DNA from: Candidatus Nanohalarchaeota archaeon QJJ-7
GTDB taxonomy: Archaea; Nanohalarchaeota; Nanosalinia; Nanosalinales; Nanohalalkaliarchaeaceae
DNA: 50,501 nucleotides
Direction of reading: 5' to 3'
NCBI GenBank assembly: GCA_022865215.1
Contig: JALIDP010000003.1
Coordinates: 1 to 50,501 of the forward strand
Below the pieces are notes generated by a model, which was not told the DNA's origin, searched no databases, and worked only from the letters and a program-made list of their open reading frames with translations. The position numbers and the translations under genes were made by a program. Positions 1 to 50,501 of this stretch are shown piece after piece. Numbering within the stretch: the first letter of the stretch is position 1; every line of letters begins with the position of its first letter.

Positions 1-2
1 AG

Positions 3-1028
3 GATAGTACGAAAGATCAGGGGAACGGTATCCGTGAGGCGGAAAACGGTTCCAGGTTCCTCCTTACTACAGAAGTAGAGGACAAAAACCGCGTTCACCT
101 CCTCCTGTTCCCTTCTTCAGGGGCTGCGGAAGATGTATACCAGGAATTCCAGCAGTTCTCCTCCGATATAGACAGGGAAGGGAGACCGAGACCGGATATT
201 ACGGGAGAAGAAATAGATCAGGTGTGCAAGAGAAATGGCGTCCTGATCGGCCCTTGCCATGCATTCACCCCTTGGACCGCATTATACAGTAAGTTTGATT
301 CTTTACAGGGTTGCTGCGGGAACAGCACTGATGTGTTGTCGTTCCTGGAGCTCGGGCCCTCCTCTGACACCTCTCTGGCCGATTCTATAAGCGAACACCA
401 CGACATGACTTTCGTCAGATTCTCGGACGCTCACTGCCCATGGCCGCACCGACTCGGACGCGAGTTCACACGTTTTGAGTTGAACGAACTCTCGTTCAGT
501 GAACTGGAGAAAGCTTTCGAGAGGAAAGGAGGGAGAAAGACGACACTCAACGTGGGTTTCGACCCGCGGGAAGGCAAATATCACTGTACTGCATGCAACG
601 ACTGCTACCAGAAGTACAGCCTAGAACAGGCGGAGAGGTTCGGATGGGTCTGCCAGGAATGCGGTCGAACGATCAAGAAAGGGGTGAGGGACAGGATCCA
701 GGAGCTGGCGGACACAGATGTAGGAGATTCTCCGGATTTCAGGCCGAGATATGTCCATCTTTTCCCATTGGCAGGGATTATACAGGAGGTAGTCGGGCAT
801 TCTTCCCCCACGACAAAGACTGTTCAGAAGATCTATGACGATTTCCAGGAAAGGTTCAGTTCCGAGATAGACATACTTACTGAAAAGGCTATAGAAGAAC
901 TGGAGGGAATAAACCAGGAATTCACGGATGCTGTGAAGAAGTTCAGGAGCGACAGTATCGTTATCGTTCCCGGCGGGGGAGGATCTTACGGGGAACTAGT
1001 AATCCCTAGTGACAGTGAAGAGAAGTAG
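3..1028 (+). CDS. PHP-domain/Zn-ribbon nuclease, Endonuclease Q (TIGR00375-like) family; 5'-truncated by window edge
   Basis: Frame is open from base 3 (…TEVEDKNRVHLLLFP…GRPR…). Motifs HAFTPW, LELG, SDAH-P-PHRLGRE, P-EGKYH-TAC-xx-C, C-xx-CG-IKKGV-DRI-ELAD and RP-Y-H-PLA match EndoQ as I recall it. Confidence 0.8.
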   Translation, partial: DSTKDQGNGIREAENGSRFLLTTEVEDKNRVHLLLFPSSGAAEDVYQEFQQFSSDIDREGRPRPDITGEEIDQVCKRNGVLIGPCHAFTPWTALYSKFDSLQGCCGNSTDVLSFLELGPSSDTSLADSISEHHDMTFVRFSDAHCPWPHRLGREFTRFELNELSFSELEKAFERKGGRKTTLNVGFDPREGKYHCTACNDCYQKYSLEQAERFGWVCQECGRTIKKGVRDRIQELADTDVGDSPDFRPRYVHLFPLAGIIQEVVGHSSPTTKTVQKIYDDFQERFSSEIDILTEKAIEELEGINQEFTDAVKKFRSDSIVIVPGGGGSYGELVIPSDSEEK

Positions 1029-1105
1029 AGAATCGAAGAGAGACGTAAAGACGAGCTGGAATGTCTGTATTCACCGAGCCAGAAAAAGCTCCAGGAATTC
1101 TAACC

Positions 1106-1951
1106 TTAAGTCTGGTCCCCAGAAAGACCTTTAAGGATGAAAGAGGTTCCAAGCTCCTCCTGGTAATCATATGAGAGAGTCAGGCGAGGACGGTAGTTCG
1201 TCTTGGCGGATACAGGGGGGACATCGAAAGTCTTCGTAACAGTCCTACTACCGTCTACCAGTCTCTTGTCCCCGGATTCCTGATCCCCGAAAAGCGTCAG
1301 TTCGTAATGCACCTTACCATCCACCTCACCATCACCTGTGTCTCGTATGACGAACGGTACCGATATCTCCTGATCGCCGACCGCTCTGGGAGATGATAAC
1401 TGTATATCGGCTGATACTGGTGCAGCGGTGTTATCCGTGCTCACAGATGAAGGGTTACCAACATCGTCTTCAGGAGGTACCACGCTGAACTCTGCCTCCG
1501 CAGAGGTTTCGTAGTCATAAGTTACTTCCACGCCGGCCTGGAACGGAGAGGTCTCTCCCTCCCTTAGATTCATGGAACCTGGATAACTGCAGGTCCAGAC
1601 AAGCGAGGTCTTGCCACCGGGCTGGTTGACTGATTTCAGGACACCGGACAGATCATTTGCCTCCTTATCGACACCGCCACAATTACTGCTGTCAAGGAAG
1701 CTAGCGCCGTGGAGACTGGCTTTGGCGGTATCTACTGTTTCCTGCCCCGTATTCTCTACATCCAGTTCAAATATTATCTGCTCTCCTTCCGAGTAAGGAC
1801 TTCCAGGAGCATCTAAAGATAGGGAAAGACCGTCGTTAGGGGTCAAACGGAAATCGCGGTCTGGACCGGTATCCGCTGTATTTAGGGGCGATGTACAACC
1901 AGCTAACAGAACAACCAAGATCAATGAAAAGAGAGTTAGACTGGTTCTCAT
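1106..1951 (-). CDS. Lipoprotein, two beta-sandwich domains, paralog 1 of local family
   Basis: Signal peptide with lipobox LLAGC; shared motifs DGL, ENTGQ, GASF, QPGG, AGV-V-Y-Y, N-A-PV, G-G-V and terminal Y-Y. Confidence 0.8.
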   Translation of the reverse strand: MRTSLTLFSLILVVLLAGCTSPLNTADTGPDRDFRLTPNDGLSLSLDAPGSPYSEGEQIIFELDVENTGQETVDTAKASLHGASFLDSSNCGGVDKEANDLSGVLKSVNQPGGKTSLVWTCSYPGSMNLREGETSPFQAGVEVTYDYETSAEAEFSVVPPEDDVGNPSSVSTDNTAAPVSADIQLSSPRAVGDQEISVPFVIRDTGDGEVDGKVHYELTLFGDQESGDKRLVDGSRTVTKTFDVPPVSAKTNYRPRLTLSYDYQEELGTSFILKGLSGDQT

Positions 1952-2121
1952 GCTTTCCCTGTACTTTGAGAGGGACGGGCAGCAATTTATATTTTGGGTC
2001 TGAAAAGGTTCAATACCTCCAGTCTGACTTTATTCCTCTTGGATCATTGCATGCGGCCCTTAATCGTTGTGATAATCTGATTACTGGAAAATGAACATCT
2101 AGAGAATCGCTCGGAACCATT

Positions 2122-2994
2122 TCAGCCGCCAGGAAGTTCCTCAACCTTGAAAGTCGTGGCAGTGGTCTCTGTGTAAGTGTAGCCCAGCTCCATTTTGAGG
2201 TTAAGAGTGGTCTCCGGGACTACAAGATCGGAGGGGAGAGATACATGGCAAATCACCTCGCGTCTGTCATCGTAAAGAGGCACATCTCCTCCACATCTGC
2301 TTACAGAAGCATCAGAGTTCGGCAGAGAGGCATCGATGTTGACACTATCTACCTCACCTTCACCGATGTTCTGTATCGTTACAGGTACTGATATCTCCAC
2401 ACCCCCATCACCTATGACCGGCTTGGGAGTCGTCATATCGACTGATGCATGGACCGGTGAAGCAGAGTTATCAGCAGATACCTCACTGTTACCTCCATTA
2501 AAGTCTTCCCTCGGAACTATCGTGAAAGGTGCCGCGACTGTCGTACTGTACTTATAGGAAACTTCCACCCCTGCATCAAAACTCCTCTCCCCCCCGCTCA
2601 CTAGTGAAGCATCTGCAGTCGGAGTCCATTCCGGAAGCGCTCTCTCTCCAGGCTGTTCTGCAGCCCTGTCAACTCCCTGAAGCGTCCCTACATACTCATT
2701 TCCTGAGATAAAGCTGGCTCCGAAAAGTTGGGCTTCGATATTCTCGGCTGTTGCCTGCCCCGTATTCTCGATCTCCGCCTCCAGGATCATCTGCTCCCCG
2801 TTCTGGTACCGGGACTTGAGGGAACTGAAGGATACTGTCAAGCCATCTTTAGGGGTGAATTCAAAACTTCTCTGCGGTTCCTCAGAAGTATCGTCCTGTC
2901 CGGGGATCGACGTGCATCCAGCAAGAGAGATCGAAATGATGATAAGAGCTATACTGTAATATCTCATCCTTCGCTCTAACCCCTTTAACGGCAT
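2122..2994 (-). CDS. Lipoprotein, paralog 2
   Basis: Lipobox SLAGC and the same motif series as 1106-1951. The start may be the later ATG (MRYYS). Confidence 0.8.
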   Translation of the reverse strand: MPLKGLERRMRYYSIALIIISISLAGCTSIPGQDDTSEEPQRSFEFTPKDGLTVSFSSLKSRYQNGEQMILEAEIENTGQATAENIEAQLFGASFISGNEYVGTLQGVDRAAEQPGERALPEWTPTADASLVSGGERSFDAGVEVSYKYSTTVAAPFTIVPREDFNGGNSEVSADNSASPVHASVDMTTPKPVIGDGGVEISVPVTIQNIGEGEVDSVNIDASLPNSDASVSRCGGDVPLYDDRREVICHVSLPSDLVVPETTLNLKMELGYTYTETTATTFKVEELPGG

Positions 2995-2997
2995 TAT

Positions 2998-3921
2998 TCA
3001 GCCTTCCAGCCCTTCCACAGTGAACGTTGTTTCCTGGGTCTCGAAGTAAGGGTATTCAAGAGTGGCTTCAAGGTTGAGCTGGGTCTCAAAGACGTCCGGA
3101 CTCACCGAGGCCGTACATATCACGCGCCGAGAACCGTCATAAAGTTGCACATCCTCTCTCCCGGTTTCCTCATTTTCTTCATTTCCGTCTTCTTCTCCAC
3201 AGGTATCGATTGCGAAGTCCTCGCCGGAGTTCGCGAACCCGACTTCCAGAGCCACGTTACCTTCATCCCCCTCAAGGTTGTTAGCTACCTTGCCATCCCC
3301 AACGTTCCGGATCTGGACCGGGATGCTAACACTCACAGAATCTTCTTCTGTATCGGAAACAGGCTTGGGAGAAACTACATCGAACTCCGCCTTAAGAGGG
3401 CCTGCCGTGTTCTGTGTTGTGACGGTGGTGCTCTGCTCATCGAAGTCTGCACGAGGAACGACCGTCATATCGGCAGTGGAGGTCGTGGAATATCTATACA
3501 GCACCCTGACACCTGCAGGATAGTCCTGTGTAGCCCCTACATCCAGATTGACCGGGTTGGATATCCGCCATTCTTCCGATGTCTGGCCTCCTGGTTGCTG
3601 GGCCGCCTTGTCTGCTCCGCTCAGAGTACCTAACTCCTTATTTTCCCCTGTCAGAAAACTGGCGCCGTAGAGACTGGCCTGGATAGCTTCAGCCTCCTTC
3701 TGACCTGTGTTCTGGAGGTTCAGACGTAATGCTATAGGTTCTCCCTCATCGTAACTATTCGAAAGAGACTGGAACGAAATCGATAGACCATCGTTCTGTG
3801 TTATTCTGAAACTCGTATCAGGACCGTCCTCGTCTCCCCCATCATCTCCAGGTAGGGCGGTACAACCTGCAAGAAGGATCGATAAACCGAGAAAAGCCAC
3901 CATAAAATATTTGCTCTTCAT
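2998..3921 (-). CDS. Lipoprotein, paralog 3
   Basis: Lipobox LLAGC and the same motif series; 3 bp from the next gene. Confidence 0.8.
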   Translation of the reverse strand: MKSKYFMVAFLGLSILLAGCTALPGDDGGDEDGPDTSFRITQNDGLSISFQSLSNSYDEGEPIALRLNLQNTGQKEAEAIQASLYGASFLTGENKELGTLSGADKAAQQPGGQTSEEWRISNPVNLDVGATQDYPAGVRVLYRYSTTSTADMTVVPRADFDEQSTTVTTQNTAGPLKAEFDVVSPKPVSDTEEDSVSVSIPVQIRNVGDGKVANNLEGDEGNVALEVGFANSGEDFAIDTCGEEDGNEENEETGREDVQLYDGSRRVICTASVSPDVFETQLNLEATLEYPYFETQETTFTVEGLEG

Positions 3922-3968
3922 GGGTATCTACTAGGAAGTTATCAACTAGGTATTTATAACTTACGACT

Positions 3969-4006
3969 ATCTTCCATATCTAAATAAATCTTCCATATCT
4001 AAATAA
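3969..4006. repeat. Perfect 19-bp tandem duplication ATCTTCCATATCTAAATAA x2 in a divergent promoter region
   Basis: 3969-3987 is identical to 3988-4006. Confidence 0.9.
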
Positions 4007-4029
4007 AAATAGAGGGAATAGAGCGGTAT

Positions 4030-4980
4030 ATGGAGCGGGCTCTTCTGTTCAGGGCGTCGAGCGTGATCATCGGATTGATAGCAGGGATCATAGCTTTTCC
4101 GCAGATATTCTATGACCGGTTCATCTGGAAATATTTCTGGGGGCCTATAGTAGCTGACGCTTCAGGTAACGCGACAGTGGTTTACAACGGTGTAGTGGCC
4201 CAAAGTGGATACACCCTGGTGAACGAGATCGGGTATGCGCTCCTACTCATCGCCAGCATATTTATCCTTGTAAGACTGCTGAAAAGGCTCGATAAAGGCG
4301 GAGAAAGGCGTTTCGTGCTTTCTTTTACCCCTTTCGTTATAGGGGGAGGACTCCTCAGGGTCGTAGAGGATTCTGGCACTGTTTCGGGTCCTCTCGAGTA
4401 CCTCCTCATCTCTCCGCTGATATATTTCACCATGTTCTTCATAGCCGTTTCCGGCCTCTTAATCGCTTTTTACGTAGAAAGACGTACATCTGTTGACTAT
4501 CGCAAGATAGTGTTCGGCCTGGGAACGGTTTTCTCGACCTTTATCGGGATCTTCCTTTTCTTCTCTCTACCGGTCATGAACCTTTGGATGATTCCTGCGG
4601 CCCTCGGCATCACTGGTATACTGACCTTCACAGTCTTCGGTTTCAACCGCATCACGGGAAACCTCGAGGAGCTGGTCTCGGCAGAGAACCTTGTCGTTCT
4701 TTCAGGGCATCTCCTTGACGGCAGTGCAACTTCCCTATCAATCGAGATTCTAGGGTACGGGGAGAAACACCCGGTTGTCAGGTTGTTCATAGAACTCACA
4801 GGCAGCGCCTATATGTTTATCCTCCTGAAACTGTTCGTGATAGGTGGAATAATCTACTACCTTGGGAAGGAAAGGGACCCCGACTCACCTCGGTTCTACA
4901 ACCTTATCCTGCTCGGCATCCTCGCGGTCGGTCTAGGACCTGGAACGAGGAACCTGGTAAGAGCCTTATTCGGTATCTGA
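4030..4980 (+). CDS. DUF63 family polytopic membrane protein
   Basis: About 8 hydrophobic segments; motifs GYTLVN, PF-GG-LRV-D, H-LDG-AT, GY-EKHP and GLGPGTR. Confidence 0.8.
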   Translation: MERALLFRASSVIIGLIAGIIAFPQIFYDRFIWKYFWGPIVADASGNATVVYNGVVAQSGYTLVNEIGYALLLIASIFILVRLLKRLDKGGERRFVLSFTPFVIGGGLLRVVEDSGTVSGPLEYLLISPLIYFTMFFIAVSGLLIAFYVERRTSVDYRKIVFGLGTVFSTFIGIFLFFSLPVMNLWMIPAALGITGILTFTVFGFNRITGNLEELVSAENLVVLSGHLLDGSATSLSIEILGYGEKHPVVRLFIELTGSAYMFILLKLFVIGGIIYYLGKERDPDSPRFYNLILLGILAVGLGPGTRNLVRALFGI

Positions 4981-5850
4981 AACGACTGAAAGACCGGTAT
5001 CAGATAATCTGGAGTAGGAGTACTGAACGTTCATATCGAGACTGTAAGAGGTGGCCTCCTGTATGCTGGAAGAGTCTTTCTCTTCGAACCTACACGTTAT
5101 ATGTGTAGTCTTTTCGGATTCGAAGAACTCCACTTCCCGGCAATTCACTGGTTCGAATATATCGGTGAAAGATCCTGAATAGAATAGGTCGACACTCTTC
5201 ATGCCATTTTCCTTCTTTATACTCCCTGGACCAACGTTGGAAATAGTGATATCTGCAGTAATAGTTCTTTTCTCAGAGTCAGCCCGGACCCCCTCAGGTA
5301 ATGAAAGCGATACATCCATAATCCCGTTGGTGAAACTATAGGTCTTGACCAGTTCAGATTTCGGTGCGACCTCCTCGCGGCCAACGACCTTTATCGGGTC
5401 CCGCGTGGTCAGGTTCGTCATATACTCCATATTGACAGTTACAGGGTAACTTGTCTGGCTTACCCCCGAAGGTAGGTCTCCTACAGAGATATCCCACTGA
5501 CACAGCTTTACAGGGGAGACGTCCCTCGGTTCTATGAGAGAATATTCGCAGGCACAACGATCACTGCAGGCCCCCTCCCCTATAACCCTGGCGCTGACGG
5601 AGTTTCGGGGCCCGGTATTGGATAACCACGCCTCGAAATCTTTCAGTGGGACAGTATTACTGTTAGAAACACGGAGGATGAACGATGTTTCAGAATTCTC
5701 GTAGATCTGTTGCTCGGTAAATGAGGACTGGAGGACTTCGAGTTCCCCCGCTGACTCTTTCGTGCCAGTATTATCGCCGTTTTGAGAGGGGAGACTTGTA
5801 CATCCAGAAACAATGATTACAGCTACCATCATTATGATTATCTTTCTCAT
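4966..5850 (-). CDS. Lipoprotein, distant paralog 4
   Basis: Lipobox IVSGC; NVGPG-I and terminal YSY motifs; paired cysteines. Confidence 0.7.
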   Translation of the reverse strand: MRKIIIMMVAVIIVSGCTSLPSQNGDNTGTKESAGELEVLQSSFTEQQIYENSETSFILRVSNSNTVPLKDFEAWLSNTGPRNSVSARVIGEGACSDRCACEYSLIEPRDVSPVKLCQWDISVGDLPSGVSQTSYPVTVNMEYMTNLTTRDPIKVVGREEVAPKSELVKTYSFTNGIMDVSLSLPEGVRADSEKRTITADITISNVGPGSIKKENGMKSVDLFYSGSFTDIFEPVNCREVEFFESEKTTHITCRFEEKDSSSIQEATSYSLDMNVQYSYSRLSDTGLSVVSDTE

Positions 5851-6809
5851 CAGCCTTCCACCGGGTTCACGGCTATGGTCCGGGTACCCAGATCCACCTC
5901 ATACCTTAGTTTGGACGTATAACCCACCCAGTTTACAACTGATGACTCTTTCAACGATAAAGTCTCGTTCCTGCACACTCTTCTGTAACTCTGTCCTTCC
6001 CTCTCCCCCCCTCCGTACATCCGTAGATTATCGTTCGAAGGTTCACAACTTTCAGAACTCAGCAGCTCAGAGTCCGGGTTTATAGAGAAGATATCCATAA
6101 TCTCCCCTCTACCAACGTTCTCGATGTATGCTTTCGTTACAAGCGTCCTGTCACCTGATGCCACGAAGCTTTCAGGTGATTCGACAACTAGTCTAACCGG
6201 TTTCTTAGAAGTCGTAGAGGTGGAAAGCTGCCTCACCTCCGAGACCCCTTCCGAATCCTTCAACTGGATCTGGTTCCTAGACTCTATAGTCTGATTGAAA
6301 CCTATCTCGAACTCCATAGGACATTTCCATCCGAGGCTAGGGACATCCTCGTTACCAGGGACGACTGCAAGCTCCCATTCCAGCATCAGCTCCTCCTCCC
6401 CCTCCAGATGGACCTTCTCCCAGGGTTTATCCCCATCCCAGGCCTCACGAGTATCAAGGTTCCCGCTGGAACCGTTCCTTACAGTATAACCTGTTATATT
6501 AGCTATTTTCTCGTTGCACTTCGATACCATTACCTCCCTGCCTAGACGTCCCAGACTCACTTTCATCCCAGAATCCCCGTTGTTCTCCACGTTAAGTCTT
6601 ACCCTTGCCGGGGAGTCATATTTGGTGAAAGGCCCGGAAGAACAGGTCTGGTCTGCTAACTGACAACCTGGACCTTCTATCTGGACTATGTCCGGCTTGT
6701 CTTCAGTCTCCCGTTCCTGAAGCACTGTACATCCTGCCAGGAAAACTGTCAGAGCCAGGAAAAAGACCATGATATACGTTTTATCAGTCTTCATTTGAAC
6801 CTTCTGCAT
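5850..6809 (-). CDS. Lipoprotein, distant paralog 5
   Basis: Lipobox FLAGC; VENNG, PV-L and ENVG-G-I motifs; paired cysteines; stop overlaps the next start. Confidence 0.7.
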   Translation of the reverse strand: MQKVQMKTDKTYIMVFFLALTVFLAGCTVLQERETEDKPDIVQIEGPGCQLADQTCSSGPFTKYDSPARVRLNVENNGDSGMKVSLGRLGREVMVSKCNEKIANITGYTVRNGSSGNLDTREAWDGDKPWEKVHLEGEEELMLEWELAVVPGNEDVPSLGWKCPMEFEIGFNQTIESRNQIQLKDSEGVSEVRQLSTSTTSKKPVRLVVESPESFVASGDRTLVTKAYIENVGRGEIMDIFSINPDSELLSSESCEPSNDNLRMYGGGEREGQSYRRVCRNETLSLKESSVVNWVGYTSKLRYEVDLGTRTIAVNPVEG

Positions 6810-8724
6810 ACTTTACTGTGTTTTCCAGGTTTACACGGATCGACATGTTCATGCTGCAACCTATCGTCTTTTTATCACCTTCTACCGTGACTTCTCTCTC
6901 GAAGTCCTCCGGCTGGATCTGCGCCTCTCCTCCCTCGACATCGTATGTTCCCTCCAGATCGGTCAGATGTTTCGTGCCTTCACCCGTACAATCTGTCTGG
7001 GCCTCGAATATCCTGAAGCTTTCGGCCCGGTCACTGAGGTCAGGATTCAGGTTAGCCCCAGCACTTATTGTTATATCTTTCCGATATTGGTCTCCCTGTC
7101 TCGCCAGCTCATCGAACCCGGTAAATAGAGATCCGCCACAGTCTGCATACATCACCGGAACTACAGGCGTGGTCAACGCCGAAGTTCTCTGCTTCTGGAA
7201 GTCTATACCCTGTTTCTTCACAGTTCCACAGTTCTCCTTGCGCCACGACTCTCTCTCACCTGGATCAAGTTCTCCCCAAGAGGGTTCAGTCCACACTTTC
7301 AGAAGATTGTTACCACTAGACCATCTGCTCGAGTCCGTGAAAGCCGCCTCCACACTGTAGTTGTAAGAGACATCCACGTTCACATCGTGGTTCCTTTTAA
7401 CGCGGACACGATTATCTCCAAGAGAATCACTGAAGTGAACTGCAAGTGAGTCTGGCATAGCATCTGCGACCGGAGTATCCAGCGTTTCTGCGATCATCGC
7501 AAGACGTTCGGGCTGGAGGTTTCCTCCCTCAGATTCAAGATCCTTCTCTATCGTGCCTACAGCGTTCACACATTCGGAAGAGTACGCCGCCTCAGACCCA
7601 TTATCCACATCATCGCCATCTTCAGGTTCTATATCGAAATCACTGTCTAGTTCGTCTCCCGCACAGTTCTTCTTCACTTCCTGCAGCTTTTCTCTTATCT
7701 CTTGGTCAGTCATGGTGGATTCTGCATTGACAGCAGGGAACAGGAAGTTCCCCTCATCATTCTCCTCGAACTCCACGTAACGCGTCTCACTGTTAGGGAT
7801 ATAGGAGACATTATCCCATGCTGAAGCCACCTCCTTGTCAAGATACTGGAAACCAACGCTCACGTTAACGTCTTCAGCCGGGACATCCAGGGGACGTCCC
7901 TGCAGGTCGTTCACCATAGTGTTAGTCAGGGGGATAAAGACCCTGAGATGGCTGTCATCAGTGTCGATATTGAAGGGTTCTATGATAGTATTCCCGAGTT
8001 CGACCACAACAGGATCAGTTACCTTCTCGCTCTTAGCCGCAGCATCACATTCTGCAATCTTATCCTTCACACACTGCGATACAGAGGCGGAACCTGTAGC
8101 TGCAGAGTATACATTTCCACCTAGATAGAGGTCGGCGGCACATTGAATCTCAGCCATCCTCTTGTTATGACACGGGTCAAACTGGTTCTTGACAGACTGG
8201 GGTACACCCCCCACAACTCCGGAAACAGCGCTTATAGGCTCGCTTATAGCATTGTAACCGGCCTCTCCCACGAGACCTCCTATATTCGCCCATTTTCCGC
8301 CGAATACGGTGAAAAACACCAATAGTATACCAATCAAAGCTAGTATAACCACTACGACGATTTTCTGTTTTCCACTGAAACTTCCTCCGCCCAAAACCTC
8401 CTCGAGGAGGTTAAAAACGGCGTAAAGGAGGAATACCACTCCCAGTATTAGTAGCAAAGATAGAGGATTGGACCCGGCAAATTTGTACTGGGTCAGGACA
8501 ATGGCCACAAGATAAATAACCAGTGCAACCCCCGTAGTTATCACAGCCGCCGATTTATGGTCTCCAAGGTGTAAGTACACTCCTCTCCAGATAGCGACCA
8601 CATAGAGTATCAGAACTATAACGGCCAGAAAAGCATTTCTCGGCATCAAGAAAATGACGGCAATTATCGAAATGACGACAAGGATGCCGGTTGCTACCAC
8701 CGTGGCAAGTTCTTTCTTGTTCAT
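6784..8724 (-). CDS. Membrane protein with about 5 N-terminal TM helices and a large Cys-containing extracellular domain
   Basis: Hydrophobic first ~145 aa; acidic remainder with V-V-YNY and TPV motifs reminiscent of the lipoprotein family. Confidence 0.7.
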   Translation of the reverse strand: MNKKELATVVATGILVVISIIAVIFLMPRNAFLAVIVLILYVVAIWRGVYLHLGDHKSAAVITTGVALVIYLVAIVLTQYKFAGSNPLSLLLILGVVFLLYAVFNLLEEVLGGGSFSGKQKIVVVVILALIGILLVFFTVFGGKWANIGGLVGEAGYNAISEPISAVSGVVGGVPQSVKNQFDPCHNKRMAEIQCAADLYLGGNVYSAATGSASVSQCVKDKIAECDAAAKSEKVTDPVVVELGNTIIEPFNIDTDDSHLRVFIPLTNTMVNDLQGRPLDVPAEDVNVSVGFQYLDKEVASAWDNVSYIPNSETRYVEFEENDEGNFLFPAVNAESTMTDQEIREKLQEVKKNCAGDELDSDFDIEPEDGDDVDNGSEAAYSSECVNAVGTIEKDLESEGGNLQPERLAMIAETLDTPVADAMPDSLAVHFSDSLGDNRVRVKRNHDVNVDVSYNYSVEAAFTDSSRWSSGNNLLKVWTEPSWGELDPGERESWRKENCGTVKKQGIDFQKQRTSALTTPVVPVMYADCGGSLFTGFDELARQGDQYRKDITISAGANLNPDLSDRAESFRIFEAQTDCTGEGTKHLTDLEGTYDVEGGEAQIQPEDFEREVTVEGDKKTIGCSMNMSIRVNLENTVKYAEGSNED

Positions 8725-8727
8725 TCT

Positions 8728-10182
8728 CTATCCAAACAAATTAATATCATCCTCATTACCCGAGTTTTCATTCTCTTCTCCACTGGGACCTTCACGCTCT
8801 GAATCTTCATCCTCTTCTTCCTTCGCCACCGCATCTCTTGCACGTTCTCTAAATCTCCCTGCAGATCTTTTAGCCCTCATAGCGCTTCCACGAGCGAAAG
8901 CGTGCTCGTGTTCCAGATGGAACAGGTCAAAAAGCGCTATAGGCCCTATGATAGCTGTTAAAACGAGTGTCCATGTGAGGAAGGTTTCCGCCAGAGATGG
9001 AAGAAAAGCATACATAACAACCGTCGAAACCCCTGAAAGGATAGCCAATAGGAACAATAATTCGATAGAAGCAGATAAAAAAGCTCCTTCCTTGGCCATT
9101 CCACGACCTATACGCATAAATGAATGGAAGAACGCGCTCCATCCTCCCCCACCCCCGTAGGATTCGGGTAGAACGTAGAAAGTTGTCAATACAGAGGTTA
9201 AAAACATCGCTCCCATTCCTAGAGTCAACCTTCCTGCCAAGAGAGACAGTATCCAGTTCGCCGATGTTAAGGCCCACAGTGGGATGAAGATTAGGGAAAG
9301 AAAGTCGTTATCGACTTTTGAGACCGCGACCGCTGCCGCTGCCAGTCCACCTCCTATGGCTATAATATCCAGAGGTGCCCCGCCTACATAAATCATAGCG
9401 ACCATCGCCAATATCGCAACAGCCCCCAGGAGTTCCTTAACAGTCGTGAGTCCTCTTCCCCGATTATCCACATCTCTCCAATCACTTTCGATGGGAAACA
9501 TCCCTCTCTCTTTAGATTCTTCGGCATCTCTCCTGGCGGCCTCTCTCTCGGCGGCCTCCTCAACAGACTGCCGGGCAGCCCCTGAATAGCTCATCTTACC
9601 TGCTTCGGGACGGTAATCTCCTTCATGTTCTCCCTTGTAATATCCCTCTGAACCGACCTCTTTATCCGGTTTTTCTGGCTTTCTCTCCTCGGTACGTTCG
9701 AATCCTTCCCCTCCACCTACCTCCGTTTCAACAACCTCTTCACTTTCCACCGAACCCATGAAAGCTCCTTTGGCATGCCAAGCGCCTCTGGACTGGCTGT
9801 AATGCTCCACTTCTTCCACTTCTACCCTTACGGTCTCTCCAGTGTGATAACTTATATCTTCACGCGGGTTCTTGAGAGTGAGCAGAATCCCGAAACCATG
9901 AAGCTCAGAGGGATGAATCAGGATGACTGTAGGCTTATTCCCTTCCTTTCCCTGAATACTGGTAAACTCACCCTTCCAAACTCCGGAACTGGGACGAGGA
10001 ACCCCTTCACCTCCAGAACCTCCTCCGCCTGAAGGTGAAACCTCTCCCTCTCCACCTCCATCCGAACCAAACGGCTCATCAAATAAATCTTCCGGATTTT
10101 TATCTTGAGCGTTATCCCAACTTTCCGAAGCATCCTCCGCTATCTTCTCGGCTTCCTGACTCTCTTCTATAGCATCTTGCAT
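8728..10182 (-). CDS. Membrane protein with acidic N-terminus, possible TRAM/OB-like beta-barrel and about 6 C-terminal TM helices
   Basis: 484-aa ORF in an operon; segment GETVRVEVEEVE…HAKG; hydrophobic block around aa 250-430. The start may lie at 10221. Confidence 0.65.
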   Translation of the reverse strand: MQDAIEESQEAEKIAEDASESWDNAQDKNPEDLFDEPFGSDGGGEGEVSPSGGGGSGGEGVPRPSSGVWKGEFTSIQGKEGNKPTVILIHPSELHGFGILLTLKNPREDISYHTGETVRVEVEEVEHYSQSRGAWHAKGAFMGSVESEEVVETEVGGGEGFERTEERKPEKPDKEVGSEGYYKGEHEGDYRPEAGKMSYSGAARQSVEEAAEREAARRDAEESKERGMFPIESDWRDVDNRGRGLTTVKELLGAVAILAMVAMIYVGGAPLDIIAIGGGLAAAAVAVSKVDNDFLSLIFIPLWALTSANWILSLLAGRLTLGMGAMFLTSVLTTFYVLPESYGGGGGWSAFFHSFMRIGRGMAKEGAFLSASIELLFLLAILSGVSTVVMYAFLPSLAETFLTWTLVLTAIIGPIALFDLFHLEHEHAFARGSAMRAKRSAGRFRERARDAVAKEEEDEDSEREGPSGEENENSGNEDDINLFG

Positions 10183-10230
10183 CTCCTCAAGCTTATCTTC
10201 ACCATTATCGTTATCTGCGATCTAGACCAC

Positions 10231-10995
10231 CTACGTGTTCCTCAGTTGTCTCAATTCTTCGATCTCCTGTCTTAGATCTTCTATACGCTGTTTGTAGTCC
10301 CGGTATTTCTCCACTGCCCTCCTGTAACGTTCCTCCTGACCCTCCGCCTGCGCCTCTTTCATCTCCTTCGCGGCCTCTTTCTTTTTCTGGGCCAGAGTCT
10401 TGAAACGAGAGTTGTACTTCTGGAAAAGGAGTTCTTGTTGCTTCTCTTCCACATCCTCCTCAGTTAGACCTCCTCTATCCAACCTCTCCACCCACTTCTT
10501 AGCCTCCTCCTTAGATGGCGCTCCTATTCCAAAGTAAGCTGGAGGTGGGCCTACAGGAGGGAACTTGACAAGTAAAGCGAATTTCGTTCTCTCCCATACC
10601 ATCGGATATATGAAGCCGTCATCTATAGCCTTCACTATAGCTTTCCTGGCCATATCGAACTTGTTCTTAATAGGGAAATGCCGATTAGCGGAACGTTCCC
10701 AACCCATGACTCTGCTACGTTTTAGAAACCTCTTCTGATACTCCTTCTCTATAACGTAGGGTACTATCCTCCAAAGTTCTACCAGCCCTATATAGGAACC
10801 CCGGTCTGCATCAGGATCTGCATCTCTCTTATTTCGACCGTAGTAAGTCCGGGCTGCGACCTCCATCTCCTCTATTACCTGCTCTTTTGTGAAGTAACGG
10901 GTCTCCCGGCCTTCCGCCCTCCGATCTATCTCTTCCTGGACTGTCTCCTGTATCTTCTTTTTCTCTACCCTATCTCTTTTATCATCTTCAGCCAA
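10231..10995 (-). CDS. Hypothetical soluble protein with C-terminal coiled coil
   Basis: TTG start preceded by GAAGGGG; charged helical C-terminus. Confidence 0.65.
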   Translation of the reverse strand: MAEDDKRDRVEKKKIQETVQEEIDRRAEGRETRYFTKEQVIEEMEVAARTYYGRNKRDADPDADRGSYIGLVELWRIVPYVIEKEYQKRFLKRSRVMGWERSANRHFPIKNKFDMARKAIVKAIDDGFIYPMVWERTKFALLVKFPPVGPPPAYFGIGAPSKEEAKKWVERLDRGGLTEEDVEEKQQELLFQKYNSRFKTLAQKKKEAAKEMKEAQAEGQEERYRRAVEKYRDYKQRIEDLRQEIEELRQLRNT

Positions 10996-11053
10996 TACAG
11001 GAACCCCTTCTACGAAGAAAGTTGTGTTGCTTTCCTTAAGTAGTTTGAGGCGT

Positions 11054-12190
11054 CTACTCTTCCGGTACGAAAGAAATATTCATGTTCGAAACTCGGTAAG
11101 ATCCATCCGTGGAGATCTTGAGAGTGTTCTCACCCTCTTCCACAGCATCCTGACCGAAACTGAAGGTGTTCGTCCCCGCATCGAGGGCCTGTGTGAACTC
11201 CTTACCGGGAAGATCGATCGTTACAGGACTCTGGAGCGTGGTCCTGTCAACTTCCAGGGAAATCCGGGCTTTTTCCCCCTCCAGACGCTTGTACTCAGAA
11301 CTTGAGAGATTGAACTCTCTTAAAACCGTTCTTCTCTGGTCTCCGGCCATATGGTAGAAGGTCAGCTGCAGGTTCTCAAGCACGTAAGATGACTCTCCAG
11401 AGGTGGAGAGCGAGAGCACGTTCTCTCCCGCTGTGATCCCTGTAGTGTTGGCATGGAATGTTCTGACATAGGGTAAGGCGCGTTTAATCGGTGTGCCTTC
11501 AAAGATTTTATCGGCGTTTATCTTCATATCCAGGGGCTCATCCCGGATAATATCTTCTGTTATAGAGAACCTCAGCTCCCCACGGTCGAAACCTTCTACT
11601 TCATAGTCGAACACCCTGAAAGGTCTCACTTCCCTCGGATGGAAGGCCGAAACAGAAACGTCCTCCAGGACGTAAGAAGGTCTCTTCCAGAATGCCTTCC
11701 CGGGTCTATCCGCCAAGAACGTGACAGTGTTTTCCCCCGATTCCAGAGTCGAAGACTGTAGTGATACCTGTTCTCCCACCGTATATTCTGGCACATCTAC
11801 TTTCTCACCGTTCACCTTTATAATTAGATTATCGGGATCAGAAGATTCAGAGAGGGTAAAAGTGATGTGCATCCTTCCCGACTGTGGAGACTCGAAGCTC
11901 AGGGTCTCTCTCGAGACTCCGAAAACACTGCTCCCGATCTCGACAATATCTCTCCGGGCTACTTCCGACTCACTAGTCTCTGCTTCAACGGTTATATCGT
12001 CGAAATCGACAGTTCTGGACGTGGAATGTATCTGGCCGATAGTTCCCAGTTTCTCCGATAATATAGCTTCCTCTGCTTCTTCTCCATCTCCAAAGCCGGC
12101 GTCCTCTGCGAAACCTGCAAGCACCCCTCCTATGACCAGGATCGCGACTCCGGCCACCACCACGTAGATAAAGTCCGAAGCCATGCCCAA
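11054..12190 (-). CDS. N-terminally anchored extracellular beta-sandwich repeat protein
   Basis: One N-terminal TM; three repeats of a GEN-x-L/V…Y-L/V-N motif. Confidence 0.7.
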   Translation of the reverse strand: MGMASDFIYVVVAGVAILVIGGVLAGFAEDAGFGDGEEAEEAILSEKLGTIGQIHSTSRTVDFDDITVEAETSESEVARRDIVEIGSSVFGVSRETLSFESPQSGRMHITFTLSESSDPDNLIIKVNGEKVDVPEYTVGEQVSLQSSTLESGENTVTFLADRPGKAFWKRPSYVLEDVSVSAFHPREVRPFRVFDYEVEGFDRGELRFSITEDIIRDEPLDMKINADKIFEGTPIKRALPYVRTFHANTTGITAGENVLSLSTSGESSYVLENLQLTFYHMAGDQRRTVLREFNLSSSEYKRLEGEKARISLEVDRTTLQSPVTIDLPGKEFTQALDAGTNTFSFGQDAVEEGENTLKISTDGSYRVSNMNISFVPEE

Positions 12191-12248
12191 AGATTTGTCA
12201 CGTTATAATAAAAAGGTGCCGGAAGGAGTGTTTTAAACAGGCTTTACA

Positions 12249-13247
12249 ATGAAAGTGCTCAGTCGCGAGGAAGGAGAAGGTTACATGGAACTGGAAGTGG
12301 AGTCAGATTCAGATCTCTGGCACCTCAGGCACGTTGTGGATGAGGGAGACGTTCTCCGTTCCGAGGACCAGAGGACTACCATAGAGGGAGGAGAGAAGAA
12401 GTATACAGAGCTGGAGCTCCAGGTCGAGAAGACCTCCTACGAGGGCGACAGGTTACGGGCGACAGGAGAAATCACTGAGGCGCCTGAGGATGTCGAACAC
12501 GGCTACCACACCTTCAACCTTGAGAAAGGCATAACCTTCGAGATCTGGAAGAGGGACTGGAAGGACTACCAGCTCGACAGGATTGAGAAGGCTTCAGAAA
12601 CTGATGACTACGAAGTTATGGTCTGCATGATAGACTCTGAAGGAGCTAACTTCGCTATAATAACAGAGACCGGGATAAGAGAGCTTTCAGACGTTGAGAG
12701 CGGTATCTCAGGAAAGATGTACCAGGACGATTCGGAGAGCGAGGAAGAGTTCTACAGGCAGGTGATATCGGTACTGGAGACCTACACCGACGTGGACAGG
12801 ATCATAGTTTCGGGTCCGGGTTTCGAGAAAGAGAACCTTGTGGAGAGGATAGAGGATGAAAGACTGGAAGAACAGGTCGTGCTGGAGGACGCCAGCACCA
12901 CAGGTAAGGCAGGGGTACAGGAGGTCATAAAGCGGGGTGCTGTGAAGCGCGTCCTGGAGGAATCGCGGATCTCAGAGGAGTCAGAAGCAGTGGAGAGCTT
13001 CCTCGACGAGGTAAACAGCGGTGGAGACGTAACGTACGGTAAGGATGAAGTGAGTGAGGCGGTAGAGATGGGAGCAGTGGAGAAACTGTTGATCACGGAA
13101 CCTCTAGTACCTGAGAACGAGAATCTGATGGAAGAGGTGGAGCAGAAGAACGGTAAGGTCCAGATAGTGCACGAGGATCACGATGCGGGCAAGAAGCTCT
13201 CTTCTCTCGGAAGTATCGCCGCGGAGCTCAGGTACAGTATAGAATAG
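12249..13247 (+). CDS. pelA: Pelota / Dom34 ribosome rescue factor
   Basis: DLWHL-V-GD, RLR-TG-I, G-YHT-N, GPGF-K, VTYG-EV-A-GAVE-LL and G-KL-LG-IAA-LRY. Confidence 0.95.
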   Translation: MKVLSREEGEGYMELEVESDSDLWHLRHVVDEGDVLRSEDQRTTIEGGEKKYTELELQVEKTSYEGDRLRATGEITEAPEDVEHGYHTFNLEKGITFEIWKRDWKDYQLDRIEKASETDDYEVMVCMIDSEGANFAIITETGIRELSDVESGISGKMYQDDSESEEEFYRQVISVLETYTDVDRIIVSGPGFEKENLVERIEDERLEEQVVLEDASTTGKAGVQEVIKRGAVKRVLEESRISEESEAVESFLDEVNSGGDVTYGKDEVSEAVEMGAVEKLLITEPLVPENENLMEEVEQKNGKVQIVHEDHDAGKKLSSLGSIAAELRYSIE

Positions 13248-13297
13248 TTTATTCTCCCCCCCAGCAGTTCTTAAATGCTCAGAGAAAAAGTACCAGT

Positions 13298-13468
13298 ATG
13301 ACCGGTCAACCCTCTTTCACTTTCCGCGGAACCGAAGAGAACCCCGAATGCCGCAGCTGCGACCAGGAGATGGTCTTTCTGGAAGAGAGACAGGGCGTGT
13401 TCAACGAGAAAGACGTCTACGCCTGTAGAGAGTGCGGTACAACGTTCGAGGACCTCTGGAGATTCTAG
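13298..13468 (+). CDS. Small zinc-finger protein (56 aa, CxxC…CxxC); not in the ORF track
   Basis: MTGQPSFTFRGTEENPECRSCDQEMVFLEERQGVFNEKDVYACRECGTTFEDLWRF; TTAAAT about 25 bp upstream; stop overlaps the convergent gene's stop (CTAG). Confidence 0.75.
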   Translation: MTGQPSFTFRGTEENPECRSCDQEMVFLEERQGVFNEKDVYACRECGTTFEDLWRF

Positions 13469-13935
13469 AGCAGGAAACCGAAAACTCCTGAAAAGAAGGT
13501 TACCAGAGCCATCTTGATCCGGGTGCCGAGCTCATCTGTCCGGTAACGGATTTCCCCTGCATTATAAGCGTCCAGAGCGGTCTGTGAAACGTTCGACGAT
13601 CCCAATATCTTCTCGGTGGTATTGATACCGGTATATATCTCGAGGCTCGGGCTTTCCAGACCCCCCTCCTCCAGTCTATCCACCTTCGCGTCGTCCATAA
13701 CAGCTCCCAGGGAACGGTTACCTTCATCGGTCTCTATGTATAGGTTGATCCTCTCACCGGATACAAGGCGCTTCAGGGGGGATGGAACGCTCTCAATATT
13801 TTTGTTGTAGACCTCCGAGTACTCCTCGATATTCTGAACTACTTCCTGCGTTGTGCTGTTATCATAGCTCACCGCCCCTACAAAAGCGGATAATATAACA
13901 ACAGCAGTCAAAAGAGCCAAAATCCTCGATCTCAT
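13465..13935 (-). CDS. Secreted or membrane-anchored hypothetical protein
   Basis: Signal peptide from MRSRILALL; C-terminal hydrophobic tail. Confidence 0.7.
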   Translation of the reverse strand: MRSRILALLTAVVILSAFVGAVSYDNSTTQEVVQNIEEYSEVYNKNIESVPSPLKRLVSGERINLYIETDEGNRSLGAVMDDAKVDRLEEGGLESPSLEIYTGINTTEKILGSSNVSQTALDAYNAGEIRYRTDELGTRIKMALVTFFSGVFGFLL

Positions 13936-14028
13936 ATGACAATATATTCCGGTAGAGTTTATATTACTCACCCCTGGGATCCCTTCAAAAGGGATAGGAC
14001 TTAAATCTCACTGGAACAATCAAGTAAT

Positions 14029-14349
14029 ATGCATCCGGTCAAGAAACTGGTGGCGGGAGCTATCTTCATCGGTGCAAGTAAAGCCATTGAATATATCGGT
14101 AATGCGATATTCTCGGCTACAGGATCTACTGAAGGCCCTCTCGTGAGCTACAAGGCACTTTTAAGCTCTTCTAAAACTGTTTTGATGGCTCTAGGAGTAT
14201 TATTCGCCGTCTACGGCGTCCTTGAAGGAACATACAAGCTCTGGAAAAAAAGAGGTTCAGGAGAAGAAAAAGATGAAGATGGCTCTTCTAGAAGTTCTGA
14301 ACCTCCTTCCAGACAGAGAGACCGGCCTCGTAATCCTTCACGCCAGTGA
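14029..14349 (+). CDS. Small 2-TM membrane protein
   Basis: Two hydrophobic segments and a charged tail; TTAAAT about 25 bp upstream. Confidence 0.6.
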   Translation: MHPVKKLVAGAIFIGASKAIEYIGNAIFSATGSTEGPLVSYKALLSSSKTVLMALGVLFAVYGVLEGTYKLWKKRGSGEEKDEDGSSRSSEPPSRQRDRPRNPSRQ

Positions 14350-14404
14350 ATCATGGACTCTCGCTCGTCTCATCGGAATCTTTCGGCTCACCAGATCACA
14401 GGAA

Positions 14405-14542
14405 TTAACTGTAGGGGAACCCTTCTTGGGATCTGAAATCAGAGTAGAAGTCTGCCAGTAAGTGGGCAGGTTCCAGGCCAAAGTATAATCCTGCAAGATA
14501 TACTGCGATACCTGAGACCATAAGATGCTCTCGGGGATGCAT
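14405..14542 (-). pseudogene. Possible internally deleted remnant of a membrane-bound metal-dependent hydrolase (45 aa)
   Basis: MHPREHLMVSGIAVYLAGLYFGLEPAHLLADF…: an M-x4-H start joined directly to an H-L-L-x-D motif; TATA-like box upstream. Confidence 0.3.
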
Positions 14543-14596
14543 GATACCAGTTCAGTCCTCTAGGAGTTATATAGCTAGCGAAGAATAAATCGATCC

Positions 14597-14830
14597 ATGG
14601 ATAGGAACAGTGTCGAGCGTTTCCTGGAGTTCCTTGTCATCGGAGTGGTAGCAGGCGTACTGGAAGATCTCATCGCCGTAAAGCTGGCGACAGGCGCAAC
14701 AATAGATGCACAGGTCATCTGGGTAGTGTTCCTGATCGCGATACCCTTCGCGGCCCTCTCCGAACTCGTGGTCGACAGGGAAGAAATCAGACCCTTCCAG
14801 GAAGTTGCTGACAGGATTCACAGAGTCTAG
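14597..14830 (+). CDS. Small 2-TM membrane protein
   Basis: RFLEFLVIGVVAGVLEDL…IPFAALSELVVD; TTATATA about 27 bp upstream. Confidence 0.75.
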   Translation: MDRNSVERFLEFLVIGVVAGVLEDLIAVKLATGATIDAQVIWVVFLIAIPFAALSELVVDREEIRPFQEVADRIHRV

Positions 14831-15144
14831 CCACGACGGAAACCGAGGTAGAACCCGGCAGCGAACCCTCCTCCCAGGCCCAGAGTGGAAACGATCTTGT
14901 CCGCGAGAGAAGGAGCAGTTGAAGCCGCCTGGCCTCCTATATCCACCATACCGCTCCCGACTGAACTCCAGTCTATACTAACGATTCCCTGTGACTCCAT
15001 CCACTTCACGAACAGTATGGAAAGACCGGCCACGACCGCAATTATCTTTGTCACGATCTTCGCAGCGTAACCGGACAGGAATCCCAGAACTGCACCCGAT
15101 CCCATCTCCATCACAACCTCGCTCCCCAGAAGTTCTTCGGGCAT
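14827..15144 (-). CDS. FUN14 family membrane protein
   Basis: G-LGF-GYA-K-K, G-I-IDW and GGGFAAGFYLG. Confidence 0.85.
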   Translation of the reverse strand: MPEELLGSEVVMEMGSGAVLGFLSGYAAKIVTKIIAVVAGLSILFVKWMESQGIVSIDWSSVGSGMVDIGGQAASTAPSLADKIVSTLGLGGGFAAGFYLGFRRG

Positions 15145-15200
15145 GTGCGGAAATTCTCTCTAAAGGTATAAATTGGTTCGGGTTATCAGGAGAAGATCAG

Positions 15201-15289
15201 CGTCGGGGGCGGGATTTGAACCCGCGTCGGCGCATACACGCCGAGTGGCTTAGCAAGCCACCGCAATGGCCAGGCTATGCGACCCCGAC
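15201..15289 (-). tRNA. tRNA-Ser (anticodon GCT), long variable arm, no intron, CCA not encoded
   Basis: Acceptor GTCGGGG/CCCCGAC plus G73; anticodon stem GTGGC-TT GCT AA-GCCAC; variable arm TCGGCG…CGCCGA; T-arm GCGGG TTCAAAT CCCGC. Confidence 0.95.
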
Positions 15290-15313
15290 ACAGCCAAAAC
15301 TTCTATATGAGAG

Positions 15314-15350
15314 CTATTTAAGTCCCTCGGCCTGTTAAGGTATTTAAATA
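15314..15350. promoter_or_regulatory. Back-to-back TATA boxes for tRNA-Ser (minus strand) and the PRC-barrel gene (plus strand)
   Basis: TTAAATA on the minus strand about 27 bp before the tRNA; TTTAAATA on the plus strand about 30 bp before ATG 15379. Confidence 0.6.
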
Positions 15351-15378
15351 TGCAGTCCTCAGACAGCTTTGTGATAGG

Positions 15379-15714
15379 ATGGCCACGGAAGTAGAGAACA
15401 TGACCGACGTGGTTGACAAAGACGTCTTCACTTCTAACGGTTCATACTGCGGGCAGGTAAGGGACATCGAACTGGATCTTCCAAAGTTCAAGGTGCGCGC
15501 ACTTGTCGTTGATGCGGCACAGGGATCCTACCTGGCCCAGAAGGTGGGTGGCAAGAAAGGGGTTATAGTGCCCTTCTCCATGGTGAACGCCATCGACGAT
15601 GTCGTTATGATAGACCATTTCGAGGGAGACGTCCGAGCCACTGAAGAAGAGGTCGAAGAAGAGGAGGGGGAAGAAAGGTACGAGAAGGAACAGGTTGAGG
15701 AAACTCAGCTCTAG
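15379..15714 (+). CDS. PRC-barrel domain protein (CdpB-like cell-division PRC family)
   Basis: V-T-NG-Y-G-V-DI-LD…GVIVPF-V-AI-DVV-I, plus an acidic tail. Confidence 0.8.
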   Translation: MATEVENMTDVVDKDVFTSNGSYCGQVRDIELDLPKFKVRALVVDAAQGSYLAQKVGGKKGVIVPFSMVNAIDDVVMIDHFEGDVRATEEEVEEEEGEERYEKEQVEETQL

Positions 15715-15754
15715 TTCGGCACGTTTTTAAGCCAGTTCCTCCCTCTATCTATCT

Positions 15755-16222
15755 ATGACCACACTAACATCTGTAGTTATGGCTCTCCTGGAATCTACAT
15801 GGAGCCTCACGATAGAGTTCATACCGTTACTGTATCTCGGCTTCCTCGGTTACGCTCTAGCACTGGACCGGGAGAGAGGGATCCTGGAGGATTCTATAAG
15901 AAGTCAACGTGATTACACGCTCTATTATGGTCTATATATCCTTGCCGGACTTGTATTTGGAGGGGTGGTAGTGATGTATGTCGAAGGCCTTCCTGGCATG
16001 GTGACCGGAGGGTTTGTAGCTCTATCGGCCTGTATATACAGCTACTTCGAGAAAGGAGAACCTGATAAAAGAGGTCTGGAACTGGAAGGTCTGAAGGGGG
16101 CTATCAGCGTTCTATGGCTAGCGGCCCCTGTTTTAGCCGTCGCTGGCATCGTATCTGGGAACTCTCTCATGAAAAGCCTGGTAGCCCTGATATTCCTATC
16201 AGCTATCTTCTGGGAGGTGTAA
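15755..16222 (+). CDS. Hypothetical polytopic membrane protein
   Basis: About 5 hydrophobic segments; coupled to thrC. Confidence 0.65.
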   Translation: MTTLTSVVMALLESTWSLTIEFIPLLYLGFLGYALALDRERGILEDSIRSQRDYTLYYGLYILAGLVFGGVVVMYVEGLPGMVTGGFVALSACIYSYFEKGEPDKRGLELEGLKGAISVLWLAAPVLAVAGIVSGNSLMKSLVALIFLSAIFWEV

Positions 16223-16224
16223 AA

Positions 16225-17343
16225 ATGCACGTGGAATCGCTGGAGTGCGTTGATTGCGGTAAAGAATATCCTCCGGAAGAGGTCCGTTACCGCTGTTCTG
16301 GATGCGGGTCCTCTCTCGATGTTTCTTACGACTATTCGGAGATCTCTGGCATCTCATGGAGAGAACTTAAAGACAGAGATTTCTCCCATTTCAGGTACCG
16401 CGAGTTCCTCCCGGTTGTGGGGGAGAAGAACATGCTCCACATGGGAGGGGGTGGTACACCGGTTGTGGAATCCAGAGTCATGGGAGACGAACTGGGGATC
16501 GATCTCTGGTTCAAGATGGAGAGCCTGAACCCCACAGGGAGTTTCAAAGACCGGGGGACCTCGGTCGAGCTGGGTAAGGCCCTGGACCATGGAGAAGAGG
16601 AGGTCGTTGTCGCGTCAACAGGCAACATGGGTGCATCGATTGCGGCTTACAGCGCGAGGGCAGGCATAGAAGCCCGGATATACGTACCCGAGGACACAGG
16701 CGGTCCGAAGCTGGAACAGATGAGTTCTCACGGAGCTGAACTGAGAGAAGTGGAAGGAGGGTATTCCAAAGCTGCACAGAAGGCCTGGAAGGACTGGGAT
16801 GAGCGCAGTATCTACCTCATGGGAGACTACCCCTACCGTGGCGAAGGGGAGAAGACAGTCGGTTTCGAGATAGCGGACCAGATAGACGCGGATACAGTTG
16901 TCCTTCCAGTAGGGAACGGCACCCTTATCCACGCGGTCTGGAAGGCGTTCGAAGAGCTGGAGAAAGTAGGGTTGAATGAACAGCTTCCTAGGATGGTAGG
17001 CGTCCAGGCTGAGGGGTGCAACACTGTTGTGAAAGCCCTGGAAAAGGGTTACGAGGACGTCCGAGCGATAGAGGGGGCGGAAACGGTTGCAGGAGCTATC
17101 GCATGTGCAGACCCTCTGGACGGTGAACAGGCACGCGAAGCTATAGAAGATAGCGGCGGATTCGGGACCGCGGTATCGGACAGGGAGATAATGAACGCCA
17201 AAGAGCTCCTGGCTGAAAAAGAAGGGATCTACGCCGAGGAGGCAGGTGCGGCAGGTCTAGCCGGCATCCTGAAGAGAGAAGATAAGTTCGATAAGAGAGA
17301 GACCGTGGTCTGCCCCATCACAGGTCATGGACTGAAGACGTAA
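16225..17343 (+). CDS. thrC: Threonine synthase (PLP-dependent, fold type II)
   Basis: RBS GGAGGTG before ATG 16225; N-terminal CxxC…CxxC; NPTGSFKDRG (PLP lysine), ASTGN, PVGNG and TGHGLK. Confidence 0.9.
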   Translation: MHVESLECVDCGKEYPPEEVRYRCSGCGSSLDVSYDYSEISGISWRELKDRDFSHFRYREFLPVVGEKNMLHMGGGGTPVVESRVMGDELGIDLWFKMESLNPTGSFKDRGTSVELGKALDHGEEEVVVASTGNMGASIAAYSARAGIEARIYVPEDTGGPKLEQMSSHGAELREVEGGYSKAAQKAWKDWDERSIYLMGDYPYRGEGEKTVGFEIADQIDADTVVLPVGNGTLIHAVWKAFEELEKVGLNEQLPRMVGVQAEGCNTVVKALEKGYEDVRAIEGAETVAGAIACADPLDGEQAREAIEDSGGFGTAVSDREIMNAKELLAEKEGIYAEEAGAAGLAGILKREDKFDKRETVVCPITGHGLKT

Positions 17344-18081
17344 CTACCGGTACATCCCTTCCGGGAAAGCCTGGCCCTTCTCATGGTGCTCCGCATCCTG
17401 GATCATCTGGGAAAGCTTCTGCTTCTGTTCCCTTATATCCTCTGCCTGCTCTTCCATGACCTCTGTCTCCACCTCGAAACCGGCTATCTTCTCTATACCT
17501 TTATCTATCATCACCTTGGCTGCTATCGGGTCAGGGAACTGTGGATCAGCCTCCACAACCAGACATAGCCCGGTCATCTCTCGTCTCTCCATCTCGTGGA
17601 GCATCGCTCCTGTCGGGCCTCCAACCAGACCTGTCTGGTCTGGAACCTCTATACCGGCATCCTCTAGAATCTCTTCCTTTCCCACCTCTACACCGTAAAG
17701 CTCCTTTCCCTCATCGCCTGAGGGAAGACCGCTGAGCAGGAGGGGGGTTATAGAGTTCTCCTCCATCCAGTCGACCATCGGGGCAGCGAACTCTCCTATC
17801 TCTTCGGGAGAGATCAGAACGTCGCTCGTCAGTGCGTAGATCCCGGCCTCCTCGTCAGCGAATATCCTCACCGGCGGCCTCAGTTCTCTGTCGCCCTCCT
17901 CGAATATCATGACTTCAGGCAGACCCTCAGCCTCTACTGTCGCATGTAACTCCATATCCAACTTTTCGATCAGATGGTCTGTAGCTATCTTGCTGGCTAG
18001 CCCTGCACCAGGAACCCCTTCTATGAAGAAACCATCCTCTATATCGACCTCGTCCCGCACATTAAGGATGGGCATAACCAC
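17344..18081 (-). CDS. PAC2-family proteasome assembly chaperone (Pba-like)
   Basis: EG-PG-GL-IA-HL, G-GP-GA-L, PDP-AA; C-terminus …GMYR fits HbYX. Confidence 0.85.
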   Translation of the reverse strand: MVMPILNVRDEVDIEDGFFIEGVPGAGLASKIATDHLIEKLDMELHATVEAEGLPEVMIFEEGDRELRPPVRIFADEEAGIYALTSDVLISPEEIGEFAAPMVDWMEENSITPLLLSGLPSGDEGKELYGVEVGKEEILEDAGIEVPDQTGLVGGPTGAMLHEMERREMTGLCLVVEADPQFPDPIAAKVMIDKGIEKIAGFEVETEVMEEQAEDIREQKQKLSQMIQDAEHHEKGQAFPEGMYR

Positions 18082-18154
18082 CTATCCGATCCGCTCCTTT
18101 AACTGGGTTTCGGTCTGAAGAAGTTTTATATGGAATTAATGGTCTTCTATAACC

Positions 18155-18796
18155 ATGGAAACGCTGAGCGAGCACGAGGCGATGCAGCTCTTCCAGAACG
18201 AGGGGATCCCTGTAGCCGAACACCGCCTGGCAACGGACGAGGACGAGGCCGTAGAAGCTGCAGGAGATATAGGATACCCTGTATTCCTCAAGATCGATTC
18301 AGGAGAAGTCCAGCACAAGACGGATATCGGAGCAGTCATGACAGCGCACGATGAGGAGGAGGTAAGGAAACGTTTCTCACTGGTAAGAGGAAACGTGGAG
18401 AAGGCTATACCGGGAGCGGATGTAGAAGGTATACTGGTGGAAGAGAAGCTGGAAGGTCACGAGATGATAGTCGGTGTTAACAGGGACGCGGAGTTCGGTC
18501 CTGTGATAATGTTCGGACTCGGCGGTATCTTCGTCGAGATATTGAGAGATGTGAACTTCCGGGCGGTACCTATAGAGGAGCGAGACGCAAGAGAACTGGT
18601 AGAAGATATGGAATCCAAGAAACTTCTAGAGGGTGTGAGGGGTCAGGAACCTGTCGATAAGGATGCGATAGTTGACGTGCTGCTGAAAGTTTCGGACCTC
18701 GTGGAATCACATCCTATCGAGGAACTGGATATAAACCCGCTATTCGTGAACTCTGAAGGAGCGTATGCAGCGGACGCGCTGGTGAAGATGCGATGA
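18155..18796 (+). CDS. acdB: ADP-forming acetyl-CoA synthetase, beta (ATP-grasp) subunit
   Basis: IGYPV-LKI, HKTD-GAV, FGPVIMFGLGGIFVE and ELDINP. Confidence 0.9.
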   Translation: METLSEHEAMQLFQNEGIPVAEHRLATDEDEAVEAAGDIGYPVFLKIDSGEVQHKTDIGAVMTAHDEEEVRKRFSLVRGNVEKAIPGADVEGILVEEKLEGHEMIVGVNRDAEFGPVIMFGLGGIFVEILRDVNFRAVPIEERDARELVEDMESKKLLEGVRGQEPVDKDAIVDVLLKVSDLVESHPIEELDINPLFVNSEGAYAADALVKMR

Positions 18797-20163
18797 GCCT
18801 GGACAGCCTTTTCGAACCCGATAACGTTGCGATAATCGGTGCATCGAGGGAAGGGGGAAAGGTCGGTCACTCGATCCTCAGGAACTTCATGGAGGAAGAT
18901 TTCGGGGGCGAGATATACCCTGTGAACCCGGAAGCCGATAGTATCCTGGGCCTGAGATCTTACGAGTCGGTTCTGGATATCCCTGGAGAAGTGGATCTAG
19001 GAGTGGTGACCGTTCCTCCCACCGCAGCTAACTCTGTTATAGAGGAAGCAGTCGAGAAAGGAGTGAATAACCTTATAGTCATCACCTCAGGGTACGGAGA
19101 GATAGGTGGGGAAGGGGTAGAGAGGGAAGAAGAGCTGGAAGATATCCTAGAGGGTTCCGACACCCGCCTGGTAGGTCCGAACTGCCTCGGTGTATATGAC
19201 TCTTTCTCGGGAGTTGATACACTCTTCCTGCCCTCCTACAAGCTGAAGCGTCCACCAGAAGGAGATATCGCGATAGTTACGCAGAGCGGGGCCTTCGGCT
19301 CCGCAGTCATGGATCTCCTGGCGGACATGGAGGTCGGCATATCCCGCTTCGTTAGCTACGGTAACCAGGCGGATGTCACCGAGACAGAGCTCCTTGAATG
19401 GCTGGACCAGGACGATGAGACAGAGGCTATAGCTGTATACATGGAAGGGGTTTCAGACGGTGAAAAATTCCTGGAAAAGGCAAGGAAAGTTACTGAAGAC
19501 AAACCAATAGTGGCACTGAAAGGTGGGAAATACGGATCCGGTAGAGAAGCGGTGAGTTCCCATACAGGATCTCTTGCCGGCAGCTATGAAGTCTACAGGG
19601 GCGTCTTCAGCCAGGCCCGCATCCTGGAGGCTGATAACATCGAACAGCTTTTCGATTACTCCCGGGCACTCGCCTACAACAAACCTCTGGACGGGAGGAA
19701 CATCGCGGTCGTTACGAACGGGGGAGGGTTCGGGGTTCTGACAGCGGATGCACTAGAGGAACAGGGACTGAAGCTGGCGGAATATTCTACATCAACAGAA
19801 GAGCAGCTTCGAGAGGCCGTCCCAGACTATGGTAATGTCGAGAACCCGCTTGACCTGGTGGGGGACGCAGATTCCAAGAGATATGAGAGATCTCTCGAGG
19901 TCCTGGAGAAAGACCCGAACATCGACGGTATCATAGTAATCCCGCTTCTACAGCCACTGCCGCTGGAATCGGATGTTATAGATGCGATAGTGAACTTCAA
20001 TGAGGGGTACACTGAGCCTCTAGTAGTCTGTATGACCGGAGGGGAATACACGGGAGTTCATGCAAAGAACCTGGAGAAGAACGAAGTAGCGGCTTACTCC
20101 TCACCTAAGAGAGCTGTAGACGCTATGGAGGCTCTTTACAGGTACGGTGACTGGAGAAGCTAG
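18793..20163 (+). CDS. acdA: ADP-forming acetyl-CoA synthetase, alpha (CoA-binding) subunit
   Basis: AIIGAS, YPVNP, GPNCLG, QSGA, SHTGSLAG (phospho-His), NGGG-GV and NPLDL-GDA; ATGA overlap with acdB. Confidence 0.9.
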   Translation: MSLDSLFEPDNVAIIGASREGGKVGHSILRNFMEEDFGGEIYPVNPEADSILGLRSYESVLDIPGEVDLGVVTVPPTAANSVIEEAVEKGVNNLIVITSGYGEIGGEGVEREEELEDILEGSDTRLVGPNCLGVYDSFSGVDTLFLPSYKLKRPPEGDIAIVTQSGAFGSAVMDLLADMEVGISRFVSYGNQADVTETELLEWLDQDDETEAIAVYMEGVSDGEKFLEKARKVTEDKPIVALKGGKYGSGREAVSSHTGSLAGSYEVYRGVFSQARILEADNIEQLFDYSRALAYNKPLDGRNIAVVTNGGGFGVLTADALEEQGLKLAEYSTSTEEQLREAVPDYGNVENPLDLVGDADSKRYERSLEVLEKDPNIDGIIVIPLLQPLPLESDVIDAIVNFNEGYTEPLVVCMTGGEYTGVHAKNLEKNEVAAYSSPKRAVDAMEALYRYGDWRS

Positions 20164-20993
20164 TTAAGCTCGTTCTCTATGGCATCGGATACAGAACCGT
20201 AAGAAGATTTCTGGATCTGTATCCCGTTCACGAACACTGTCGGAGTCCCCTCCACTCCCACGTTCCGCCCCTCGTTGAAGTCGGAACGGACCTCGGACTC
20301 CGCATCTGAGTCCTGCATACATGTTTCGATATCACTTCCGGCGACTCCTTCTTCTCCTGCCCAGGAGACTATCCTGTCCTGGACGTTCGATTCAGAAAGA
20401 TCGTCCTGGTTCGCGAACACCTTATCCTTCACGTTCCAGAACGCATCATTACCGCCCTCACGGAACACGCACTCCATGGCTACCGCGGCCTCGTCCGACC
20501 ACGGATGCATATCCCCTGCATAGGTCAGCGGGAAGTCCTTCCATACAATTTTTACCTCTCCAGAATCCACATACTCGCTTTTCAGCCTGGAGGTGACTGA
20601 CTGATCGAACGATCGGCAAGCAGGACACTCGAAATCCTCGAAAAGAGTTACCCTTACTGGCGCGGAACTGTTCCCGAGTACAGGTTCTCCTCCGTTCGAC
20701 ATATTCACAGCATCGACAGTCCTGCCTGTCGGCTCGGAACCAGAATTGAACTTGATAACACTAGAGGATGAAGATATATAGACGAGAGCCGCCAGTATCC
20801 CTACAGCGAGTACAAGAGTTGCTATGGTCTCTGATGACAGGGAAAATCCCTTCTCAGACGAATCAAGCTGGTTCAGCTCCCTCTTCAGTTCGTCTCTCTC
20901 GTGTGAAGAGATCTTGTCATCGTGCTGATCCAGGATGTGATCTATCTCCTCCTCTCTGGAATCGACTTCCCGACCACACTTGTCACACTTCAT
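20160..20993 (-). CDS. dsbA: Membrane-anchored DsbA-family oxidoreductase with N-terminal C2H2 zinc finger
   Basis: MKCDKC…H-x3-H, TM, EDFECPAC, WKDFPL and GV-GTPTVFVNG. Confidence 0.85.
   Translation of the reverse strand: MKCDKCGREVDSREEEIDHILDQHDDKISSHERDELKRELNQLDSSEKGFSLSSETIATLVLAVGILAALVYISSSSSVIKFNSGSEPTGRTVDAVNMSNGGEPVLGNSSAPVRVTLFEDFECPACRSFDQSVTSRLKSEYVDSGEVKIVWKDFPLTYAGDMHPWSDEAAVAMECVFREGGNDAFWNVKDKVFANQDDLSESNVQDRIVSWAGEEGVAGSDIETCMQDSDAESEVRSDFNEGRNVGVEGTPTVFVNGIQIQKSSYGSVSDAIENELN
20403..20477. repeat. 75-bp near-identical repeat, copy 1 (copy 2 at 22538-22612), shared by the two dsbA genes
   Basis: 3 mismatches in 75 bp by manual alignment. Confidence 0.85.
20881..20993. 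repeat. 113-bp near-identical repeat, copy 1 (copy 2 at 21574-21686), encoding the zinc-finger module
   Basis: 7 mismatches in 113 bp by manual alignment. Confidence 0.9.
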
Positions 20994-21047
20994 ACCTCTC
21001 ACCTCTCATCCATCTTTTTAATTCGAAGCCGGAAAACTCTGAAGATT

Positions 21048-21686
21048 CTATACGGATTCGCCATAGACTATCTCGATAACATCATTGTCACGGAGGACAT
21101 GGGACAACGGATCTTCTATCTCTTCCCCGTTAACGGTCAATGAAAGAGTGGTGGCGTCGTCCTCGCAGTAAGTATCATCTTCGACAGTCATACAGGTCTC
21201 GTTCACACTTATACCGTGCTGTTCAAGAGCGTATCCTATAGTGACTCCGGTCGCGTGCTTGTGGAGCGTGGAACCATCACCTCCCTCGAAGTGGATACGC
21301 GGGTTCTGGGTCTGGGAATGCTGATATTTTGGCTTTGAGAATTCGATTGGATCGCCGTTCACGGTTACAGATAACTGGGCGTGTTCATGCGCCGATCCTG
21401 GAGGTCCTAGGGATACCTCTACAGGTCCCGAATCTCCTCCTGTAGAGAAAGATATGATCCCTGTGGAGGCCAGTCCGTACCCCAGCACGAGCAGCGATAG
21501 CAACACCACACCTACCCCTAGCTTCCGTACAGGTAGCGACATCCCACCGCTTCCGTCAATATCGTTCAATTCTCTCTTCATTTCGTCTCTCTCGTGTGAA
21601 GAGATCTTGTCCTCGTGCTGATCCAGGATGTGCTCTATCTCCTCCTCCCTGGAACCGACCTCCCGACCACACTTGTCACATTTCAT
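21048..21686 (-). CDS. C2H2 zinc finger + TM + extracellular His-rich, beta-grasp-like domain protein
   Basis: Same N-terminus as 20993; HEHA, IHFE and HKHA motifs; C-x8-C; VNGE…D-D-I-I-Y. Confidence 0.75.
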   Translation of the reverse strand: MKCDKCGREVGSREEEIEHILDQHEDKISSHERDEMKRELNDIDGSGGMSLPVRKLGVGVVLLSLLVLGYGLASTGIISFSTGGDSGPVEVSLGPPGSAHEHAQLSVTVNGDPIEFSKPKYQHSQTQNPRIHFEGGDGSTLHKHATGVTIGYALEQHGISVNETCMTVEDDTYCEDDATTLSLTVNGEEIEDPLSHVLRDNDVIEIVYGESV

Positions 21687-21714
21687 ATCATTTCACCCTT
21701 GTCCATCTTTTAAT

Positions 21715-22263
21715 TCAATCCAGGTTGCAGGTCCTCGGGTCTCCGTAGTAGCCGAGAAAACCTATCAGGAAAAGCGACCCCAGTACTCTCACCCCGTTCC
21801 CCTGGAACGGCAAGATGCCTATAGCACCTGCGGCACCAAGAAGACCTATCAGTCCTGCTCCACATCCCGCACACCCCCCTATGAAGAATACCGGCACCAT
21901 CCCGCCTATACCTCCAAGACTGAAGTATACACCGCCACTACTGACCTGGATCACGATGTGTAAAAGTACTACAGCGGTAAGTACTGAATAAACTATCATC
22001 AGGGACGTCCCTATAGCTCCTACCGATGCAAAGAGATTGGAGTTGAGCGCTACAAGAGCCTCCCCCAGGTATGCGATATCCGAGGATAGGAGCTGCCAGG
22101 AGTATTCAGGGAAGGTGCTGAGTACGAAAAGAGAGTATACTAGTAACGACATCGCCACTCCTGTCACTACCTTTCCCGGGGTATGGAGAGTACCTCTGAT
22201 AGCGTTCTCCAGATCCTTCAGAAACGTCTTTGGTCGAGGTATAGTGACTCGCATCGTCCCCAT
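21715..22263 (-). CDS. 4-TM membrane protein with an intramembrane CxxC
   Basis: GGCAGCGAGL within a hydrophobic segment; LPFQG; a C-terminal Cys. Confidence 0.7.
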   Translation of the reverse strand: MGTMRVTIPRPKTFLKDLENAIRGTLHTPGKVVTGVAMSLLVYSLFVLSTFPEYSWQLLSSDIAYLGEALVALNSNLFASVGAIGTSLMIVYSVLTAVVLLHIVIQVSSGGVYFSLGGIGGMVPVFFIGGCAGCGAGLIGLLGAAGAIGILPFQGNGVRVLGSLFLIGFLGYYGDPRTCNLD

Positions 22264-22288
22264 AGATAGATTTGAGAGGAGTTAAAAC

Positions 22289-23173
22289 TTACCCGTTCAG
22301 CTCTGAATCGATGACCGATTCGAAAACGCTGTACGGCTGGGCTCCAACGATCTTCTTCCCGTTAATGAAGACCGTAGGTGTCCCGGTAGCTCCTACTGAA
22401 TCCGCTCCCTGCTTATCTGCGTTGACCTCGTCCATCGGATTATCATTGTCTAGACACTGCTGGATAGCTGATTCGCTCACTCCTTCTTCAGAGGCGTACT
22501 GCTTTATATTATCATAGACGTTGCTCTCGGTTATCTGGTCCTGGTTCGCGAACACCTCATCCTTCACGTTCCAGAACGCATCATCACCGCCTTCACGGAA
22601 CACGCACTCCATAGCGGCAGCACCATCATCTGCCCAGGGGTGAACCCTTTCCGGAAGGGGGAGATCTTTCCATACAAATTTCACGTCTCCTGTATCCACA
22701 TAATTAGATACTATCTGGGGAACGGCGTTCTCCTCGAACCTCTTGCAGAAAGGACATTCAAAGTCTTCATAGATCACCATCGTAACAGGTGCATCTGACT
22801 GTCCGAGTACTGGTTCTCCCTCGAGAGATATCTCGCTCGGGTCTATCGTGTCCTCTACCGCCTCGTTCTGGGTCGGCGAGGGATCATCGTTATTCTGAGT
22901 ATCCTGCTGCGAGGGCTGGTTCTCAGCCTGGACGGTATCCCCTGTCACTCCTGTGAAAGAGTCGATTGTCGACATGAAGAATCCTCCTGCGAAAACTCCG
23001 ATGAGGAAAGCCAGCAGAATCGCGTGGGCCGCCTTCAGCTCGAAGCTGAAGTAGCCTTCAGATCCAGACGGAGAATCACTTCCTGAAGATGAATCTCCGT
23101 GAACCTGCGCCTCGTGGACATGAAGCCCTCTTTCGGAGTCAAAATCTTCTCCACACTCGTTGCAGGTAGGCAT
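22289..23173 (-). CDS. dsbA: Membrane-anchored DsbA-family oxidoreductase with N-terminal C2H2 zinc finger
   Basis: CNECGEDFDSERGLHVHEAQVH, TM, EDFECPFCKRF and GTPTVFING…GAQPY. Confidence 0.9.
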   Translation of the reverse strand: MPTCNECGEDFDSERGLHVHEAQVHGDSSSGSDSPSGSEGYFSFELKAAHAILLAFLIGVFAGGFFMSTIDSFTGVTGDTVQAENQPSQQDTQNNDDPSPTQNEAVEDTIDPSEISLEGEPVLGQSDAPVTMVIYEDFECPFCKRFEENAVPQIVSNYVDTGDVKFVWKDLPLPERVHPWADDGAAAMECVFREGGDDAFWNVKDEVFANQDQITESNVYDNIKQYASEEGVSESAIQQCLDNDNPMDEVNADKQGADSVGATGTPTVFINGKKIVGAQPYSVFESVIDSELNG

Positions 23174-23270
23174 CGTCCCCCGTTATTTGTAGAACCTTTA
23201 AATATAACACGGTTCTAAAGAACAGACCTCAGAAAATTTATCGGTCTTTCTGATAGAAAGGGATCTTTCC

Positions 23271-23798
23271 TCACCCGAGTAGATACCTGATCCATGGGTT
23301 CTCTTCCACGATATCTGTCCTTTCCAGGTATGAATCTAATCCGAATAACCTCCCTGCACCGAACGTCCCGAGACCGAACAGCAGGAAGATGTATACCACA
23401 TGGTAATCCACTACCATCGCATGGGATAGAGGGAACGAGGATATCCAGTAGAAAGCCATCAATACACTCCCCCAGAATGCGTTCCACCGGACAAGAGCTC
23501 CAGCCATCAGGCCGAGACCGACCAATGTGAGGCCCCAGGCGTTGAGCGGGTCTACCAGCCAGAGCCACTCGTTCGCCAGGACAGTCCATATGGTCTGGAA
23601 AGGATTGGAAGCTGCAACACCTGAAAGATAGCCCGCGGCCGACCAACCCGGGTCCATGAGCTTGGTCACCCCTCCATAAAAGAGCGTCCACCCCATAACA
23701 AGTCTGAGAGCTAGAATCGAATATCCGACCCAGCGCTCGGAATATTCGAAAATTTTCCTCCGACCGAAAATTTCGGTCCTGACATCAGCGGAAGACAT
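23271..23798 (-). CDS. DoxX/DoxD-family membrane protein
   Basis: LRL-MGW-F-GG-KL, WSA-GYL, G-GL-G-LVR and GAGR-GLD. Confidence 0.85.
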   Translation of the reverse strand: MSSADVRTEIFGRRKIFEYSERWVGYSILALRLVMGWTLFYGGVTKLMDPGWSAAGYLSGVAASNPFQTIWTVLANEWLWLVDPLNAWGLTLVGLGLMAGALVRWNAFWGSVLMAFYWISSFPLSHAMVVDYHVVYIFLLFGLGTFGAGRLFGLDSYLERTDIVEENPWIRYLLG

Positions 23799-23937
23799 GT
23801 TATCAGTATCAGGAGGAGCGATTGTTAAACTTTCCTCCGACCTGGAGTGATCAACCTCCTATAGAGGGGCTATCAAAGATTCGGACAGTAATCAACAGCA
23901 TCTAGCAGTTCGCCACAGGATGAAAGAACTGCATGAC

Positions 23938-24507
23938 CTACTGGGCGCCAGCAGAGTTCTGCTCCGAGAACGGCTTCGACGTATCAATCGGCGGAGTAGA
24001 GAATATGTACCTCCCATCCGAGGTCACTGTTAATGGCGCTGTCTGGTTCCTCCCACCGGCCGAAATCACAAGATCGGCCTGGTAAAGATTGCTCCCTGAC
24101 ATCTTCTCCACCTCCTCAACTTCTACCGTCACATTTTGAGGGAACATAGAGTCAGAGTTCTCAGAGAAGTAAGTCTCTATCTTATCAGCCGAGGGGGCAG
24201 ATGAAGTCCCGGGAAGACCCGCACCTGAAGATACAAGCATACCCGCCACCAATAGTCCTATCACGAGACCTAATGCGAACACACCAAGAGTCTCAGTCCT
24301 CATCGAGACAGATACATTCTCTTCCCCTCCCTCGCCCCCAGCCTGCTCCTCTGCGCTCTCCTCGAGCCAGTCTATCAAGGTAACCCGGTCCTTGTTGTTC
24401 TTCTCAGCTTCGAGAACTTTCCCTATATCGAGATCCTCCGCCTCCACTCTATCCTTGACATCATCTACGGTGCCCTCGACCACTTCATCGTAATCTGCTT
24501 CTTCCAT
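23938..24507 (-). CDS. Protein with N-terminal helical module, TM and DsbC-N-terminal-like domain
   Basis: N-terminal DY-VV…AE-NKDR-TLIDWL; one TM; C-terminal V-V…LY…VTSDGRYIF…ID. Confidence 0.7.
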   Translation of the reverse strand: MEEADYDEVVEGTVDDVKDRVEAEDLDIGKVLEAEKNNKDRVTLIDWLEESAEEQAGGEGGEENVSVSMRTETLGVFALGLVIGLLVAGMLVSSGAGLPGTSSAPSADKIETYFSENSDSMFPQNVTVEVEEVEKMSGSNLYQADLVISAGGRNQTAPLTVTSDGRYIFSTPPIDTSKPFSEQNSAGAQ

Positions 24508-24558
24508 CAGTTCCCCATTTCTCGCACTACTTTTTAAAATACCCCCTTCCGGAGAAAC

Positions 24559-25752
24559 TCACCCTAAGTCGAGTTCGTCACGGAGCTCCTTTATCTCTTC
24601 CTGTATCTGTTCCGACTCCATATCCTCTCCCGACTCCTCTGTTTCTCTTCCACCAGACTCCTGGTCTTCACCTATCCTGTCCTGTAACCATGACAGGAGT
24701 TCTTCCCTTCCCTGACCTTCCCTCTCTGCTGCTATCAGTGCAGCCACATCCAGATCCTGTTCCCTGACCATCTCCTTGACCTTCTCGATATCCTTCTCCA
24801 CTACATGATGGTAGTTCAGATCCTCCTCTTCCACAACCTCCTCTCCACCTCCTTCTTCGACATCTTCCTCCTCTTCCTCTACATCCTCAACCCCCTCTCC
24901 ATCCTCTTCTTCTACCGCCCCAACCTCTTCTTCATCCTCCTCTTCGACATCTTCCTCCTCTTCCTCAGCCCCTTCCTCCTCTTCCTCTTCACTTTCTCCT
25001 AGTTCTTCCTCTTCTCTATCGACAGCCTCAACCTCTTCTACCGCCTCCCCTCCGGATCCTTCCTCTTCAAACTCTTCTTCACCCGTTCCTCCACTTTCTG
25101 ATTCAGTTGTATCTCCAGCATCATCGGACTCTTCCCCGCCGCCCTCCACCGGTTCCTCGGCCCCAGTTTCACCTGTACCCTCCACCGGTTTTTCGGCCTC
25201 CTCTTCCTCACCCACGCCTTCAGGTCTAGGTGTATCACTCTCACCTGTACCTGAGCCCTCCTCGACCAGTTCCTCGTCTTCGAGCTCTTCCCCACTATCT
25301 TCCTCCCGCTTTTCCCTGACCTCCTCCTGGAGCTTCTTCCCGGCATGGTCTGAAAGGAGTTTCCTCAGGTCAGAACGCCGGGAATGCATCTCCTCTTTCA
25401 GATCAGCTATCTCCTCCTTTATCTCGAAATATTCATCGCTAACATCCTCAAACTGGTCCAGGAGCGCCCCTCCTATATCCGTCAGCTCGTAATCGATCTT
25501 GGCCCTCCCCCCTTCATCGTCGATGGTCCTCTCTATAAGGCCTATATCCTGCGCCTCAGATATCCTTGCCGAGATCGTGTTCGGACTTATGAGTACTGTC
25601 GGGCTCTCCTTGAGCTCGTTGAAAGATTTGTTATCCTTTCCCAGCTCGAAGATTATACTGAGAGCGCCTTTCCTCAGTATGAAGTCGCTTATATCTATAT
25701 CCTCCGACATCATCCCTGCCTCCAGAGTTGATACATCAATACCATCCCTCAC
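24559..25752 (-). CDS. HxlR-like winged-HTH protein with coiled coil, long acidic low-complexity linker and C-terminal helical module
   Basis: KGAL-IIFEL…SFNELK…ISP-TIS-R…GLIER…Y-LT-G. The start is probably the later MSEDID, which follows GGAGG. Confidence 0.75.
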   Translation of the reverse strand: MRDGIDVSTLEAGMMSEDIDISDFILRKGALSIIFELGKDNKSFNELKESPTVLISPNTISARISEAQDIGLIERTIDDEGGRAKIDYELTDIGGALLDQFEDVSDEYFEIKEEIADLKEEMHSRRSDLRKLLSDHAGKKLQEEVREKREEDSGEELEDEELVEEGSGTGESDTPRPEGVGEEEEAEKPVEGTGETGAEEPVEGGGEESDDAGDTTESESGGTGEEEFEEEGSGGEAVEEVEAVDREEEELGESEEEEEEGAEEEEEDVEEEDEEEVGAVEEEDGEGVEDVEEEEEDVEEGGGEEVVEEEDLNYHHVVEKDIEKVKEMVREQDLDVAALIAAEREGQGREELLSWLQDRIGEDQESGGRETEESGEDMESEQIQEEIKELRDELDLG

Positions 25753-26193
25753 CTGAACAATACTCGAGCTGCTATTTAAAAGTGAAAAGGGGCACCCGAT
25801 CTGAAGTGTTCTGACATACAGGTCATCTCTGGTCTCGATGTACCATACTACTCTCTCGATATATAAGGGACAGCGAGATTTGTCCGATATTTACACCCGC
25901 AATTGAACATCATTCTACCTGTACCCGGTGCAAGAAAACCGGCATCGATCCATACAACTTTGCCTCTGAAGAGGTCGAAAATCGGCGTTATAGATGCTTT
26001 AATTTCGCTATGTTCTTAATGACAAAGTAAATGGGCGGTTTTGGGGAAAAGCAGAAAATCGGCGCGCTTCTTGTTTTCTCCATATTTTGCGGGTTTTATC
26101 GGTGGAAACACCTCGAATGAATACATCAGAAATTTGCGCCGGCAAAGATACGAATCGGCAAAGATTAAAAATTCCGGAATTCCTCAACCATCC

Positions 26194-27201
26194 ATGGAAG
26201 ATCTCATCCGCTTCTACCTCCTGGAGCAACCGCGCAGCGTCAGCGATATGATAGAAGAGCTGACCAGCAAGGAGTTGAGCGATGATGCAGGTAAACGTAG
26301 CGATGAGATACCACACATCGCAGGGAACTGGTTCAGGGAGGATAGCGGCTACCTGTGGCGCCTCCAGGATAAAGACCTCATCAAGGATCAGGGGCGCCAG
26401 TACGCTGTGGACCGAGATACGCTGGTCGAAGGTCTCCTAAGCAGTATAAATGCCCAGCAGTGTTTCTCTGCAACAGAAGTCCGGGGAGAAGATGCGGAAC
26501 TCGATGACGCGTACTCGCACATCCTGCCCGACATGACACTGAGGGACCTGAAAAGCGATCTGAAAGAAGAAGTGTTCACAGGACCTTTTATGAAGGAGCT
26601 GTTCGATTTCCAGCGCTGGAAGGATTCTCTCCTGTCTCCTGAAACCGCAGAAGGTCGCATCGCATCATACCGTCTGGAACTGGGATTCTGGCCCTCGGTA
26701 CACTTCATACTCCTTTCAACTATACTCGCCTCCCGTAAGAGACATATAACGGAGACTCTGGAGAAGGACGAGGAGCATTACTTCGAGTGGCGCAGTCGCA
26801 GACAGGCCCTGGAAGATTCACAGGAGGCACTCCAGGAGAGACTGGTCCATGAACATGTTCCCGGAACAGAGAAAGAGGAAGACGGAACTTTTGTACCCGA
26901 AAGAGCCCAGAAACTTGTTGAAGGGTTTCAAGACGGGCCGGAAAAACTGAAGGAAGATTCCACCGAGATACTTGCCAACCTGTACCTCCTGTCCCTGAAC
27001 GATGGTGTCGAGCTCTTCAACCAGTACTCACGTTACGACCACGATATCAACCTCTTCTTCAACCTCATGGAGAGAGGGTGGATGGTTAGAGAAAACAGTG
27101 TAAAGCGGGATGAAAGGACCGGTAATATAGTTGTACCCCTGGGCGAGGTACGGTCCTACCTCCATGATCTGGCCGCCCTTCCCCACCACCGGTCATCGTA
27201 A
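26194..27201 (+). CDS. Hypothetical protein with possible N-terminal wHTH
   Basis: ATG 26194 lies about 25 bp after ATTAAAAA; MEDLIRFYLLEQPRSVSDMIEEL resembles an HTH start. Confidence 0.6.
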   Translation: MEDLIRFYLLEQPRSVSDMIEELTSKELSDDAGKRSDEIPHIAGNWFREDSGYLWRLQDKDLIKDQGRQYAVDRDTLVEGLLSSINAQQCFSATEVRGEDAELDDAYSHILPDMTLRDLKSDLKEEVFTGPFMKELFDFQRWKDSLLSPETAEGRIASYRLELGFWPSVHFILLSTILASRKRHITETLEKDEEHYFEWRSRRQALEDSQEALQERLVHEHVPGTEKEEDGTFVPERAQKLVEGFQDGPEKLKEDSTEILANLYLLSLNDGVELFNQYSRYDHDINLFFNLMERGWMVRENSVKRDERTGNIVVPLGEVRSYLHDLAALPHHRSS

Positions 27202-27233
27202 GTATTATTACCCGTCTATGACAATCAGGAGAC

Positions 27234-28490
27234 ATGGATCGCGGAGATGTCCTCGTCGGGACGGGCCTGATCGCAATAATGCTGTTCATACTCCTCTCAT
27301 CTCCAGGCCCCCTTACCGGTTTTCTTACGTTTCAACCCTCTACAACTGTATCTGTAGAGAACGACACTAGCATCAAAATCAGCTATTTCCAGTTCGACCA
27401 GATAATTAACCGGGGAAACTCGACGGATATTGACGTGGAGATTACCAACTCGGGAAGCAACACTATAGAGAACGTGAACTTCACAGTAAATATCTTCAAG
27501 AACGGTACAGCCCTCTGGAGCTACCCCTCCCGCCAAAAGACACTTGAGCCGGGCTCGTTCCTCTCTCAAAGCTTCATGCACACCCCACAGGACACAGGTC
27601 TTTACCGTATCAGACTCCGTATAGATGTAGAGAACAGCATCATAGTCACAGGGGCGCCGCTCCAGGTGAACGAGAGGCCGACGGACGAAGCCACCAACCG
27701 CACAGTCACCTTAACACGGAAGAAAATAGAATACATCTATCCGGAAGCGCCTGAAGAAGAGGCGCCGTCCCGTAGCTGGGATCTCCACGTTCCGGAGAAC
27801 ATAACCCTGGAGGACGGGAAGACGAGTACCTCCACCATAGGCGTTGAAAACACAGGAGAAGCTCCCCTGGAGAACGTTCGACTCCTGCTACAGGCTCCTG
27901 TGAACATAACAACCGATTACAGCCCCGAGATACTGTTCAGCGTCTCGCCTAATACCACGAAGAACTTTATGATAGAGTTCACCCCTGATGAAGGTTTGCA
28001 TGGAGAATATGACATCGGATCCACACTCCATTCCAAACGTTTCAGCCAGAAGAGCACTATCGATGCCGATGTCAGACCGGCATCCACCCTCAAAAATCTC
28101 CAGCAGGAGATAAAGAACCTTCGACTCGTCCTAGCGGATGCGAGGACCCGGACCGAGGTAGCCTCAGATAGAGGATCTGACGTTGAAAAAATCGAGAAAC
28201 TGCTGGACCAGGCCAATGAAAGCCTTGAAACAGCAAGTGACTCGGTAGATGAAACGGATATTGAAGGGGCTCGGGCGGCGATAGACACAGCACGAGAATC
28301 CCTGGACCGGGTCTACACGTTACTATTCCAGTTGCAGGGACACCAGATATCGGTAAGAGCACCCCTGATAAACCCGTTCTACATCTTCGTTGCGGTACTA
28401 TTGATAGGGATAGCTCTCCTACTGGTCATAGGGTATTATTACCTGCACGAAAAACATAAACAGAGGCCGGAACTCCTGAGAGGAGAATAG
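27234..28490 (+). CDS. Surface protein: N-terminal anchor, two CARDB/NEW3-like Ig domains, helical bundle, C-terminal TM
   Basis: ITNSGS and VENTGE motifs; N-x-S/T sequons; GSDVEKIEKLLDQA helices; C-terminal TM followed by a basic tail. Confidence 0.75.
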   Translation: MDRGDVLVGTGLIAIMLFILLSSPGPLTGFLTFQPSTTVSVENDTSIKISYFQFDQIINRGNSTDIDVEITNSGSNTIENVNFTVNIFKNGTALWSYPSRQKTLEPGSFLSQSFMHTPQDTGLYRIRLRIDVENSIIVTGAPLQVNERPTDEATNRTVTLTRKKIEYIYPEAPEEEAPSRSWDLHVPENITLEDGKTSTSTIGVENTGEAPLENVRLLLQAPVNITTDYSPEILFSVSPNTTKNFMIEFTPDEGLHGEYDIGSTLHSKRFSQKSTIDADVRPASTLKNLQQEIKNLRLVLADARTRTEVASDRGSDVEKIEKLLDQANESLETASDSVDETDIEGARAAIDTARESLDRVYTLLFQLQGHQISVRAPLINPFYIFVAVLLIGIALLLVIGYYYLHEKHKQRPELLRGE

Positions 28491-28493
28491 GAT

Positions 28494-28745
28494 ATGGGAC
28501 TGATAAGACCGTTCAAATACACGAACTCAGAGGGGGAGACCTACTTCCTCCACAAGTCGGAGAAAGGTGACAGAACCAACTACTACTTCTCCAAGAATCC
28601 AGAAGGATCGCTGCGCTCCCGTCCAAGCGGGTTCAAGGTGAAGGAGAACCCTCACTCCCACATGCCTTACCTCAAACGTGGCAGGGGAGGTATCCTGGGA
28701 AGTATAATGGAGCTTCTGGGGATGTCCACAGAATCCGGGACCTAG
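28494..28745 (+). CDS. Small basic conserved hypothetical protein
   Basis: YTNS-G-TY-LH…YYFSK…P-G-V-ENP…P-LK pattern; 3 bp after the upstream gene. Confidence 0.7.
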   Translation: MGLIRPFKYTNSEGETYFLHKSEKGDRTNYYFSKNPEGSLRSRPSGFKVKENPHSHMPYLKRGRGGILGSIMELLGMSTESGT

Positions 28746-31204
28746 TCTGCACCTATCTGGTTCCTGATATGGGAAAAAGTCCTGATAATTCTTTCTCTCT
28801 CCACATCATCGATATCAGTAGATGTAGTAGTTACCTCCACAGGATTCTGCTGACTCTCCCCCCCTATCTCCTCCTTTATGTATGATACCGTCTGGGTGAG
28901 GTCCTCTCTTTCCTCTGGAGCCCTGCGACGGAACACAACAGCCACTACCGCTGCCGCCTGTACAACCAGGATCAGGAATATAATTTTGTTCAAGAGATTA
29001 TCTCCTATAAGAACCTCTCCAGAAGGGATATCTATGCTGGGTAACGCTCCTTTGAGGGGGTCGCCTCGCGAAGCCACCATCCCTGTGGGGGAAACCGTGC
29101 TGTTCTCCACCGGATCTACCGTTATACCGAAAGCGTACGACTTCCTGTTACCGTCGTGAACGAACACCGGTTCTGCAGTATATGTGTCCTCAGATACGTT
29201 AGGAGATATCTCAAGCTCCAACAGGACCTCTCGGCTCTGGTTCATCTCGATCGGTGACGTGTCGTATTCCAGGTCCTTTATGAAAGGGACATCATCCTCG
29301 ATGACCTCGAAATCCCGGATAGTGGTGAAACCGGTGTTACTTACATACATAGAGATATTCCGTTCTTCTCCCGCATTAGCGCTTACTTTATCCGGGGCTG
29401 TTATGCTTATACTGCTCGGGCGTTCCACCTCGATATCAAAAGATACATCCCCACGGCTGTATGGTTCTTTCGACGCCTCCAGAGTCAGCGAGTGGCTTCC
29501 CTCAGTGTCTGGAGAGGGAACACTCAGGTTGAAGATGCCCTGATCATCCGTTCTCATCTGGTCGACCACACTTCCAGAACGTATTAGGCTTACTGAGGCA
29601 TTGAATACAGAGTTCTCATCCTCATCCCGGACCGTGCCCTGCACCTGAACTGTATCATCGGGATCGTATACCTCTTCCCCAACAGAATACCGGACATCCA
29701 GATTTTCCCGAACTCCTATCGCGTAAGCCCCTTCCCCTTCATCAACGAACAATGCCTCACTTCCCACGTAATTGAACTCAGCTTCCACATTATCCCATGA
29801 ACCCCAGCATTCACCGCTCTCCATATTCCATCCCGTGCATTGGAGGACTTCCATATCCCTCGGATTATCTATATTCTCGGTGCTGTAGCCGAGCGAGAAA
29901 CTCCTGGATTCTGAATCGAGGGCGCTCATATATGCGTAAAGACCTGCCAGCTTCATCCCCGGAACTTCCTCAAGGGACGAGTAGAACTGGTACCTGATAG
30001 GGCCGTCCCAACTATCCACATCCACATCCTCCAGGGAGATACTTGCCGGGAAAGTTTCATGCGGGAATTCCAGTTCCACGTTATACGTTCCTGGGACGAT
30101 AGAAGATGTGTAATCCCCTTTCGAATCTATCTTCCTGACCTCCTTTCCATCGTCCAGAAACCGGAGCACAAAAGGTAACGCATCATCATCCTCTCCACGG
30201 AACTCGCCCTCCAAACGGGCAGGATACTTTATCTTTACCGTCTCAGAGGCCTGGAAATCCTCCCGGGAGAACTCTATATCGAGATCGTAGTTCCCCCTCG
30301 ACATGTTCGGGAGGAAAACGGAGAATGTTGATGCCCCGTCCCTGGAAGTCTCCTTCACAGAGACGTTGTCCAGATCGTCCCCATCGAGCGAGAAATCAAT
30401 ATCGTCTTCAACGACTTCGATACTCTTCCCCCTGTTTGCAGCCTCTACATCAACCTCTACCGCTTTTCCGTCGAAAATTGTCGTATCGGATACAGTTGCA
30501 TCGAACTGAAGACGCTCTTCAACTTTAATCTCTCTCGATAATGACTCTGTAGTTCCATTATGATACGCCTTTAAAGTCGGTTCGTAGTTCCCCGGCTCAG
30601 AAGGCATCTTCATAGACATCTTCCATTCGTTATCATTGCTATTGTAGCCTTCAATCAAATCTCTGGTCTCTCCACCGATCGATACAGTAAAATTAACATC
30701 TTCACCTATATCGATATCCGAATCTCCTACACCCTTTAAGACGCTAAAATACAGTTCCTCTTCCTGCTCTGTATAATAAACATCCTTCTCCAATCCCTGT
30801 ATCAAATCTGTCTTCAGGACTTCAACACTGAATTTCGATGATTTGAAATCAGTGGTTTCGTTAGTGCAACCTACGAAGAATGAGTAGTCCCCTGCAGAGA
30901 AATCATCCAATTCTTCCCAAAAATCTCGTACATTTTCCCCGTCTATGAAGTATTCCGCATTGGTTTCATCCTCAGCAATAAGTGAGAGAGAATCCTTGCT
31001 ATCTCTAGAAAAACCATCATGTGATATGTTCTGGACATAAACCTCATATGTCCCGGAAGTTGGCCCGCAGGTAGTTTCTATACGGAAATCCTGATCATTC
31101 CAGATTGTTTGAGAAGGTTCCACTGATACATCTGATACTGTCACAGCTGCTCCTAAAGTAGAGAAAAAAATACATATCCCCATAAAAAGGGCTGCACGCT
31201 TCAT
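28742..31204 (-). CDS. Multi-Ig-domain surface protein (about 820 aa) with C-terminal TM
   Basis: Signal peptide MKRAALF (ATGA overlap with minD); beta-rich repeats; C-x2-W-x6-C-x3-W motif; TM near aa 745. Confidence 0.8.
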   Translation of the reverse strand: MKRAALFMGICIFFSTLGAAVTVSDVSVEPSQTIWNDQDFRIETTCGPTSGTYEVYVQNISHDGFSRDSKDSLSLIAEDETNAEYFIDGENVRDFWEELDDFSAGDYSFFVGCTNETTDFKSSKFSVEVLKTDLIQGLEKDVYYTEQEEELYFSVLKGVGDSDIDIGEDVNFTVSIGGETRDLIEGYNSNDNEWKMSMKMPSEPGNYEPTLKAYHNGTTESLSREIKVEERLQFDATVSDTTIFDGKAVEVDVEAANRGKSIEVVEDDIDFSLDGDDLDNVSVKETSRDGASTFSVFLPNMSRGNYDLDIEFSREDFQASETVKIKYPARLEGEFRGEDDDALPFVLRFLDDGKEVRKIDSKGDYTSSIVPGTYNVELEFPHETFPASISLEDVDVDSWDGPIRYQFYSSLEEVPGMKLAGLYAYMSALDSESRSFSLGYSTENIDNPRDMEVLQCTGWNMESGECWGSWDNVEAEFNYVGSEALFVDEGEGAYAIGVRENLDVRYSVGEEVYDPDDTVQVQGTVRDEDENSVFNASVSLIRSGSVVDQMRTDDQGIFNLSVPSPDTEGSHSLTLEASKEPYSRGDVSFDIEVERPSSISITAPDKVSANAGEERNISMYVSNTGFTTIRDFEVIEDDVPFIKDLEYDTSPIEMNQSREVLLELEISPNVSEDTYTAEPVFVHDGNRKSYAFGITVDPVENSTVSPTGMVASRGDPLKGALPSIDIPSGEVLIGDNLLNKIIFLILVVQAAAVVAVVFRRRAPEEREDLTQTVSYIKEEIGGESQQNPVEVTTTSTDIDDVERERIIRTFSHIRNQIGAD

Positions 31205-32229
31205 GGAAGCCAACCCTTGATCTTCTCCGCAAGCGTCTCCTCGTAGGGATAACCTGTAATATCGGACGCTATGTTCTTGAACTCCCGCGAGGGCTTGATG
31301 TATGGTTTGCGAGAGACAAGGGGCTCGTTCTCAAGTATGCTGCGCTGTACATGGTTATGTTTTGGGATCACCCCTATTACAGGTATATCAAGCACTTTCT
31401 CCACCTCCTGGATCGAAAGGTGGTCCTTGGGGGAATCGTACATGTTTACAACCACCCCGATGACTGACTTCCCTTTCTCCCTAGCCTCACGGTACAGGCG
31501 GTAGGTATCCGAAAGCGATGGAATCTCTGGGGTAGTGACGAAAAGGAGTTCATCACAGTTCTCAACCACCCTTTCCACCGGCCTCTCGTATCCCGGAGGA
31601 GAATCGATAAGCACCGTGTATTCTGCAGGAATCTTGCCTAGTGCCTCTTGTATATCGCCGTCGAACTTCTCCGTAGCGAGTGATGTCGGGATAACTCTAA
31701 GTCCCGAATCCTTGTCGATCTGCATCGCCGACATAATATGGACATCCTGTTCGACCACTTGCTGGAGGGACGTAGGAGTAGTGTGTATACCCAGATGTAT
31801 CCCCAGGTTGGGCATCTCTGCATCCGCGTCCATCACTATGACTTTCTCACCGAACTCCATCAACGCCACACCGAGATTGAGCGTCACAACAGTCTTCCCT
31901 ACTCCGCCTTTACCGGAGACTATCCCGATGGTCCGGGGTTTGCTCAGTTCCTTGACTTCTTCCTCCACAGAGCTATCCACATCTTCCCTGGAAACCTCAC
32001 CCGATACATCCTCTCCCGATATCGCCTTTTCACCGCGTTCCCGTCCCTCTGCAAGTATACAAACACTGGACCTTCCAACCTTATGGGTATTTATAGCGCC
32101 CTGCTCGTCCATCCTCTCTATCTCCTTCGATATCTGGTACTCCTCCTCATCCAGCTGCCTCGCTATCTCCGATATGGACCTCGGCTTCTCCTCCAGAGAA
32201 TCAAGAATACGCTCCTGGATGTCACTCAT
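31201..32229 (-). CDS. minD: MinD/ParA-family ATPase with N-terminal winged HTH
   Basis: SGKGGVGKT, DAD-PNL, IDSPPG and VTTPE; C-terminal amphipathic helix LAEKIKGWL; N-terminal ILDSL…SISEIARQL…G-I…KVGRS. Confidence 0.85.
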   Translation of the reverse strand: MSDIQERILDSLEEKPRSISEIARQLDEEEYQISKEIERMDEQGAINTHKVGRSSVCILAEGRERGEKAISGEDVSGEVSREDVDSSVEEEVKELSKPRTIGIVSGKGGVGKTVVTLNLGVALMEFGEKVIVMDADAEMPNLGIHLGIHTTPTSLQQVVEQDVHIMSAMQIDKDSGLRVIPTSLATEKFDGDIQEALGKIPAEYTVLIDSPPGYERPVERVVENCDELLFVTTPEIPSLSDTYRLYREAREKGKSVIGVVVNMYDSPKDHLSIQEVEKVLDIPVIGVIPKHNHVQRSILENEPLVSRKPYIKPSREFKNIASDITGYPYEETLAEKIKGWLP

Positions 32230-32262
32230 GTGCTAAAGTACGTTCTGCCCTTATTTATGTTT

Positions 32263-32276
32263 TTTTACATGTAAAA
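32263..32276. promoter_or_regulatory. Perfect 14-bp palindrome TTTTACATGTAAAA next to the putative TATA box of HTH-minD
   Basis: Self-complementary; ATAAATAA on the minus strand at 32251-32258, about 25 bp before ATG 32229. Confidence 0.5.
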
Positions 32277-33029
32277 TCAGATTCCGCGCGTCATAATCAC
32301 ATGAAGAACTCCCCTGAGGTAGTCTATAGAACTATCAAATACCGGGACAAGGGGATGGAACCTATCAAACTCGTGTTCTCCAGTATAATAATACCTGCCC
32401 TCCGAATCAAACATTTCAACCGCCGCATCCTCGGATTTATCTATCTCGGGGCTGTAAGGTACTGCCACCTGTTCGTACCTCCCTGGGCTTTTGACCTGGA
32501 CCTGGCTGAACCTGCGGTCCGCCCGGCCCTCCACCGATAGGAAGAAAGACCCGACCCCTTCAGGTACAGCTATACCAAGGATCAGATCTTTCCCGTTCGC
32601 CCGGGACGAGACAACTTCGAAACCCTCCTCCCTCCCCACTGTAGATGTTCTGAACCGGTCCCTTACCACCTCTGAGGATTCAGGGCCGTATCGAAGAGTT
32701 ACGGACGCGTTCAGACTGCCATTATCTGGAGGACTGTAGAAGGCCAACTCCCGGGTAGCCCCTGACCCTGGTTCGAGTACGAATTCGTCCGACCACTTGC
32801 CGGCCCGGAGCTCGTCACCCACCACTTCAAGATGGAACCTCCCTACAAAGCTCTGGCTCCCTGTATTCATCGCTTCAACCAGCCAGACTTTCGGGCTCTC
32901 ATCACCCCCTGACTGGTTCAAGATATCTAGACTGGCGTTGAGAGAAGGCTGGACCTGAACGCCCACCTCGAATGCGACAGCAGAACTCGCCAGGAGGATA
33001 AACAGGGACAGGAGTACAATCCGTTTCAT
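32277..33029 (-). CDS. Secreted beta-sandwich protein
   Basis: Signal peptide ending ASSAVA; NTGS…LEPG Ig-like motif. Confidence 0.7.
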   Translation of the reverse strand: MKRIVLLSLFILLASSAVAFEVGVQVQPSLNASLDILNQSGGDESPKVWLVEAMNTGSQSFVGRFHLEVVGDELRAGKWSDEFVLEPGSGATRELAFYSPPDNGSLNASVTLRYGPESSEVVRDRFRTSTVGREEGFEVVSSRANGKDLILGIAVPEGVGSFFLSVEGRADRRFSQVQVKSPGRYEQVAVPYSPEIDKSEDAAVEMFDSEGRYYYTGEHEFDRFHPLVPVFDSSIDYLRGVLHVIMTRGI

Positions 33030-33033
33030 CCTA

Positions 33034-33459
33034 TCACGTTAATCCATGTCTCTCGATGAACAGGTCTCCCCTGTAGTAGCCCTGGGAAGCGTTTTCAGGT
33101 TCGAACACCAGGGAAATGTTCCTAGCACCTCCTGATTCTATCCGGACGCTTTCATCAGGATCAATCGAGATATACTTGCTTATATTCCCCTCCACACTGA
33201 ACCGCATCTCCACAGGACCATCACCAGGATTCTCGAGCTCCAGCTGGCGTTCCGAACTCATCGCACCTCCTGGAAGAGTCCCGAAACCTATAGGCCTTTC
33301 ATCGGCAGCGAGCCCAACAGTAAGGTCTCCTCCAGAACCGTTTACCGTGCCTTCAAGGACGTAACTCTCCTCCATACGATAGCTTTCCCCTGCAATAAAC
33401 ATCCCCGCCGCAACCAGAGCTATCAGAACGGGGATCGCCACCAGTATACGTTTATCCAT
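33034..33459 (-). CDS. Small membrane-anchored Ig-like protein
   Basis: N-terminal TM; FG-LP-G…LEN…GNI…G-Y-G-L. Confidence 0.7.
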   Translation of the reverse strand: MDKRILVAIPVLIALVAAGMFIAGESYRMEESYVLEGTVNGSGGDLTVGLAADERPIGFGTLPGGAMSSERQLELENPGDGPVEMRFSVEGNISKYISIDPDESVRIESGGARNISLVFEPENASQGYYRGDLFIERHGLT

Positions 33460-34372
33460 CCTGAACCACCTTCCACACCACGAAGCTCATAACGGCCAGA
33501 AGGAATAAGAGGATTACGGTGGAAATCGGCATCCCTTTCTCCTCTCTATCACGGCGCTCCACCGCCCTTACAGATTCTTTCAACGAGATATCGGCTGTTT
33601 CACTGACTTCCCCCGTACCGTAGTCCGCAGCCACCCGGGCCTTGAACTCCTCCCTCCCTGCCGGGACCGACGTGGAGAACTTTCGGGTCTCACCCGGCGG
33701 GACCACCTTTTCATCCCTGCCGATATCCTCGGTACTGTTCTCTCCTTCAATCTTGAACCGTGTCTCTACCTCCATCGTAGCAGTCCCATTGTTGTAGAAA
33801 GAGGCCACCAGCTTCTCATCAGCCAACCTGGTCGACCCCGGTCTTAAACCTATAATTTTCCCTGATCTTGTAACCTCCCCTGGAACCCTGAATATCACGG
33901 GGAAGGAAGACGTTGATAGAAGGCTTAAACTACCACTGCCCTCTATATCAGGATCAGGGGTTATCAGGAGGACATGGTACCCCGGCTCCATATCGCCAGG
34001 GATATTGACAAGGAACTTGACATCCTTCCATCGAACGAATTCAGAACCTGCAGCACTCAGTTCCTGGTCCTGTTCTTCTATAGCCCCCTCACCTCTCAGC
34101 ATCTCCACACATTCAGCACACGACTGTGCGGAGAAGCTCCCTGACTTGGATGATTTGAACCGGTTGAAATCTCTTAATGAACCTCTCTCAGTCCTTATAT
34201 CTATCTCAACTTTCTCGGAGGAGAGCACACGGAAATCACCATAGAACGTTGATCCCGGATCCTGAACCCCTTCTTCAAGATGGGTAGGAGAAACAGCGAA
34301 CTGCAACGAGGCCCCTGCAGGCACCACCAAACCCAGTGCAGCGATTAACATAGCCAGGCGGACATCGAACAT
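33452..34372 (-). CDS. Surface protein with two Ig-like domains and C-terminal TM
   Basis: Signal peptide; AVSP, IP-D-EPG-H and NNGT motifs; C-terminal TM; abuts the giant gene. Confidence 0.75.
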   Translation of the reverse strand: MFDVRLAMLIAALGLVVPAGASLQFAVSPTHLEEGVQDPGSTFYGDFRVLSSEKVEIDIRTERGSLRDFNRFKSSKSGSFSAQSCAECVEMLRGEGAIEEQDQELSAAGSEFVRWKDVKFLVNIPGDMEPGYHVLLITPDPDIEGSGSLSLLSTSSFPVIFRVPGEVTRSGKIIGLRPGSTRLADEKLVASFYNNGTATMEVETRFKIEGENSTEDIGRDEKVVPPGETRKFSTSVPAGREEFKARVAADYGTGEVSETADISLKESVRAVERRDREEKGMPISTVILLFLLAVMSFVVWKVVQDG

Positions 34373-37300
34373 CTAGCTCTCCTCCAGCTGGCTATTGATA
34401 CGCCTGAGTTTATCTTCTGCCGAAGATTTGAGCTCTTCGTAGGTAGCGTCTTCCATTATCTCTTCCTCGTGTTGGGCATCGAGCAGCTCTATCAGCCTCT
34501 TTGTCTTCCTTTTCTCCTCTTTCAGCTCTTCCTGTTCCTTGATACGGCGCTTGTGCATCTCACGGAAGACGTCCCGGAAGCGATGCTGGGCGCCCTCGAG
34601 AGGGCTCACCCCCCGGAATCTGAAGGCATAAACCAGTAAAAGGATGATAACCGCGAAGACAATCGCTCCCACCGCCAGGGGCAGGATATCAAACGGTTTC
34701 CTTGTTTCGGGAACCTCTATCCTCTCTATAGCTGTCTCCGCCTCACCGATAAGGCCCTCGGCCTCGGATATAGACTGCATCGCTTTCTCGAACTCCTCAT
34801 CCTGCAAGCTCTCGTTGGCGTTCTGGATAGTGACCTCGATCTCCTGCACCATCGTCTCGACCCCTGAAACATCGGCCCCCTCCTCCTGGAGCGCTTCCAT
34901 CCGTACCTTTACCTCCTCAAGTCTCTCCCCGAGCCTCTGGATATCTTCCCGGATCTTGGCCTCCATGGACCGGAAAACACTTATATCGACAGGTTGCTGT
35001 CCGGAGGCCAGGTTGGATGTCGCCAGGATAGTACCGTTATAATCTCTGCGCTCCGCGTCCTTCGAGGGCTCGAAACTTACAGTGAACGTAGTGGTCTCCT
35101 GGACAGGAAGTGAAACAGGGTCGGCAGGATCTACAGATACCCATCCCGACGGCACTCCTACCACGTTCGTGGTAAGGTTCTCCAGTTCTGTTTCACCCGT
35201 GTTTGCGATAGTGATCGAGTTATATGTCGAGACACCTCTCGCCAGGTTCAGTTCTTCCGGTGCATCTATGATAGAGAGGTTAGTCTGCAGTGGTTCAGGT
35301 TCAGGTTCTTCGGGAGGAACCTCTTTCTCTACCGTCTCGGTCTCCTCTTCAACCGTCACTTCATCCTCTTCCTCTACTGCTTCCTCCACTTTGAAGGTTG
35401 AAGATGCGGTTGCGGGCTCTATAGAAGAGTCCAGGGGCTCCACCTTCGCGTTCAGTTTATAAGTTCCGGGCGGCTGGTCCCCGAATATGAAAACGTTCCT
35501 TGGAATGGTGAGGTTCTTCCCTGCCTCCGTGTAGACAGTTTCCGAGACGTAAGAATACTCCGTGCCGTTCTTTGTCACCCAGTAGGTGAGCTTGGAGTCC
35601 CCTGACTCCGTACCCATATTTATGATAGTAACGTTGAAATCCAGGAACTCGCCCTGCTTCTCGGTAAATTCAAGAGGGCTGAGCCGTATGTCGAACGGGC
35701 CAGTAGCTACTTCATCTGTCGCCATCCGGAACGACTGGAACCGGACAGCTTTATCGCCATCGTTCTCCACCACCAGCTTGGTCCAGTAGATACCCTTCTC
35801 CGGATCTTCAGGTAACTCCCAGAACGTTGAATAGAGTCCTTTCCCTCTTTTCTGGACATCCGTCTGGTTGAAATTCTTGAAAACCTCTCCTGAAGACTCG
35901 TAAACAGTTATATTCATCATATCCGCGTTTACCCGGTTCTCGCCCTTGTAAAGCGATACATAGGTGGTGAAGTTCGCTCCCCCGTACCACACACTTCCCG
36001 CGTCCCATCTCACCTTGAAGTCTCCTGCCTCACCGACAGCGAATGTCGAAGAGGCGTTCTCCTCCTCGGTCCTGTTCGTTACAGGATCGTACCATTCAGC
36101 CTCGGCTTCGAGGTCATAGATCCCTAGAGGGGCATCGTCAGCGAGATCGAACGTGGGCCTCGGATCGATATAACCCTCGTTTACCTCTGGAGACGTTGTG
36201 AACGGGTTCGACTGCTCCAGCGGCAGCTGGAAGTTATCGGACTTCCATATCGTCAGGTTGACAGACGCTCCTCCGATACCGTCACCGAAGAAGTCCTCCA
36301 GCCGGTAGCTTATCGAGCCCTCATCTCCTCTATCATAGTTCTCAAAGAGCGTCTCCAGTTCCGTGGACAGCTTCGCAGCGATTTTGAAAGAATCTGTAGA
36401 AAACCCGTCGTTCCCGAGAGTATCGTTTGCCGTCACGTTTACTGTGTAATTCCCTCGGAAGGTGGTGTTGGCGAGAGGGTCGGAAGTACCGTTAGGGTAA
36501 TAGAGCCCCCATTTCGAACTTTCAGAGGAGACGTTCGTGAGGTTCTCCACCCGTCTCATATTGGACATCACAGATACGTTACCGGGCTGCGTTACGTTGG
36601 CGCGCACCTGGTCGAGAGGGAAACCGGAAGTGGCGGTAACATTCGCGAGAATCTCCAAAGTGTCGTTCTGCCTTGCCAGGTAGGGGTCCATCGTGATATT
36701 GATCTTTGGAGCAACCGCCGGCAATACAGTAACATCCAGCTCCCTCCACCGCACAGCAGACTCTTTGAGGGTCGATATGTTGTAATTGGCGTTGTGCACC
36801 TCTTCCTCTACCCCTGTAACATTGTAGGTCATATTGAACCTTTCAGAGGAACCGAACGGCACAGAGAAGTTCCGGGGTTCGGGAGCTGTATTGTTCGCCT
36901 CTTCAGGAGATATCGTTATGTTAAGACCGGTGTTACCGGTATTGTTTACCGTCGGTCGACAGGCGACCCCTACCGCAGGGTCGCTGCTGGTCTCACAGCT
37001 CAGGGGATCGAGAGACCAGCTCCGTGTCTCAGGAACTGTTACATCCAATGTTAGAAGGTCATGGCTTCCGCTCGATGATGCGTTCAGAGTTCCAGTATAT
37101 TCTCCTGCAGGGAATCTGGAGGGCACTGAAACGTTCACGGTAACGCTCCGGTTCTCTCCCGGCTCTATCGCGGATATGTTCGATGGTGAGAATTCTGTGG
37201 TAAAGTTGTCGCATACCGCTCCCGAACCTTCGATACAGGAGAAATCGGTGTTCGAAACATTGACATTTCCAAGAGACTCCAGAGTAAAGTTCCCGAGGTT

Positions 37301-40300
37301 ATCCTCAGAGTTCACCGGCACACTACCGTTTACAACGTCCTCTATCACTTTGAGGACAGGATTCTCCTCTACCACGGCAGTTAATGTGTCCGAGGAGTTC
37401 TCCAGGCCCCCGTCAGGGTTGATCCACTCACTGCTCGCCGTCAACGAGTAGTTCCCGGGCTCAGTGGCGTTCGGTACCTCCGGGAAGAACGTACGGGTAC
37501 AGGACTCTGAGATGTTCAGGTCTCCACACTGCCTGGCAGATACATTAGCCCCCCATCCCGGCGGAAGGGAGACACTTGCGTTCGTTGAGAAGGCGAACGC
37601 CTGGTCTGGGTATGATGGGTCTATGTTGGTGGAATTGGATTTGAAATCCAGAGTTTCCCCATGAGCCAGTGTGACGTTTTCCGCGGTTATATTCCCTGGA
37701 GGTATAGTACTGGTAGAAACATCTGTCTCACCTATAACATCCACAGATACGTTTAGATTATCGAACCTCCTGTCGGACGAGACGTTCAGTGTCCCGTTGT
37801 ACAGCCCGGGATCGTATCTCTTGGGAACGTGCACTGAAACGCTCACAGACCGGTTTTCCCCAGGTCGAATGGTGGAGATGTTCTCGGGTGAGAACCTGGT
37901 CGAAAAGTTCTCACACACCTGTCCGGATTCCGGAGAACAGGTGAAGTTCACGTTCGACAGGTTTGTGTTACCCAGCGAACGGACGGTGAACTCTCCCACC
38001 GTCTCCGACCTACCACCACCGAAATCCGCCGATATAGAATCCTTCGAGACGTTTATCACAGGGTTTTCCAGCACCTCTACAGGGAACGAATCGTTGGTCT
38101 CGTTCGAAGAATCATCGGGGTTCACCCATTCTGCAGAAGTGTTCACCTTGAAGTTCCCGGGAGACGTGCTCTCAGGTATCTTGGCGGAAAGGTTCCTGCT
38201 GCAGAACTCTCCAGGTCTTAAATCCCCGCACTGTATCGTCGAGGTGTTCAGCGTCCAGTTCTCCGGATGGGTGAAACTGGCGTTAGTGCTGTAGGCGGTA
38301 CCGTTCTCCGGGTTGGAAAAGTTAGCCAGGAAGGTGAAGTTCTGGGAATCCCGAAGTGAGATGTTCCCTGCCTCGAACGATGAGGGGAAGAAAGAGGTGT
38401 CCAGGACTACCTTCGCCACCTCTGATGTTATAACACTCGTATCATTACCCAGATTGCCGGAACGTGTTCCGTTACATGCCAGAGTGTGGTCTCCAGATGG
38501 TGAAGGAGCTGTGAAGTTGATACTGTATATACCGTTCCCGAACTCCGAGACGTTCTCGATCTCTGATCCGTCGATGCTGCACCGGGCCTCGGCTCCTTCT
38601 ATCCTTTTGTCCTGCCGGAAGGTCTCCAGTGTAAGATTGGCCTTCACCACTTTACCTATTACCTCCACCGGGTCCGCCACCGTCAGGTTCGCGAAGTACT
38701 CGTCGGTCACAGTGAAACGCGAAGTGTGGTGATCGAGATCGATGGACTCGTTGGTCTCCGCGGAAACGTTGAGGGTCCATTCCCCGACGTTCGAATCGGT
38801 TCCCAACTGATATTGTCCGTCCCAGAGCGCCCATGAACCTGTACCGTCGTTCGACAGTATGCGCGTTACGTCATCTGTATCCGTCGAGGTGTTCATATCC
38901 AGGACCGCTGAGACGTTGGAGGTGACGTTGAAAGGGTCGCTCGTGATGTTCCCTAGGAGCCGAACATTCTCCCCGCGGTTGTAGACTGTCTCGTTCGTTG
39001 ACGCCTCTACAGTCGCGGAATAAGTATCAGTATCCTTCTGCACCACTGACGGCTGGTTCTGGAACATCCTGGTCAGTTCTACCGCAAACTGGTTTATACC
39101 GTCCCCTAAAACGGTTCCTCCTGGAGAGAAAAACGTGGTCTGGGAGAACGAATCTCCAGGCTGGAGGGTGACCGGAGACATGTTCATACCCGCCCTGAAA
39201 CGGTTATCCGGGAGATCGTGGGTTGTGGCCAGGAAGTCTCCTCCTTGCTCATTTAGGTTCATGAGACCCACGAAGATGTTCGGTCCATCGTCCCGCGGGT
39301 GCACCCATGAGAAAGGATCTGTAGAGTTCGTTACATCACTGATAGGTCTGTTCCCTGACAGGGTCCGGTTGACATCGACCGCCAGTCCTCCGCCGGGAGT
39401 GGATTCTATCGTTAGATCCGAATCGTCGACGTTCTCCACAGTCTGCTCTATCTTTGCGTACCCGACCTCGTCACTCCCGGTAGTGCCTGAGAGGTTGTAG
39501 AACCTGTACTTCTTTGTAACTTTCAGCCGTTGACTCTGATCCGGGATCCCGTAAAAGTCCTGGAAACCGCGCTGTGTGACCGTCAACCTTAGAGGTCCTG
39601 TAGTGAACGAAACGTTGTGCGACAGGTTGAATGTGAAGTCGTGGGTCCCGTTGGTGTACTCGATGTACTCTGCAGTTCTCGCTCCCTTATCTACAGACAT
39701 TATAGGGTCTCCGTAAAGTCCAGAGTACGACTGAGCACGTACTAGGCCAGACGTGTTATCTCCGCGTTCCGTGTCCACCGTATAGTTGAACTTGGAGGTG
39801 TTGACAGTGAACTGTTCCCCTCCCTCACTATACTCGATCGAAGTAGGGAAGGAAACCCCGGGTTTCTCCCCGTGGTCCTTGCTGTCGAAATAGACGAAGA
39901 AATAACGGGTGGTTCCTCCCGTTGTAGTGCCGTTGAGCATGAAGGTGAGGGTTCCGTGGGCGTTGGTAGAGACGTTGTATCCACTTCCCTCGTCGAACTG
40001 GTAGGGGACCTCGTGCATCTTATCTCCCTGAGGACCGTACTCGAACACGCGGACCGAAGACCTGTCGAAGTCCCCAGTGTTGTTCTCCCCCTCCAGAAGG
40101 GCTGTAAAGTTCATCTGACGTTCTATCGGCCAGTTCTCTGTATCCGTATCAGCGGTTATCTCGAACCCGACACGGTGCCTCCAAGTAGTGTTGTGCCACT
40201 CGAACTCGGTAGTTTCCGCCGCGCCCACGAAGATAGCGGTTATCACAGATAGAGACATCAAAAGCAGCAACGCGAGGAGTATCTTGAAGGTTCGGGCAGA

Positions 40301-40357
40301 GAGATCCAGTGACGGAAGCTCTCCTTCCAGATTGTGAAGATAGGTGTAGTTTCTCAC
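34373..40357 (-). CDS. Giant (1994 aa) surface glycoprotein/adhesin: DUF2341-like N-terminus, many Ig-like repeats, helical bundle, TM, cytoplasmic tail
   Basis: GTG start after GGAGGG; W-NT-W-HR…FD-SVRV-E…PYQFD; tandem ~230-aa repeats; very many N-x-S/T sequons; TM near aa 1895-1915. Confidence 0.85.
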   Translation of the reverse strand: MRNYTYLHNLEGELPSLDLSARTFKILLALLLLMSLSVITAIFVGAAETTEFEWHNTTWRHRVGFEITADTDTENWPIERQMNFTALLEGENNTGDFDRSSVRVFEYGPQGDKMHEVPYQFDEGSGYNVSTNAHGTLTFMLNGTTTGGTTRYFFVYFDSKDHGEKPGVSFPTSIEYSEGGEQFTVNTSKFNYTVDTERGDNTSGLVRAQSYSGLYGDPIMSVDKGARTAEYIEYTNGTHDFTFNLSHNVSFTTGPLRLTVTQRGFQDFYGIPDQSQRLKVTKKYRFYNLSGTTGSDEVGYAKIEQTVENVDDSDLTIESTPGGGLAVDVNRTLSGNRPISDVTNSTDPFSWVHPRDDGPNIFVGLMNLNEQGGDFLATTHDLPDNRFRAGMNMSPVTLQPGDSFSQTTFFSPGGTVLGDGINQFAVELTRMFQNQPSVVQKDTDTYSATVEASTNETVYNRGENVRLLGNITSDPFNVTSNVSAVLDMNTSTDTDDVTRILSNDGTGSWALWDGQYQLGTDSNVGEWTLNVSAETNESIDLDHHTSRFTVTDEYFANLTVADPVEVIGKVVKANLTLETFRQDKRIEGAEARCSIDGSEIENVSEFGNGIYSINFTAPSPSGDHTLACNGTRSGNLGNDTSVITSEVAKVVLDTSFFPSSFEAGNISLRDSQNFTFLANFSNPENGTAYSTNASFTHPENWTLNTSTIQCGDLRPGEFCSRNLSAKIPESTSPGNFKVNTSAEWVNPDDSSNETNDSFPVEVLENPVINVSKDSISADFGGGRSETVGEFTVRSLGNTNLSNVNFTCSPESGQVCENFSTRFSPENISTIRPGENRSVSVSVHVPKRYDPGLYNGTLNVSSDRRFDNLNVSVDVIGETDVSTSTIPPGNITAENVTLAHGETLDFKSNSTNIDPSYPDQAFAFSTNASVSLPPGWGANVSARQCGDLNISESCTRTFFPEVPNATEPGNYSLTASSEWINPDGGLENSSDTLTAVVEENPVLKVIEDVVNGSVPVNSEDNLGNFTLESLGNVNVSNTDFSCIEGSGAVCDNFTTEFSPSNISAIEPGENRSVTVNVSVPSRFPAGEYTGTLNASSSGSHDLLTLDVTVPETRSWSLDPLSCETSSDPAVGVACRPTVNNTGNTGLNITISPEEANNTAPEPRNFSVPFGSSERFNMTYNVTGVEEEVHNANYNISTLKESAVRWRELDVTVLPAVAPKINITMDPYLARQNDTLEILANVTATSGFPLDQVRANVTQPGNVSVMSNMRRVENLTNVSSESSKWGLYYPNGTSDPLANTTFRGNYTVNVTANDTLGNDGFSTDSFKIAAKLSTELETLFENYDRGDEGSISYRLEDFFGDGIGGASVNLTIWKSDNFQLPLEQSNPFTTSPEVNEGYIDPRPTFDLADDAPLGIYDLEAEAEWYDPVTNRTEEENASSTFAVGEAGDFKVRWDAGSVWYGGANFTTYVSLYKGENRVNADMMNITVYESSGEVFKNFNQTDVQKRGKGLYSTFWELPEDPEKGIYWTKLVVENDGDKAVRFQSFRMATDEVATGPFDIRLSPLEFTEKQGEFLDFNVTIINMGTESGDSKLTYWVTKNGTEYSYVSETVYTEAGKNLTIPRNVFIFGDQPPGTYKLNAKVEPLDSSIEPATASSTFKVEEAVEEEDEVTVEEETETVEKEVPPEEPEPEPLQTNLSIIDAPEELNLARGVSTYNSITIANTGETELENLTTNVVGVPSGWVSVDPADPVSLPVQETTTFTVSFEPSKDAERRDYNGTILATSNLASGQQPVDISVFRSMEAKIREDIQRLGERLEEVKVRMEALQEEGADVSGVETMVQEIEVTIQNANESLQDEEFEKAMQSISEAEGLIGEAETAIERIEVPETRKPFDILPLAVGAIVFAVIILLLVYAFRFRGVSPLEGAQHRFRDVFREMHKRRIKEQEELKEEKRKTKRLIELLDAQHEEEIMEDATYEELKSSAEDKLRRINSQLEES

Positions 40358-40526
40358 GATTACCCTCCGGAATGGCGCAGCTGTTTGATATATCTCTCGC
40401 CTTGTATAAAAGGGTTCTGGACCTTTCTAAGCCGTTAATCGGCGGAAATTCTGATAGAACCCCTTCAACATCATCTCCACAACCTATTTAATTGGGAAGA
40501 AGTCTATATTCAGGATAGGAGTTACC

Positions 40527-41645
40527 ATGGACTTCGACAGCTTCCGGACCATATTCTCTGCCGAAGAAAGTAGTGGAGAGCAGGAAAATTCTGCTGAAAA
40601 TCGCGACCTGGCAACCGGCAGTGTTGACGCCCAGCTATCCAAGCTGGAGAACAGGCAGATAGAACTGGAGAAGAGACTGGAAGAGATCGCTGTCGACACG
40701 ACTTTCGACAGGGAATGGGTCAACAACCAGATCGAGCACGTGGAGGACAAGCTGAAGAACACCGCCATCGAGGAGAAGGTGGACAGGACCCGTCTCAGGG
40801 AGCAACTCGACGAGATCCAGGAGACAACAGCCCGTGAGGCGATGGTAGAGGAAGAGTTCGAGAGGATGAAAGATAATCTCGATGATCTTGCGACTTCTCT
40901 GAGGAACGACATAGAAGATATGAGAGAGATGTTAGGCAGACTCCAGGATGACAAGGTCGATGGAGAAGATTTCGAGAACCTTGAAGCACAGGTCTCGGAG
41001 GTGGAGAGGAGCCAGGAGGAGCTCTATGAAAAGATAGAACAGCAGTCCAAAAAGGAAGAACTGGAAGAGGTAAAAGACACCGTTTCTGGGCTGGAAGACA
41101 CCCAAAAGAGCCTCTCAGCCGATGTTGAAGGCCTGGATAGGTCTCTGGACAGGATTGAAAACCTTGAAGAAGAAGTCCAGGAACTCCGGGAAAAGGCATT
41201 AACCCCCGGACAACTGGAGGAAGAACTCCATAAGATCAAAGATGCAGTCATGGACGATATATCCTCTCGCCTGGAGCATTACGTTACTTCTGAAGAGCTT
41301 ACAGGTACTGTCGAGGATGAGCTGGAGGAATTCCGTCTCAGACTGGATGAGCAGACAGAGGCACTGAACTCCATGAACCAGGTCAGGAACCGGGTCAAGG
41401 GGCTGGAAGATAAGGTCGAGGAAGTCGGATCAAAACAGGAAGCTCTCGAGGAAGAGACATTCAAGGTCGGACGGGAAGTCGAGGATATAGACGAGGTCGA
41501 GGAAGACCTCCGGGAACTCGCGGGACAGGTAGAGGAAGTTCAGTCATCGATGGAAGGATACGCGCGCCAGGAGGAGATAGAGAAGTTGAGAGATAGTATA
41601 AAGGAACTATCCGATCTTACACTGAAGATTGCCGATCAGGTATAG
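40527..41645 (+). CDS. Long acidic coiled-coil protein
   Basis: Near-continuous heptads over about 330 aa; no TM. Confidence 0.8.
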   Translation: MDFDSFRTIFSAEESSGEQENSAENRDLATGSVDAQLSKLENRQIELEKRLEEIAVDTTFDREWVNNQIEHVEDKLKNTAIEEKVDRTRLREQLDEIQETTAREAMVEEEFERMKDNLDDLATSLRNDIEDMREMLGRLQDDKVDGEDFENLEAQVSEVERSQEELYEKIEQQSKKEELEEVKDTVSGLEDTQKSLSADVEGLDRSLDRIENLEEEVQELREKALTPGQLEEELHKIKDAVMDDISSRLEHYVTSEELTGTVEDELEEFRLRLDEQTEALNSMNQVRNRVKGLEDKVEEVGSKQEALEEETFKVGREVEDIDEVEEDLRELAGQVEEVQSSMEGYARQEEIEKLRDSIKELSDLTLKIADQV

Positions 41646-41690
41646 CACAATCGTAAGACTATTTAATATCCAGCCCCTCTTAACCCTTGA

Positions 41691-42464
41691 ATGGCAGAAG
41701 AAACTATAGCCATCCTTTCAGGTAAGGGTGGGGTCGGCAAGACTTCTATAAGTGCCAACCTTGGGAGTATACTCTCCCATGTGTTCGACAAAGAGGTTGT
41801 GATAATAGATACCGATGTCACGACCTCCCATCTGGGAGTTCATATGGGTTTCCACTACAACCCGGCCACGATAACCTCTGTTCTCCAGGGAGAGCACGAC
41901 CCGGAAGAGAGCGTCTATGAACACGAGACAGGGGTAAAAGTCGTGCCTGGAGCGCTGAACTACGACGAGGTGAAAGAGGTGGACGTCTACAATATAGGCG
42001 AGATAATAGATACTGTCGCAGAAGGAGCCGATTACGCTATCCTCGACTGTAGCCCCGGTCTGGACCGGGAGGCGAGCGCAGCTCTCCGGGCTTCGGACCA
42101 GGCGCTCTACATCGCCCGCCCTTCCTTCACCTCGGTTATAGACGTTGTAAGGACAGATTCCCTGCTTGAGGATCTCGAAACCCCTGCCATGGGGGTGGTC
42201 CTCAACATGGTCCGGGGCAAGAAACACGAGATCGGTCACGATGAGGTGGAGAGCTTCACCGGGATAGATGTCATCGGTAGCATCCCCTACGACGATGCGA
42301 TGGAGGAGAGCGCTGCCCAGGGAACACCTCTGGCCATTTACGAACCTGATTCTCCTGCAAGCAGGGCTATAGAGGACCTTGCCGTGGAGATAATAGGGGG
42401 AGAATCCGAGAAGAAGAGGAGTGGACTTGTCCGTAAGATCCGGGAGTTATTCCCCCGTCTTTGA
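41691..42464 (+). CDS. minD: MinD-family ATPase
   Basis: SGKGGVGKT, IDTD, DCSPGL, GVVLN, IPYD and SPAS; C-terminal amphipathic helix GLVRKIRELF. Confidence 0.9.
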   Translation: MAEETIAILSGKGGVGKTSISANLGSILSHVFDKEVVIIDTDVTTSHLGVHMGFHYNPATITSVLQGEHDPEESVYEHETGVKVVPGALNYDEVKEVDVYNIGEIIDTVAEGADYAILDCSPGLDREASAALRASDQALYIARPSFTSVIDVVRTDSLLEDLETPAMGVVLNMVRGKKHEIGHDEVESFTGIDVIGSIPYDDAMEESAAQGTPLAIYEPDSPASRAIEDLAVEIIGGESEKKRSGLVRKIRELFPRL

Positions 42465-43730
42465 TTCCAGCCAGTCTACGAGCGTCGTCCTGCCCTTTCC
42501 TTCCCTTTCAGCCTCCAGGAGCTCCTGCACATCCACGTTCTGCTCCTTGACCGCCTCCTTCACCTCCTCTACCGACTGGTCAAGGATATCATAGTTATCC
42601 TCATCATCTACTTCCTCATTTTCCTCTTCTGAACCATTAGTATCCTCCTCTTCTCCTTCATCTTCTCTGAGTTGCTCCTCTTCAATCTCCGCACCCGCGG
42701 CCTCTTCCAACTTCTGCCACTCCTCAACCAGCTGCTCTTTGATATCCTCCAGCTTCTCCTCGTTAGCCTCCTTTATCTTCTCGTACTCGCTGGTAGATAT
42801 CTGACCCTCCTCGTACTGCTCCTCAAGGTCCTCCAGGAAGCTTTCGATATCTTCTCTCTCCTTCCTCAACTCGTTTATCGGCTCGGGAAGACTCATATCT
42901 GCCAGGGGCGCGATCTCCTCGTACTCGCTCATCTGGCTCTCTATCTCGTGGATGCGCTCCCTCACCTTGTTCAGTTCTGACTCTTCGACCGCGTCATCGA
43001 CCTCTATGGAGAGATCATCCAGCTTCCTGAACATGTCCGAGGTCTTCTCCTGTATACTGTCCACCTGGGCCTTGTAGGTGCTGTACTCGTCCAGTTTCTT
43101 GTTTATCTTCACGTTTATCTTCTCGGACTTGTTCGCCAATCTCTCGATATACTCTTGAGCCTCGCGTATCTGGCTCAGCTTCTCCTCGAACTCGTTGTTC
43201 AGGTCTATAAGGTTCTCCATGCTTCCAAGATCGTTCAGTGTCTCCTGAACATCTTTGGATGTCTGTTCCACCCTCTGTAGTTTCTCCTCCACCTTCTGTA
43301 TGTCGGCCGAGTTCTCCTCTATAGAGGCCTGGAGACTGTCTATCTTCTTCTCGAACTCCTGGGGCTCTATCTCCTCCACCTGGTCCTTCAGCAGGTCCAC
43401 ATCGGATTCGATATCGTTCACCGTCGCCTCCTGACCATGGACCATCTCCCTTATCTCCCCTATGCTCTGGGACATGTTCTGCATCCTGTCCTCCACGGCA
43501 TTCTCCTCCTCCTTGAGCATATCGACCGTCGATTTGAGCCGCTCGAGATCTATCTCCACAGAACCTACATCTCCCGCACCGGATGAACCGCCGTCCGGCT
43601 CTGGATCGCTCTCCTCAGGAGAGGAATCCTCCTCTCCACCGTCATCCCCGCCACCCACCTGACTGGCCAGCTTCTTGATGTTCTCCTCGTTTATCTCCTC
43701 TACCTCTTCCGAACCATCTTCATCCGGCAT
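42447..43730 (-). CDS. Long coiled-coil protein with SHOCT-like hairpin and C-terminal helical module
   Basis: Heptads around aa 60-275; LEEQYEEGQISTSEYEKIK; YDIL…AEREGKGRTTLVDWL. Confidence 0.8.
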   Translation of the reverse strand: MPDEDGSEEVEEINEENIKKLASQVGGGDDGGEEDSSPEESDPEPDGGSSGAGDVGSVEIDLERLKSTVDMLKEEENAVEDRMQNMSQSIGEIREMVHGQEATVNDIESDVDLLKDQVEEIEPQEFEKKIDSLQASIEENSADIQKVEEKLQRVEQTSKDVQETLNDLGSMENLIDLNNEFEEKLSQIREAQEYIERLANKSEKINVKINKKLDEYSTYKAQVDSIQEKTSDMFRKLDDLSIEVDDAVEESELNKVRERIHEIESQMSEYEEIAPLADMSLPEPINELRKEREDIESFLEDLEEQYEEGQISTSEYEKIKEANEEKLEDIKEQLVEEWQKLEEAAGAEIEEEQLREDEGEEEDTNGSEEENEEVDDEDNYDILDQSVEEVKEAVKEQNVDVQELLEAEREGKGRTTLVDWLESKTGE

Positions 43731-43732
43731 CG

Positions 43733-44023
43733 CTAGGACAACAGCTCCTTGTTGGTCTTCTTCGCTTCATGGTAAGAGTTTTCAGATATACTGGCGGTCC
43801 GGTAAGCCTCCTCCAGGTGAGAAAGCAGGCTCTCTACCCTCTCCTCATCGTTTATTATCTCCTGACGTCTCTTCTTCTCCGATAGCCACTCCAGCAGTTC
43901 CTCGCGTTCCCGGTTCTGTTTCTCAACCTCCATCATCATCTCTATAAGCTCAGGTTCCTCAATCTCAGCTTCCTGGATTTTCTCCATCTCGTTCTCCAGT
44001 ATCTTCTGGACGCGTTCTTCCAT
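43733..44023 (-). CDS. Small two-module helical protein (about 96 aa)
   Basis: Likely start MEERVQ, with CTTAAG about 25 bp upstream; EVEKQNREREELLEWL plus LEEAYRTASISENSY. Confidence 0.7.
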   Translation of the reverse strand: MEERVQKILENEMEKIQEAEIEEPELIEMMMEVEKQNREREELLEWLSEKKRRQEIINDEERVESLLSHLEEAYRTASISENSYHEAKKTNKELLS

Positions 44024-44088
44024 ACGGATAGGTTCGCAGCCCTTGCTTAAGTTGTTTGTGCCCGGAGAGGCTGAATCCATCCCAAGAA

Positions 44089-47000
44089 TCAGGTCATGTT
44101 ATCGATCCGGGTCTCCAAGGACTCGACGTACGTCTCGGCCGACGTGTAGTTCGCCGTTTTCAGTTTGTCTTCCGCCAGATCGAGCTCGGTCTCGACATCG
44201 TAGGTATCAACACCCTCTTCCTTGAGATCCTCTATCTCCTCTCTCAGATCGTCTATCCTCTCCTTGATCTCCAGGTACCTGTCCAGCTCCTCGTCGTCAA
44301 GCGCGAACGGGCTGTGCAGGGGCGGTCTGAAGTCGATGAACCATGGACGGCCCTGGTTGTACTCCGGATTGTGGAACAGACCTGTACCGATCTCCAGTCC
44401 TGGAACTCTCTCCGCATACTTCTTACCGTGCTTGGAGCGTACACGTCTCACGTCTCCGCTGTACTTGGTCCTGAGCTGGATCTCGTTCGCGATGTTCGCC
44501 CTCAGCTCGCCCCGGAAGTCGGTCAGCACCTGCGAGATGAGGAACACTCCTATACCCCACTTCCTGAACTCCCGGGCCGCCTGCTCCAGCTTCACGTAAC
44601 CTCCCTTCCCGCCGTACTTCGGAAGAAGCCTGTGGACCTCGTCGTAAATGACCAGGCTCTGCAGTTCTGTGGTCTCGTCCAGCGGCCCCTCGAATATCTT
44701 GTCGATGGTGGAACGCACGAAGTCATCCAGTTCTCCACCTTCAAGGTCACCGATCTCGAAGACCGTTATCTCTCCATCCCTCTGCAGTGCTTCCCAGACA
44801 TCGATCTCCTGGTCAGGGTCGTCCACCTGTACGATAGTGGTCTTGAATCCTGTCGGGGCATCCTCCGGATCCAGATCGTAGTCAGGGAACATCGACGTAA
44901 GTTCATCGAGCTCGTTCGGCTTCAGCATCCCTGTCCACTGATCCGTCGGGTCGAACACTACTATCGATACATCTCCCCGCTTCAGAAGCTGCTCTGACAC
45001 TACCTGGGCAGATACCGACTTGCCGGAACCGGTACCTCCTGCCGCGATGCTGTGGACCTTGAGCTGTTCTATGTCCATGTAGGCAGGTACGTCTCTCTCG
45101 GCGATGTTTCCAACCCTTATAGTGTCCTCTCCCTCCTGGGGCAGCTTGCTCATGTCGAGCGGCGCCACGTACCGCTCCTGTGCCTTCTTCTTGGACCGGT
45201 AGTAGTTCACCCAGCGGACACCGAGTATCAGTAGCGGCAGCAGGACGAACAGTACTATGTAGGTTATCGGGTTGAAGGCCGCCATCCTTAGCATCACCAG
45301 GGGCAGGGGTAGAGAGCTTACCTCGAAGCTCTCCGCCGCAGACGCCTCCTTCTGGAAGTTAGCGTAAGAGGCGTTCGCTGAAACGACGTATCGGCCTTCA
45401 GGCACGTCTTCAGGGATCGACATCCTCTCCCGTTTTGTCTCTGTATCGTTGACCGCCACCGTCCTGGATATCTGGGTCACCACGTTATCCGGCTCGTTGA
45501 GCGGATGGACTTGGAAGTCCATGGTTATATCTCTTACAGAGACGGTCTGGCCCCTGTTCTTCAGGGTGTACTCGAAGGTGAAGTTTCCTCCAGGTTCTGT
45601 AGCTATGGACAGTGGATTGACAAGGACGTCCAGAAGTGCCTCCTCCTCAGGAACTACCTCCACGCTGACAGGAAGTCTGTGCGTTACGTCCTCCGAGTCC
45701 ACGAGTACGCTGCCGGTGTAGGTCCCGACACCGGTGTCCTCTGTCGCGGTACCACGGATCAGTATCGTCCTTGTCTCTAGGGGCGGAATCGTGATACTGT
45801 TCTGCTGGAGGGTCAGGACGTTGAACACCGACCCCTGCAGGGAGATGCTTGCGCTCTTCTCGGCATCCTCATTATTGCTTATAGACGCCGAGAATGTCTT
45901 TGTCTGTCCCGGATTGAGCTGTAGATTTACGAGCGAGGACCTTACCTGGAGTGGGACCTGACCTGAAACATCTGGACCAGGTTCTGTCGGCTCGGTGGGC
46001 TCGGTAGGTTCTACAGGAGGTATCTCGATCTCGTCCCCTGCTCCGCCTCCACCGCCTCCCGTACCTTCACCTTCACCTGTACCGCCGCCTCCACCATCGC
46101 CCCCACCACCTCCACCAGCTCCTCCTTCTCCACCTCCTATATCTCCTCCACCACCTACAACGTCTTCACAGTCGTTAGGTGATACGTCGTTGCTCTCCCC
46201 GAATTCGGAGTCGCAGGCTCCGTCTCCCACGAAGTAGGGTCCGATAGCATATGCCACACCATCTGATATATCCTCATCATAGCTGTATATCCAGCCCTTA
46301 TTGTCGGTCAGGGAAGCATCACTGACCTCTGTCCACGAGGAGTTGCACTGGGTGGTGCCCTCGCTCGCCGGCACCCATGAGTCACACCTGAACATTCGGG
46401 AGTTGTCGGTGTCGAAATCTGAATCTTCCGGTATCCGGACGAACACATGTGTATCGTTCCCAGAGAGGTTGGACTGCATGTAGACAGCGTTACTCGTCCC
46501 CGGTCCGCCAGCCTTCCCGACAGCTATATCTCCGACTCCCACCGGATCTATGATCTCTTCCGATACGGAGATATCTGTCTGCCGGAAGTAGCTGTTGAAG
46601 AACTGGTACTCGAAGTCATAGGTCCTCTGTCTCACTGTCGAGTTGTATTCCCCTGTGGAGGCGTTGGAACTGAAGTTCTGCAGGACCGTGCCTGTAGGAG
46701 GGTCCTTGAACAGGAACTGGCTATCTATAGGCTCAGGAGGATCGTTTTCCACATCCTCAAGGTCCCTCGCAACTCCGCTTATCCCTATCTTCCGGAATAT
46801 ACTGAAGTCTCCGTCTCCTGTCTGGCAGTTACTGGAGATATCGCAGGCTGTCAGGTTGATCTCATATGTACCTATATCGTCCGTGTCTGTGAAGTTGTGC
46901 TGGAAACTGTACCTATCCCTGTAGATATCCATAAGGGCCGGACTGAAGCTGGAAGTCCCGTTCGGTGTCAATATACTTCCCTCTACCGAGGAGGTATTCA

Positions 47001-50000
47001 ACACGCCTGTCTCTGTCACGTTGAACTCTGCGGTCACCTTTGAACCCTCAGAGACCTCTATAGGTAGCGATACATCGACAACAGGAGAGGAATTATCCGC
47101 CATAACCACTGAATCAGAGGTCACATCTGTCCTGACATGGTGCCTGGACCGGTCGTCCACTCCAGTGTGATCTGCTGTAACATTCAGGTCGTACGCGTAA
47201 GCCTCGGTCCCGTTGGCCTCCAGAGTAAGGTTCCATAGGTTCTCTGAATCGTTGAAAGCCTTCTCCACTACTTCCAGATTACGGGTCTCGGTCTCGTTCT
47301 GAAGGGCTGCATCGAAAGCGACGTTATCTCCGATATGCCTTAAATCGTCTCCTCTACCGAAGCTCACGTTCACTCTTGCCGAGAAGTTATCGCCTGTCTG
47401 GAGACCCGTCCTCCTATCACTAGCCCGGGGTTCGGTGATATCGGTGAAGAACGGTACCGCAAGGAGTTCCAGATCAGTTGTCTCTGTCCTGGTAGCGTTG
47501 GGATGGTCTGTGCTCAAAGTTCCAGTGAACGTTGTATAGTCATCCACCATTGGCACGCTCACAGTGACGTTCGTCCGGTTTACTCCGTTGAACGGTAGAT
47601 AGAAGGATGGATGCGGTATATCGATATACTGGGATATATTACCGGTCTGGGAGGCATCCACCCTTATACCATCGTTCCCGGTGTTCTCCATTTCTACGGT
47701 CTCCATAACTTTCTCCTCACCTGACAGCACAGCTTCCGAAACCGATCCCGGGCTCTGCACCCAGGATATGTTTATGGGTACGTTCACCGTCAGGGTATCT
47801 CTCCCAACTTCCTCTCCCTCCGATCTGAACGAGAGGTTGCCAGTGTAGATATCCTTCTTGATACCCTGAGGAACTTCTATCTCGAGATCTATTTCCCGGG
47901 TATCAGCAAGGGAAAGGTTGAACCCTTCAGGTTCCTCTGTCACAGTGAAGTTCTCGCATGGAACCCCTGAATCACATGTTACAGACACGTTCGAAACATT
48001 GACGTTCCCTGTCGATTCGATATCGAACGATACAGTGTCATTGGCGCCTTCTTCTATCTTTGCGGTCGGGGAGGAAACCGCATCCAGCCTCCTGTTCGGT
48101 TCCACCTCTACAGTGACCTCGGAGAGATTGTTCCCACGGGAGTCCAGCAGGTCGAGCCATTCAGTCGTCAGATTGAACGAATGGTTACCCGGGGATGTAC
48201 CGGATTCTACTGAAAGCTCGATGGAGGCTTCCTCAGAGGCGTGCCCCAGCATATCCCCTATACTGATATCGGTCACGTTGGTGTCGAGTACCGGGGATTC
48301 CTCCTCGACGGTCAGGTTAGTTGAATTGGTCCGGGAGGGCCCGGTGTTGTTGACCAGCGGCCTGATGGATATATTCTGGTCGGAGATAATCGTTACGTTG
48401 TCTGCACTGACCGTTCCCAGAACTGGTTCTATCTCGGTCGTTCCTTCGGCACTCAGGTTTATCGGGTCGGTACACCTATCTGATGTCAGTCCTGTAGTCG
48501 GGTTGGTACTGTTGGCGCATATCCTGAGGGCGTGTGTGCCGTTCACTGTGGCGCTGTAATCATCGGTGTAGGTTGAATTGACGGTGTTGTTCATCATCGA
48601 TACTGAGGTGCTGTTACCCCAGCTCCTGTTGACCGGCCGGGTGACGTTTATCCATGCCCTGTCTACATCGAAGTTATCCGTTATCTCAGCAGATATGTTG
48701 ACCTCTCCATGGAGCACCTCGAACCGCTGTGGATCCACCTCCACATCAGTGATGGATGGTCCGACATCCGTGATGTTCATCTTCAGCGAAGTAACCCTCT
48801 CCGGAGGTTCTCCGATAGTCACATTCCTCTTGATTATGTCCACAGAGTACAGCCCTTCTGTCACATCCTCCGGCACACTGTATTCGACCGTGACATTGCG
48901 GCTGGCTCCTGGAGCGAGGTCGTATGCGTCTGTACCTGGAGCACCGAACGGGTATGATTCTGTGAAGGCGGTACCGTTACCGTTCTCGAATATCTGCAGC
49001 GGTATCTTCACGTTACCGATGTTGCTGGTCGATATGTTCCCGATGAACCCTGATTCTCCGGGCTGGATCAGAAGTTTTCCGAACGTGGAGGGATCATGGT
49101 TCCAGGACCCGTTAACAGGCACTGTAGCGTTGAGGAGGATATCATCATCTCCTGCATTATCAGTTTCCACCCTCAGCTTTGTCCAGTAGTTCCCTGGATC
49201 CTGGTAGGATGGAACATCTATCTGCACGTCCGAGGAGAAGTTATCGCCTGGAGACAGTGTGCCCTGCTCGTCCGGGAACACTGTTAGAGAGCAGTTGGGA
49301 CAGTCAGAGAACAGGTTGCCTCCCACGGTGTCTATCTCGAGCTCCTGCAGGTCCTCATTACCGTAAGATACTGTGGTCGTAGTACCAAGAACGGTTTCGA
49401 GCCCGTGCGGGGCGGTAGCGTTTATCGGGTCATCCCACGGCACCTCTTCCTCGTTGACCTCTCTGGCCTCTATCCTCGGCTGGGGATTGGAAGATACTGT
49501 TATCTCGGAATCGTTCCTCTGAGTATCGACCGTCCTGTCCGGGTTCCTCCACACGGCATGTACAGATTTTTCTATTATCTGAGGTAATGTTGCTTCCGGC
49601 ACATTAACCGTGAAAGTCCAGTTACATGAATCTCCGGACTCTATCGAACCGCATTCCTTCCGTGTATCATTGTAATACACGGTATCTATCGGGCTCTCGG
49701 AATGGCTGAGGTTTAATACATAGGCAGTGGCGTTTCCGGTATTCGTAAATCTAGCTTGAGCGGTGAAGTTATAACCCGATTCCTGGGTTATACCTGTTGC
49801 AGTCTCCGCCTGCGGTTCCAGCCCCACGTCTATCGAGACCTGTCCGAATACTTCGAGGTAAGACGCGAACTGCCTGGCCGTGTTCTTCTCCGGTTTCTTG
49901 TCCTGGGCGTATACCTCTATAGAGTGGTTCCCACCGGTACTTGGAGTGTAATTGGCGGCGTAAACAGCTCTTTCACCGGAGCCGAAGTCCCTGACCGGCG

Positions 50001-50501
50001 TCATATTATCCATCTTCACTATGCGGTGGGTCCCGTTCTCCAGAGACACGTTGGCCCATACCTCTCTTATACCGTAGTTATCGGTCACGTTGGCCCGGAT
50101 CTCTGTTTCATCTGTGTTCGCCTCGAGGTCCCGGTCGGGCTCTGCGGTGGCGTTCCTTATGACCGGAGCCTCGATATCCTTCACCTGGTACCTGAAACGG
50201 GTGACCGGTTCCTCTGCAGTGTAGAACTGGGTATCATTGTCCGGTATCTCCAGCTCGAACGTGATATTTCCTTTCTGCTGTGGTTCGAACAGAGTGCTGT
50301 TCAGTCCGGATGAGTTGGTCATGAACGAGTCTATCAACGTGTAACTATCCTCGTCTTCCCACCGGGAGGAGAGGTTGAACCTGTATCCTGAGATACCTCC
50401 TCCTGAGTCAAGGTCCTCCACCTTCCCTACCACGGGAAACTCGCCCGGATAGGGTAGAACTGACTCGTTTTCAGGATTCACTATCCGGGCTCCTGAAAGA
50501 C
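44089..50501 (-). CDS. Giant (>2130 aa) Ig-repeat surface protein fused via TM to a cytoplasmic HerA/FtsK-superfamily (DUF87-like) ATPase; 5'-truncated by window edge
   Basis: Frame stays open to base 50501 (…LSGARIVNPEN). TM at about 45225-45310. ATPase motifs: H-GGTGSGKS, VVFDP, LVIYDEVHR, REFRKWGIG, LISQ and N-x4-I-LR. Confidence 0.9.
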   Translation of the reverse strand, partial: LSGARIVNPENESVLPYPGEFPVVGKVEDLDSGGGISGYRFNLSSRWEDEDSYTLIDSFMTNSSGLNSTLFEPQQKGNITFELEIPDNDTQFYTAEEPVTRFRYQVKDIEAPVIRNATAEPDRDLEANTDETEIRANVTDNYGIREVWANVSLENGTHRIVKMDNMTPVRDFGSGERAVYAANYTPSTGGNHSIEVYAQDKKPEKNTARQFASYLEVFGQVSIDVGLEPQAETATGITQESGYNFTAQARFTNTGNATAYVLNLSHSESPIDTVYYNDTRKECGSIESGDSCNWTFTVNVPEATLPQIIEKSVHAVWRNPDRTVDTQRNDSEITVSSNPQPRIEAREVNEEEVPWDDPINATAPHGLETVLGTTTTVSYGNEDLQELEIDTVGGNLFSDCPNCSLTVFPDEQGTLSPGDNFSSDVQIDVPSYQDPGNYWTKLRVETDNAGDDDILLNATVPVNGSWNHDPSTFGKLLIQPGESGFIGNISTSNIGNVKIPLQIFENGNGTAFTESYPFGAPGTDAYDLAPGASRNVTVEYSVPEDVTEGLYSVDIIKRNVTIGEPPERVTSLKMNITDVGPSITDVEVDPQRFEVLHGEVNISAEITDNFDVDRAWINVTRPVNRSWGNSTSVSMMNNTVNSTYTDDYSATVNGTHALRICANSTNPTTGLTSDRCTDPINLSAEGTTEIEPVLGTVSADNVTIISDQNISIRPLVNNTGPSRTNSTNLTVEEESPVLDTNVTDISIGDMLGHASEEASIELSVESGTSPGNHSFNLTTEWLDLLDSRGNNLSEVTVEVEPNRRLDAVSSPTAKIEEGANDTVSFDIESTGNVNVSNVSVTCDSGVPCENFTVTEEPEGFNLSLADTREIDLEIEVPQGIKKDIYTGNLSFRSEGEEVGRDTLTVNVPINISWVQSPGSVSEAVLSGEEKVMETVEMENTGNDGIRVDASQTGNISQYIDIPHPSFYLPFNGVNRTNVTVSVPMVDDYTTFTGTLSTDHPNATRTETTDLELLAVPFFTDITEPRASDRRTGLQTGDNFSARVNVSFGRGDDLRHIGDNVAFDAALQNETETRNLEVVEKAFNDSENLWNLTLEANGTEAYAYDLNVTADHTGVDDRSRHHVRTDVTSDSVVMADNSSPVVDVSLPIEVSEGSKVTAEFNVTETGVLNTSSVEGSILTPNGTSSFSPALMDIYRDRYSFQHNFTDTDDIGTYEINLTACDISSNCQTGDGDFSIFRKIGISGVARDLEDVENDPPEPIDSQFLFKDPPTGTVLQNFSSNASTGEYNSTVRQRTYDFEYQFFNSYFRQTDISVSEEIIDPVGVGDIAVGKAGGPGTSNAVYMQSNLSGNDTHVFVRIPEDSDFDTDNSRMFRCDSWVPASEGTTQCNSSWTEVSDASLTDNKGWIYSYDEDISDGVAYAIGPYFVGDGACDSEFGESNDVSPNDCEDVVGGGGDIGGGEGGAGGGGGGDGGGGGTGEGEGTGGGGGGAGDEIEIPPVEPTEPTEPTEPGPDVSGQVPLQVRSSLVNLQLNPGQTKTFSASISNNEDAEKSASISLQGSVFNVLTLQQNSITIPPLETRTILIRGTATEDTGVGTYTGSVLVDSEDVTHRLPVSVEVVPEEEALLDVLVNPLSIATEPGGNFTFEYTLKNRGQTVSVRDITMDFQVHPLNEPDNVVTQISRTVAVNDTETKRERMSIPEDVPEGRYVVSANASYANFQKEASAAESFEVSSLPLPLVMLRMAAFNPITYIVLFVLLPLLILGVRWVNYYRSKKKAQERYVAPLDMSKLPQEGEDTIRVGNIAERDVPAYMDIEQLKVHSIAAGGTGSGKSVSAQVVSEQLLKRGDVSIVVFDPTDQWTGMLKPNELDELTSMFPDYDLDPEDAPTGFKTTIVQVDDPDQEIDVWEALQRDGEITVFEIGDLEGGELDDFVRSTIDKIFEGPLDETTELQSLVIYDEVHRLLPKYGGKGGYVKLEQAAREFRKWGIGVFLISQVLTDFRGELRANIANEIQLRTKYSGDVRRVRSKHGKKYAERVPGLEIGTGLFHNPEYNQGRPWFIDFRPPLHSPFALDDEELDRYLEIKERIDDLREEIEDLKEEGVDTYDVETELDLAEDKLKTANYTSAETYVESLETRIDNMT
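45978..46155 (-). repeat. Gly-rich linker and (EPT)n repeat inside the giant protein
   Basis: GGGGDIGGGEGGAGGGGGGDGGGGGTGEGEGTGGGGGGAG followed by VEPTEPTEPTEP. Confidence 0.85.

Follow-up and report, generated by a model that had tools for sequence, protein, structure and literature searches.

With a probability of about one half, the locus that fills the right-hand part of the window (the whole 50,501-nucleotide stretch analyzed here, from a contig of Candidatus Nanohalarchaeota archaeon QJJ-7, a tiny halophilic symbiont) consists of two conserved modules, separable from each other, that belong to a membrane-anchored surface system in DPANN archaea. The first would be built around a giant surface protein of the SPEARE type, and the second around an operon of Ig-like membrane proteins in which MinD-type ATPases are embedded. 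The arrangement of the genes is far beyond chance, since an identical gene order is found in dozens of distant genomes, and because another phylum of tiny archaea has the same set of genes, the locus is probably a real cell-surface machine. All 13 ORFs described in the sequence-only reading were confirmed at their positions in the window, as were the tightly coupled gene runs, which contain same-strand and convergent neighbors with small intergenic distances, ranging from −18 to +47 nt according to the ORF coordinates.

The Ig-like protein cluster and its MinD ATPases

The core of the second module is a run of genes in the order A306, B141, C250, (wHTH-)MinD and D823, with GIANT, E418, F83 and a second MinD as accessories. 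This cluster was found in 80 MAG contigs labeled Aenigmatarchaeota, labeled Nanohaloarchaeota or unlabeled; 38 of the 80 loci have no phylum label, the NCBI labels of MAGs may be wrong and, as the genomes are related, the counts overstate independence. The giant protein, the three small Ig proteins, the HTH-MinD, the 820-aa protein, the 418-aa/basic protein pair and the second MinD, which had been put together from a single sequence, thus recur as one conserved cluster, and the comparison of gene neighborhoods across Nanohaloarchaeota and Aenigmatarchaeota is positive for most of the locus. The surface proteins of the locus begin with signal peptides or TM helices, contain Ig-like domains (CARDB, NPCBM_assoc, CarboxypepD_reg) and have TM helices in their C-terminal parts.

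The first gene of the core operon, A306 (33452–34372, minus strand), encodes a protein with a signal peptide, two Ig-like domains and a C-terminal TM helix; its alignment shows invariant motifs, it has no Pfam family, and 219 clusters match it at E≤1e-30 among 1.84 billion representatives. For A306, the ESM Atlas lists a WxLIP cluster (feature score 0.91) and DUF916-like models (TM 0.47), which is a lead only. The protein has in common with the DUF916/DUF3324 "WxLIP" proteins of the WxL/Csc clusters of Firmicutes a signal peptide, two Ig-like domains and a TM anchor, but matches neither PF06030 nor PF11797 in Pfam (E≤0.01), and the window, which is archaeal, contains neither WxL nor LPXTG partners. 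B141 (33034–33459, minus strand), an N-terminal TM anchor followed by one Ig-like domain, has family members in 85 of 94 loci and lies within two genes after A306 in 71/73; C250 (32277–33029, minus strand), a secreted or anchored β-rich protein with no Pfam family, is represented in 84/94 loci, within three genes after A306 in 65/66. D823 (28742–31213, minus strand; family members in 63/94 loci, within six genes of A306 in 36/42) consists of a signal peptide, a string of Ig/MG-like β-sandwiches, a TM helix (residues ~738–763 in a model with a pLDDT of 81.5) and a cytoplasmic tail of 60 aa, the two helices of which carry a conserved amphipathic motif. Its PDB matches are generic MG/Ig arrays only. 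In this succession of MG/Ig-like β-sandwiches the D823 model is similar to α-2-macroglobulin and complement-type MG proteins, and its top Foldseek matches are A2M-family proteins (E around 1e-16, with a global TM of only 0.12); the model lacks the helical thioester domain, and the resemblance is limited to the repeated domain.

Among the accessory proteins, the 1,994-aa GIANT (34373–40357, minus strand) displays an N-terminal TM helix or signal peptide, Ig/MG-like repeats (Pfam: five NPCBM_assoc matches and one MG2, the MG2 match being weak both here and in D823), a helical stretch immediately outside a TM helix at residues 1891–1909 and an 85-aa cytoplasmic tail. Its family is present in 18/94 loci with a median length of 1,946 aa, and the pattern of N- and C-terminal TM helices is kept. 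E418 (27234–28490, plus strand; 23/94 loci), with an N-terminal TM helix or signal peptide, CARDB/NPCBM_assoc Ig-like domains and a C-terminal TM helix, resembles the C-terminal part of GIANT, which its profile matches at 3e-44. F83 (28494–28745, plus strand), a small basic cytoplasmic protein (pI 9.7) without a named relative in family and relative searches, occurs in 17/94 loci, always adjoining E418 and, in Aenigmatarchaeota, with the second MinD as the next gene. The distances along this run are +3 nt (E418 to F83), −4 nt (F83/D823, convergent), −13 nt (D823/HTH-MinD), +47 nt (HTH-MinD/C250), +4 nt (C250/B141), −8 nt (B141/A306) and 0 nt (A306/GIANT).

Both MinDs match the archaeal MinD family TIGR01969, MinD257 (41691–42464, plus strand) with 212 bits, above the cut-off of 201.75 bits, and the in-operon 342-aa HTH-MinD (31201–32229, minus strand) with 186.8 bits, below it. 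MinD257 combines a deviant Walker A motif with a basic amphipathic C-terminus and belongs to the "second MinD" type found downstream of E418 and F83 in Aenigmatarchaeota: its best matches are the F83-adjacent MinDs of three loci (L129, L086 and L102), and in the tree it forms a clade of its own with the proteins of the same-family genomes G005 and G007. HTH-MinD bears a winged helix at its N-terminus (residues ~7–61); this fusion recurs in G005, G007 and six further loci, the wHTH is encoded by a separate gene of 70–77 aa in 10 loci, and HTH-MinD groups weakly (SH-aLRT 74) with the in-cluster MinDs of other families. A MinD gene lies within six genes in 31 of the 42 loci with enough flanking sequence and is lacking there in 11, as compared with our estimate that a random 20-kb piece of a genome holds a MinD gene in ~6–8% of cases (about three MinD genes per 0.75–1 Mb). 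Among genomes G000–G040 of the window's phylum, a MinD gene is located at most 8 kb from A306 in 16 of the 18 that contain A306, and there are 30 same-strand MinD-to-D823 pairs, many of them with 4-nt overlaps.

The SPEARE-type giant and its coiled-coil partner

The last ORF of the window (44089–50501, minus strand) encodes more than 2,136 aa. As it runs beyond the contig's end, the N-terminus of the protein is not included, and the locus extends over more than 23 kb. An N-glycosylation-rich Ig-like ectodomain is followed by a TM helix (residues 1741–1759 of the partial ORF), a cytoplasmic P-loop ATPase of the HerA/FtsK class (the last 377 aa, 44089–45222) and a C-terminal coiled coil. Pfam matches are to DUF87, HerA_C and NPCBM_assoc, NCBIfam matches to HerA, TraD, TraB and CedD are weak, and the ectodomain is matched by the profiles of GIANT (5.9e-72), D823 (3.8e-34) and B141 (3.5e-11). 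At E≤1e-30, 20 of 41 relatives have ORFs, of up to 9,433 aa, whose C-termini match the ATPase domain. Its identity to the ends of giant ORFs in relatives is 39–75%; the domain is 52–59% identical to the versions of Aenigmatarchaeota vs 39–48% to those of other families of the window's phylum, which form the ends of ORFs of 2,258–9,433 aa. Both Walker motifs, A and B, are intact and do not vary among 21 sequences.

On the strength of these sequence matches to the ends of giant ORFs, and of an architecture equal to that given in the available passages on the giant membrane-anchored extracellular proteins of Nanohaloarchaeota (Hamm et al. 2019, PMC6642349; Reva et al. 2023, PMC10266531), namely a giant extracellular Ig-like/adhesin part, a single TM near the C-terminus, a P-loop ATPase and a terminal coiled coil, we assign the protein to the published SPEARE family. 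The whole locus had been proposed to be one undescribed apparatus; "undescribed" does not fit the giant ATPase, and the remainder, the A306-to-D823 cluster, is conserved and apparently undescribed. The window's copy differs in that the part present contains no laminin-G or protease domain (Pfam), a second short ATPase paralog is not found downstream, in contrast to G013, G017, G032 and G036, and the gene adjoins a MinD cluster, of which the SPEARE descriptions in those passages of PMC6642349 and PMC10266531 make no mention.

In a PDB search, the ATPase model (pLDDT 84.8) best matched HerA (8wiv, 9x1m, 4d2i; E around 1e-10, TM about 0.5), followed by TcpA, STIV B204, FtsK and VirB4. The match to HerA is a moderate one at this TM, and VirB4, which is no DNA pump, is also among the matches. 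The cytoplasmic domain is a P-loop ATPase of the HerA/FtsK/VirB4 class, contrary to the statement that the locus lacks a secretion ATPase. It has the fold and Walker motifs of this superfamily (HerA–NurA, FtsK, TcpA/VirD4, STIV B204, VirB4) and, like FtsK and the coupling proteins, it is tethered to the membrane, but it is fused behind an ectodomain of more than 1,700 aa and a single TM helix, and no HAS barrel, NurA partner, FtsK γ domain or VirB4 N-domain was detected in the window.

Directly downstream of the SPEARE ATPase, tblastn finds homologs of the acidic cytoplasmic coiled-coil protein cc427 (42447–43730, minus strand) in 13 of the 15 loci from other families, whereas the equally acidic cc372, taken as a control, gave no match; both proteins contain 30–33% D+E and no TM helix. 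Homologs of cc427 also adjoin the cluster in L126, L084, L132 and L111 (phmmer E = 3.5e-48 to 4.3e-42). This positional conservation suggests that cc427 is a conserved, dedicated partner of the SPEARE ATPase. The support is weaker for two other genes of this region that had been counted among the parts of the apparatus. cc372 (40527–41645, plus strand), located 45 nt upstream of MinD257, has weak family matches of the coiled-coil type only (Pfam, NCBIfam), one marginal match among the 80 loci, no detectable homolog in the two syntenic relatives and none in L039, L041 or L055. The small acidic helical "adaptor" (43733–44080, minus strand; 115 aa if counted from the first ATG and 96 aa if translation starts at an internal Met) has no family match; its homologs were found in the window's family only (G005 and G007, at a conserved position), and in L084 and L132 no adaptor gene lies between those for the ATPase and the coiled coil. 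MinD257 and cc427 are convergent (−18 nt), and cc427, the adaptor and the SPEARE gene follow one another with gaps of +2 and +8 nt.

Linkage of the two modules and alternative explanations

In a sample of 151 Aenigmatarchaeota genomes, A306 is present in 54 and SPEARE in 76, and both are present in 42 vs 27.2 expected. The two modules are on one contig in 16 genomes and at most 20 kb apart in 12 of these; the close pairs have one fixed order and direction, which is the window's gene order, with the cluster directly downstream of the SPEARE-type giant ATPase and its coiled-coil partner. The succession SPEARE ATPase, cc427-like, (c18_158), GIANT, X308, A306 and onwards is seen in G070, G071, G072, L084 and L132, and the proteins of the window's family are only 24–59% identical to those of these Aenigmatarchaeota genomes, although the order is kept. 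Together with the domain families that the ectodomains have in common, this linkage argues against the view that a SPEARE adhesin/translocase and an independent MinD-organized envelope module are unrelated, uncoupled neighbors, adjacent through inherited order. That view is possible, if somewhat unlikely, and it draws on the window's own phylum, where both modules occur in nine of 70 genomes vs 13.1 expected (25 have A306 only, 18 SPEARE only), on closed genomes in which 44 kb (G032) and 76 kb (G013) separate them, and on the A306 tree, in which only the window's clade, one of two deep clades, is regularly joined to GIANT and SPEARE. Neither module was detected in the same-genus genomes G001–G003 (69–73% complete). 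The lack of co-occurrence and the spacing of 44–76 kb indicate separable modules rather than an obligate unit, and the distance in closed genomes suggests that either module can work alone; of the proposed single MinD-organized apparatus, there remain the conserved cluster and its linkage to SPEARE in Aenigmatarchaeota. We think it improbable that the second module is a general envelope or S-layer scaffold, with MinDs serving cell division or shape and no specific link to host contact. Archaeal S-layer glycoproteins do have the size and topology of D823 (about 800 aa, a signal peptide and a C-terminal TM helix), GIANT has a helical stalk preceding its TM helix, and nanohaloarchaea are reported to bear S-layer-like coats. 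But A306 is patchy (34/70 genomes of the window's phylum, including 13/28 high-quality ones, and 54/151 in the other phylum), which is more in keeping with a host-interaction module than with an essential envelope component; with its profile, A306 is absent from the closed genomes G017, G019 and G027 (96–98% complete) and only marginal in G023, and separate housekeeping MinD genes are kept elsewhere in each genome.

The nature of the ATPase and the origin of the locus call for two further comparisons. PMC10266531 proposes a T4SS motor, on which reading a VirB4/TraG-like ATPase would inject protein effectors into the host; the channel would then consist of the neighboring membrane proteins, with the MinD as a VirC1-like recruiter. 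The weak NCBIfam matches to TraD and TraC, the Pfam T4SS-DNA_transf match and the presence of VirB4 and the coupling protein TcpA among the fold matches agree with this; VirC1 is itself a ParA/MinD-type T4SS factor. We nonetheless regard it as doubtful, for family searches found no VirB4 N-terminal domain or other T4SS family in the window, HerA rather than VirB4 is the best match in both sequence and fold, and the second VirB4-like ATPase found beside SPEARE in other families is missing downstream in the window. An integrated mobile element, in which the HTH-ParA/MinD genes would serve partition or regulation, is very unlikely. The N-terminal wHTH recalls type Ia ParA, the window's proteins are nearer to the versions of Aenigmatarchaeota than to those of the other families in the window's phylum (as given above for the ATPase domain) and phylum labels are mixed in the A306 tree, yet the window shows no integrase, relaxase, replication gene or flanking repeat, the GC content of 0.48–0.56 is that of the rest of the contig, the proteins are as fully acidic as the host proteome, and the MinD genes sit inside membrane-protein operons with overlapping stops and starts.

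Proposed working and relation to MinD-organized systems

In the two-module reading, the SPEARE giant, with a very large Ig-like ectodomain of glycoprotein type, a single TM helix and an ATPase that would most likely form a ring, may act together with cc427. The single-pass Ig-like proteins of the operon (A306, B141, C250 and D823, with GIANT and E418 as accessories) may form a surface assembly for host-cell contact, accompanied by one or two embedded MinD-type ATPases and the small basic F83. The basic amphipathic C-termini of the MinDs would attach them to the membrane, and the MinDs would organize or localize the assembly from the cytoplasmic side, plausibly via the amphipathic motif of the D823 tail. 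The wHTH of the in-operon MinD could bind DNA, for autoregulation or for tethering to the nucleoid or DNA; type Ia ParA, with its N-terminal wHTH and DNA binding, offers a parallel. Finally, the SPEARE ATPase may drive the passage of a polymer through the symbiont's membrane at the contact site, DNA being the best guess because the closest folds (HerA, TcpA, B204 and FtsK) pump DNA.

FlhG, TadZ/CpaE and VirC1 are organizers of envelope machines that belong to the MinD/ParA family, and with such organizers the window's MinDs have in common a deviant Walker A ATPase, a basic amphipathic C-terminus and a gene position amid surface-structure genes. According to work cited in the available part of PMC13705601, MinD4 of H. 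volcanii acts on archaella and chemosensory arrays, and MinD-like ATPases occur in archaeal type IV filament loci; subsystem 4G of the T4F is a similar combination of a MinD-like ATPase with membrane accessory proteins and a multi-Ig adhesin. The window differs from these machines by containing no pilin, PilB/FlaI ATPase or platform protein (T2SSE matches are found on other contigs, none in the window), by MinD partners that are single-pass Ig-like families without a Pfam model, and by the wHTH on one of its MinDs.

Synteny with same-family genomes extends to the left as far as position 24559, over two flanking genes (24559–27201) that are syntenic inside the window's family only and were not found in the Aenigmatarchaeota loci. 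They encode a 397-aa acidic HxlR-like wHTH protein (24559–25752, minus strand) and a 386-aa protein (26041–27201, plus strand), both in the same order on contig C17 of G007. The 397-aa protein and cc427 have a C-terminal motif of ~48 aa in common.

Gene content of the locus and the SPEARE giant

The window comprises the entire 50.5-kb contig C28 of a 753-kb, 34-contig genome (completeness 78%) with a strongly acidic proteome; the stretch is found in seven DNA sequencing runs of two studies, with no RNA run listed. The genome belongs to a group of 70 at phylum level, and contigs that match two of these bear Nanohaloarchaea labels. All 13 ORFs of the gene list drawn up in the sequence-only reading are present from position 27234 to the contig end, and they are tightly packed, with intergenic gaps or overlaps of −18 to +47 nt within runs. 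They are called here E418, F83, D823 (the 820-aa protein of that list), HTH-MinD, C250, B141, A306, GIANT (1,994 aa), cc372, MinD257, cc427, the adaptor (115/96 aa) and the giant ATPase. Pfam and NCBIfam searches confirm the two archaeal MinD-type ATPases of that list, one with an N-terminal winged helix (wHTH), identify Ig-like domains (CARDB, NPCBM_assoc, CarboxypepD_reg and MG2) in the surface proteins, and give only weak coiled-coil-type matches for the acidic proteins cc372 and cc427. By hydropathy, the surface proteins E418, D823, A306 and GIANT each combine a signal peptide or N-terminal anchor with a C-terminal TM helix.

The partial giant encoded at 44089–50501 (minus strand), the ORF of which is open at the contig end, has an ectodomain exceeding 1,740 aa, densely set with NxS/T sites and carrying Ig domains of the NPCBM_assoc type, then one hydrophobic segment (residues 1741–1759 of the partial ORF), followed by 377 aa devoid of TM helix. 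These last 377 aa match DUF87/HerA (37.6 bits for a DUF87 Pfam cut-off of 23.2), with weaker matches to the HerA, TraD, TraB and CedD models, and residues G62, G65, G67, K68, D194 and E195 of the Walker A (GxxGxGKS/T) and Walker B (hhhhDE) motifs are invariant. An AlphaFold model of the ATPase domain built from a 21-sequence input (pLDDT 84.8) has the HerA hexameric translocases as its nearest PDB folds, followed by TcpA, the STIV B204 packaging ATPase, FtsK and VirB4, with a Foldseek probability of 1.00 against HerA, FtsK and TcpA. On these closest matches we file the domain as a member of the HerA/FtsK superfamily, ring formation being putative.

It follows that the locus does carry an ATPase of the class that the sequence-only reading had failed to recognize ("no secretion ATPase"), within an architecture termed SPEARE. 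The qualifier "undescribed" does not hold for this gene either, as giants of such architecture were published as SPEARE in the part of Hamm et al. 2019 (PMC6642349) consulted; Reva et al. 2023 (PMC10266531), in the part consulted, reinterpreted them as giant adhesins of Ig-like type that have an ATPase resembling VirB4/TraG and end in a coiled coil. Compared by description and through the ORFs of relatives, the window giant agrees with the published SPEAREs in length, single TM helix and cytoplasmic domain. The laminin-G, serine protease and toxin-like modules reported by Hamm et al. 2019 are disputed in the same part of Reva et al. 2023 (PMC10266531), and Pfam detected none of them in the 2,136 aa present, from which the N-terminal part is missing.

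At E ≤ 1e-30, the SPEARE ATPase domain (~370 aa) is found in 27 of the 70 genomes that form the group of the window's phylum, and in 20 of 41 related genomes; in the best of these 20 matches it forms the C-terminal end of open frames as long as 9,433 aa. Identity of such C-termini to the window copy is 39–75%. SPEARE-type ATPase domains of the Aenigmatarchaeota-type phylum end open frames of 13,242–14,526 aa without internal stop (G167:C3:21552-22640, G221:C1:56747-57841, G135:C2, G170:C2, G211:C7, G103:C2 and G098:C1), well above the 9,409 aa given in the consulted part of PMC10266531 for the largest protein among sequenced nanohaloarchaea. A second protein of 623–677 aa with the same ATPase domain adjoins the giant in G013, G017, G032, G036, G042 and G052; this short paralog is absent downstream of SPEARE in the window.

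Directly after the SPEARE ATPase or its short paralog, an acidic coiled-coil protein matched by cc427 occurs in 13 of 15 loci, the 15 being stretches downstream of SPEARE ATPases in other families. The equally acidic cc372, which serves as a composition control, has no match in those stretches. SPEARE has a conserved acidic coiled-coil partner of the cc427 type. Note that no homolog of cc372 was found in L039, L041 and L055, and that homologs of the adaptor were found only in two same-family genomes.

The A306–MinD–D823 cluster

G005 and G007, two genomes of the window's family and of another genus, preserve the gene order from the adaptor through D823 and beyond it through E418 and two more genes, at 30–65% identity. 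In another family of the phylum, relatives of A306 neighbor genes resembling B141, C250 and D823 as well as a third paralog of MinD, and the cluster is always back to back with genes for MoxR (AAA_3), a DUF58 protein, a membrane protein with vWA and a ~520–560-aa acidic protein (L055–L064 and about 10 scan loci, e.g. L055:3404-8012); the MoxR gene of the window's genome is on a different contig, C8. An alignment of 20 A306 proteins was used to scan one genome per prokaryote species, a scan that relied on one peptide motif and so cannot show absence elsewhere. It returned 80 loci, labeled Aenigmatarchaeota (30), Nanohaloarchaeota (11) and Euryarchaeota (1) or lacking a phylum label (38). The conservation of the gene neighborhood, proposed as a check in the sequence-only reading, was thereby borne out for most of the locus, the order A306, B141, C250, (wHTH) MinD, D823 recurring across phylum labels.

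Clustering of 1,253 genes from 94 loci into families gave the canonical order X308 (opposite strand), A306, B141, C250, an optional wHTH gene, MinD and D823, with the accessory families GIANT (18 loci), E418 (23), F83 (17), Y213, c16_401 and c18_158. Within the 80-locus set, B141 lies at most two genes after A306 in 71 of 73 loci, C250 at most three genes after it in 65 of 66, and D823 within six genes of it in 36 of 42; MinD is found within six genes in 31 of 42 loci, or 33 of 42 when three upstream genes are also counted. E418, F83 and a second MinD form a recurrent order in Aenigmatarchaeota. A Pfam run over 37 proteins from the accessory families left B141, C250, X308, Y213, F83 and c16_401 without a family and named only small wHTH genes, PqqD-like genes and a single weak match of the Peptidase_M50B type. 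In several Aenigmatarchaeota loci (L095:9317-9874, L122:9296-9826 and similar loci), the stretch from X308 to A306 holds small wHTH genes of the IclR/HTH_11 kind and a ~90-codon gene resembling PqqD. F83 matched unnamed clusters only in the ESM Atlas. The A306 profile retrieved 219 clusters at E ≤ 1e-30 among 1.84 billion representatives; the A306 family is therefore small and lineage-restricted.

In the D823 model (pLDDT 81.5), successive Ig/MG-like sandwiches are followed by a TM helix and a pair of cytoplasmic helices; the model resembles only generic MG-domain arrays in the PDB (global TM 0.12). Many D823 cytoplasmic tails have an amphipathic motif in common; instead of it, tails from the other nanohaloarchaeal family carry at their end a zinc-finger motif resembling C2H2 (L055–L062, L123, L134 and L140). 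Similar CxxC...H motifs begin the proteins encoded downstream of some SPEARE genes (L029:371-3103 and L032:53-2624), and thus one and the same small module is found in both systems. MinD and D823 genes form 30 same-strand neighbor pairs, many overlapping by 4 nt. A complex prediction that combined two copies of the HTH-MinD ATPase domain, ATP and Mg with the D823 cytoplasmic tail scored 0.24 (mark 0.32), a value that, in a run made without controls, speaks neither for nor against an interaction.

With TIGR01969, MinD257 reaches 212 bits (cut-off 201.75); HTH-MinD, at 186.8 bits, is under this cut-off yet has the deviant Walker A motif KGGxGK[ST]. Both proteins have basic amphipathic C-termini, by which they probably bind the membrane. 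Fusion of the wHTH to MinD is seen in the window, in G005 and G007 and in six other loci; in 10 loci, the wHTH is a small gene by itself. MinD257 is most similar to the second MinDs of the Aenigmatarchaeota E418, F83, MinD order; the MinD tree, a quick one with weak deep support (74), was used as a hint only.

Linkage between SPEARE and the cluster

The main alternative to a single system is that the SPEARE module (SPEARE and cc427) and the MinD cluster are independent neighbors, and the two phyla give different answers. In two loci, L084 and L132, the SPEARE ATPase gene and a cc427-like gene are immediately beside the cluster. In G070, G071 and G072, a SPEARE frame of 4,302–10,147 aa ends just upstream of a cc427-like gene, which is followed in order by c18_158, GIANT, X308 and A306. 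In an even sample of 151 Aenigmatarchaeota-type genomes, A306 is present in 54 and SPEARE in 76, and they occur together in 42 for 27.2 expected; the two are on one contig in 16 genomes, 12 of which have them at most 20 kb apart. By linkage, SPEARE and the cluster are thus one system in the Aenigmatarchaeota-type phylum, and a proposal that the MinD and Ig genes are unlinked to SPEARE was overturned for that sample by these loci and genomes. With the same profiles, the window's phylum shows A306 in 34 of 70 genomes, SPEARE in 27 of 70 and both in nine for 13.1 expected, and the modules are 44 and 76 kb apart in two closed genomes; there, they are not one system by linkage. The A306 profile had no match in the closed genomes G017, G019 and G027 and a marginal one only in G023, and neither module was found in three same-genus genomes that are 69–73% complete. 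All these counts rest on profiles, which recovered the A306 of G015 that a single-sequence search had missed; the genomes are related, and therefore the counts are not independent, the MAG labels and completeness values are uncertain, and the trees are quick trees.

The window itself resembles the Aenigmatarchaeota type: its A306 falls in a clade dominated by Aenigmatarchaeota labels, and its ATPase domain is 49–59% identical to six Aenigmatarchaeota-type copies (52–59% for five of them), versus 39–48% for other families of its own phylum. This version may stem from an old transfer or be a retained ancestral state. On contig C32 of the window's genome, positions 1–3227 encode the N-terminal 1,075 aa of a giant running off the contig start, directly after c18_158, X308, c16_401 and Y213, accessory families missing from the window and grouped within C32:1-8881. 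The SPEARE gene of the window may have its missing 5′ part in this fragment, in which case cluster genes would lie on both sides of SPEARE; we found no proof of this, the sole link being a 27% Ig-repeat match to G007.

Relation to known machines and proposed working

Several known systems were weighed against the locus. No VirB4 N-terminal or TraG-VirD4 all-alpha domain, channel component or relaxase was found in any window ORF, the sole T4SS-type signal being a weak T4SS-DNA_transf match (E 0.0078, below the cut-off), and HerA ranked above VirB4 in both sequence and fold searches with the SPEARE ATPase; because neither the VirB4 N-domain nor any other T4SS family was detected in the window, we do not file this ATPase as a T4SS member. 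Among the window ORFs, no MinC, MinE or FtsZ family was detected either, as would mark a Min cell-division system. The features of an archaeal type IV filament (a PilB/FlaI ATPase, a FlaJ/PilC platform and pilins with class III signal peptides) are lacking in the locus: it encodes no pilin-like N-termini, and the T2SSE matches of the window's genome are on contigs C11, C18 and C9, outside the window. Pilin-like genes do occur near the cluster elsewhere. In two distant loci with Aenigmatarchaeota labels, L108 (1171–5286) and L142 (5876–9938), the cluster comes directly after a ~700-aa multi-TM protein and four small proteins whose N-termini are pilin-like. The multi-TM protein has eight scored hydrophobic segments in L108, and only in L142 does it match T2SSF, weakly and under the cut-off. 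In the other nanohaloarchaeal family (L057:1-4252), the cluster MinD is ~4 kb away from pilin-like genes and from a vWA/GEVED protein reaching 960 aa. As for WxLIP (DUF916/DUF3324) surface proteins, A306 resembles them in the ESM Atlas only, and it has no PF06030 or PF11797 match at E ≤ 0.01.

MinD/ParA proteins organize flagella, Tad pili and T4SS substrates. They also organize archaella and chemosensory arrays (Nussbaum 2020, as cited in the part of PMC13705601 consulted), and the nearest published parallel, in that same part, is T4F subsystem 4G of Thermoproteota, in which a MinD-like ATPase accompanies adhesins with multiple Ig domains.

With the parts list, topology and conservation of the locus established, a working scheme can be proposed. 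The Ig-like single-pass proteins would form a surface assembly, which the MinD ATPases could organize from inside, by analogy with the systems just cited and because of their deviant Walker A motifs and basic amphipathic C-termini. Judged by its nearest folds, a putative ring of SPEARE ATPases would move a polymer, most likely DNA. We infer that an accessory role in host interaction accounts for the patchy distribution better than a core envelope role would. The boldest reading, tentative and with a probability of about 0.3, is that of an unrecognized ancient cell-contact organelle common to DPANN phyla, which would be an envelope machine of a novel kind with no relation to type IV filaments or type IV secretion: (i) A306, B141, C250, D823, GIANT and E418 would build a lattice or stalk at one membrane site; (ii) two dedicated MinD ATPases with small partners (wHTH and F83) would lay it out; (iii) a ring of SPEARE HerA/FtsK-type motors would dock there, so that host-derived DNA or another polymer might cross the symbiont membrane.

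Host attachment and uptake of host material are a central open question for DPANN archaea. To our knowledge, only SPEARE giants, as single genes, have been put forward so far for these functions. What is new here is a conserved coiled-coil partner of SPEARE, a separate operon of ~6–10 genes encoding Ig-like membrane proteins with embedded MinD ATPases and kept in at least two phyla, and the occurrence of both together in fixed order in the Aenigmatarchaeota sample. The main texts searched give no account of the cluster with its MinD genes, of how it is linked to SPEARE or of the coiled-coil gene that goes with SPEARE. The MinDs would be the first archaeal MinD-type ATPases dedicated to a non-filament surface assembly. 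Experiments can start from a defined list of parts. Members of the window's phylum are available in co-culture, and closed genomes of this phylum carry the cluster; its components are therefore open to localization, proteome or transcriptome, and biochemical work.

Some further features of the window deserve mention. The divergent promoter region at 40358–40526 displays short imperfect inverted repeats only, with no clear operator. A motif of ~48 aa (48% identity, E 9e-12) is common to the C-terminal end of cc427 (42447–42593) and to a 397-aa acidic HxlR-like wHTH protein (g24559; 24667–24816), where it lies ~35 aa from the end; it recurs in the G005, G007 and G004 orthologs and may be a docking module. 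Finally, six successive ORFs of 254–646 aa at 4966–12190 (minus strand) are nearly without Pfam family, apart from one weak Shr-like match, and a neighboring CARDB-containing ORF (2122–2994) weakly matches the profile of the family c14_553; the ORFs of this region may be further surface genes.
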